From: Balanoglossus misakiensis
Taxonomy: Eukaryota > Animalia > Hemichordata
NCBI GenBank assembly: GCA_040954595.2
Contig: CM082590.2
Span: forward strand, 1 to 64,000
Direction of reading: 5' to 3'
DNA: 64,000 nucleotides
The notes under the pieces were generated by a model. It was not told the origin of the DNA. It did no database searches and was given only the letters and a program-made list of their open reading frames with translations. Both the position numbers and the translations under genes were made by a program. Below, piece after piece: positions 1 to 64,000 of this stretch; within the stretch, counting starts at the first letter, position 1, and every line of letters starts with the position of its first letter.

Positions 1-3000
1 CAACCCTAACCCTAACCCACCCTAACCCTCACCCTAATCCTAACCTAACCCTAACCCTAACCCTAACCCTAACCCCTAACCCTAACCCTAACCCAAACCC
101 TAACCCTAACCCTAACCCTAACCCTAACCTAACCCTAACCCCTAACCCTAACCCTACCCTAACCCTAACCCTAACCCTAACCCTAAACCCAAACCCTCCC
201 CTAACCCTAACCCTAACCCTAACCCTAACCCTAACCCTAACCCTAACCCTAACCCTAACCCTAACCCTAACCCTAACCCTAACCCTAACCCTAACCCAAA
301 CTAACCCTACCCTAACCCTAACCCTAACCCTAACCCTAACCTAACCCTAACCCTAACCCTAACCCTAACCCTAACCCTAACCCTAACCCTAACCCTAACC
401 CTAACCCTAACCCTAACCCTAACCCTAACCCTAACCCTAACCCTAACCCTAACCCTAACCCTAACCCTAACCCTAACCCTAACCCTAACCCTAACCCTAA
501 CCCTAACCCTAACCCTAACCCTAACCCTAACCCTAACCCTAACCCTAACCCTAACCCTAACCCTAACCCTAACCCTAACCCTAACCCTAACCCTAACCCT
601 AACCCTAACCCTAACCCTAACCCTAACCCTAACCCTAACCCTAACCCTAACCCTAACCCTAACCCTAACCCTAACCCTAACCCTAACCCTAACCCTAACC
701 CTAACCCTAACCCTAACCCTAACCCTAACCCTAACCCTAACCCTAACCCTAACCCTAACCCTAACCCTAACCCTAACCCTAACCCTAACCCTAACCCTAA
801 CCCTAACCCTAACCCTAACCCTAACCCTAACCCTAACCCTAACCCTAACCCTAACCCTAACCCTAACCCTAACCCTAACCCTAACCCTAACCCTAACCCT
901 AACCCTAACCCTAACCCTAACCCTAACCCTAACCCTAACCCTAACCCTAACCCTAACCCTAACCCTAACCCTAACCCTAACCCTAACCCTAACCCTAACC
1001 CTAACCCTAACCCTAACCCTAACCCTAACCCTAACCCTAACCCTAACCCTAACCCTAACCCTAACCCTAACCCTAACCCTAACCCTAACCCTAACCCTAA
1101 CCCTAACCCTAACCCTAACCCTAACCCTAACCCTAACCCTAACCCTAACCCTAACCCTAACCCTAACCCTAACCCTAACCCTAACCCTAACCCTAACCCT
1201 AACCCTAACCCTAACCCTAACCCTAACCCTAACCCTAACCCTAACCCTAACCCTAACCCTAACCCTAACCCTAACCCTAACCCTAACCCTAACCCTAACC
1301 CTAACCCTAACCCTAACCCTAACCCTAACCCTAACCCTAACCCTAACCCTAACCCTAACCCTAACCCTAACCCTAACCCTAACCCTAACCCTAACCCTAA
1401 CCCTAACCCTAACCCTAACCCTAACCCTAACCCTAACCCTAACCCTAACCCTAACCCTAACCCTAACCCTAACCCTAACCCTAACCCTAACCCTAACCCT
1501 AACCCTAACCCTAACCCTAACCCTAACCCTAACCCTAACCCTAACCCTAACCCTAACCCTAACCCTAACCCTAACCCTAACCCTAACCCTAACCCTAACC
1601 CTAACCCTAACCCTAACCCTAACCCTAACCCTAACCCTAACCCTAACCCTAACCCTAACCCTAACCCTAACCCTAACCCTAACCCTAACCCTAACCCTAA
1701 CCCTAACCCTAACCCTAACCCTAACCCTAACCCTAACCCTAACCCTAACCCTAACCCTAACCCTAACCCTAACCCTAACCCTAACCCTAACCCTAACCCT
1801 AACCCTAACCCTAACCCTAACCCTAACCCTAACCCTAACCCTAACCCTAACCCTAACCCTAACCCTAACCCTAACCCTAACCCTAACCCTAACCCTAACC
1901 CTAACCCTAACCCTAACCCTAACCCTAACCCTAACCCTAACCCTAACCCTAACCCTAACCCTAACCCTAACCCTAACCCTAACCCTAACCCTAACCCTAA
2001 CCCTAACCCTAACCCTAACCCTAACCCTAACCCTAACCCTAACCCTAACCCTAACCCTAACCCTAACCCTAACCCTAACCCTAACCCTAACCCTAACCCT
2101 AACCCTAACCCTAACCCTAACCCTAACCCTAACCCTAACCCTAACCCTAACCCTAACCCTAACCCTAACCCTAACCCTAACCCTAACCCTAACCCTAACC
2201 CTAACCCTAACCCTAACCCTAACCCTAACCCTAACCCTAACCCTAACCCTAACCCTAACCCTAACCCTAACCCTAACCCTAACCCTAACCCTAACCCTAA
2301 CCCTAACCCTAACCCTAACCCTAACCCTAACCCTAACCCTAACCCTAACCCTAACCCTAACCCTAACCCTAACCCTAACCCTAACCCTAACCCTAACCCT
2401 AACCCTAACCCTAACCCTAACCCTAACCCTAACCCTAACCCTAACCCTAACCCTAACCCTAACCCTAACCCTAACCCTAACCCTAACCCTAACCCTAACC
2501 CTAACCCTAACCCTAACCCTAACCCTAACCCTAACCCTAACCCTAACCCTAACCCTAACCCTAACCCTAACCCTAACCCTAACCCTAACCCTAACCCTAA
2601 CCCTAACCCTAACCCTAACCCTAACCCTAACCCTAACCCTAACCCTAACCCTAACCCTAACCCTAACCCTAACCCTAACCCTAACCCTAACCCTAACCCT
2701 AACCCTAACCCTAACCCTAACCCTAACCCTAACCCTAACCCTAACCCTAACCCTAACCCTAACCCTAACCCTAACCCTAACCCTAACCCTAACCCTAACC
2801 CTAACCCTAACCCTAACCCTAACCCTAACCCTAACCCTAACCCTAACCCTAACCCTAACCCTAACCCTAACCCTAACCCTAACCCTAACCCTAACCCTAA
2901 CCCTAACCCTAACCCTAACCCTAACCCTAACCCTAACCCTAACCCTAACCCTAACCCTAACCCTAACCCTAACCCTAACCCTAACCCTAACCCTAACCCT

Positions 3001-3138
3001 AACCCTAACCCTAACCCTAACCCTAACCCTAACCCTAACCCTAACCCTAACCCTAACCCTAACCCTAACCCTAACCCTAACCCTAACCCTAACCCTAACC
3101 CTAACCCTAACCCTAACCCTAACCCTAACCCTAACCCT
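1..3138 (-). repeat. Telomeric array (CCCTAA)n, i.e. (TTAGGG)n on the minus strand; left chromosome end
   Basis: Perfect CCCTAA hexamers from about 340 to 3138. The first ~340 bp has scattered 1-bp indels and substitutions. The C-rich strand is on + at the start of the sequence, the expected polarity for a left end. Confidence 0.99.
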
Positions 3139-3145
3139 CAAACCC

Positions 3146-3530
3146 TTGACATTGGACCCTTGACCCCTTGATCTTTGATCTCCAAAACTTGAACACTAAC
3201 CCTTGACCATTGAACCTTCAACTTTAAACCTTGACCCTTGACCTCTTGACCTTAACTCCAACTTCTGATTTTTAACTCTAACCCTTGACCTTTGACCCCT
3301 TGATCCTTAATCTCCAACTCTTGAACTCTAACCCTTGACCTTTGATCTTTGACCCTTGAAATATAACCTTTGACCTTTGAACCCTTGACCCTTGATCTCC
3401 AACTCTTGAACTCTAACCCTTGAGCTTTGAACCTTCAACTCTAACCCTTGACCCTTGACCTCTTGACCTTAACTCCAACTTATGACTTTTGAACTCTAAC
3501 CCTTGACTTTTGACCCTTGACCTTTGACCA
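3146..3530 (-). repeat. Distal arm of the subtelomeric repeat; inverted copy of 5107-5491
   Basis: The reverse complement of 3146-3530 aligns without gaps to 5107-5491 (385 bp; I saw 2 mismatches). It includes the diagnostic variants AAAGCTCAAGGG, GGTTATATTTC, TTAAAAATCAG and GGGTCCAATGTCAA. Confidence 0.92.
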
Positions 3531-5940
3531 GGTCAAGGGTGAGAGTTCAAAAGTCAAAAATTGGAGTTAAGGTCAAGAGTCAAGGGTTAGAGTTGAAGGT
3601 TCAAAGGTCAAGGGTTAGAGTTCAAGAGTTGAAGCTCAAGGATCAAGGGGTCAAAGAGTCAAAGGATAGATTTCAAGGGTCAAAGGTCGAGGGTCAAAGG
3701 TCAAGGGTCAAAGGTCAAGGGTTAGAGTTAAAAAGTCAAAAGTTGGAGTTAAGGTCAAGAGGTCAAGAGTCTAGGGTCAGAGTTGAAGGTTCAAAGGTCA
3801 AGGGTTAGAGTTCAAGAGTTGGAGATCAAGGATCATCGGGTCAAAGGTCAAAGGTTACATTTCAATGGTCAAAGGTCAAGGGTCAAATGTCAAGGGTTAG
3901 AGTTCAAAAGTCATAAGTTGGAGTTAAGGTCAAGAGGTCTAGGGTCAGGGGGTAGTGTTGAAAGTTCAAAGGTCAAGGGTGAGAGTACAAGGGTTGGAGA
4001 TCTAGGATCAAGCGGTCAAAGTGTCAAGGGTCAAAGGTTAGATTTCAAGGGTGAAAGGTCATGGTTCAAAGGTCAAGGGTTAGAGTTCAAAAGTCAAAAG
4101 TTGGAGTTAAGGTCAGGAGGTCAAGAGTCAAGGGTTAGAGTTCAGGAATTGGAGATCAAGGGGTCAAAGGGTCAAAGGGTCAAGGGTCAAAGGTTAGATT
4201 TCAAGGGTCAAAGGTCAAGGGTCAAAGGTCAAGGGTTAGAGTTCAAAAGTCAAAGTTGGAGTTAAGGTCAAGAGGTCAAGGGTCTAGGGTTAGAATTGAA
4301 GGTTCAAAGGTCAAGGGTTAGAGTTCAAGAGTTGGAGATCAAGGTTCAAGGGGTCAAGGGTCAAAGGTCAAGGGTGGGAGTTCAAAAGTCAAAAATTGGA
4401 GTTAAGGTCAAGAGGACAAGAGTCAAGGGTTAGAGTTGAAGGTTCAAAGGTCAAGGGTTAGAGTTCAAGAGTTGAAGCTCAAGGATCAAGGATCAAGGGG
4501 TCAAAGGTTACATTTCAATGGTCAAAGGTCAAGGTTCAAAAGTCAAGGGTTAGAGTTCAAAAGTCAGAAGTTGGAGTTAAGGTCAAGAGGTCAAGGGTCA
4601 AGGGTTAGAGTTGAAGGTTCAAAGGTCAAGGGTTAGAGTTCAAGAGTTGTAGATCAAGGATCAAGGGGTCAAAGATCAAAGGTTACATTTCAAGGGTCAA
4701 AGGTCAAGGGTCAAAGGTCAAGGGTTAGACGTCAAACGTCAAAAGTTGGAGTTTAGGTCAAGAGGTCAAGAGTCAAGGGTTAGAGTTGAAGGTTCAAAGG
4801 TCAAGGGTTAGAGTTGAAGGTTCAAAGTCAAGAGTTAGAGTTCAAGAGTTGAAATGAAGGGTCAAGGGTTCAAAGGTCAAAGGTTACATTTCAAGGGTCA
4901 AAGATCAAAGGTCAAGGGTTAGAGTTCAAGAGTTGGAGATCAAGGTTCAAGGGGTCAAGGGTCAAAGGTCAAGGGTGAGAGTTCAAAAGTCAAAAATTGG
5001 AGTTAAGGTCAAGAGGTCAAGGGTCAAGGTTTAAAGTTGAAGGTTCAAAGGTCAAGGGTTAGAGTTCAAGTTTTGGAGGGGTCAAAGGTCAAAGGTTACA
5101 TTTCAATGGTCAAAGGTCAAGGGTCAAAAGTCAAGGGTTAGAGTTCAAAAGTCATAAGTTGGAGTTAAGGTCAAGAGGTCAAGGGTCAAGGGTTAGAGTT
5201 GAAGGTTCAAAGCTCAAGGGTTAGAGTTCAAGAGTTGGAGATCAAGGGTCAAGGGTTCAAAGGTCAAAGGTTATATTTCAAGGGTCAAAGATCAAAGGTC
5301 AAGGGTTAGAGTTCAAGAGTTGGAGATTAAGGATCAAGGGGTCAAAGGTCAAGGGTTAGAGTTAAAAATCAGAAGTTGGAGTTAAGGTCAAGAGGTCAAG
5401 GGTCAAGGTTTAAAGTTGAAGGTTCAAAGGTCAAGGGTTAGAGTTCAAGTTTTGGAGATCAAAGATCAAGGGGTCAAGGGTCCAATGTCAATTGTTTGAT
5501 TTCAAAAGTTAAAAGTTGGAGTTAAGGTCAAGAGGTCAAGGGTCAAGGTTAAAAGTTGAAGGTTCAAAGGTCAAGGGTTAGAGTTCAAGTTTTGGAGATC
5601 AAAGATCAAGGGGTCTAGGGTCAACGTTTAAGGGTTAACGTTCAAAAGTAAAAAGTTTGAGTTAAGCTTAAGGTGTCAAATGTCATAGGTTAGAGTTGAT
5701 GGTTCAAAGGTCAAGGGTTAGAGTTCAAGAGTTTGAGATAAAGGAACAGAAGTCAATGGTCAAGGATAAAAGGACAAAGGATCAGTGGCCAAAGATTAGA
5801 TTTTAAGGTTCAAATGATAAAGTTCAAGGTTCAAGGGATACAATTTAAGGGTCAAAGGTTCAACTGTAATAATTCAAGATTTAAATGTTAGAGTTCAGGG
5901 GTCAAGGGTTAGGATTCAAGGGTCACGGGTAAGAGTTGAT
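3531..5940 (+). repeat. Degenerate subtelomeric tandem repeat built from ~7-bp motifs (GGTCAAG / GGTTAGA / GTTCAAA), in irregular ~140-250 bp higher units
   Basis: The block (A)GTTGGAGTTAAGGTCAAGAGG or close variants recur at about 3561, 3741, 3917, 4099, 4255, 4396, 4569, 4744, 4997, 5157, 5374 and 5514. There are many GGGTTAG telomere-like seeds. The repeat decays after about 5640. Confidence 0.92.
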
Positions 5941-7845
5941 TTAATACCGTATTAAACTTTTTTTCGGACCAAAATATTGCGTTTTATTTACTATTTTCAA
6001 AGGGGTATTTATGATAATCGAATATTGTATTAATTGGTAAATTAGATTGCTTGTAAAGTTTAAATGCTTATGGAATCGTTTTTAATATAAAAATGCAATA
6101 AGGAACAAACAACGTTTTGATGTCGTGTTGAGCAGTTTTCGTGCAAAAAAAAATGGGTTAAAAGTAATACTTTTAATGATAGTTTTAGAATTATTAAAAA
6201 GCGTTACATAGCCTGTAGTCGGGAGTATTTTTATAAGAATTGCTGTTTAATTCATTTTTCGGTCAAAAAAGGCAATGTGAATATAACATCAATTTTACAT
6301 CGAATTAAACATTTTTCTTAAAAAAATGAGTTTCAGATATAATTTTCAATGAAAGGTTTTATAATGATCAATATTATCAAAGAAAGTGTTTTAAACCTTA
6401 AAATAGATGTGTTCTAATATAGGATCGCTTATTAAATCACTTTTTATTCAATATAGGCAATGTTATAATAACATCGATTACATACCGTAAAAAACATTTT
6501 TCATACTAAAAAAATGAATTTTATTTAAAATTCTAAAAAAGGCATTGTATGATGAGCTAACAGTGTTTTAACCCCAAAACTGTGTTTTCAAAATTGTAAT
6601 GCTAATTGAATCGTTTTTAATATCGTTTTGAGAAATACTTTCAAAGAAATTTTTTAGAATGATAAAAAGCAATAAAAAGCATTAAATCAGTGTATTTTTC
6701 TATTATTAAATTATTTTATTTCAAACTATGCAATGTTAATAAAACCTTTCTTAGCCAAATTATGAATTTATATTTTCAGAGAAAAAATTTAAAAGGATTT
6801 AGAAGTGTCAATAAGCATAAACGTAGGTGTTTTTGAATTTGAAACAATTGTTTAATCATGTAATGAAAATTATGAGAAAGGGAACAAATATCGAACATTA
6901 AACAGTTTAGTGCCGAAATAAAGGTTGGTTTTATATTAAATTTAGAACAATTTCAAAGTGTCCAAAACCTTAAATCAGATAGCATTTACACAACAATTGC
7001 TTTTTTAATCATTTACATTCAAAATACGCAATTCGAGTGTAACATTGACTTTATGTCGTATAAACATTTTTCTTGGGAAAAAAATGAATATTATATAAAA
7101 TTTTCATGAACAGTTTTCGTGCCCAAAATATGGGTGTTTTATTATTATTATCAAAGATTAATATAGATTATAGTAAGTGTTTAAAGCCTGAAATCGATGT
7201 GTATTCATATTAAAAACGCTTATTAAATAAATTTTATTTAAGATACGCAATACCATTATAACATCGATTTTTATGCCTTAAGTAGAGTGCTTTTAAATTT
7301 AAAATGCTATTTATTATAAACATGCGATATGGAACAAACATCATTTTAATATCGTATTGAACAGTTTTCAAGCCCCCAAAATTTGTGTCCTTATAATATT
7401 TTCAAAGAAAGAATGATAACAAAGTGTTATTAAGCCTAAAATCGATTTGTATTCGCAGAAAAGCGCTTAGTAAATAAATTACTTCAAAATACGCAAATTA
7501 ATATAAAATCGATTTTACATAATCTTTCAGTGTTTCATGCCTAAATTAGAGTGTTTTTAAATTTGAAATGTTTGTTGTCTTTTTTAATATAAAAAAACGC
7601 AATATGGAACATGCATCATTTTCTGTCGTAAAAGTTTTCGTACCAAAGAAATGTTATAGATTGATTTATAAATGTTTATAAGGGATGTTTCTGAGTTTGA
7701 AATCATTACTAATTAATGTTTATCAAAAACCGTACGATATAAAAAAAAATGTGTGTTTTTAAATATGGACTCCTCATTAAATCATATTTATTATAAACAT
7801 GTGATATGGAACAAACAACTTTATAATATCGTATTGAACAGTTTT
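5941..7845. repeat. AT-rich, highly decayed tandem repeat related to the 623-bp satellite
   Basis: Motifs like ATAACATCGATTT (~6283, 6467, 7258) and ACAGTTTTCG..CCAAAA (~6132, 7109, 7361, 7838) recur. 7310-7415 resembles 7790-7895, which runs into the first satellite copy. Confidence 0.65.
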
Positions 7846-10800
7846 CGAGCCCAAAAAATGGTTGTTTTTATTATATTTTCGAAGAAAGAATGTAGAATGA
7901 TTAAATAGTGTTTCAAAGCCGAAAGAGGGGTGCATTTATGTTAGAATTGCTTGTTAATTAATTTTCTTCCGAAATATGAAATTTGAATATAACATCGATT
8001 TGAACATGCTTAAAACGTTTTTAGTAAAGAAATAAAGCGTTTTATTCAAATTTTCAGAAAAGGGATTAATAATGATCCTATAGTGTTTTCGACGCCATAA
8101 TTAGAGTGTTTTTAAATTTAAATTGCTCATTATATCATTTTCTTTAAAAACAGTCGATCTTTAACAAAGATTGAGTTAATAACATATTGAACTCATTTCG
8201 TGGCAAAATAATGATTTAAGTAATTATTTCAAAGAATAATTGCAAAATCGTCATAAATAAGTTACTTTGATAAGATCTTTATTATATATCTGAGGTGATT
8301 TTATTTTGATTGAATTGAATTTGATTTATTTAAATTTGATTTGTGTGCTATTCCTCATATTAGGTGAAATGGGCGCAATGAGCACATATTTTAATAAACT
8401 CAAATAGGAGAAATTGTACAATGAAGCTTCACTAAGTGTAAAAATTCTTAGCGTTTGTATGTGCCTTTTCGAACCCAAAAAATGGTTGTTTTTATTATAT
8501 TTTCGAAGAAAGAATTTAGAATGATTAAATAGTGTTTCAAGCCGAAAGAGTTGTGCATTTATGTTAGAATTGCTTGTTAATTAATTTTCTTCCGAAATAT
8601 GAAATTTGAATATAACATCGATTTGAACATGCTTAAAACGTTTTTAGTAAAGAAATAAAGCGTTTTATTCAAATTTTCAGAAAAGGGATTAATAATGATC
8701 CTATAGTGTTTTCGACGCCATAATTAGAGTGTTTTTAAATTTAAATTGCTCATTATATCATTTTCTTTAAAAACAGTCGATCTTTAACAAAGATTGAGTT
8801 AATAACATATTGAACTCATTTCGTGGCAAAATAATGATTTAAGTAATTATTTCAAAGAATAATTGCAAAATCGTCATAAATAAGTTACTTTGATAAGATC
8901 TTTATTATATATCTGAGGTGATTTTATTTTGATTGAATTGAATTTGATTTATTTAAATTTGATTTGTGTGCTATTCCTCATATTAGGTGAAATGGGCGCA
9001 ATGAGCACATATTTTAATAAAATCAAATAGGAGAAATTGTACATTGAAGCTTCACTAAGTGTAAAAATTCTTAGCGTTTGTATGTGCCTTTTCGAACCCA
9101 AAAAATGGTTGTTTTTATCATATTTTCGAAGAAAGAATTTAGAATGATTAAATAGTGTTTCAAGCCGAAAGAGTTGTGCATTTATGTTAGAATTGCTTGT
9201 TAATTAATTTTCTTCCGAAATATGAAATTTGAATATAACATCGATTTGAACATGCTTAAAACGTTTTAAATAAAGAAATAAAGCGTTTTATTCATATTTA
9301 CAGAAAAGTGATTCATAATAAACCTACAGTGTTTTTGACGCCATAATTAGATTGTTTTTAAATTTAAATTGCTCATTTAATCATTTTCTTTAAAAACAGT
9401 CGATCTTTAACAAAGATTGAGTTAATAACATATTGAACTCTTTTCGTCGCAAAATAATTGTTTAAGTAATTATTTCAAAGAATAATTGCAAAATCGTCAT
9501 AAATAAGTTACTTTGATAAGATCTTTATTATATATCTGAGGTGATTTTATTTTGATTGAATTGAATTTGATTTATTTAAATTTGATTTGTGTGCTATTCC
9601 TCATATTAGGTGAAATGGGCGCAATGAGCACATATTTTAATAAACTCAAATAGGAGAAATTGTACATTGAAGCTTCACTAAGTGTAAAAATTCTTAGCGT
9701 TTGTATGTGCCTTTTCGAACCCAAAAAATGGTTGTTTTTATTATATTTTCGAAGAAAGAATTTAGAATGATTAAATAGTGTTTCAAGCCGAAAGAGTTGT
9801 GCATTTATGTTAGAATTGCTTGTTAATTAATTTTCTTCCGAAATATGAAATTTGAATATAACATCGATTTGAACATGCTTAAAACGTTTTTAGTAAAGAA
9901 ATAAAGCGTTTTATTCAAATTTTCAGAAAAGGGATTAATAATGATCCTATAGTGTTTTCGACGCCATAATTAGAGTGTTTTTAAATTTAAATTGCTCATT
10001 ATATCATTTTCTTTAAAAACAGTCGATCTTTAACAAAGATTGAGTTAATAACATATTGAACTCATTTCGTGGCAAAATAATGATTTAAGTAATTATTTCA
10101 AAGAATAATTGCAAAATCGTCATAAATAAGTTACTTTGATAAGATTTTATTATATATCTGAGGTGATTTTATTTTGATTGAATTGAATTTGATTTATTTA
10201 AACTTGATTTGTGTGCTATTCCTCATATTAGGTGAAATGGGCGCAATGAGCACATATTTTAATAAACTCAAATAGGAGAAATTGTACATTGAAGCTTCAC
10301 TAAGTGTAAAAATTCTTAGCGTTTGTATGTGCCTTTTCGAACCCAAAAAATGGTTGTTTTTATTATATTTTCGAAGAAAGAATTTAGAATGATTAAATAG
10401 TGTTTCAAGCCGAAAGAGGTGTGCATTTATGTTAGAATTGCTTGTTAATTAATTTTCTTCCGAAATATGAAATTTGAATATAACATCGATTTGAACATGC
10501 TTAAAACGTTTTTAGTAAAGAAATAAAGCGTTTTATTCAAATTTTCAGAAAAGGGATTAATAATGATCCTATAGTGTTTTCGACGCCATAATTAGAGTGT
10601 TTTTAAATTTAAATTGCTCATTATATCATTTTCTTTAAAAACAGTCGATCTTTAACAAAAATTGAGTTAATAACATATTGAACTCATTTCGTGGCAAAAT
10701 AATGATTTAAGTAATTATTTCAAAGAATAATTGCAAAATCGTCATAAATAAGTTACTTTGATAAGATCTTTATTATATATCTGAGGTGATTTTATTTTGA

Positions 10801-13800
10801 TTGAATTGAATTTGATTTATTTAAATTTGATTTGTGTGCTATTCCTCATATTAGGTGAAATGGGCGCAATGAGCACATATTTTAATAAACTCAAATAGGA
10901 GAAATTGTACAATGAAGCTTCACTAAGTGTAAAAATTCTTAGCGTTTGTATGTGCCTTTTCGAACCCAAAAAATGGTTGTTTTTATTATATTTTCGAAGA
11001 AAGAATTTAGAATGATTAAATAGTGTTTCAAGCCGAAAGAGTTGTGCATTTATGTTAGAATTGCTTGTTAATTAATTTTCTTCCGAAATATGAAATTTGA
11101 ATATAACATCGATTTGAACATGCTTAAAACGTTTTTAGTAAAGAAATAAAGCGTTTTATTCAAATTTTCAGAAAAGGGATTAATAATGATCCTATAGTGT
11201 TTTCGACGCCATAATTAGAGTGTTTTTAAATTTAAATTGCTCATTATATCATTTTCTTTAAAAACAGTCGATCTTTAACAAAGATTGAGTTAATAACATA
11301 TTGAACTCATTTCGTGGCAAAATAATGATTTAAGTAATTATTTCAAAGAATAATTGCAAAATCGTCATAAATAAGTTACTTTGATAAGATCTTTATTATA
11401 TATCTGAGGTGATTTTATTTTGATTGAATTGAATTTGATTTATTTAAATTTGATTTGTGTGCTATTCCTCATATTAGGTGAAATGGGCGCAATGAGCACA
11501 TATTTTAATAAAATCAAATAGGAGAAATTGTACATTGAAGCTTCACTAAGTGTAAAAATTCTTAGCGTTTGTATGTGCCTTTTCGAACCCAAAAAATGGT
11601 TGTTTTTATTATATTTTCGAAGAAAGAATTTAGAATGATTAAATAGTGTTTCAAGCCGAAAGAGTTGTGCATTTATGTTAGAATTGCTTGTTAATTAATT
11701 TTCTTCCGAAATATGAAATTTGAATATAACATCGATTTGAACATGCTTAAAACGTTTTAAATAAAGAAATAAAGCGTTTTATTCATATTTACAGAAAAGT
11801 GATTCATAATAAACCTACAGTGTTTTTGACGCCATAATTAGATTGTTTTTAAATTTAAATTGCTCATTTAATCATTTTCTTTAAAAACAGTCGATCTTTA
11901 ACAAAGATTGAGTTAATAACATATTGAACTCTTTTCGTCGCAAAATAATTGTTTAAGTAATTATTTCAAAGAATAATTGCAAAATCGTCATAAATAAGTT
12001 ACTTTGATAAGATCTTTATTATATATCTGAGGTGATTTTATTTTGATTGAATTGAATTTGATTTATTTAAATTTGATTTGTGTGCTATTCCTCATATTAG
12101 GTGAAATGGGCGCAATGAGCACATATTTTAATAAACTCAAATAGGAGAAATTGTACATTGAAGCTTCACTAAGTGTAAAAATTCTTAGCGTTTGTATGTG
12201 CCTTTTCGAACCCAAAAAATGGTTGTTTTTATTATATTTTCGAAGAAAGAATTTAGAATGATTAAATAGTGTTTCAAGCCGAAAGAGTTGTGCATTTATG
12301 TTAGAATTGCTTGTTAATTAATTTTCTTCCGAAATATGAAATTTGAATATAACATCGATTTGAACATGCTTAAAACGTTTTTAGTAAAGAAATAAAGCGT
12401 TTTATTCAAATTTTCAGAAAAGGGATTAATAATGATCCTATAGTGTTTTCGACGCCATAATTAGAGTGTTTTTAAATTTAAATTGCTCATTATATCATTT
12501 TCTTTAAAAACAGTCGATCTTTAACAAAGATTGAGTTAATAACATATTGAACTCATTTCGTGGCAAAATAATGATTTAAGTAATTATTTCAAAGAATAAT
12601 TGCAAAATCGTCATAAATAAGTTACTTTGATAAGATTTTATTATATATCTGAGGTGATTTTATTTTGATTGAATTGAATTTGATTTATTTAAACTTGATT
12701 TGTGTGCTATTCCTCATATTAGGTGAAATGGGCGCAATGAGCACATATTTTAATAAACTCAAATAGGAGAAATTGTACATTGAAGCTTCACTAAGTGTAA
12801 AAATTCTTAGCGTTTGTATGTGCCTTTTCGAACCCAAAAAATGGTTGTTTTTATTATATTTTCGAAGAAAGAATTTAGAATGATTAAATAGTGTTTCAAG
12901 CCGAAAGAGGTGTGCATTTATGTTAGAATTGCTTGTTAATTAATTTTCTTCCGAAATATGAAATTTGAATATAACATCGATTTGAACATGCTTAAAACGT
13001 TTTTAGTAAAGAAATAAAGCGTTTTATTCAAATTTTCAGAAAAGGGATTAATAATGATCCTATAGTGTTTTCGACGCCATAATTAGAGTGTTTTTAAATT
13101 TAAATTGCTCATTATATCATTTTCTTTAAAAACAGTCGATCTTTAACAAAGATTGAGTTAATAACATATTGAACTCATTTCGTGGCAAAATAATGATTTA
13201 AGTAATTATTTCAAAGAATAATTGCAAAATCGTCATAAATAAGTTACTTTGATAAGATCTTTATTATATATCTGAGGTGATTTTATTTTGATTGAATTGA
13301 ATTTGATTTATTTAAATTTGATTTGTGTGCTATTCCTCATATTAGGTGAAATGGGCGCAATGAGCACATATTTTAATAAACTCAAATAGGAGAAATTGTA
13401 CATTGAAGCTTCACTAAGTGTAAAAATTCTTAGCGTTTGTATGTGCCTTTTCGAACCCAAAAAATGGTTGTTTTTATTATATTTTCGAAGAAAGAATTTA
13501 GAATGATTAAATAGTGTTTCAAGCCGAAAGAGGTGTGCATTTATGTTAGAATTGCTTGTTAATTAATTTTCTTCCGAAATATGAAATTTGAATATAACAT
13601 CGATTTGAACATGCTTAAAACGTTTTTAGTAAAGAAATAAAGCGTTTTATTCAAATTTTCAGAAAAGGGATTAATAATGATCCTATAGTGTTTTCGACGC
13701 CATAATTAGAGTGTTTTTAAATTTAAATTGCTCATTATATCATTTTCTTTAAAAACAGTCGATCTTTAACAAAGATTGAGTTAATAACATATTGAACTCA

Positions 13801-15290
13801 TTTCGTGGCAAAATAATGATTTAAGTAATTATTTCAAAGAATAATTGCAAAATCGTCATAAATAAGTTACTTTGATAAGATCTTTATTATATATCTGAGG
13901 TGATTTTATTTTGATTGAATTGAATTTGATTTATTTAAATTTGATTTGTGTGCTATTCCTCATATTAGGTGAAATGGGCGCAATGAGCACATATTTTAAT
14001 AAACTCAAATAGGAGAAATTGTACATTGAAGCTTCACTAAGTGTAAAAATTCTTAGCGTTTGTATGTGCCTTTTCGAACCCAAAAAATGGTTGTTTTTAT
14101 TATATTTTCGAAGAAAGAATTTAGAATGATTAAATAGTGTTTCAAAGCCAAAAGAGGGGTGCATTTATGTTAGAATTGCTTGAAAATTAATTTTCTTTCA
14201 AAATATGAAATTTGAATATAACATCGATTTGAACATGCATAAAACGTTTTTAGTTAAGAAATAAAGCGTTTTATTCAAATTTTCAGAAAAGGGATTAATA
14301 ATGATCCTATAGTGTTTTCGACGCCATAATTAGAGTGTTTTTAAATTTAAATTGCTCATTATATCATTTTCTTTAAAAACAGTCGATCTTTAACAAAGAT
14401 TGAGTTAATAACATATTGAACTCATTTCGTGGCAAAATAATGATTTAAGTAATTATTTTAAAGAATAATTGCAAAATCGTCATAAATAAGTTACTTTGAT
14501 AAGATCTTTATTATATATCTGAGGTGGTTTTATTTTGATTGAATTGAATTTGATTTATTTAAATTTGATTTGTGTGCTATTCCTCATATTAGGTGAAATG
14601 GGCGCAATGAGCACACATTTTAATAAACTCAAATAGGAGAAATTGTACATTGAAGCTTCACTAAGTGTAAAAATTCTTAGCGTTTGTATGTGCCTTTTCG
14701 AACCCAAAAAATGGTTGTTTTTATTATATTTTCGAAGAAAGTATTTAGAATGATTAAATAGTGTTTCAAAGCCGAAAGAGGGGTGCATTTATGTTAGAAT
14801 TGCTTGAAAATTAATTTTCTTTCAAAATATGAAATTTGAATATAACATCGATTTGAACATGCATAAAACGTTTTTAGTAAAGAAATAAAGCGTTTTATTC
14901 AAATTTTCAGAAAAGGGATTAATAATGATCCTATAGTGTTTTCGAAGCCACAATTAGAGTGTTTTTAAATTTAAATTGCTCATTATATCATTTTCTTTAA
15001 AAACAGTCGATCTTTAACAAAGATTGAGTTAATAACATATTGAACTCTTTTCGTGGCAAAATAATGGTTTAAGTAATCCTTACAAAGAATTTTTGCAGAA
15101 TTGCCATAAATATGTTACTTTGATAACATTTTTATTATATATGTGATTTTATTTTGATTGAATTTAATTTGATTTATTTAAATTTGATTTGTGTCCAGCC
15201 CCTGTCCTCATATTAGGTGAATTGGGCGCAATGAGCACAAATTTTAATAAACTTAAAAAGAAGAAATTGTACATTGAAGCAACTAACAAG
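7846..15290. repeat. AT-rich 623-bp satellite, about 12 tandem copies
   Basis: The anchor CCCAAAAAATGGTTGTTTTTAT recurs at about 7850, 8474, 9097, 9720, 10342, 10965, 11588, 12211, 12833, 13456, 14079 and 14703 (period 622-624 bp). Copies are near-identical, and the last one degenerates near 15290. Confidence 0.97.
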
Positions 15291-15709
15291 TATGAACAAA
15301 TTTCTCGTATGTCTCCTTCGTATCGAGGACATTTCCGATTTTTTTATTATATCGGGTCATGATAATATATTTTTCTCGTTCAATGTTACCCGTCAATCCG
15401 TCACAAAGTCACGATACAACATCAAGCAGACTGTGAAAAGATGTTTTTCCAGCCCCTGTTTTTCACTGTTGTATAGATGAAGTACATGTAATTATATGAA
15501 CAAAAAAAACTGTTTATGTAAGAGTAATTAATTGCAAAGAAGACTTCGGTTCGGCAGCGATTGCGGATATAGGTCTACAATAGGCGTTGAGATCAGCGAT
15601 GATATACGCCAGCTGAAACAAATACATATATACATGTTAAATATTAATACAGATCACTATGGAAACATGGAGTAAGCAGTAATCAGTATACAACAAAGGA
15701 AGAATTGTT

Positions 15710-15795
15710 CCACACTACATACACACACGATGCATATACATTGTACTCATGTGTGTACATTGTACACACATACATTGTACTCATATGCATACTGT
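15710..15795. repeat. Low-complexity (CA/TACA)-rich tract with repeated TACATTGTAC
   Basis: CACACTACATACACACAC followed by three TACATTGTAC motifs. Confidence 0.6.
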
Positions 15796-16027
15796 GCGGT
15801 ACCAAGGTAAATGTTACCGTGGGTCCTCAGTCATTTTACCGGGGTTCCCCTTGGTATATCAATGCAGTCATAGTTTAAGCAGAAGCGTTACTAGTGTTCC
15901 CCAGCCGTAGCAAAAACACTGATCTTGATCTGGCTAGATCTCATGTTTACCATGGTAACTGTAGTTAAATTTCCACAGGTGACAATATACCTTAACATAT
16001 CCCGGTAATTGTGTACTGAGTTCTTAC

Positions 16028-16217
16028 CCTGATGAGGTGGAAATACGATGTAATTGTTGTGAGTAGCAGTTCTGTATCCTGCTGGAAGACGTACGGTTGA
16101 AGCAACTCCAATAAGCCGAGAATGTGCGAGAAGAAGAGAAGATGGTGGCGAGATCGGAACTCGGGAAACGTCAGATGAACGCGTCCTTTCAAGGCGGCTG
16201 AAATCATGGCTATTTGT
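16028..16217 (-). pseudogene. INTS1: INTS1-like exon B, copy 1 (190 bp, phase 2 to phase 0), splice donor intact: (R)QIAMISAALKGRVHLTFPEFRSRHHLLFFSHILGLLELLQPYVFQQDTELLLTTITSYFHLIR
   Basis: The acceptor is tttcaaatttcag| and the donor is AGG|gtaaga. It joins exon A in frame across a 379-bp GT-AG intron (16218-16596). It resembles human INTS1 as I recall it: HLPMIAALLHGRTHLNFQEFRQQNHLSCFLHVLGLLELLQPHVF. Confidence 0.88.
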
Positions 16218-16596
16218 CTGAAATTTGAAAATGAGATAAATTGGACATCAAATCAGGTCCAATAATCAATATCATTCAAGGTAAGCTAATTACCAGGTCC
16301 AAAAAATATGACAAAGAACGATAATGTCAACAGGATCATCTTTAACCACTGCTAAGTGGTGGTACCAGGTGTCTTGAATGGGTAAGGCATATCAGGCCAG
16401 CATGCTACACCAAGTCAAGACTGACCACAAGTGACATGTTACAGTGAAATTTGGCTAACTATCGAACTACTGTTGCAAGTCAAATCCAGGAATGATGTCA
16501 CTCATCATTTGAGTGACAGACGTGTCACATTTTCACTGATCATCACTTTGATCTTAGAATGACCATTGTGACTGTCGGACATACTTATTTGCTTAC

Positions 16597-16730
16597 CTGA
16601 GTAACAATGTCGGATGAGATGTTGCTATCTTTCGGAGCGCAATGTTGGCATCATTCATTTTGTTTTCGCAATTTCGTCCAGCTTTTGTTGCGGCCAACGT
16701 CAACAATAAACTGTGGGCCAACACATCGAA
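16597..16730 (-). pseudogene. INTS1: INTS1-like exon A, copy 1 (134 bp, phase 0 to phase 2): FDVLAHSLLLTLAATKAGRNCENKMNDANIALRKIATSHPTLLL(R)
   Basis: On the minus strand the acceptor is tttgtttcag| and the donor is AG|gtaagc, with an open frame between. The translation resembles human INTS1 as I recall it: LDGLIHRFITLLADTSDSRALENRGADASMACRKLAVAHPLLLLR. This exon is not in the ORF track. Pseudogene status is inferred. Confidence 0.85.
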
Positions 16731-16875
16731 CTGAAACAAATATCAACCAAGACACTTAAAGGGTATTCTGTAAATATGTGTGTCTTTTCAAAATGTGCAT
16801 ACCATCTGTTATAATTTGGACTACCTATCACTTTTGACAGTTGTGACAAGAAAAAGGCACATCTACGCTAAACGG

Positions 16876-17020
16876 TACAGTGAAACCTGTCATTATGGAC
16901 ACCTCTCTATTAAAGGTATACAGTCACCTCCAATTTATACGCCCATATATGGCTGAAATGGCGTATTTGGGCATTATAAAGAACATATGTTGGCGCCCTT
17001 TTTTCGCGTGTGCCACCCAC
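16876..17020 (+). mobile_element. Possible truncated Tc1/mariner-pogo-type MITE end(s) in the intron of each monomer
   Basis: TA-CAGTGAAACCTGTC...GGACACCTCTCTATTAAAGG followed by a second TA-CAGTCACCTCC; TA+CAGT termini are typical of pogo/Tigger-like elements. No partner TIR was found. Confidence 0.3.
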
Positions 17021-20000
17021 TGAAAATCAGTGATTGGCTAGATCTCAAGTTTACCATGGTAACTGTAGTTAAATTTCCATAGGTGACAATATACCTTAAC
17101 ATATCCCGGTAATTGTGTAGAATAAGATGTCATTGTTGTGTGTAGCAGTTCAGTATCCTGCTGGAAGACGTACGGTTGAAGCAACTCCAATAAGCCGAGA
17201 ATGTGCGAGAAGAAGAGAAGATGGTGGCGAGATCGGAACTCGGGAAACGTCAGATGAACGCGTCTTTTCAAGGCGGCTGAAATCATGGCCATTTGTCTGA
17301 AATTTGAAAATGAGATAAATAGGACATCAAATCATGTCCAATAATCAATATCATTCAAGGTAAGCTAATTACCAGGTCCAAAAAATATGAGAAAGAACGA
17401 TAATGTCAACAGGATCATCTTTAACCACTGCTAAGTGGTGCTACCAGGTGTCTTGAATGGGTAAGGCATATCAGGCCAGCATGCTACACCAGTCAAGACT
17501 GACCACAAGTGACATGTTACAGTGAAATTTGGCTAACTATCGAACTACTGTTGCAAGTCAAATCCAGGAATGATGTCACTCATCATTTGAGTGACAGACG
17601 TGTCACATTTTCACTGATCATCACTTTGATCTTAGAATGACCATTGTGACTGTCGGACATACTTATTTGCTTACCCGAGTAACAATGTCGGATGAGATGT
17701 TGCTATCTTTCGGAGCGCAATGTTGGCATCATTCATTTTGTTTTCGCAATTTCGTCCAGCTTTTGTTGCGGCCAACGTCAACAATAAACTGTGGGTCAAC
17801 ACATCGAACTGAAACAAATATCAACCAAGACACTTAAAGGGTATTCTGTAAATATGTGTGTCTTTTCAAAATGTGCATACCATCTGTTATAATTTGCACT
17901 ACCTATCACTTTTGACAGTTGTGACAAGAAAAAGGCACATCTACGCTAAACGGTACAGTGAAACCTGTCATTATGGACACCTCTCTATTAAAGGTATACC
18001 GTCACCTCCAATTTATACGCCCATATATGGCTGAAATGGCGTATTTGGGCATTATAAAGAACATATGTTGGCGCCCTTTTTTCGCGTGTGCCACCCACTG
18101 AAAATCAGTGATTGGCTAGATCTCAAGTTTACCATGGTAACTGTAGTTAAATTTCCATAGGTGACAATATACCTTAACATATCCCGGTAATTGTGTAGAA
18201 TAAGATGTCATTGTTGTGTGTAGCAGTTCTGTATCCTGCTGGAAGACGTACGGTTGAAGCAACTCCAATAAGCCGAGAATGTGCGAGAAGAAGAGAAGAT
18301 GGTGGCGAGATCGGAACTCGGGAAACGTCAGATGAACGCGTCCTTTCAAGGCGGCTGAAATCATGGCTATTTGTCTGAAATTTGAAAATGAGATAAATTG
18401 GACATCAAATCAGGTCCAATAATCAATATCATTCAAGGTAAGCTAATTACCAGGTCCAAAAAATATGAGAAAGAACGATAATGTCAACAGGATCATCTTT
18501 AACCACTGCTAAGTGGTGGTACCAGGTGTCTTGAATGGGTAAGGCATATCAGGCCAGCATGCTACACCAAGTCAAGACTGACCACAAGTGACATGTTACA
18601 GTGAAATTTGGCTAACTATCGAACTACTGTTGCAAGTCAAATCCAGGAATGATGTCACTCATCATTTGAGTGACAGACGTGTCACATTTTCACTGATCAT
18701 CACTTTGATCTTAGAATGACCATTGTGACTGTCGGACATACTTATTTGCTTAACTGAGTAACAATGTCGGATGAGATGTTGCTATCTTTCGGAGCGCAAT
18801 GTTGGCATCATTCATTTTGTTTTCGCAATTTCGTCCAGCTTTTGTTGCGGCCAACGTCAACAATAAACTGTGGGTCAACACATCGAACTGAAACAAATAT
18901 CAACCAAGACACTTAAAGGGTATTCTGTAAATATGTGTGTCTTTTCAAAATGTGCATACCATCTGTTATAATTTGGACTACCTATCACTTTCGACAGTTG
19001 TGACAAGAAAAAGGCACATCTACGCTAAACGGTACAGTGAAACCTGTCATTATGGACACCTCTCTATTAAAGGTATACCGTCACCTCCAATTTATACGCC
19101 CATATATGGCTGAAATGGCGTATTTGGGCATTATAAAGAACATATGTTGGCGCCCTTTTTTCGCGTGTGCCACCCACTGAAAATCAGTGATTGGCTAGAT
19201 CTCAAGTTTACCATGGTAACTGTAGTTAAATTTCCATAGGTGACAATATACCTTAACATATCCCGGTAATTGTGTAGAATAAGATGTCATTGTTGTGTGT
19301 AGCAGTTCTGTATCCTGCTGGAAGACGTACGGTTGAAGCAACTCCAATAAGCCGAGAATGTGCGAGAAGAAGAGAAGATGGTGGCGAGATCGGAACTCGG
19401 GAAACGTCAGATGAACGCGTCCTTTCAAGGCGGCTGAAATCATGGCTATTTGTCTGAAATTTGAAAATGAGATAAATTGGACATCAAATCAGGTCCAATA
19501 ATCAATATCATTCAAGGTAAGCTAATTACCAGGTCCAAAAAATATGAGAAAGAACGATAATGTCAACAGGATCATCTTTAACCACTGCTAAGTGGTGGTA
19601 CCAGGTGTCTTGAATGGGTAAGGCATATCAGGCCAGCATGCTACACCAAGTCAAGACTGACCACAAGTGACATGTTACAGTGAAATTTGGCTAACTATCG
19701 AACTACTGTTGCAAGTCAAATCCAGGAATGATGTCACTCATCATTTGAGTGACAGACGTGTCACATTTTCACTGATCATCACTTTGATCTTAGAATGACC
19801 ATTGTGACTGTCGGACATACTTATTTGCTTACCTGAGTAACAATGTCGGATGAGATGTTGCTATCTTTCGGAGCGCAATGTTGGCATCATTCATTTTGTT
19901 TTCGCAATTTCGTCCAGCTTTTGTTGCGGCCAACGTCAACAATAAACTGTGGGTCAACACATCGAACTGAAACAAATATCAACCAAGACACTTAAAGGGT

Positions 20001-23000
20001 ATTCTGTAAATATGTGTGTCTTTTCAAAATGTGCATACCATCTGTTATAATTTGCACTACCTATCACTTTTGACAGTTGTGACAAGAAAAGGCACATCTA
20101 CGCTAAACGGTACAGTGAAACCTGTCATTATGGACACCTCTCTATTAAAGGTATACAGTCACCTCCAATTTATACGCCCATATATGGCTGAAATGGCGTA
20201 TTTGGGCATTATAAAGAACATATGTTGGCGCCCTTTTTTCGCGTGTGCCACCCACTGAAAATCAGTGATTGGCTAGATCTCAAGTTTACCATGGTAACTG
20301 TAGTTAAATTTCCATAGGTGACAATATACCTTAACATATCCCGGTAATTGTGTAGAATAAGATGTCATTGTTGTGTGTAGCAGTTCTGTATCCTGCTGGA
20401 AGACGTACGGTTGAAGCAACTCCAATAAGACGAGAATGTGCGAGAAGAAGAGAAGATGGTGGCGAGATCGGAACTCGGGAAACGTCAGATGAACGCGTCT
20501 TTTCAAGGCGGCTGAAATCATGGCCATTTGTCTGAAATTTGAAAATGAGATAAATAGGACATCAAATCAGGTCCAATAATCAATATCATTCAAGGTAAGC
20601 TAATTACCAGGTCCAAAAAATATGAGAAAGAACGATAATGTCAACAGGATCATCTTTAAGCACTGCTAAGTGGTGGTACCAGGTGTCTTGAATGGGTAAG
20701 GCATATTAGGCCAGCATGCTACACCAGTCAAGACTGACCACAAGTGACATGTTACAGTGAAATTTGGCTAACTATCGAACTACTGTTGCAAGTCAAATCC
20801 AGGAATGATGTCACTCATCATTTGAGTGACAGACGTGTCACATTTTCACTGACCATCACTTTGATCTTAGAATGACCATTGTGACTGTCGGACATACTTA
20901 TTTGCTTACCCGAGTAACAATGTCGGATGAGATGTTGCTATCTTTCGGAGCGCAATGTTGGCATAATTCATTTTGTTTTCGCAATTTCGTCCAGCTTTTG
21001 TTGCGGCCAACGTCAACGTCAACAATAAACTGTGGGTCAACACATCGAACTGAAACAAATATCAACCAAGACACTTAAAGTAAATATGTGTGTCTTTTCA
21101 AAATGTGCATACCATCTGTTATAATTTGCACTACCTATCACTTTTGACAGTTGTGACAAGAAAAAGGCACATCTACGCTAAACGGTACAGTGAAACCTGT
21201 CATTATGGACACCTCTCTATTAAAGGTATACAGTCACCTCCAATTTATACGCCCATATATGGCTGAAATGGCGTATTTGGGCATTATAAAGAACATATGT
21301 TGGCGCCCTTTTTTCGCGTGTGCCACCCACTGAAAATCAGTGATTGGCTAGATCTCAAGTTTACCATGGTAACTGTAGTTAAATTTCCATAGGTGACAAT
21401 ATACCTTAACATATCCCGGTAATTGTGTAGAATAAGATGTCATTGTTGTGTGTAGCAGTTCAGTATCCTGCTGGAAGACGTACGGTTGAAGCAACTCCAA
21501 TAAGCCGAGAATGTGCGAGAAGAAGAGAAGATGGTGGCGAGATCGGAACTCGGGAAACGTCAGATGAACGCGTCTTTTCAAGGCGGCTGAAATCATGGCC
21601 ATTTGTCTGAAATTTGAAAATGAGATAAATAGGACATCAAATCAGGTCCAATAATCAATATCATTCAAGGTAAGCTAATTACCAGGTCCAAAAAATATGA
21701 GAAAGAACGATAATGTCAACAGGATCATCTTTAACCACTGCTAAGTGGTGCTACCAGGTGTCTTGAATGGGTAAGGCATATCAGGCCAGCATGCTACACC
21801 AAGTCAAGACTGACCACAAGTGACATGTTACAGTGAAATTTGGCTAACTATCGAACTACTGTTGCAAGTCAAATCCAGGAATGATGTCACTCATCATTTG
21901 AGTGACAGACGTGTCACATTTTCACTGATCATCACTTTGATCTTAGAATGACCATTGTGACTGTCGGACATACTTATTTGCTTACCCGAGTAACAATGTC
22001 GGATGAGATGTTGCTATCTTTCGGAGCGCAATGTTGGCATCATTCATTTTGTTTTCGCAATTTCGTCCAGCTTTTGTTGCGGCCAACGTCAACAATAAAC
22101 TGTGGGTCAACACATCGAACTGAAACAAATATCAACCAAGACACTTAAAGGGTATTCTGTAAATATGTGTGTCTTTTCAAAATGTGCATACCATCTGTTA
22201 TAATTTGCACTACCTATCACTTTTGACAGTTGTGACAAGAAAAAGGCACATCTACGCTAAACGGTACAGTGAAACCTGTCATTATGGACACCTCTCTATT
22301 AAAGGTATACAGTCACCTCCAATTTATACGCCCATATATGGCTGAAATGGCGTATTTGGGCATTATAAAGAACATATGTTGGCGCCCTTTTTTCGCGTGT
22401 GCCACCCACTGAAAATCAGTGATTGGCTAGATCTCAAGTTTACCATGGTAACTGTAGTTAAATTTCCATAGGTGACAATATACCTTAACATATCCCGGTA
22501 ATTGTGTAGAATAAGATGTCATTGTTGTGTGTAGCAGTTCTGTATCCTGCTGGAAGACGTACGGTTGAAGCAACTCCAATAAGCCGAGAATGTGCGAGAA
22601 GAAGAGAAGATGGTGGCGAGATCGGAACCCGGGAAACGTCAGATGAACGCGTCTTTTCAAGGCGGCTGAAATCATGGCTATTTGTCTGAAATTTGAAAAT
22701 GAGATAAATAGGACATCAAATCAGGTCCAATAATCAATATCATTCAAGGTAAGCTAATTACCAGGTCCAAAAAATATGAGAAAGAACGATAATGTCAACA
22801 GGATCATCTTTAAGCACTGCTAAGTGGTGGTACCAGGTGTCTTGAATGGGTAAGGCATATCAGGCCAGCATGCTACACCAGTCAAGACTGACCACAAGTG
22901 ACATGTTACAGTGAAATTTGGCTAACTATCGAACTACTGTTGCAAGTCAAATCCAGGAATGATGTCACTCATCATTTGAGTGACAGACGTGTCACATTTT

Positions 23001-25721
23001 CACTGATCATCACTTTGATCTTAGAATGACCATTGTGACTGTCGGACATACTTATTTGCTTACCCGAGTAACAATGTCGGATGAGATGTTGCTATCTTTC
23101 GGAGCGCAATGTTGGCATCATTCATTTTGTTTTCGCAATTTCGTCCAGCTTTTGTTGCGGCCAACGTCAACAATAAACTGTGGGTCAACACATCGAACTG
23201 AAACAAATATCAACCAAGACACTTAAAGGGTATTCTGTAAATATGTGTGTCTTTTCAAAATGTGCATACCATCTGTTATAATTTGGACTACCTATCACTT
23301 TTGACAGTTGTGACAAGAAAAATGCACATCTACGCTAAACGGTACAGTGAAACCTGTCATTATGGACACCTCTCTATTAAAGGTATACAGTCACCTCCAA
23401 TTTATACGCCCATATATGGCTGAAATGGCGTATTTGGGCATTATAAAGAACATATGTTGGCGCCCTTTTTTCGCGTGTGCCACCCACTGAAAATCAGTGA
23501 TTGGCTAGATCTCAAGTTTACCATGGTAACTGTAGTTAAATTTCCATAGGTGACAATATACCTTAACATATCCCGGTAATTGTGTAGAATAAGATGTCAT
23601 TGTTGTGTGTAGCAGTTCAGTATCCTGCTGGAAGACGTACGGTTGAAGCAACTCCAATAAGCCGAGAATGTGCGAGAAGAAGAGAAGATGGTGGCGAGAT
23701 CGGAACTCGGGAAACGTCAGATGAACGCGTCTTTTCAAGGCGGCTGAAATCATGGCCATTTGTCTGAAATTTGAAAATGAGATAAATAGGACATCAAATC
23801 AGGTCCAATAATCAATATCATTCAAGGTAAGCTAATTACCAGGTCCAAAAAATATGAGAAAGAACGATAATGTCAACAGGATCATCTTTAACCACTGCTA
23901 AGTGGTGCTACCAGGTGTCTTGAATGGGTAAGGCATATCAGGCCAGCATGCTACACCAGTCAAGACTGACCACAAGTGACATGTTACAGTGAAATTTGGC
24001 TAACTATCGAACTACTGTTGCAAGTCAAATCCAGGAATGATGTCACTCATCATTTGAGTGACAGACGTGTCACATTTTCACTGATCATCACTTTGATCTT
24101 AGAATGACCATTGTGACTGTCGGACATACTTATTTGCTTACCCGAGTAACAATGTCGGATGAGATGTTGCTATCTTTCGGAGCGCAATGTTGGCATCATT
24201 CATTTTGTTTTCGCAATTTCGTCCAGCTTTTGTTGCGGCCAACGTCAACAATAAACTGTGGGTCAACACATCGAACTGAAACAAATATCAACCAAGACAC
24301 TTAAAGGGTATTCTGTAAATATGTGTGTCTTTTCAAAATGTGCATACCATCTGTTATAATTTGCACTACCTATCACTTTTGACAGTTGTGACAAGAAAAA
24401 GGCACATCTACGCTAAACGGTACAGTGAAACCTGTCATTATGGACACCTCTCTATTAAAGGTATACAGTCACCTCCAATTTATACGCCCATATATGGCTG
24501 AAATGGCGTATTTGGGCATTATAAAGAACATATGTTGGCGCCCTTTTTTCGCGTGTGCCACCCACTGAAAATCAGTGATTGGCTAGATCTCAAGTTTACC
24601 ATGGTAACTGTAGTTAAATTTCCATAGGTGACAATATACCTTAACATATCCCGGTAATTGTGTAGAATAAGATGTCATTGTTGTGTGTAGCAGTTCTGTA
24701 TCCTGCTGGAAGACGTACGGTTGAAGCAACTCCAATAAGCCGAGAATGTGCGAGAAGAAGAGAAGATGGTGGCGAGATCGGAACTCGGGAAACGTCAGAT
24801 GAACGCGTCCTTTCAAGGCGGCTGAAATCATGGCTATTTGTCTGAAATTTGAAAATGAGATAAATTGGACATCAAATCAGGTCCAATAATCAATATCATT
24901 CAAGGTAAGCTAATTACCAGGTCCAAAAAATATGAGAAAGAACGATAATGTCAACAGGATCATCTTTAACCACTGCTAAGTGGTGGTACCAGGTGTCTTG
25001 AATGGGTAAGGCATATCAGGCCAGCATGCTACACCAAGTCAAGACTGACCACAACTGACATGTTACAGTGAAATTTGGCTAACTATCGAACTACTGTTGC
25101 AAGTCAAATCCAGGAATGATGTCACTCATCATTTGAGTGACAGACGTGTCACATTTTCACTGATCATCACTTTGATCTTAGAATGACCATTGTGACTGTC
25201 GGACATACTTATTTGCTTACCCGAGTAACAATGTCGGATGAGATGTTGCTATCTTTCGGAGCGCAATGTTGGCATCATTCATTTTGTTTTCGCAATTTCG
25301 TCCAGCTTTTGTTGCGGCCAACGTCAACAATAAACTGTGGGTCAACACATCGAACTGAAACAAATATCAACCAAGACACTTAAAGGGTATTCTGTAAATA
25401 TGTGTGTCTTTTCAAAATGTGCATACCATCTGTTATAATTTGGACTACCTATCACTTTTGACAGTTGTGACAAGAAAAAGGCACATCTACGCTAAACGGT
25501 ACAGTGAAACCTGTCATTATGGACACCTCTCTATTAAAGGTATACAGTCACCTCCAATTTATACGCCCATATATGGCTGAAATGGCGTATTTGGGCATTA
25601 TAAAGAACATATGTTGGCGCCCTTTTTTCGCGTGTGCCACCCACTGAAAATCAGTGATTGGCTAGATCTCAAGTTTACCATGGTAACTGTAGTTAAATTT
25701 CCATAGGTGACAATATACCTT

Positions 25722-26035
25722 ATTATATTATACCAGTATATTGATGGTGTAAATCACGCTATTTGATTGGTCGAGACACGACACGTGACCGTGATATATT
25801 AGCCATATACCACAGTCATATATCATAGTCAAAGAAAATGCCTTTTTAAAATGTTTTATGCAAAGTTTCAATATACTGGCATAATATAATAGCAATAAAA
25901 CACCCCCAGCCATGGTATACCACTCGGTTTTGACCAGTTCAACTCCATATACGCACTCGCTATCGCTCGTGCGTATATGTCGTGAACTGGTCAAAATCTC
26001 GTGGTATACCATGGCTGGGAGTGTTTTATTGCTTA
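25722..26035. mobile_element. 314-bp non-autonomous DNA transposon inserted in array copy 10; two abutting inverted-repeat pairs; possibly Crypton-like
   Basis: Absent from all other copies, whose empty site reads CCTTAACAT (CCTTAACATATCCC in most). IR pair 1 is 25721-25744 / 25868-25891 (24 bp, 1 mismatch). IR pair 2 is a ~143-bp imperfect palindrome at 25891-26033. There is no clean target-site duplication. The superfamily assignment is tentative. Confidence 0.85.
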
Positions 26036-29000
26036 AACATATCCCGGTAATTGTGTAGAATAAGATGTCATTGTTGTGTGTAGCAGTTCTGTATCCTGCT
26101 GGAAGACGTACGGTTGAAGCAACTCCAATAAGCCGAGAATGTGCGAGAAGAAGAGAAGATGGTGGCGAGATCGGAACTCGGGAAACGTCAGATGAACGCG
26201 TCTTTTCAAGGCGGCTGAAATCATGGCTATTTGTCTGAAATTTGAAAATGAGATAAATAGGACATCAAATCAGGTCCAATAATCAATATCATTCAAGGTA
26301 AGCTAATTACCAGGTCCAAAAAATATGAGAAAGAACGATAATGTCAACAGGATCATCTTTAACCACTGCTAAGTGGTGGTACCAGGTGTCTTGAATGGGT
26401 AAGGCATATCAGGCCAGCATGCTACACCAGTCAAGACTGACCACAAGTGACATGTTACAGTGAAATTTGGCTAACTATCGAACTACTGTTGCAAGTCAAA
26501 TCCAGGAATGATGTCACTCATCATTTGAGTGACAGACGTGTCACATTTTCACTGATCATCACTTTGATCTTAGAATGACCATTGTGACTGTCGGACATAC
26601 TTATTTGCTTACCCGAGTAACAATGTCGGATGAGATGTTGCTATCTTTCGGAGCGCAATGTTGGCATCATTCATTTTGTTTTCGCAATTTCGTCCAGCTT
26701 TTGTTGTGGCCAACGTCAACAATAAACTGTGGGTCAACACATCGAACTGAAACAAATATCAACCAAGACACTTAAAGGGTATTCTGTAAATATGTGTGTC
26801 TTTTCAAAATGTGCATACCATCTGTTATAATTTGCACTACCTATCACTTTTGACAGTTGTGACAAGAAAAAGGCACATCTACGCTAAACGGTACAGTGAA
26901 ACCTGTCATTATGGACACCTCTCTATTAAAGGTATACAGTCACCTCCAATTTATACGCCCATATATGGCTGAAATGGCGTATTTGGGCATTATAAAGAAC
27001 ATATGTTGGCGCCCTTTTTTCGCGTGTGCCACCCACTGAAAATCAGTGATTGGCTAGATCTCAAGTTTACCATGGTAACTGTAGTTAAATTTCCATAGGT
27101 GACAATATACCTTAACATATCCCGGTAATTGTGTAGAATAAGATGTCATTGTTGTGTGTAGCAGTTCTGTATCCTGCTGGAAGACGTACGGTTGAAGCAA
27201 CTCCAATAAGCCGAGAATGTGCGAGAAGAAGAGAAGATGGTGGCGAGATCGGAACTCGGGAAACGTCAGATGAACGCGTCTTTTCAAGGCGGCTGAAATC
27301 ATGGCTATTTGTCTGAAATTTGAAAATGAGATAAATAGGACATCAAATCAGGTCCAATAATCAATATCATTCAAGGTAAGCTAATTACCAGGTCCAAAAA
27401 ATATGAGAAAGAACGATAATGTCAACAGGATCATCTTTAACCACTGCTAAGTGGTGGTACCAGGTGTCTTGAATGGGTAAGGCATATCAGGCCAGCATGC
27501 TACACCAGTCAAGACTGACCACAAGTGACATGTTACAGTGAAATTTGGCTAACTATCGAACTACTGTTGCAAGTCAAATCCAGGAATGATGTCACTCATC
27601 ATTTGAGTGACAGACGTGTCACATTTTCACTGATCATCACTTTGATCTTAGAATGACCATTGTGACTGTCGGACATACTTATTTGCTTACCCGAGTAACA
27701 ATGTCGGATGAGATGTTGCTATCTTTCGGAGCGCAATGTTGGCATCATTCATTTTGTTTTCGCAATTTCGTCCAGCTTTTGTTGCGGCCAACGTCAACAA
27801 TAAACTGTGGGTCAACACATCGAACTGAAACAAATATCAACCAAGACACTTAAAGGGTATTCTGTAAATATGTGTGTCTTTTCAAAATGTGCATACCATC
27901 TGTTATAATTTGCACTACCTATCACTTTTGACAGTTGTGACAAGAAAAAGGCACATCTACGCTAAACGGTACAGTGAAACCTGTCATTATGGACACCTCT
28001 CTATTAAAGGTATACAGTCACCTCCAATTTATACGCCCATATATGGCTGAAATGGCGTATTTGGGCATTATAAAGAACATATGTTGGCGCCCTTTTTTCG
28101 CGTGTGCCACCCACTGAAAATCAGTGATTGGCTAGATCTCAAGTTTACCATGGTAACTGTAGTTAAATTTCCATAGGTGACAATATACCTTAACATATCC
28201 CGGTAATTGTGTAGAATAAGATGTCATTGTTGTGTGTAGCAGTTCTGTATCCTGCTGGAAGACGTACGGTTGAAGCAACTCCAATAAGCCGAGAATGTGC
28301 GAGAAGAAGAGAAGATGGTGGCGAGATCGGAACTCGGGAAACGTCAGATGAACGCGTCCTTTCAAGGCGGCTGAAATCATGGCTATTTGTCTGAAATTTG
28401 AAAATGAGATAAATTGGACATCAAATCAGGTCCAATAATCAATATCATTCAAGGTAAGCTAATTACCAGGTCCAAAAAATATGAGAAAGAACGATAATGT
28501 CAACAGGATCATCTTTAACCACTGCTAAGTGGTGGTACCAGGTGTCTTGAATGGGTAAGGCATATCAGGCCAGCATGCTACACCAAGTCAAGACTGACCA
28601 CAAGTGACATGTTACAGTGAAATTTGGCTAACTATCGAACTACTGTTGCAAGTCAAATCCAGGAATGATGTCACTCATCATTTGAGTGACAGACGTGTCA
28701 CATTTTCACTGATCATCACTTTGATCTTAGAATGACCATTGTGACTGTCGGACATACTTATTTGCTTACCCGAGTAACAATGTCGGATGAGATGTTGCTA
28801 TCTTTCGGAGCGCAATGTTGGCATCATTCATTTTGTTTTCGCAATTTCGTCCAGCTTTTGTTGCGGCCAACGTCAACAATAAACTGTGGGTCAACACATC
28901 GAACTGAAACAAATATCAACCAAGACACTTAAAGGGTATTCTGTAAATATGTGTGTCTTTTCAAAATGTGCATACCATCTGTTATAATTTGGACTACCTA

Positions 29001-32000
29001 TCACTTTTGACAGTTGTGACAAGAAAAAGGCACATCTACGCTAAACGGTACAGTGAAACCTGTCATTATGGACACCTCTCTATTAAAGGTATACAGTCAC
29101 CTCCAATTTATACGCCCATATATGGCTGAAATGGCGTATTTGGGCATTATAAAGAACATATGTTGGCGCCCTTTTTTCGCGTGTGCCACCCACTGAAAAT
29201 CAGTGATTGGCTAGATCTCAAGTTTACCATGGTAACTGTAGTTAAATTTCCATAGGTGACAATATACCTTAACATATCCCGGTAATTGTGTAGAATAAGA
29301 TGTCATTGTTGTGTGTAGCAGTTCTGTATCCTGCTGGAAGACGTACGGTTGAAGCAACTCCAATAAGCCGAGAATGTGCGAGAAGAAGAGAAGATGGTGG
29401 CGAGATCGGAACTCGGGAAACGTCAGATGAACGCGTCTTTTCAAGGCGGCTGAAATCATGGCTATTTGTCTGAAATTTGAAAATGAGATAAATAGGACAT
29501 CAAATCAGGTCCAATAATCAATATCATTCAAGGTAAGCTAATTACCAGGTCCAAAAAATATGAGAAAGAACGATAATGTCAACAGGATCATCTTTAAGCA
29601 CTGCTAAGTGGTGGTACCAGGTGTCTTGAATGGGTAAGGCATATCAGGCCAGCATGCTACACCAGTCAAGACTGACCACAAGTGACATGTTACAGTGAAA
29701 TTTGGCTAACTATCGAACTACTGTTGCAAGTCAAATCCAGGAATGATGTCACTCATCATTTGAGTGACAGACGTGTCACATTTTCACTGACCATCACTTT
29801 GATCTTAGAATGACCATTGTGACTGTCGGACATACTTATTTGCTTACCCGAGTAACAATGTCGGATGAGATGTTGCTATCTTTCGGAGCGCAATGTTGGC
29901 ATCATTCATTTTGTTTTCGCAATTTCGTCCAGCTTTTGTTGCGGCCAACGTCAACAATAAACTGTGGGTCAACACATCGAACTGAAACAAATATCAACCA
30001 AGACACTTAAAGGGTATTCTGTAAATATGTGTGTCTTTTCAAAATGTGCATACCATCTGTTATAATTTGGACTACCTATCACTTTTGACAGTTGTGACAA
30101 GAAAAAGGCACATCTACGCTAAACGGTACAGTGAAACCTGTCATTATGGACACCTCTCTATTAAAGGTATACAGTCACCTCCAATTTATACGCCCATATA
30201 TGGCTGAAATGGCGTATTTGGGCATTATAAAGAACATATGTTGGCGCCCTTTTTTCGCGTGTGCCACCCACTGAAAATCAGTGATTGGCTAGATCTCAAG
30301 TTTACCATGGTAACTGTAGTTAAATTTCCATAGGTGACAATATACCTTAACATATCCCGGTAATTGTGTAGAATAAGATGTCATTGTTGTGTGTAGCAGT
30401 TCTGTATCCTGCTGGAAGACGTACGGTTGAAGCAACTCCAATAAGCCGAGAATGTGCGAGAAGAAGAGAAGATGGTGGCGAGATCGGAACTCGGGAAACG
30501 TCAGATGAACGCGTCTTTTCAAGGCGGCTGAAATCATGGCTATTTGTCTGAAATTTGAAAATAAGATAAATAGGACATCAAATCAGGTCCAATAATCAAT
30601 ATCATTCAAGGTAAGCTAATTACCAGGTCCAAAAAATATGAGAAAGAACGATAATGTCAACAGGATCATCTTTAAGCACTGCTAAGTGGTGGTACCAGGT
30701 GTCTTGAATGGGTAAGGCATATCAGGCCAGCATGCTACACCAGTCAAGACTGACCACAAGTGACATGTTACAGTGAAATTTGGCTAACTATCGAACTACT
30801 GTTGCAAGTCAAATCCAGGAATGATGTCACTCATCATTTGAGTGACAGACGTGTCACATTTTCACTGACCATCACTTTGATCTTAGAATGACCATTGTGA
30901 CTGTCGGACATACTTATTTGCTTACCCGAGTAACAATGTCGGATGAGATGTTGCTATCTTTCGGAGCGCAATGTTGGCATCATTCATTTTGTTTTCGCAA
31001 TTTCGTCCAGCTTTTGTTGCGGCCAACGTCAACAATAAACTGTGGGTCAACACATCGAACTGAAACAAATATCAACCAAGACACTTAAAGGGTATTCTGT
31101 AAATATGTGTGTCTTTTCAAAATGTGCATACCATCTGTTATAATTTGCACTACCTATCACTTTTGACAGTTGTGACAAGAAAAAGGCACATCTACGCTAA
31201 ACGGTACAGTGAAACCTGTCATTATGGACACCTCTCTATTAAAGGTATACAGTCACCTCCAATTTATACGCCCATATATGGCTGAAATGGCGTATTTGGG
31301 CATTATAAAGAACATATGTTGGCGCCCTTTTTTCGCGTGTGCCACCCACTGAAAATCAGTGATTGGCTAGATCTCAAGTTTACCATGGTAACTGTAGTTA
31401 AATTTCCATAGGTGACAATATACCTTAACATATCCCGGTAATTGTGTAGAATAAGATGTCATTGTTGTGTGTAGCAGTTCTGTATCCTGCTGGAAGACGT
31501 ACGGTTGAAGCAACTCCAATAAGCCGAGAATGTGCGAGAAGAAGAGAAGATGGTGGCGAGATCGGAACTCGGGAAACGTCAGATGAACGCGTCTTTTCAA
31601 GGCGGCTGAAATCATGGCTATTTGTCTGAAATTTGAAAATGAGATAAATAGGACATCAAATCAGGTCCAATAATCAATATCATTCAAGGTAAGCTAATTA
31701 CCAGGTCCAAAAAATATGAGAAAGAACGATAATGTCAACAGGATCATCTTTAAGCACTGCTAAGTGGTGCTACCAGGTGTCTTGAATGGGTAAGGCATAT
31801 CAGGCCAGCATGCTACACCAGTCAAGACTGACCACAAGTGACATGTTACAGTGAAATTTGGCTAACTATCGAACTACTGTTGCAAGTCAAATCCAGGAAT
31901 GATGTCAATCATCATTTGAGTGACAGACGTGTCACGTTTTCACTGATCATCACTTTGATCTTAGAATGACCATTGTGACTGTCGGACATACTTATTTGCT

Positions 32001-35000
32001 TAACTGAGTAACAATGTCGGATGAGATGTTGCTATCTTTCGGAGCGCAATGTTGGCATCATTCATTTTGTTTTCGCAATTTCGTCCAGCTTTTGTTGCGG
32101 CCAACGTCAACAATAAACTGTGGGTCAACACATCGAACTGAAACAAATATCAACCAAGACACTTAAAGGGTATTCTGTAAATATGTGTGTCTTTTCAAAA
32201 TGTGCATACCATCTGTTATAATTTGCACTACCTATCACTTTTGACAGTTGTGACAAGAAAAAGGCACATCTACGCTAAACGGTACAGTGAAACCTGTCAT
32301 TATGGACACCTCTCTATTAAAGGTATACAGTCACCTCCAATTTATACGCCCATATATGGCTGAAATGGCGTATTTGGGCATTATAAAGAACATATGTTGG
32401 CGCCCTTTTTTCGCGTGTGCCACCCACTGAAAATCAGTGATTGGCTAGATCTCAAGTTTACCATGGTAACTGTAGTTAAATTTCCATAGGTGACAATATA
32501 CCTTAACATATCCCGGTAATTGTGTAGAATAAGATGTCATTGTTGTGTGTAGCAGTTCTGTATCCTGCTGGAAGACGTACGGTTGAAGCAACTCCAATAA
32601 GCCGAGAATGTGCGAGAAGAAGAGAAGATGGTGGCGAGATCGGAACTCGGGAAACGTCAGATGAACGCGTCCTTTCAAGGCGGCTGAAATCATGGCTATT
32701 TGTCTGAAATTTGAAAATGAGATAAATTGGACATCAAATCAGGTCCAATAATCAATATCATTCAAGGTAAGCTAATTACCAGGTCCAAAAAATATGAGAA
32801 AGAATGATAATGTCAACAGGATCATCTTTAACCACTGCTAAGTGGTGGTACCAGGTGTCTTGAATGGGTAAGGCATATCAGGCCAGCATGCTACACCAAG
32901 TCAAGACTGACCACAAGTGACATGTTACAGTGAAATTTGGCTAACTATCGAACTACTGTTGCAAGTCAAATCCAGGAATGATGTCACTCATCATTTGAGT
33001 GACAGACGTGTCACATTTTCACTGATCATCACTTTGATCTTAGAATGACCATTGTGACTGTCGGACATACTTATTTGCTTACCCGAGTAACAATGTCGGA
33101 TGAGATGTTGCTATCTTTCGGAGCGCAATGTTGGCATCATTCATTTTGTTTTCGCAATTTCGTCCAGCTTTTGTTGCGGCCAACGTCAACAATAAACTGT
33201 GGGTCAACACATCGAACTGAAACAAATATCAACCAAGACACTTAAAGGGTATTCTGTAAATATGTGTGTCTTTTCAAAATGTGCATACCATCTGTTATAA
33301 TTTGGACTACCTATCACTTTTGACAGTTGTGACAAGAAAAAGGCACATCTACGCTAAACGGTACAGTGAAACCTGTCATTATGGACACCTCTCTATTAAA
33401 GGTATACAGTCACCTCCAATTTATACGCCCATATATGGCTGAAATGGCGTATTTGGGCATTATAAAGAACATATGTTGGCGCCCTTTTTTCGCGTGTGCC
33501 ACCCACTGAAAATCAGTGATTGGCTAGATCTCAAGTTTACCATGGTAACTGTAGTTAAATTTCCATAGGTGACAATATACCTTAACATATCCCGGTAATT
33601 GTGTAGAATAAGATGTCATTGTTGTGTGTAGCAGTTCTGTATCCTGCTGGAAGACGTACGGTTGAAGCAACTCCAATAAGCCGAGAATGTGCGAGAAGAA
33701 GAGAAGATGGTGGCGAGATCGGAACTCGGGAAACGTCAGATGAACGCGTCTTTTCAAGGCGGCTGAAATCATGGCTATTTGTCTGAAATTTGAAAATGAG
33801 ATAAATAGGACATCAAATCAGGTCCAATAATCAATATCATTCAAGGTAAGCTAATTACCAGGTCCAAAAAATATGAGAAAGAACGATAATGTCAACAGGA
33901 TCATCTTTAAGCACTGCTAAGTGGTGGTACCAGGTGTCTTGAATGGGTAAGGCATATCAGGCCAGCATGCTACACCAGTCAAGACTGACCACAAGTGACA
34001 TGTTACAGTGAAATTTGGCTAACTATCGAACTACTGTTGCAAGTCAAATCCAGGAATGATGTCACTCATCATTTGAGTGACAGACGTGTCACATTTTCAC
34101 TGACCATCACTTTGATCTTAGAATGACCATTGTGACTGTCGGACATACTTATTTGCTTACCCGAGTAACAATGTCGGATGAGATGTTGCTATCTTTCGGA
34201 GCGCAATGTTGGCATCATTCATTTTGTTTTCGCAATTTCGTCCAGCTTTTGTTGCGGCCAACGTCAACAATAAACTGTGGGTCAACACATCGAACTGAAA
34301 CAAATATCAACCAAGACACTTAAAGGGTATTCTGTAAATATGTGTGTCTTTTCAAAATGTGCATACCATCTGTTATAATTTGGACTACCTATCACTTTTG
34401 ACAGTTGTGACAAGAAAAAGGCACATCTACGCTAAACGGTACAGTGAAACCTGTCATTATGGACACCTCTCTATTAAAGGTATACAGTCACCTCCAATTT
34501 ATACGCCCATATATGGCTGAAATGGCGTATTTGGGCATTATAAAGAACATATGTTGGCGCCCTTTTTTCGCGTGTGCCACCCACTGAAAATCAGTGATTG
34601 GCTAGATCTCAAGTTTACCATGGTAACTGTAGTTAAATTTCCATAGGTGACAATATACCTTAACATATCCCGGTAATTGTGTAGAATAAGATGTCATTGT
34701 TGTGTGTAGCAGTTCTGTATCCTGCTGGAAGACGTACGGTTGAAGCAACTCCAATAAGCCGAGAATGTGCGAGAAGAAGAGAAGATGGTGGCGAGATCGG
34801 AACTCGGGAAACGTCAGATGAACGCGTCTTTTCAAGGCGGCTGAAATCATGGCTATTTGTCTGAAATTTGAAAATGAGATAAATAGGACATCAAATCAGG
34901 TCCAATAATCAATATCATTCAAGGTAAGCTAATTACCAGGTCCAAAAAATATGAGAAAGAACGATAATGTCAACAGGATCATCTTTAAGCACTGCTAAGT

Positions 35001-38000
35001 GGTGGTACCAGGTGTCTTGAATGGGTAAGGCATATCAGGCCAGCATGCTACACCAGTCAAGACTGACCACAAGTGACATGTTACAGTGAAATTTGGCTAA
35101 CTATCGAACTACTGTTGCAAGTCAAATCCAGGAATGATGTCACTCATCATTTGAGTGACAGACGTGTCACATTTTCACTGACCATCACTTTGATCTTAGA
35201 ATGACCATTGTGACTGTCGGACATACTTATTTGCTTACCCGAGTAACAATGTCGGATGAGATGTTGCTATCTTTCGGAGCGCAATGTTGGCATCATTCAT
35301 TTTGTTTTCGCAATTTCGTCCAGCTTTTGTTGCGGCCAACGTCAACAATAAACTGTGGGTCAACACATCGAACTGAAACAAATATCAACCAAGACACTTA
35401 AAGGGTATTCTGTAAATATGTGTGTCTTTTCAAAATGTGCATACCATCTGTTATAATTTGCACTACCTATCACTTTTGACAGTTGTGACAAGAAAAAGGC
35501 ACATCTACGCTAAACGGTACAGTGAAACCTGTCATTATGGACACCTCTCTATTAAAGGTATACAGTCACCTCCAATTTATACGCCCATATATGGCTGAAA
35601 TGGCGTATTTGGGCATTATAAAGAACATATGTTGGCGCCCTTTTTTCGCGTGTGCCACCCACTGAAAATCAGTGATTGGCTAGATCTCAAGTTTACCATG
35701 GTAACTGTAGTTAAATTTCCATAGGTGACAATATACCTTAACATATCCCGGTAATTGTGTAGAATAAGATGTCATTGTTGTGTGTAGCAGTTCTGTATCC
35801 TGCTGGAAGACGTACGGTTGAAGCAACTCCAATAAGCCGAGAATGTGCGAGAAGAAGAGAAGATGGTGGCGAGATCGGAACTCGGGAAACGTCAGATGAA
35901 CGCGTCTTTTCAAGGCGGCTGAAATCATGGCTATTTGTCTGAAATTTGAAAATGAGATAAATAGGACATCAAATCAGGTCCAATAATCAATATCATTCAA
36001 GGTAAGCTAATTACCAGGTCCAAAAAATATGAGAAAGAACGATAATGTCAACAGGATCATCTTTAAGCACTGCTAAGTGGTGCTACCAGGTGTCTTGAAT
36101 GGGTAAGGCATATCAGGCCAGCATGCTACACCAGTCAAGACTGACCACAAGTGACATGTTACAGTGAAATTTGGCTAACTATCGAACTACTGTTGCAAGT
36201 CAAATCCAGGAATGATGTCAATCATCATTTGAGTGACAGACGTGTCACGTTTTCACTGATCATCACTTTGATCTTAGAATGACCATTGTGACTGTCGGAC
36301 ATACTTATTTGCTTAACTGAGTAACAATGTCGGATGAGATGTTGCTATCTTTCGGAGCGCAATGTTGGCATCATTCATTTTGTTTTCGCAATTTCGTCCA
36401 GCTTTTGTTGCGGCCAACGTCAACAATAAACTGTGGGTCAACACATCGAACTGAAACAAATATCAACCAAGACACTTAAAGGGTATTCTGTAAATATGTG
36501 TGTCTTTTCAAAATGTGCATACCATCTGTTATAATTTGCACTACCTATCACTTTTGACAGTTGTGACAAGAAAAAGGCACATCTACGCTAAACGGTACAG
36601 TGAAACCTGTCATTATGGACACCTCTCTATTAAAGGTATACAGTCACCTCCAATTTATACGCCCATATATGGCTGAAATGGCGTATTTGGGCATTATAAA
36701 GAACATATGTTGGCGCCCTTTTTTCGCGTGTGCCACCCACTGAAAATCAGTGATTGGCTAGATCTCAAGTTTACCATGGTAACTGTAGTTAAATTTCCAT
36801 AGGTGACAATATACCTTAACATATCCCGGTAATTGTGTAGAATAAGATGTCATTGTTGTGTGTAGCAGTTCTGTATCCTGCTGGAAGACGTACGGTTGAA
36901 GCAACTCCAATAAGCCGAGAATGTGCGAGAAGAAGAGAAGATGGTGGCGAGATCGGAACTCGGGAAACGTCAGATGAACGCGTCCTTTCAAGGCGGCTGA
37001 AATCATGGCTATTTGTCTGAAATTTGAAAATGAGATAAATTGGACATCAAATCAGGTCCAATAATCAATATCATTCAAGGTAAGCTAATTACCAGGTCCA
37101 AAAAATATGAGAAAGAATGATAATGTCAACAGGATCATCTTTAACCACTGCTAAGTGGTGGTACCAGGTGTCTTGAATGGGTAAGGCATATCAGGCCAGC
37201 ATGCTACACCAAGTCAAGACTGACCACAAGTGACATGTTACAGTGAAATTTGGCTAACTATCGAACTACTGTTGCAAGTCAAATCCAGGAATGATGTCAC
37301 TCATCATTTGAGTGACAGACGTGTCACATTTTCACTGATCATCACTTTGATCTTAGAATGACCATTGTGACTGTCGGACATACTTATTTGCTTACCCGAG
37401 TAACAATGTCGGATGAGATGTTGCTATCTTTCGGAGCGCAATGTTGGCATCATTCATTTTGTTTTCGCAATTTCGTCCAGCTTTTGTTGCGGCCAACGTC
37501 AACAATAAACTGTGGGTCAACACATCGAACTGAAACAAATATCAACCAAGACACTTAAAGGGTATTCTGTAAATATGTGTGTCTTTTCAAAATGTGCATA
37601 CCATCTGTTATAATTTGGACTACCTATCACTTTTGACAGTTGTGACAAGAAAAAGGCACATCTACGCTAAACGGTACAGTGAAACCTGTCATTATGGACA
37701 CTTCTCTATTAAAGGTATACAGTCACCTCCAATTTATACGCCCATATATGGCTGAAATGGCGTATTTGGGCATTATAAAGAACATATGTTGGCGCCCTTT
37801 TTTCGCGTGTGCCACCCACTGAAAATCAGTGATTGGCTAGATCTCAAGTTTACCATGGTAACTGTAGTTAAATTTCCATAGGTGACAATATACCTTAACA
37901 TATCCCGGTAATTGTGTAGAATAAGATGTCATTGTTGTGTGTAGCAGTTCTGTATCCTGCTGGAAGACGTACGGTTGAAGCAACTCCAATAAGCCGAGAA

Positions 38001-41000
38001 TGTGCGAGAAGAAGAGAAGATGGTGGCGAGATCGGAACTCGGGAAACGTCAGATGAACGCGTCTTTTCAAGGCGGCTGAAATCATGGCCATTTGTCTGAA
38101 ATTTGAAAATGAGATAAATTGGACATCAAATCAGGTCCAATAATCAATATCATTCAAGGTAAGCTAATTACCAGGTCCAAAAAATATGAGAAAGAACGAT
38201 AATGTCAACAGGATCATCTTTAACCACTGCTAAGTGGTGGTACCAGGTGTCTTGAATGGGTAAGGCATATCAGGCCAGCATGCTACACCAGTCAAGACTG
38301 ACCACAAGTGACATGTTACAGTGAAATTTGGCTAACTATCGAACTACTGTTGCAAGTCAAATCCAGGAATGATGTCACTCATCATTTGAGTGACAGACGT
38401 GTCACATTTTCACTGATCATCACTTTGATCTTAGAATGACCATTGTGACTGTCGGACATACTTATTTGCTTACCCGAGTAACAATGTCGGATGAGATGTT
38501 GCTATCTTTCGGAGCGCAATGTTGGCATCATTCATTTTGTTTTCGCAATTTCGTCCAGCTTTTGTTGCGGCCAACGTCAACAATAAACTGTGGGTCAACA
38601 CATCGAACTGAAACAAATATCAACCAAGACACTTAAAGGGTATTCTGTAAATATGTGTGTCTTTTCAAAATGTGCATACCATCTGTTATAATTTGCACTA
38701 CCTATCACTTTTGACAGTTGTGACAAGAAAAAGGCACATCTACGCTAAACGGTACAGTGAAACCTGTCATTATGGACACCTCTCTATTAAAGGTATACAG
38801 TCACCTCCAATTTATACGCCCATATATGGCTGAAATGGCGTATTTGGGCATTATAAAGAACATATGTTGGCGCCCTTTTTTCGCGTGTGCCACCCACTGA
38901 AAATCAGTGATTGGCTAGATCTCAAGTTTACCATGGTAACTGTAGTTAAATTTCCATAGGTGACAATATACCTTAACATATCCCGGTAATTGTGTAGAAT
39001 AAGATGTCATTGTTGTGTGTAGCAGTTCTGTATCCTGCTGGAAGACGTACGGTTGAAGCAACTCCAATAAGCCGAGAATGTGCGAGAAGAAGAGAAGATG
39101 GTGGCGAGATCGGAACTCGGGAAACGTCAGATGAACGCGTCTTTTCAAGGCGGCTGAAATCATGGCCATTTGTCTGAAATTTGAAAATGAGATAAATTGG
39201 ACATCAAATCAGGTCCAATAATCAATATCATTCAAGGTAAGCTAATTACCAGGTCCAAAAAATATGAGAAAGAACGATAATGTCAACAGGATCATCTTTA
39301 ACCACTGCTAAGTGGTGGTACCAGGTGTCTTGAATGGGTAAGGCATATCAGGCCAGCATGCTACACCAAGTCAAGACTGACCACAACTGACATGTTACAG
39401 TGAAATTTGGCTAACTATCGAACTACTGTTGCAAGTCAAATCCAGGAATGATGTCACTCATCATTTGAGTGACAGACGTGTCACATTTTCACTGATCATC
39501 ACTTTGATCTTAGAATGACCATTGTGACTGTCGGACATACTTATTTGCTTACCCGAGTAACAATGTCGGATGAGATGTTGCTATCTTTCGGAGCGCAATG
39601 TTGGCATCATTCATTTTGTTTTCGCAATTTCGTCCAGCTTTTGTTGCGGCCAACGTCAACAATAAACTGTGGGTCAACACATCGAACTGAAACAAATATC
39701 AACCAAGACACTTAAAGGGTATTCTGTAAATATGTGTGTCTTTTCAAAATGTGCATACCATCTGTTATAATTTGCACTACCTATCACTTTTGACAGTTGT
39801 GACAAGAAAAAGGCACATCTACGCTAAACGGTACAGTGAAACCTGTCATTATGGACACCTCTCTATTAAAGGTATACAGTCACCTCCAATTTATATGGCT
39901 GAAATGGCGTATTTGGGCATTATAAAGAACATATGTTGGCGCCCTTTTTTCGCGTGTGCCACCCACTGAAAATCAGTGATTGGCTAGATCTCAAGTTTAC
40001 CATGGTAACTGTAGTTAAATTTCCATAGGTGACAATATACCTTAACATATCCCGGTAATTGTGTAGAATAAGATGTCATTGTTGTGTGTAGCAGTTCTGT
40101 ATCCTGCTGGAAGACGTACGGTTGAAGCAACTCCAATAAGCCGAGAATGTGCGAGAAGAAGAGAAGATGGTGGCGAGATCGGAACTCGGGAAACGTCAGA
40201 TGAACGCGTCTTTTCAAGGCGGCTGAAATCATGGCCATTTGTCTGAAATTTGAAAATGAGATAAATAGGACATCAAATCAGGTCCAATAATCAATATCAT
40301 TCAAGGTAAGCTAATTACCAGGTCCAAAAAAATATGAGAAAGAACGATAATGTCAACAGGATCATCTTTAAGCACTGCTAAGTGGTGGTACCAGGTGTCT
40401 TGAATGGGTAAGGCATATCAGGCCAGCATGCTACACCAAGTCAAGACTGACCACAACTGACATGTTACAGTGAAATTTGGCTAACTATCGAACTACTGTT
40501 GCAAGTCAAATCCAGGAATGATGTCACTCATCATTTGAGTGACAGACGTGTCACATTTTCACTGATCATCACTTTGATCTTAGAATGACCATTGTGACTG
40601 TCGGACATACTTATTTGCTTACCCGAGTAACAATGTCGGATGAGATGTTGCTATCTTTCGGAGCGCAATGTTGGCATCATTCATTTTGTTTTCGCAATTT
40701 CGTCCAGCTTTTGTTGCGGCCAACGTCAACAATAAACTGTGGGTCAACACATCGAACTGAAACAAATATCAACCAAGACACTTAAAGGGTATTCTGTAAA
40801 TATGTGTGTCTTTTCAAAATGTGCATACCATCTGTTATAATTTGGACTACCTATCACTTTTGACAGTTGTGACAAGAAAAAGGCACATCTACGCTAAACG
40901 GTACAGTGAAACCTGTCATTATGGACACCTCTCTATTAAAGGTATACAGTCACCTCCAATTTATACGCCCATATATGGCTGAAATGGCGTATTTGGGCAT

Positions 41001-44000
41001 TATAAAGAACATATGTTGGCGCCCTTTTTTCGCGTGTGCCACCCACTGAAAATCAGTGATTGGCTAGATCTCAAGTTTACCATGGTAACTGTAGTTAAAT
41101 TTCCATAGGTGACAATATACCTTAACATATCCCGGTAATTGTGTAGAATAAGATGTCATTGTTGTGTGTAGCAGTTCTGTATCCTGCTGGAAGACGTACG
41201 GTTGAAGCAACTCCAATAAGCCGAGAATGTGCGAGAAGAAGAGAAGATGGTGGCGAGATCGGAACTCGGGAAACGTCAGATGAACGCGTCTTTTCAAGGC
41301 GGCTGAAATCATGGCCATTTGTCTGAAATTTGAAAATGAGATAAATTGGACATCAAATCAGGTCCAATAATCAATATCATTCAAGGTAAGCTAATTACCA
41401 GGTCCAAAAAATATGAGAAAGAACGATAATGTCAACAGGATCATCTTTAACCACTGCTAAGTGGTGGTACCAGGTGTCTTGAATGGGTAAGGCATATCAG
41501 GCCAGCATGCTACACCAAGTCAAGACTGACCACAACTGACATGTTACAGTGAAATTTGGCTAACTATCGAACTACTGTTGCAAGTCAAATCCAGGAATGA
41601 TGTCACTCATCATTTGAGTGACAGACGTGTCACATTTTCACTGATCATCACTTTGATCTTAGAATGACCATTGTGACTGTCGGACATACTTATTTGCTTA
41701 CCCGAGTAACAATGTCGGATGAGATGTTGCTATCTTTCGGAGCGCAATGTTGGCATCATTCATTTTGTTTTCGCAATTTCGTCCAGCTTTTGTTGCGGCC
41801 AACGTCAACAATAAACTGTGGGTCAACACATCGAACTGAAACAAATATCAACCAAGACACTTAAAGGGTATTCTGTAAATATGTGTGTCTTTTCAAAATG
41901 TGCATACCATCTGTTATAATTTGGACTACCTATCACTTTTGACAGTTGTGACAAGAAAAAGGCACATCTACGCTAAACGGTACAGTGAAACCTGTCATTA
42001 TGGACACCTCTCTATTAAAGGTATACAGTCACCTCCAATTTAAATGGCTGAAATGGCGTATTTGGGCATTATAAAGAACATATGTTGGCGCCCTTTTTTC
42101 GCGTGTGCCACCCACTGAAAATCAGTGATTGGCTAGATCTCAAGTTTACCATGGTAACTGTAGTTAAATTTCCATAGGTGACAATATACCTTAACATATC
42201 CCGGTAATTGTGTAGAATAAGATGTCATTGTTGTGTGTAGCAGTTCTGTATCCTGCTGGAAGACGTACGGTTGAAGCAACTCCAATAAGCCGAGAATGTG
42301 CGAGAAGAAGAGAAGATGGTGGCGAGATCGGAACTCGGGAAACGTCAGATGAACGCGTCTTTTCAAGGCGGCTGAAATCATGGCCATTTGTCTGAAATTT
42401 GAAAATGAGATAAATAGGACATCAAATCAGGTCCAATAATCAATATCATTCAAGGTAAGCTAATTACCAGGTCCAAAAAAATATGAGAAAGAACGATAAT
42501 GTCAACAGGATCATCTTTAAGCACTGCTAAGTGGTGGTACCAGGTGTCTTGAATGGGTAAGGCATATCAGGCCAGCATGCTACACCAGTCAAGACTGACC
42601 ACAAGTGACATGTTACAGTGAAATTTGGCTAACTATCGAACTACTGTTGCAAGTCAAATCCAGGAATGATGTCACTCATCATTTGAGTGACAGACGTGTC
42701 ACATTTTCACTGATCATCACTTTGATCTTAGAATGACCATTGTGACTGTCGGACATACTTATTTGCTTACCCGAGTAACAATGTCGGATGAGATGTTGCT
42801 ATCTTTCGGAGCGCAATGTTGGCATCATTCATTTTGTTTTCGCAATTTCGTCCAGCTTTTGTTGCGGCCAACGTCAACAATAAACTGTGGGTCAACACAT
42901 CGAACTGAAACAAATATCAACCAAGACACTTAAAGGGTATTCTGTAAATATGTGTGTCTTTTCAAAATGTGCATACCATCTGTTATAATTTGGACTACCT
43001 ATCACTTTTGACAGTTGTGACAAGAAAAAGGCACATCTACGCTAAACGGTACAGTGAAACCTGTCATTATGGACACCTCTCTATTAAAGGTATACAGTCA
43101 CCTCCAATTTATACGCCCATATATGGCTGAAATGGCGTATTTGGGCATTATAAAGAACATATGTTGGCGCCCTTTTTTCGCGTGTGCCACCCACTGAAAA
43201 TCAGTGATTGGCTAGATCTCAAGTTTACCATGGTAACTGTAGTTAAATTTCCATAGGTGACAATATACCTTAACATATCCCGGTAATTGTGTAGAATAAG
43301 ATGTCATTGTTGTGTGTAGCAGTTCTGTATCCTGCTGGAAGACGTACGGTTGAAGCAACTCCAATAAGCCGAGAATGTGCGAGAAGAAGAGAAGATGGTG
43401 GCGAGATCGGAACTCGGGAAACGTCAGATGAACGCGTCTTTTCAAGGCGGCTGAAATCATGGCCATTTGTCTGAAATTTGAAAATGAGATAAATAGGACA
43501 TCAAATCAGGTCCAATAATCAATATCATTCAAGGTAAGCTAATTACCAGGTCCAAAAAATACGAGAAAGAACGATAGTGTCAACAGGATCATCTTTAAGC
43601 ACTGCTAAGTGGTGGTACCAGGTGTCTTGAATGGGTAAGGCATATCAGGCCAGCATGCTACACCAGTCAAGACTGACCACAAGTGACATGTTACAGTGAA
43701 ATTTGGCTAACTATCGAACTACTGTTGCAAGTCAAATCCAGGAATGATGTCACTCATCATTTGAGTGACAGACGTGTCACATTTTCACTGATCATCACTT
43801 TGATCTTAGAATGACCATTGTGACTGTCGGACATACTTATTTGCTTACCCGAGTAACAATGTCGGATGAGATGTTGCTATCTTTCGGAGCGCAATGTTGG
43901 CATCATTCATTTTGTTTTCGCAATTTCGTCCAGCTTTTGTTGCGGCCAACGTCAACAATAAACTGTGGGTCAACACATCGAACTGAAACAAATATCAACC

Positions 44001-45462
44001 AAGACACTTAAAGGGTATTCTGTAAATATGTGTGTCTTTTCAAAATGTGCATACCATCTGTTATAATTTGGACTACCTATCACTTTTGACAGTTGTGACA
44101 AGAAAAAGGCACATCTACGCTAAACGGTACAGTGAAACCTGTCATTATGGACACCTCTCTATTAAAGGTAAACAGTCACCTCCAATTTATACGCCCATAT
44201 ATGGCTGAAATGGCCTATTTGGGCATTATAAAGAACATATGTTGGCGCCCTTTTTACGCGTGTGCCACCCACTGAAAATCAGTGATTGGCTAGATCTCAA
44301 GTTTACCATGGTAACTGTAGTTAAATTTCCATAGGTGACAATATACCTTAACATATCCCGGTAATTGTGTAGAATAAGATGTCATTGTTGTGTGTAGCAG
44401 TTCTGTATCCTGCTGGAAGACGTACGGTTGAAGCAACTCCAATAAGCCGAGAATGTGCGAGAAGAAGAGAAGATGGTGGCGAGATCGGAACTCGGGAAAC
44501 GTCAGATGAACGCGTCTTTTCAAGGCGGCTGAAATCATGGCCATTTGTCTGAAATTTGAAAATGAGATAAATAGGACATCAAATCAGGTCCAATAATCAA
44601 TATCATTCAAGGTAAGCTAATTACCAGGTCCAAAAAAATATGAGAAAGAACGATAATGTCAACAGGATCATCTTTAAGCACTGCTAAGTGGTGGTACCAG
44701 GTGTCTTGAATGGGTAAGGCATATCAGGCCAGCATGCTACACCAGTCAAGACTGACCACAAGTGACATGTTACAGTGAAATTTGGCTAACTATCGAACTA
44801 CTGTTGCAAGTCAAATCCAGGAATGATGTCATTCATCATTTGAGTGACAGACGTGTCACATTTTCACTGATCATCACTTTGATCTTAGAATGACCATTGT
44901 GACTGTCGGACATACTTATTTGCTTACCCGAGTAACAATGTCGGATGAGATGTTGCTATCTTTCGGAGCGCAATGTTGGCATAATTCATTTTGTTTTCGC
45001 AATTTCGTCCAGCTTTTGTTGCGGCCAACGTCAACAATAAACTGTGGGTCAACACATCGAACTGAAACAAATATCAACCAAGACACTTAAAGGGTATTCT
45101 GTAAATATGTGTGTCTTTTCAAAATGTGCATACCATCTGTTATAATTTGGACTACCTATCACTTTTGACAGTTGTGACAAGAAAAAGGCACATCTACGCT
45201 AAACGGTACAGTGAAACCTGTCATTATGGACACCTCTCTATTAAAGGTATACAGTCACCTCCAATTTATACGCCCATATATGGCTGAAATGGCGTATTTG
45301 GGCATTATAAAGAACATATGTTGGCGCCCTTTTTTCGCGTGTGCCACCCACTGAAAATCAGTGATTGGCTAGATCTCAAGTTTACCATGGTAACTGTAGT
45401 TAAATTTCCATAGGTGACAATATACCTTAACATATCCCGGTAATTGTGTAGTGAATTCTTAC

Positions 45463-46165
45463 CCTGGTGAGGTGGAAATAAGATGTCATTGTTGTGTGTA
45501 GCAGTTCTGTATCCTGCTGGAAGACGTACGGTTGAAGCAACTCCAATAAGCCGAGAATGTGCGAGAAGAAGAGAAGATGGTGGCGAGATCGGAACTCGGG
45601 AAACGTCAGATGAACGCGTCTTTTCAAGGCGGCTGAAATCATGGCTATTTGTCTGAAATTTGAAAATGAGATAAATTGGACATCAAATCAGGTCCAATAA
45701 TCAATATCATTCAAGGTAAGCTAATTACCAGGTCCAAAAAATATGAGAAAGAACGATAATGTCAACAGGATCATCTTTAACCACTGCTAAGTGGTGGTAC
45801 CAGGTGTCTTGAATGGGTAAGGCATATCAGGCCAGCATGCTACACCAAGTCAAGACTGACCACAAGTGACATGTTACAGTGAAATTTGGCTAACTATCGA
45901 ACTACTGTTGCAAGTCAAATCCAGGAATGATGTCACTCATCATTTGAGTGACTGACGTGTCACATTTTCACTGATCATCACTTTGATCTTAGAATGACCA
46001 TTGTGACTGTCGGACATACTTATTTGCTTACCTGAGTAACAATGTCGGATGAGATGTTGCTATCTTTCGGAGCGCAATGTTGGCATCATTCATTTTGTTT
46101 TCGCAATTTCGTCCAGCTTTTGTTGCGGCCAACGTCAACAATAAACTGTGGGTCAACACATCGAA
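45463..46165 (-). pseudogene. INTS1: INTS1-like two-exon module, copy 28, with all four splice sites intact (exon A 46032-46165, exon B 45463-45652)
   Basis: It keeps the 25 bp (45452-45476) that contains the exon B donor, and the exon A donor is AG|gtaagc. Matches ORF-track entry 45427..45642. Confidence 0.82.
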
Positions 46166-49100
46166 CTGAAACAAATATCAACCAAGACACTTAAAGGGTA
46201 TTCTGTAAATATGTGTGTCTTTTCAAAATGTGCATACCATCTGTTATAATTTGGACTACCTATCACTTTTGACAGTTGTGACAAGAAAAGGCACATCTAC
46301 GCTAAACGGTACAGTGAAACCTGTCATTATGGACACCTCTCTATTAAAGGTATACAGTCACCTCCAATTTATACGCCCATATATGGCTGAAATGGCGTAT
46401 TTGGGCATTATAAAGAACATATGTTGGCGCCCTTTTTTCGCGTGTGCCACCCACTGAAAATCAGTGATTGGCTAGATCTCAAGTTTACCATGGTAACTGT
46501 AGTTAAATTTCCATAGGTGACAATATACCTTAACATATCCCGGTAATTGTGTAGAATAAGATGTCATTGTTGTGTGTAGCAGTTCTGTATCCTGCTGGAA
46601 GACGTACGGTTGAAGCAACTCCAATAAGACGAGAATGTGCGAGAAGAAGAGAAGATGGTGGCGAGATCGGAACTCGGGAAACGTCAGATGAACGCGTCTT
46701 TTCAAGGCGGCTGAAATCATGGCCATTTGTCTGAAATTTGAAAATGAGATAAATAGGACATCAAATCAGGTCCAATAATCAATATCATTCAAGGTAAGCT
46801 AATTACCAGGTCCAAAAAATATGAGAAAGAACGATAATGTCAACAGGATCATCTTTAACCACTGCTAAGTGGTGCTACCAGGTGTCTTGAATGGGTAAGG
46901 CATATCAGGCCAGCATGCTACACCAGTCAAGACTGACCACAAGTGACATGTTACAGTGAAATTTGGCTAACTATCGAACTACTGTTGCAAGTCAAGTCCA
47001 GGAATGATGTCACTCATCATTTGAGTGACAGACGTGTCACATTTTCACTGACCATCACTTTGATCTTAGAATGACCATTGTGACTGTCGGACATACTTAT
47101 TTGCTTACCCGAGTAACAATGTCGGATGAGATGTTGCTATCTTTCGGAGCGCAATGTTGGCATAATTCATTTTGTTTTCGCAATTTCGTCCAGCTTTTGT
47201 TGCGGCCAACGTCAACAATAAACTGTGGGTCAACACATCGAACTGAAACAAATATCAACCAAGACACTTAAAGGGTATTCTGTAAATATGTGTGTCTTTT
47301 CAAAATGTGCATACCATCTGTTATAATTTGGACTACCTATCACTTTTGACAGTTGTGACAAGAAAAAGGCACATCTACGCTAAACGGTACAGTGAAACCT
47401 GTCATTATGGACACCTCTCTATTAAAGGTATACAGTCACCTCCAATTTATACGCCCATATATGGCTGAAATGGCGTATTTGGGCATTATAAAGAACATAT
47501 GTTGGCGCCCTTTTTTCGCGTGTGCCACCCACTGAAAATCAGTGGTTGGCTAGATCTCAAGTTTACCATGGTAACTGTAGTTAAATTTCCATAGGTGACA
47601 ATATACCTTAACATATCCCGGTAATTGTGTAGAATAAGATGTCATTGTTGTGTGTAGCAGTTCAGTATCCTGCTGGAAGACGTACGGTTGAAGCAACTCC
47701 AATAAGCCGAGAATGTGCGAGAAGAAGAGAAGATGGTGGCGAGATCGGAACTCGGGAAACGTCAGATGAACGCGTCTTTTCAAGGCGGCTGAAATCATGG
47801 CCATTTGTCTGAAATTTGAAAATGAGATAAATAGGACATCAAATCAGGTCCAATAATCAATATCATTCAAGGTAAGCTAATTACCAGGTCCAAAAAATAT
47901 GAGAAAGAACGATAATGTCAACAGGATTATCTTTAACCACTGCTAAGTGGTGCTACCAGGTGTCTTGAATGGGTAAGGCATATCAGGCCAGCATGCTACA
48001 CCAGTCAAGACTGACCACAAGTGACATGTTACAGTGAAATTTGGCTAACTATCGAACTACTGTTGCAAGTCAAATCCAGGAATGATGTCACTCATCATTT
48101 GAGTGACAGACGTGTCACATTTTCACTGATCATCACTTTGATCTTAGAATGACCATTGTGACTGTCGGACATACTTATTTGCTTACCCGAGTAACAATGT
48201 CGGATGAGATGTTGCTATCTTTCGGAGCGCAATGTTGGCATCATTCATTTTGTTTTCGCAATTTCGTCCAGCTTTTGTTGCGGCCAACGTCAACAATAAA
48301 CTGTGGGTCAACACATCGAACTGAAACAAATATCAACCAAGACACTTAAAGGGTATTCTGTAAATATGTGTGTCTTTTCAAAATGTGCATACCATCTGTT
48401 ATAATTTGGACTACCTAATACTTTTGACAGTTGTGACAAGAAAAAGGCACATCTACGCTAAACGGTACAGTGAAACCTGTCATTATGGACACCTCTCTAT
48501 TAAAGGTATACAGTCACCTCCAATTTATACGCCCATATATGGCTGAAATGGCGTATTTGGGCATTATAAAGAACATATGTTGGCGCCCTTTTTTCGCGTG
48601 TGCCACCCACTGAAAATCAGTGATTGGCTAGATCTCAAGTTTACCATGGTAACTGTAGTTAAATTTCCATAGGTGACAATATACCTTAACATATCCCGGT
48701 AATTGTGTAGAATAAGATGTTATTGTTGTGTGTAGCAGTTCTGTATCCTGCTGGATGACGTACGGTTGAAGCAACTCCAATAAGCCGAGAATGTGCGAGA
48801 AGAAGAGAAGATGGTGGCGAGATCGGAACTCGGGAAACGTCAGATGAACGCGTCTTTTCAAGGCGGCTGAAATCATGGCCATTTGTCTGAAATTTGAAAA
48901 TGAGATAAATAGGACATCAAATCAGGTCCAATAATCAATATCATTCAAGGTAAGCTAATTACCAGGTCCAAAAAATATGAGAAAGAACGATAATGTCAAC
49001 AGGATCATCTTTAACCACTGCTAAGTGGTGGTACCAGGTGTCTTGAATGGGTAAGGCATATCAGGCCAGCATGCTACACCAGTCAAGACTGACCACAAGT

Positions 49101-52100
49101 GACATGTTACAGTGAAATTTGGCTAACTATCGAACTACTGTTGCAAGTCAAATCCAGGAATGATGTCACTCATCATTTGAGTGACAGACGTGTCACATTT
49201 TCACTGATCATCACTTTGATCTTAGAATGACCATTGTGACTGTCGGACATACTTATTTGCTTACCCGAGTAACAATGTCGGATGAGATGTTGCTATCTTT
49301 CGGAGCGCAATGTTGGCATCCTTCATTTTGTTTTCGCAATTTCGTCCAGCTTTTGTTGCGGCCAACGTCAACAATAAACTGTGGGTCAACACATCGAACT
49401 GAAACAAATATCAACCAAGACACTTAAAGGGTATTCTGTAAATATGTGTGTCTTTTCAAAATGTGCATACCATCTGTTATAATTTGGACTACCTATCACT
49501 TTTGACAGTTGTGACAAGAAAAAGGCACATCTACGCTAAACGGTACAGTGAAACCTGTCATTATGGACACTTCTCTATTAAAGGTATACAGTCACCTCCA
49601 ATTTATACGCCCATATATGGCTGAAATGGCGTATTTGGGCATTATAAAGAACATATGTTGGCGCCCTTTTTTCGCGTGTGCCACCCACTGAAAATCAGTG
49701 ATTGGCTAGATCTCAAGTTTACCATGGTAACTGTAGTTAAATTTCCATAGGTGACAATATACCTTAACATATCCCGGTAATTGTGTAGAATAAGATGTCA
49801 TTGTTGTGTGTAGCAGTTCTGTATCCTGCTGGAAGACGTACGGTTGAAGCAACTCCAATAAGCCGAGAATGTGCGAGAAGAAGAGAAGATGGTGGCGAGA
49901 TCGGAACTCGGGAAACGTCAGATGAACGCGTCTTTTCAAGGCGGCTGAAATCATGGCCATTTGTCTGAAATTTGAAAATGAGATAAATTGGACATCAAAT
50001 CAGGTCCAATAATCAATATCATTCAAGGTAGGCTAATTACCAGGTCCAAAAAATATGAGAAAGAACGATAATGTCAACAGGATCATCTTTAACCACTGCT
50101 AAGTGGTGGTACCAGGTGTCTTGAATGGGTAAGGCATATCAGGCCAGCATGCTACACCAAGTCAAGACTGACCACAACTGACATGTTACAGTGAAATTTG
50201 GCTAACTATCGAACTACTGTTGCAAGTCAAATCCAGGAATGATGTCACTCATCATTTGAGTGACAGACGTGTCACATTTTCACTGATCATCACTTTGATC
50301 TTAGAATGACCATTGTGACTGTCGGACATACTTATTTGCTTACCCGAGTAACAATGTCGGATGAGATGTTGCTATCTTTCGGAGCGCAATGTTGGCATCC
50401 TTCATTTTGTTTTCGCAATTTCGTCCAGCTTTTGTTGCGGCCAACGTCAACAATAAACTGTGGGTCAACACATCGAACTGAAACAAATATCAACCAAGAC
50501 ACTTAAAGGGTATTCTGTAAATATGTGTGTCTTTTCAAAATGTGCATACCATCTGTTATAATTTGGACTACCTATCACTTTTGACAGTTGTGACAAGAAA
50601 AAGGCACATCTACGCTAAACGGTACAGTGAAACCTGTCATTATGGACACCTCTCTATTAAAGGTATACAGTCACCTCCAATTTATACGCCCATATATGGC
50701 TGAAATGGCGTATTTGGGCATTATAAAGAACATATGTTGGCGCCCTTTTTTCGCGTGTGCCACCCACTGAAAATCAGTGATTGGCTAGATCTCAAGTTTA
50801 CCATGGTAACTGTAGTTAAATTTCCATAGGTGACAATATACCTTAACATATCCCGGTAATTGTGTAGAATAAGATGTCATTGTTGTGTGTAGCAGTTCTG
50901 TATCCTGCTGGAAGACGTACGGTTGAAGCAACTCCAATAAGCCGAGAATGTGCGAGAAGAAGAGAAGATGGTGGCGAGATCGGAACTCGGGAAACGTCAG
51001 ATGAACGCGTCTTTTCAAGGCGGCTGAAATCATGGCCATTTGTCTGAAATTTGAAAATGAGATAAATAGGACATCAAATCAGGTCCAATAATCAATATCA
51101 TTCAAGGTAAGCTAATTACCAGGTCCAAAAAATATGAGAAAGAACGATAATGTCAACAGGATCATCTTTAACCACTGCTAAGTGGTGGTACCAGGTGTCT
51201 TGAATGGGTAAGGCATATCAGGCCAGCATGCTACACCAGTCAAGACTGACCACAAGTGACATGTTACAGTGAAATTTGGCTAACTATCGAACTACTGTTG
51301 CAAGTCAAATCCAGGAATGATGTCACTCATCATTTGAGTGACAGACGTGTCACATTTTCACTGATCATCACTTTGATCTTAGAATGACCATTGTGACTGT
51401 CGGACATACTTATTTGCTTACCCGAGTAACAATGTCGGATGAGATGTTGCTATCTTTCGGAGCGCAATGTTGGCATCATTCATTTTGTTTTCGCAATTTC
51501 GTCCAGCTTTTGTTGCGGCCAACGTCAACAATAAACTGTGGGTCAACACATCGAACTGAAACAAATATCAACCAAGACACTTAAAGGGTATTCTGTAAAT
51601 ATGTGTGTCTTTTCAAAATGTGCATACCATCTGTTATAATTTGGACTACCTATCACTTTTGACAGTTGTGACAAGAAAAAGGCACATCTACGCTAAACGG
51701 TACAGTGAAACCTGTCATTATGGACACCTCTCTATTAAAGGTATACAGTCACCTCCAATTTATACGCCCATATATGGCTGAAATGGCGTATTTGGGCATT
51801 ATAAAGAACATATGTTGGCGCCCTTTTTTCGCGTGTGCCACCCACTGAAAATCAGTGATTGGCTAGATCTCAAGTTTACCATGGTAACTGTAGTTAAATT
51901 TCCATAGGTGACAATATACCTTAACATATCCCGGTAATTGTGTAGAATAAGATGTCATTGTTGTGTGTAGCAGTTCTGTATCCTGCTGGAAGACGTACGG
52001 TTGAAGCAACTCCAATAAGCCGAGAATGTGCGAGAAGAAGAGAAGATGGTGGCGAGATCGGAACTCGGGAAACGTCAGATGAACGCGTCTTTTCAAGGCG

Positions 52101-55100
52101 GCTGAAATCATGGCCATTTGTCTGAAATTTGAAAATGAGATAAATAGGACATCAAATCAGGTCCAATAATCAATATCATTCAAGGTAAGCTAATTACCAG
52201 GTCCAAAAAATATGAGAAAGAACGATAATGTCAACAGGATCATCTTTAACCACTGCTAAGTGGTGGTACCAGGTGTCTTGAATGGGTAAGGCATATCAGG
52301 CCAGCATGCTACACCAGTCAAGACTGACCACAAGTGACATGTTACAGTGAAATTTGGCTAACTATCGAACTACTGTTGCAAGTCAAATCCAGGAATGATG
52401 TCACTCATCATTTGAGTGACAGACGTGTCACATTTTCACTGATCATCACTTTGATCTTAGAATGACCATTGTGACTGTCGGACATACTTATTTGCTTACC
52501 CGAGTAACAATGTCGGATGAGATGTTGCTATCTTTCGGAGCGCAATGTTGGCATCCTTCATTTTGTTTTCGCAATTTCGTCCAGCTTTTGTTGCGGCCAA
52601 CGTCAACAATAAACTGTGGGTCAACACATCGAACTGAAACAAATATCAACCAAGACACTTAAAGGGTATTCTGTAAATATGTGTGTCTTTTCAAAATGTG
52701 CATACCATCTGTTATAATTTGGACTACCTATCACTTTTGACAGTTGTGACAAGAAAAAGGCACATCTACGCTAAACGGTACAGTGAAACCTGTCATTATG
52801 GACACCTCTCTATTAAAGGTATACAGTCACCTCCAATTTATACGCCCATATATGGCTGAAATGGCGTATTTGGGCATTATAAAGAACATATGTTGGCGCC
52901 CTTTTTTCGCGTGTGCCACCCACTGAAAATCAGTGATTGGCTAGATCTCAAGTTTACCATGGTAACTGTAGTTAAATTTCCATAGGTGACAATAAACCTT
53001 AACATATCCCGGTAATTGTGTAGAATAAGATGTCATTGTTGTGTGTAGCAGTTCTGTATCCTGCTGGAAGACGTACGGTTGAAGCAACTCCAATAAGCCG
53101 AGAATGTGCGAGAAGAAGAGAAGATGGTGGCGAGATCGGAACTCGGGAAACGTCAGATGAACGCGTCTTTTCAAGGCGGCTGAAATCATGGCCATTTGTC
53201 TGAAATTTGAAAATGAGATAAATAGGACATCAAATCAGGTCCAATAATCAATATCATTCAAGGTAAGCTAATTACCAGGTCCAAAAAATATGAGAAAGAA
53301 CGATAATGTCAACAGGATCATCTTTAACCACTGCTAAGTGGTGGTACCAGGTGTCTTGAATGGGTAAGGCATATCAGGCCAGCATGCTACACCAGTCAAG
53401 ACTGACCACAAGTGACATGTTACAGTGAAATTTGGCTAACTATCGAACTACTGTTGCAAGTCAAATCCAGGAATGATGTCACTCATCATTTGAGTGACAG
53501 ACGTGTCACATTTTCACTGATCATCACTTTGATCTTAGAATGACCATTGTGACTGTCGGACATACTTATTTGCTTACCTGAGTAACAATGTCGGATGAGA
53601 TGTTGCTATCTTTCGGAGCGCAATGTTGGCATCATTCATTTTGTTTTCGCAATTTCGTCCAGCTTTTGTTGCGGCCAACGTCAACAATAAACTGTGGATC
53701 AACACATCGAACTGAAACAAATATCAACCAAGACACTTAAAGGGTATTCTGTAAATATGTGTGTCTTTTCAAAATGTGCATACCATCTGTTATAATTTGG
53801 ACTACCTATCACTTTTGACAGTTGTGACAAGAAAAAGGCACATCTACGCTAAACGGTACAGTGAAACCTGTCATTATGGACACCTCTCTATTAAAGGTAT
53901 ACAGTCACCTCCAATTTATACGCCCATATATGGCTGAAATGGCGTATTTGGGCATTATAAAGAACATATGTTGGCGCCCTTTTTTCGCGTGTGCCACCCA
54001 CTGAAAATCAGTGATTGGCTAGATCTCAAGTTTACCATGGTAACTGTAGTTAAATTTCCATAGGTGACAATATACCTTAACATATCCCGGTAATTGTGTA
54101 GAATAAGATGTCATTGTTGTGTGTAGCAGTTCTGTATCCTGCTGGAAGACGTACGGTTGAAGCAACTCCAATAAGCCGAGAATGTGCGAGAAGAAGAGAA
54201 GATGGTGGCGAGATCGGAACTCGGGAAACGTCAGATGAACGCGTCTTTTCAAGGCGGCTGAAATCATGGCCATTTGTCTGAAATTTGAAAATGAGATAAA
54301 TAGGACATCAAATCAGGTCCAATAATCAATATCATTCAAGGTAAGCTAATTACCAGGTCCAAAAAATATGAGAATGAACGATAGTGTCAACAGGATCATC
54401 TTTAAGCACTGCTAAGTGGTGGTACCAGGTGTCTTGAATGGGTAAGGCATATCAGGCCAGCATGCTACACCAGTCAAGACTGACCACAAGTGACATGTTA
54501 CAGTGAAATTTGGCTAACTATCGAACTACTGTTGCAAGTCAAATCCAGGAATGATGTCACTCATCATTTGAGTGACAGACGTGTCACATTTTCACTGATC
54601 ATCACTTTGATCTTAGAATGACCATTGTGACTGTCGGACATACTTATTTGCTTACCCGAGTAACAATGTCGGATGAGATGTTGCTATCTTTCGGAGCGCA
54701 ATGTTGGCATCATTCATTTTGTTTTCGCAATTTCGTCCAGCTTTTGTTGCGGCCAAAGTCAACAATAAACTGTGGGTCAACACATCGAACTGAAACAAAT
54801 ATCAACCAAGACACTTAAAGGGTATTCTGTAAATATGTGTGTCTTTTCAAAATGTGCATACCATCTGTTATAATTTGGACTACCTATCACTTTTGACAGT
54901 TGTGACAAGAAAAAGGCACATCTACGCTAAACGGTACAGTGAAACCTGTCATTATGGACACCTCTCTATTAAAGGTATACAGTCACCTCCAATTTATACG
55001 CCCATATATGGCTGAAATGGCGTATTTGGGCATTATAAAGAACATATGTTGGCGCCCTTTTTTCGCGTGTGCCACCCACTGAAAATCAGTGATTGGCTAG

Positions 55101-58100
55101 ATCTCAAGTTTACCATGGTAACTGTAGTTAAATTTCCATAGGTGACAATAAACCTTAACATATCCCGGTAATTGTGTAGAATAAGATGTCATTGTTGTGT
55201 GTAGCAGTTCTGTATCCTGCTGGAAGACGTACGGTTGAAGCAACTCCAATAAGCCGAGAATGTGCGAGAAGAAGAGAAGATGGTGGCGAGATCGGAACTC
55301 GGGAAACGTCAGATGAACGCGTCTTTTCAAGGCGGCTGAAATCATGGCCATTTGTCTGAAATTTGAAAATGAGATAAATAGGACATCAAATCAGGTCCAA
55401 TAATCAATATCATTCAAGGTAAGCTAATTACCAGGTCCAAAAAATATGAGAAAGAACGATAATGTCAACAGGATCATCTTTAACCACTGCTAAGTGGTGG
55501 TACCAGGTGTCTTGAATGGGTAAGGCATATCAGGCCAGCATGCTACACCAGTCAAGACTGACCACAAGTGACATGTTACAGTGAAATTTGGCTAACTATC
55601 GAACTACTGTTGCAAGTCAAATCCAGGAATGATGTCACTCATCATTTGAGTGACAGACGTGTCACATTTTCACTGATCATCACTTTGATCTTAGAATGAC
55701 CATTGTGACTGTCGGACATACTTATTTGCTTACCTGAGTAACAATGTCGGATGAGATGTTGCTATCTTTCGGAGCGCAATGTTGGCATCATTCATTTTGT
55801 TTTCGCAATTTCGTCCAGCTTTTGTTGCGGCCAACGTCAACAATAAACTGTGGATCAACACATCGAACTGAAACAAATATCAACCAAGACACTTAAAGGG
55901 TATTCTGTAAATATGTGTGTCTTTTCAAAATGTGCATACCATCTGTTATAATTTGGACTACCTATCACTTTTGACAGTTGTGACAAGAAAAAGGCACATC
56001 TACGCTAAACGGTACAGTGAAACCTGTCATTATGGACACCTCTCTATTAAAGGTATACAGTCACCTCCAATTTATACGCCCATATATGGCTGAAATGGCG
56101 TATTTGGGCATTATAAAGAACATATGTTGGCGCCCTTTTTTCGCGTGTGCCACCCACTGAAAATCAGTGATTGGCTAGATCTCAAGTTTACCATGGTAAC
56201 TGTAGTTAAATTTCCATAGGTGACAATATACCTTAACATATCCCGGTAATTGTGTAGAATAAGATGTCATTGTTGTGTGTAGCAGTTCTGTATCCTGCTG
56301 GAAGACGTACGGTTGAAGCAACTCCAATAAGCCGAGAATGTGCGAGAAGAAGAGAAGATGGTGGCGAGATCGGAACTCGGGAAACGTCAGATGAACGCGT
56401 CTTTTCAAGGCGGCTGAAATCATGGCCATTTGTCTGAAATTTGAAAATGAGATAAATAGGACATCAAATCAGGTCCAATAATCAATATCATTCAAGGTAA
56501 GCTAATTACCAGGTCCAAAAAATATGAGAAAGAACGATAGTGTCAACAGGATCATCTTTAAGCACTGCTAAGTGGTGGTACCAGGTGTCTTGAATGGGTA
56601 AGGCATATCAGGCCAGCATGCTACACCAGTCAAGACTGACCACAAGTGACATGTTACAGTGAAATTTGGCTAACTATCGAACTACTGTTGCAAGTCAAAT
56701 CCAGGAATGATGTCACTCATCATTTGAGTGACAGACGTGTCACATTTTCACTGATCATCACTTTGATCTTAGAATGACCATTGTGACTGTCGGACATACT
56801 TATTTGCTTACCCGAGTAACAATGTCGGATGAGATGTTGCTATCTTTCGGAGCGCAATGTTGGCATCATTCATTTTGTTTTCGCAATTTCGTCCAGCTTT
56901 TGTTGCGGCCAAAGTCAACAATAAACTGTGGGTCAACACATCGAACTGAAACAAATATCAACCAAGACACTTAAAGGGTATTCTGTAAATATGTGTGTCT
57001 TTTCAAAATGTGCATACCATCTGTTATAATTTGGACTACCTATCACTTTTGACAGTTGTGACAAGAAAAAGGCACATCTACGCTAAACGGTACAGTATAT
57101 CCTGTCATTATGGACACCTCTCTATTAAAGGTATACAGTCACCTCCAATTTATACGCCCATATATGGCTGAAATGGCGTATTTGGGCATTATAAAGAACA
57201 TATGTTGGCGCCCTTTTTACGCGTGTGCCACCCACTGAAAATCAGTGATTGGCTAGATCTCAAGTTTACCATGGTAACTGTAGTTAAATTTCCATAGGTG
57301 ACAATATACCTTAACATTTCCCGGTAATTGTGTAGAATAAGATGTCATTGTTGTGTGTAGCAGTTCTGTATCCTGCTGGAAGACGTACGGTTGAAGCAAC
57401 TCCAATAAGCCGAGAATGTGCGAGAAGAAGAGAAGATGGTGGCGAGATCGGAACTCGGGAAACGTCAGATGAACGCGTCCTTTCAAGGCGGCTGAAATCA
57501 TGGCTATTTGTCTGAAATTTGAAAATGAGATAAATTGGACATCAAATCAGGTCCAATAATCAATATCATTCAAGGTAAGCTAATTACCAGGTCCAAAAAA
57601 TATGAGAAAGAACGATAATGTCAACAGGATCATCTTTAACCACTGCTAAGTGGTGGTACCAGGTGTCTTGAATGGGTAAGGCATATCAGGCCAGCATGCT
57701 ACACCAAGTCAAGACTGACCACAAGTGACATGTTACAGTGAAATTTGGCTAACTATCGAACTACTGTTGCAAGTCAAATCCAGGAATGATGTCACTCATC
57801 ATTTGAGTGACTGACGTGTCACATTTTCACTGATCATCACTTTGATCTTAGAATGACCATTGTGACTGTCGGACATACTTATTTGCTTACCTGAGTAACA
57901 ATGTCGGATGAGATGTTGCTATCTTTCGGAGCGCAATGTTGGCATCATTCATTTTGTTTTCGCAATTTCGTCCAGCTTTTGTTGCGGCCAACGTCAACAA
58001 TAAACTGTGGGTCAACACATCGAACTGAAACAAATATCAACCAAGACACTTAAAGGGTATTCTGTAAATATGTGTGTCTTTTCAAAATGTGCATACCATC

Positions 58101-61100
58101 TGTTATAATTTGGACTACCTATCACTTTTGACAGTTGTGACAAGAAAAAAGCACATCTACGCTAAACGGTACAGTGAAACCTGTCATTATGGACACCTCT
58201 CTATTAAAGGTATACAGTCACCTCCAATTTATACGCCCATATATGGCTGAAATGGCGTATTTGGGCATTATAAAGAACATATGTTGGCGCCCTTTTTTCG
58301 CGTGTGCCACCCACTGAAAATCAGTGATTGGCTAGATCTCAAGTTTACCATGGTAACTGTAGTTAAATTTCCATAGGTGACAATATACCTTAACATATCC
58401 CGGTAATTGTGTAGAATAAGATGTCATTGTTGTGTGTAGCAGTTCTGTATCCTGCTGGAAGACGTACGGTTGAAGCAACTCCAATAAGCCGAGAATGTGC
58501 GAGAAGAAGAGAAGATGGTGGCGAGATCGGAACTCGGGAAACGTCAGATGAACGCGTCTTTTCAAGGCGGCTGAAATCATGGCCATTTGTCTGAAATTTG
58601 AAAATGAGATAAATTGGACATCAAATCAGGTCCAATAATCAATATCATTCAAGGTAAGCTAATTACCAGGTCCAAAAAATATGAGAAAGAACGATAATGT
58701 CAACAGGATCATCTTTAACCACTGCTAAGTGGTGGTACCAGGTGTCTTGAATGGGTAAGGCATATCAGGCCAGCATGCTACACCAAGTCAAGACTGACCA
58801 CAACTGACATGTTACAGTGAAATTTGGCTAACTATCGAACTACTGTTGCAAGTCAAATCCAGGAATGATGTCACTCATCATTTGAGTGACAGACGTGTCA
58901 CATTTTCACTGATCATCACTTTGATCTTAGAATGACCATTGTGACTGTCGGACATACTTATTTGCTTACCCGAGTAACAATGTCGGATGAGATGTTGCTA
59001 TCTTTCGGAGCGCAATGTTGGCATCATTCATTTTGTTTTCGCAATTTCGTCCAGCTTTTGTTGCGGCCAACGTCAACAATAAACTGTGGGTCAACACATC
59101 GAACTGAAACAAATATCAACCAAGACACTTAAAGGGTATTCTGTAAATATGTGTGTCTTTTCAAAATGTGCATACCATCTGTTATAATTTGGACTACCTA
59201 TCACTTTTGACAGTTGTGACAAGAAAAAGGCACATCTACGCTAAACGGTACAGTGAAACCTGTCATTATGGACACCTCTCTATTAAAGGTATACAGTCAC
59301 CTCCAATTTATACGCCCATATATGGCTGAAATGGCGTATTTGGGCATTATAAAGAACATATGTTGGCGCCCTTTTTTCGCGTGTGCCACCCACTGAAAAT
59401 CAGTGATTGGCTAGATCTCAAGTTTACCATGGTAACTGTAGTTAAATTTCCATAGGTGACAATATACCTTAACATATCCCGGTAATTGTGTAGAATAAGA
59501 TGTCATTGTTGTGTGTAGCAGTTCTGTATCCTGCTGGAAGACGTACGGTTGAAGCAACTCCAATAAGCCGAGAATGTGCGAGAAGAAGAGAAGATGGTGG
59601 CGAGATCGGAACTCGGGAAACGTCAGATGAACGCGTCTTTTCAAGGCGGCTGAAATCATGGCCATTTGTCTGAAATTTGAAAATGAGATAAATTGGACAT
59701 CAAATCAGGTCCAATAATCAATATCATTCAAGGTAAGCTAATTACCAGGTCCAAAAAATATGAGAAAGAACGATAATGTCAACAGGATCATCTTTAACCA
59801 CTGCTAAGTGGTGGTACCAGGTGTCTTGAATGGGTAAGGCATATCAGGCCAGCATGCTACACCAAGTCAAGACTGACCACAACTGACATGTTACAGTGAA
59901 ATTTGGCTAACTATCGAACTACTGTTGCAAGTCAAATCCAGGAATGATGTCACTCATCATTTGAGTGACAGACGTGTCACATTTTCACTGATCATCACTT
60001 TGATCTTAGAATGACCATTGTGACTGTCGGACATACTTATTTGCTTACCCGAGTAACAATGTCGGATGAGATGTTGCTATCTTTCGGAGCGCAATGTTGG
60101 CATCATTCATTTTGTTTTCGCAATTTCGTCCAGCTTTTGTTGCGGCCAACGTCAACAATAAACTGTGGGTCAACACATCGAACTGAAACAAATATCAACC
60201 AAGACACTTAAAGGGTATTCTGTAAATATGTGTGTCTTTTCAAAATGTGCATACCATCTGTTATAATTTGGACTACCTATCACTTTTGACAGTTGTGACA
60301 AGAAAAAGGCACATCTACGCTAAACGGTACAGTGAAACCTGTCATTATGGACACCTCTCTATTAAAGGTATACAGTCACCTCCAATTTATACGCCCATAT
60401 ATGGCTGAAATGGCGTATTTGGGCATTATAAAGAACATATGTTGGCGCCCTTTTTTCGCGTGTGCCACCCACTGAAAATCAGTGATTGGCTAGATCTCAA
60501 GTTTACCATGGTAACTGTAGTTAAATTTCCATAGGTGACAATATACCTTAACATATCCCGGTAATTGTGTAGAATAAGATGTCATTGTTGTGTGTAGCAG
60601 TTCTGTATCCTGCTGGAAGACGTACGGTTGAAGCAACTCCAATAAGCCGAGAATGTGCGAGAAGAAGAGAAGATGGTGGCGAGATCGGAACTCGGGAAAC
60701 GTCAGATGAACGCGTCTTTTCAAGGCGGCTGAAATCATGGCCATTTGTCTGAAATTTGAAAATGAGATAAATAGGACATCAAATCAGGTCCAATAATCAA
60801 TATCATTCAAGGTAAGCTAATTACCAGGTCCAAAAAATATGAGAAAGAACGATAATGTCAACAGGATCATCTTTAACCACTGCTAAGTGGTGGTACCAGG
60901 TGTCTTGAATGGGTAAGGCATATCAGGCCAGCATGCTACACCAGTCAAGACTGACCACAAGTGACATGTTACAGTGAAATTTGGCTAACTATCGAACTAC
61001 TGTTGCAAGTCAAATCCAGGAATGATGTCACTCATCATTTGAGTGACAGACGTGTCACATTTTCACTGATCATCACTTTGATCTTAGAATGACCATTGTG

Positions 61101-63818
61101 ACTGTCGGACATACTTATTTGCTTACCTGAGTAACAATGTCGGATGAGATGTTGCTATCTTTCGGAGCGCAATGTTGGCATCATTCATTTTGTTTTCGCA
61201 ATTTCGTCCAGCTTTTGTTGCGGCCAACGTCAACAATAAACTGTGGGTCAACACATCGAACTGAAACAAATATCAACCAAGACACTTAAAGGGTATTCTG
61301 TAAATATGTGTGTCTTTTCAAAATGTGCATACCATCTGTTATAATTTGGACTACCTATCACTTTTGACAGTTGTGACAAGAAAAAGGCACATCTACGCTA
61401 AACGGTACAGTGAAACCTGTCATTATGGACACCTCTCTATTAAAGGTATACAGTCACCTCCAATTTATACGCCCATATATGGCTGAAATGGCGTATTTGG
61501 GCATTATAAAGAACATATGTTGGCGCCCTTTTTTCGCGTGTGCCACCCACTGAAAATCAGTGATTGGCTAGATCTCAAGTTTACCATGGTAACTGTAGTT
61601 AAATTTCCATAGGTGACAATATACCTTAACATATCCCGGTAATTGTGTAGAATAAGATGTCATTGTTGTGTGTAGCAGTTCTGTATCCTGCTGGAAGACG
61701 TACGGTTGAAGCAACTCCAATAAGCCGAGAATGTGCGAGAAGAAGAGAAGATGGTGGCGAGATCGGAACTCGGGAAACGTCAGATGAACGCGTCTTTTCA
61801 AGGCGGCTGAAATCATGGCCATTTGTCTGAAATTTGAAAATGAGATAAATAGGACATCAAATCAGGTCCAATAATCAATATCATTCAAGGTAAGCTAATT
61901 ACCAGGTCCAAAAAATATGAGAAAGAACGATAGTGTCAACAGGATCATCTTTAAGCACTGCTAAGTGGTGGTACCAGGTGTCTTGAATGGGTAAGGCATA
62001 TCAGGCCAGCATGCTACACCAGTCAAGACTGACCACAAGTGACATGTTACAGTGAAATTTGGCTAACTATCGAACTACTGTTGCAAGTCAAATCCAGGAA
62101 TGATGTCACTCATCATTTGAGTGACAGACGTGTCACATTTTCACTGATCATCACTTTGATCTTAGAATGACCATTGTGACTGTCGGACATACTTATTTGC
62201 TTACCCGAGTAACAATGTCGGATGAGATGTTGCTATCTTTCGGAGCGCAATGTTGGCATCATTCATTTTGTTTTCGCAATTTCGTCCAGCTTTTGTTGCG
62301 GCCAAAGTCAACAATAAACTGTGGGTCAACACATCGAACTGAAACAAATATCAACCAAGACACTTAAAGGGTATTCTGTAAATATGTGTGTCTTTTCAAA
62401 ATGTGCATACCATCTGTTATAATTTGGACTACCTATCACTTTTGACAGTTGTGACAAGAAAAAGGCACATCTACGCTAAACGGTACAGTATATCCTGTCA
62501 TTATGGACACCTCTCTATTAAAGGTATACAGTCACCTCCAATTTATACGCCCATATATGGCTGAAATGGCGTATTTGGGCATTATAAAGAACATATGTTG
62601 GCGCCCTTTTTACGCGTGTGCCACCCACTGAAAATCAGTGATTGGCTAGATCTCAAGTTTACCATGGCAACTGTAGTTAAATTTCCATAGGTGACAATAT
62701 ACCTTAACATTTCCCGGTAATTGTGTAGAATAAGATGTCATTGTTGTGTGTAGCAGTTCTGTATCCTGCTGGAAGACGTACGGTTGAAGCAACTCCAATA
62801 AGCCGAGAATGTGCGAGAAGAAGAGAAGATGGTGGCGAGATCGGAACTCGGGAAACGTCAGATGAACGCGTCCTTTCAAGGCGGCTGAAATCATGGCTAT
62901 TTGTCTGAAATTTGAAAATGAGATAAATTGGACATCAAATCAGGTCCAATAATCAATATCATTCAAGGTAAGCTAATTACCAGGTCCAAAAAATATGAGA
63001 AAGAACGATAATGTCAACAGGATCATCTTTAACCACTGCTAAGTGGTGGTACCAGGTGTCTTGAATGGGTAAGGCATATCAGGCCAGCATGCTACACCAA
63101 GTCAAGACTGACCACAAGTGACATGTTACAGTGAAATTTGGCTAACTATCGAACTACTGTTGCAAGTCAAATCCAGGAATGATGTCACTCATCATTTGAG
63201 TGACTGACGTGTCACATTTTCACTGATCATCACTTTGATCTTAGAATGACCATTGTGACTGTCGGACATACTTATTTGCTTACCTGAGTAACAATGTCGG
63301 ATGAGATGTTGCTATCTTTCGGAGCGCAATGTTGGCATCATTCATTTTGTTTTCGCAATTTCGTCCAGCTTTTGTTGCGGCCAACGTCAACAATAAACTG
63401 TGGGTCAACACATCGAACTGAAACAAATATCAACCAAGACACTTAAAGGGTATTCTGTAAATATGTGTGTCTTTTCAAAATGTGCATACCATCTGTTATA
63501 ATTTGGACTACCTATCACTTTTGACAGTTGTGACAAGAAAAAAGCACATCTACGCTAAACGGTACAGTGAAACCTGTCATTATGGACACCTCTCTATTAA
63601 AGGTATACAGTCACCTCCAATTTATACGCCCATATATGGCTGAAATGGCGTATTTGGGCATTATAAAGAACATATGTTGGCGCCCTTTTTTCGCGTGTGC
63701 CACCCACTGAAAATCAGTGATTGGCTAGATCTCAAGTTTACCATGGTAACTGTAGTTAAATTTCCATAGGTGACAATATACCTTAACATATCCCGGTAAT
63801 TGTGTAGTGAATTCTTAC

Positions 63819-64000
63819 CCTGGTGAGGTGGAAATAAGATGTCATTGTTGTGTGTAGCAGTTCTGTATCCTGCTGGAAGACGTACGGTTGAAGCAACTCC
63901 AATAAGCCGAGAATGTGCGAGAAGAAGAGAAGATGGTGGCGAGATCGGAACTCGGGAAACGTCAGATGAACGCGTCCTTTCAAGGCGGCTGAAATCATGG
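63819..64000 (-). pseudogene. INTS1: INTS1-like exon B, copy 45, donor intact, cut by the window edge
   Basis: TGAATTCTTACCCTGGTGAGGTGGA is present at about 63808-63832. Matches ORF-track entry 63783..63998. Confidence 0.8.

What the first reader, a model, noticed from the sequence alone, without database searches (positions are those of the whole stretch)
15931..64000. Subtelomeric macrosatellite made from a two-exon piece of the Integrator subunit INTS1 gene
Seen: each ~1078-bp monomer has two minus-strand exons (134 bp, plus 190 bp in intact copies) that splice in frame across a ~379-bp GT-AG intron, and the monomer is repeated at least 45 times within 16-64 kb of the telomere. Knowledge: the spliced peptide (DANIALRKIATSHPTLLLRQIAMISAALKGRVHL...HILGLLELLQPYVF) resembles the INTS1 C-terminal region as I recall it, and INTS1 is normally a conserved single-copy scaffold of the Pol II termination and snRNA-processing complex. 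Inference: a genomic (intron-containing, so not retroposed) fragment was amplified into a satellite. If transcribed, it could yield repetitive sense or antisense RNA, or small RNAs matching the parental mRNA. I know of no described case, but cannot search.
Basis: partly seen in the sequence, partly recalled or inferred. Interest (0 to 1): 0.85.

Follow-up and report, generated by a model that had tools for sequence, protein, structure and literature searches.

The report
Telomere-side satellite built from INTS1 exons
Near a chromosome end of what is likely an acorn worm, a 1.08-kb piece of the Integrator gene INTS1 (two exons, intron DNA and a small transposon) is repeated head to tail at least 44 times; it was likely seeded by that transposon and mutates like non-coding DNA, so it is probably a young satellite made from gene scrap and not a working gene.

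Summary
Confirmed. The window starts with a 3.1-kb telomere. From 15,931 to its end it holds 44 full monomers and one partial (about 1,078 bp, 0.66% apart). Both exons match INTS1: Pfam INT1_R3, human INTS1 in the PDB, and Ptychodera flava INTS1 at 96% and 82%. A transcriptome-like run splices out the 379-bp intron exactly and runs on into sequence absent here, likely the intact parent gene. Read depth (about 80-210 times the flank) argues against an artefact.

First, the monomer junction lies inside a 183-bp TTAA-target MITE, which likely seeded the duplication. Second, the array is not under coding constraint: 42 of 44 copies lost the exon B donor, 39 of 44 change near-invariant residues, and exons vary as much as introns.

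Best reading: a young, neutrally evolving gene-fragment satellite. A small-RNA or read-through role is untested. Ten paper searches found no INTS1 array, but amplified gene fragments in heterochromatin are known. The scan has no look-alike of this sequence; it noted similar exon-intron arrays in other genomes.

The parts
15931..64000 (.). Tandem array, 44 full monomers of about 1,078 bp plus one partial; runs off the window end
   Evidence: 39 distinct of 44, mean pairwise difference 0.66%
16597..16730 (-). INTS1 exon A in copy 1 (134 bp, phase 0 to 2)
   Evidence: Pfam INT1_R3 2-44; human INTS1 1836-1878; 96% to P. flava INTS1
16218..16596 (-). 379-bp GT-AG intron in copy 1; holds pieces of dispersed repeats near 16,244-16,386 and about 16,450-16,570
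   Evidence: joint 16217/16597, ends CT..AC, in 2 contigs of X5; repeat contigs there
16028..16217 (-). INTS1 exon B in copy 1 (190 bp, phase 2 to 0, donor intact)
   Evidence: Pfam INT1_R3 46-108; human INTS1 1881-1929; 82% to P. flava INTS1
16016..16040 (-). 25 bp spanning the exon B donor, deleted in 42 of 44 full copies
   Evidence: alignment columns 85-109
16914..17096 (.). 183-bp MITE spanning each monomer junction: 17-nt inverted ends (88%), TTAA on the left, one base short of TTAA on the right; Kolobok-like
   Evidence: inverted arms 16913-16929/17081-17097; many other genomic copies leave the window sequence at 16,910 and 17,097 (loose ends)
15931..15993 (.). Right 63 bp only of the same MITE at the telomere-side edge of the array
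   Evidence: the DNA to its left does not align to the MITE's left part
16876..16909 (.). End of a second small dispersed element into which the MITE inserted (Tc1/mariner-like class recalled, not tested)
   Evidence: loose ends at 16,876 and 16,909
15281..15930 (.). Non-array flank, likely the INTS1 intron downstream of exon B; no further INTS1 exon found
   Evidence: an X2 contig links 15,895 to 15,997 without the MITE; tblastn best E 1.9 over 5,901-15,990
45366..46468 (-). Copy 28: keeps the exon B donor, likely the ancestral monomer type (the partial copy at 63,722-64,000 is the same type)
25722..26035 (.). 314-bp insertion with a long internal palindrome in copy 10 only, at the TTAA beside the MITE end; later than the amplification
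7842..15280 (.). Neighbouring AT-rich 623-bp satellite, about 12 copies, unrelated to INTS1
2..3138 (+). Telomere, (CCCTAA)n, 524 units

Best explanation
This is a head-to-tail array of an intron-bearing two-exon piece of INTS1 beside a telomere; it likely began as a duplication whose breakpoint fell at a small TTAA-target transposon, likely grew by unequal exchange, and its sequence changes as expected for non-functional satellite DNA. Shown: the array, the INTS1 match, the MITE across every junction, donor loss in 42 of 44 copies, and equal variation in exons and introns. Inferred steps: (1) part of INTS1, with about 650 bp of downstream intron, came to lie at this chromosome end as a duplicate while an intact parent stayed elsewhere. 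(2) A MITE in the intron upstream of exon A recombined with a MITE end about 35 bp past the exon B donor, or its end was transposed there. That gave a first tandem pair with upstream-intron DNA on one side of the MITE and downstream-intron DNA on the other. (3) A copy with a 25-bp deletion arose early and drifted to dominance. (4) Block duplication and conversion took the array to roughly 80-210 copies. It makes no INTS1 protein. If transcribed at all, this is probably incidental read-through toward the telomere.
For: Neutrality: variable columns are 17 of 311 in exons, 32 of 583 in intron/other and 10 of 184 in the MITE (5.5%, 5.5%, 5.4%; Fisher P = 1.0). 3 of 17 exon variants are synonymous against 23.7% expected (P = 0.78). 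Codon 45 is R in 85 of 86 homologues but G in 33 of 44 copies; codon 56 is G in 130 of 135 but R in 35 of 44; 39 of 44 copies carry at least one. Parent elsewhere: the spliced X5 contig runs 123 nt past exon B into sequence not in 15,250-17,110, and its two listed differences from all array copies are synonymous. No other part of INTS1 is in the window. MITE; TTAA site and RR ends define Kolobok (PMC6004289 passages). Unequal exchange: 5 identical pairs (13=17, 15=19, 35=37, 38=43, 40=41), i.e. 4-, 2- and 5-copy block repeats, and 38 of 136 site pairs fail the four-gamete test. Real array: single monomer contigs at depth 5,050 and 6,256 (X1) and 11,320 (X2), against flank contigs at 30-33 and 54-83.
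Against: The parent locus could not be read (no genome), so the two-MITE starting state is not seen. The terminal MITE is only 63 bp, and a contig at depth 1,730 in X2 joins exon B's intron to the flank with no MITE at all, so the order of events at the edge is open. The array is so young (0.66%) that the neutrality tests rest on 17 variants and say nothing about selection on RNA or copy number. No exon A or B stop codon or frameshift occurs in the 44 copies apart from the donor deletion. X5 has contigs over the flank at depth 3-6 and a second spliced contig with the base of 19 array copies at 16,211, so some transcription here is not excluded.
Confidence: 0.72

Rival explanations
1. The array is a subtelomeric small-RNA or antisense source that tunes or silences the parent INTS1 gene in trans, as telomeric insertions do in Drosophila.
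For: Exons are about 98-99% identical to the expressed form (7 differences in 191 bp against copy 1, four of the six listed being array alleles), enough for guide pairing. The position is subtelomeric, where trans-silencing is described in flies (PMC2547894, PMC3291502; search listings only). Protein-level neutrality does not bear on an RNA role. The flank appears in X5 contigs.
Against: All 46 hits are in one orientation, so there is no hairpin precursor. No Rfam match in 5,900-18,200. Exons are no better conserved than introns, though only exons could target the mRNA. Spliced INTS1 is present in X5. Silencing a core Integrator subunit should be costly (established knowledge).
Confidence: 0.12
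2. The array lies inside a transcribed, 3'-truncated INTS1 copy whose promoter and upstream exons are beyond 64 kb, and is spliced into a repeat protein of many R3 fragments (like the two-exon repeats of LPA or NBPF, recalled).
For: Exon A plus exon B is 324 nt, a whole number of codons. In deletion copies a weak cryptic donor at the MITE end would give a stop-free 336-nt unit in 39 of 44 copies. The sense strand runs toward the telomere.
Against: True donor B is lost in 42 of 44 copies and donor A in 3 of 44. Near-invariant residues are changed in 39 of 44. There is no synonymous excess. An in-frame cryptic site has a 1-in-3 prior. No 3' INTS1 exons lie downstream.
Confidence: 0.06
3. The unit was excised as a small DNA circle, rolled into a concatemer and inserted at the chromosome end, or was carried there by a transposon, with no in-place duplication.
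For: High homogeneity and one orientation. Rolling-circle concatemers are a described route to tandems (PMC5932611 passages).
Against: The terminal copy continues into about 650 bp of non-array DNA that an independent contig ties to the exon B intron, which fits growth in place inside a larger duplicated piece. Block repeats and recombinant haplotypes show later unequal exchange in any case.
Confidence: 0.08
4. The array is an assembly artefact.
For: It sits next to a telomere, and X1/X2 may be the same sample as the assembly.
Against: 39 of 44 copies are distinct, with structured variants and a private insertion. Short-read contig depth is 80-210 times the flank. A 999-bp deletion-type monomer contig occurs in a second sample (X3/X4).
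Confidence: 0.02

Closest known systems
Human macrosatellites TAF11-like, PRR20, SST1, ZAV (PMC3018141, passages) and subtelomeric D4Z4 (search listings)
   Same: Head-to-tail kilobase monomers in tens to more than 100 copies; some carry gene sequence; D4Z4 is subtelomeric.
   Different: Monomers there are 2.4-6.6 kb and hold a complete gene (PRR20, DUX4) or no clear ORF. Here the 1.08-kb monomer is an internal fragment of a conserved gene, without start, stop or promoter, and is decaying.
Duplicated exons of Y-linked genes and PCKR/Su(Ste) in the Drosophila simulans clade and D. melanogaster (PMC8794474, passages)
   Same: Subsets of exons copied repeatedly in heterochromatin, mostly non-functional; one related array, Su(Ste), became a piRNA source.
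   Different: Those are testis genes on a Y chromosome, and the exon copies lie beside the parent. Here a housekeeping gene piece forms one homogeneous subtelomeric satellite.
Pseudogene-rich satellite blocks of alpaca (NEK10-like, ATF-5, FMN2 fragments; PMC13751797, passages)
   Same: Multi-copy fragments of ordinary single-copy genes in repeat-rich DNA, attributed to genomic context and not selection.
   Different: The paper says those copies are dispersed, of variable length and not a simple tandem array; here the fragment is itself the monomer.
Hyperexpanded segmental duplications in chimpanzee and gorilla subterminal caps (PMC3371704, passages)
   Same: Formerly unique DNA amplified to hundreds of copies at chromosome ends among satellites.
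   Different: 36-45-kb segments interleaved with a simple satellite at many ends; here a 1-kb exon-bearing unit at one known end.
Transposon-seeded satellites (PMC5932611, passages; Helitron-derived subtelomeric repeat of Hydractinia, PMC11934779, abstract; Xmix/Xstir T2-MITE, PMC6004289, passages)
   Same: Transposon sequence gives the first repeat on which unequal exchange acts.
   Different: There the monomer is the transposon or part of it; here the transposon is 17% of the monomer and the rest is host gene.
Intragenic two-exon repeats LPA KIV-2 and NBPF Olduvai (recalled, no call)
   Same: A two-exon unit with its introns, in frame, amplified in tandem.
   Different: Those stay spliced and translated inside a whole gene; here the donor is lost, conserved residues are changed, and the 3' part of the gene is absent.

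Membership tests
INTS1-derived sequence | Match to an INTS1-specific family above the curated cut-off | tested here: met
   PF22927 INT1_R3, 73.1 and 45.2 bits against 27; PDB INTS1 the only hits
INTS1-derived sequence | The predicted intron is removed in a spliced form | tested here: met
   joint skipping 379 bp, CT..AC, 2 contigs of X5; X5 is listed as 'DNA?', its RNA nature is inferred
Macrosatellite | Kilobase monomers head to tail in tens of copies | tested here: met
   44 full copies of 1,069-1,104 bp, one of 1,392 bp; shorter than the 2.4-6.6 kb units in PMC3018141 Table 2
Macrosatellite | Copy number varies between individuals | not testable with these tools
   one own-species sample with DNA contigs
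Gene-bearing array (D4Z4/PRR20 type) | Each monomer holds a complete gene | tested here: not met
   only residues 1758-1866 of 2,125 match
Intragenic coding exon repeat (LPA/NBPF type, recalled) | The unit keeps the reading frame | tested here: met
   134 + 190 = 324 nt
Intragenic coding exon repeat (LPA/NBPF type, recalled) | Splice sites kept and coding sites constrained | tested here: not met
   donor B in 2 of 44; exon and intron variation equal
Processed retrocopy | No introns | tested here: not met
   379-bp intron in every copy
Kolobok non-autonomous element (junction MITE) | TTAA target site and RR-starting inverted ends | tested here: met
   left TTAA, ends start AG, 17-nt arms 88%; the right site is one base short in the array, while other genomic copies continue with the full site; definition in PMC6004289
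T2-MITE subfamily of Kolobok | Terminal AGGRR | tested here: not met
   fourth base is T
Kolobok non-autonomous element (junction MITE) | An autonomous partner with the same ends | not testable with these tools
   no genome held
Subtelomeric piRNA cluster / trans-silencer | Produces germline small RNAs that repress a homologous gene | not testable with these tools
   no small-RNA run of this organism listed

The most novel reading that the evidence does not exclude
A satellite built from the exons of INTS1 sits in telomeric heterochromatin and is read toward the telomere, giving piRNAs or spliced repeat RNA that match the parent mRNA. Copy number at one chromosome end would then set the dose of the Integrator complex, the machine that ends this kind of read-through transcription, making a natural, copy-number-variable feedback loop. 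The spread of the donor deletion would reflect selection against a toxic in-frame repeat protein.
Probability: 0.1. Interest if true: 0.75.

Novelty: new variant of a known kind. Interest (0 to 1): 0.38.

Why it matters
It is an unusually clean snapshot of satellite birth from host gene sequence. The source gene, the likely seeding transposon, an early deletion that swept the array and the block duplications can all be read from one locus. Unlike most satellites, it has an expressed single-copy reference for dating and rooting. It offers a natural test of whether about 100 or more heterochromatic copies of a core gene's exons silence the parent in trans. Practically, such arrays distort RNA and DNA mapping, variant calls and gene models for INTS1. 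On present evidence it is a genome-evolution curiosity, not a new functional system.

Tried and rejected
No assembly was held, so the parent locus, other chromosome ends and the far end of the array were not seen. The look-up of sequencing runs: no RNA holder listed. X7, an RNA run of organism B, laid 0 reads, which is no test. X5 has no cover at 16,762-16,824, and no deletion-type or monomer-spanning contig is among the rows shown (176 pieces not shown); this is no evidence on array expression. Homologue search with exon B among longer proteins found none, being limited to 2,000 residues. The search for short INTS1 R3 fragments gave 1 of 471 candidates, a 49% metagenome protein, so no annotated fragment array elsewhere; weak evidence. 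The full-length search gave 9 of 125 candidates and no near-identical parent protein. A candidate acceptor at 15,612 opens a 30-codon frame with no Pfam match and no INTS1 match; rejected as the next exon. The idea that 15,790-15,930 is the left part of the same MITE was rejected: 482 of 500 shuffles scored as well; a TIR-like motif near 15,804 is left open. A motif from the MITE-less X2 joint is absent from the window at up to 2 mismatches. Rfam: 0 matches in 5,900-18,200. Papers opened without bearing: PMC13535481 (passages), PMC12054243 (one reference-list hit). PMC3014980 (passages) describes whole-gene tandem arrays by unequal crossover. No supplements were read. No fold or complex prediction was run, as the domain is already identified.
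Full report
Observation. The window begins with 524 CCCTAA units (2-3138). BLASTN of one monomer gives 46 hits in one orientation that tile 15,931-64,000: 44 full copies and a 279-bp partial one, with copy 10 split by an insertion. Copies differ by 0.66% on average and 39 of 44 are distinct. Each has, on the minus strand, a 134-bp exon A, a 378-380-bp intron and an exon B acceptor. The exon B donor survives in 2 of 44 full copies (1 and 28) and in the partial copy; 42 share a 25-bp deletion across it.

Identity. Searched separately, the exons hit consecutive parts of Pfam INT1_R3 above the cut-off and human INTS1 1836-1878 and 1881-1929, the only PDB matches. The best of 135 hits in the representative library is Ptychodera flava INTS1, XP_070581337.1, at 96% for exon A and 82% for exon B; Glandiceps talaboti gives 76% and 75%. 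The animal is therefore likely an acorn worm nearer to Ptychodera; earlier notes on this genome say the same. Six full-length INTS1 proteins match the window only over this 109-residue stretch, and a relaxed search of 5,901-15,990 found nothing better than E 1.9. This locus cannot encode INTS1 on its own.

Is it real? No assembly was held. Five of 24 listed runs hold part of the stretch. In two DNA-like runs of organism A, single contigs inside the monomer have depth 5,050 and 6,256 (X1) and 11,320 (X2). The flank at 15,307-15,434 has two variants at 33 and 30 (X1) and 83 and 54 (X2). By my arithmetic that is about 80-100 copies if the two variants are alleles and about 140-210 if each is a locus. 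The tool warns that depth is not copy number, the baseline is a single flank, and the sample may be the assembled one, so this is a range only. A 999-bp deletion-type monomer contig with two variants absent from all 44 window copies (16,531 and 16,582) occurs in a sample labelled as another organism (X3/X4, depth 11). It may come from another individual as a contaminant; it is one contig.

Splicing and the parent. Run X5 (organism A, 28 Mb of contigs, listed as 'DNA?') has two contigs that skip exactly 16,218-16,596 with GT-AG ends, and its exon depth is only 4-9. I infer that it is a transcriptome. One contig continues 123 nt beyond exon B into sequence not in 15,250-17,110, likely the next exon of an intact parent. 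Of its 7 differences from copy 1, six are listed: four are array alleles and two (16,067, 16,088) are synonymous and absent from the array. The second spliced contig has the base found in 19 of 44 copies at 16,211; it may be the other parental allele or an array transcript, and I cannot tell which.

No coding constraint. Variable columns are 17 of 311 in exons, 32 of 583 in intron/other and 10 of 184 in the MITE (Fisher P = 1.0). One exon column comes from the deletion edge and two intron columns from my trimming of copy 10, which leaves both at 5.1%. Three of 17 exon variants are synonymous against 23.7% expected (P = 0.78). Among 136 aligned homologues, codon 45 is R in 85 of 86 that cover it and codon 56 is G in 130 of 135; the array has G in 33 of 44 and R in 35 of 44, and only 5 copies are free of both. 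Against this, the sample of variants is small, there is no stop codon in the exons, and a weak cryptic donor would keep the frame in 39 of 44 copies.

Origin. Dozens of contigs from other genomic copies part from the window exactly at 16,910 and 17,097 and continue with the TTAA site. TTAA and RR ends are the Kolobok hallmarks (PMC6004289, passages); the AGGRR motif of T2-MITEs is not met. At every junction the element has upstream-intron DNA on one side and DNA from about 35 bp past the exon B donor on the other, one base short of a full target site. That is the pattern expected if the first duplication broke at the MITE, by recombination between two copies or by transposition of one end (inference). 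At the telomere-side edge only the right 63 bp are present. An X2 contig at depth 1,730 joins the exon B intron to the same flank without the MITE, and X1/X5 contigs carry the window-type flank. So the flank is likely native intron and exists in more than one form; which is ancestral is open. Growth by unequal exchange is shown by five identical pairs at spacings of 1, 2, 4, 4 and 5 copies and by 38 of 136 incompatible site pairs.

Function. I put 0.72 on a neutral young satellite, 0.12 on a small-RNA or antisense regulator of INTS1, 0.06 on a spliced repeat protein, 0.08 on a circle-derived origin and 0.02 on artefact. All copies face one way, so there is no hairpin route, and Rfam is blank. 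The sense strand runs toward the telomere, and X5 has contigs over the flank at depth 3-6, strand unknown, so read-through is possible. No small-RNA data could be examined.

Comparison with what is known. Ten full-text searches listed no INTS1-derived array. In one search none of the 20 listed of 309 papers contains INTS1; none of 15 concerns a repeat array by title or abstract start. Only listings were seen for most papers, and subscription journals are largely missing. Related cases exist: macrosatellites with whole genes (PMC3018141, passages), repeated exon subsets on Drosophila Y chromosomes (PMC8794474, passages), dispersed pseudogene fragments in alpaca satellite blocks (PMC13751797, passages), hyperexpanded duplications in ape subterminal caps (PMC3371704, passages) and transposon-seeded satellites (PMC5932611, passages; PMC11934779, abstract). 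LPA and NBPF are recalled. The scan's notes hold no look-alike sequence but do describe exon-plus-intron arrays in other genomes, so the kind recurs.

Verdict. It is best read as a new variant of a known kind: a homogeneous subtelomeric satellite whose monomer is a transposon-bounded internal fragment of a conserved gene, already decaying. Interest 0.38.

Noticed in passing
window 3140-3530 and 5107-5497: The 391 bp next to the telomere are a 99% identical inverted copy of 5,107-5,497, inside a degenerate telomere-like repeat (3,199-5,940) that otherwise faces the opposite way. It looks like a recent fold-back at a broken end, followed by new telomere addition.
   Followed up: partly
window 7842-15280: AT-rich 623-bp satellite, about 12 copies, with a 4-copy higher-order repeat (8,305 and 10,796 identical); 5,940-7,800 holds about 70% identical older relatives of its subunits.
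   Followed up: partly
window 25722-26035: 314-bp insertion in copy 10 with an 86% internal palindrome (25,891-26,033), placed at the TTAA beside the MITE end; resembles non-autonomous Crypton- or Helentron-type elements (class recalled, not tested).
   Followed up: partly
window 15847-16045 (X2 contig): A contig at depth 1,730, roughly 13-30 times the flank, joins the exon B donor region to the flank with 38 other letters and no MITE; it may mark a second amplified INTS1 unit or many chromosome ends.
   Followed up: partly
window 15250-15627 and 15771-15923 (X5): The flank, up to its border with the 623-bp satellite, is present in the transcriptome-like run at depth 3-6 with 1-5% differences; a strong acceptor sits at 15,612 on the minus strand and opens a 30-codon frame of no known family.
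   Followed up: partly
window 15931-16062: The terminal copy has most of its private differences in its telomere-side 130 bp, several clustered within 47 bp, as if the edge escaped homogenisation or came from an older duplicate.
   Followed up: no
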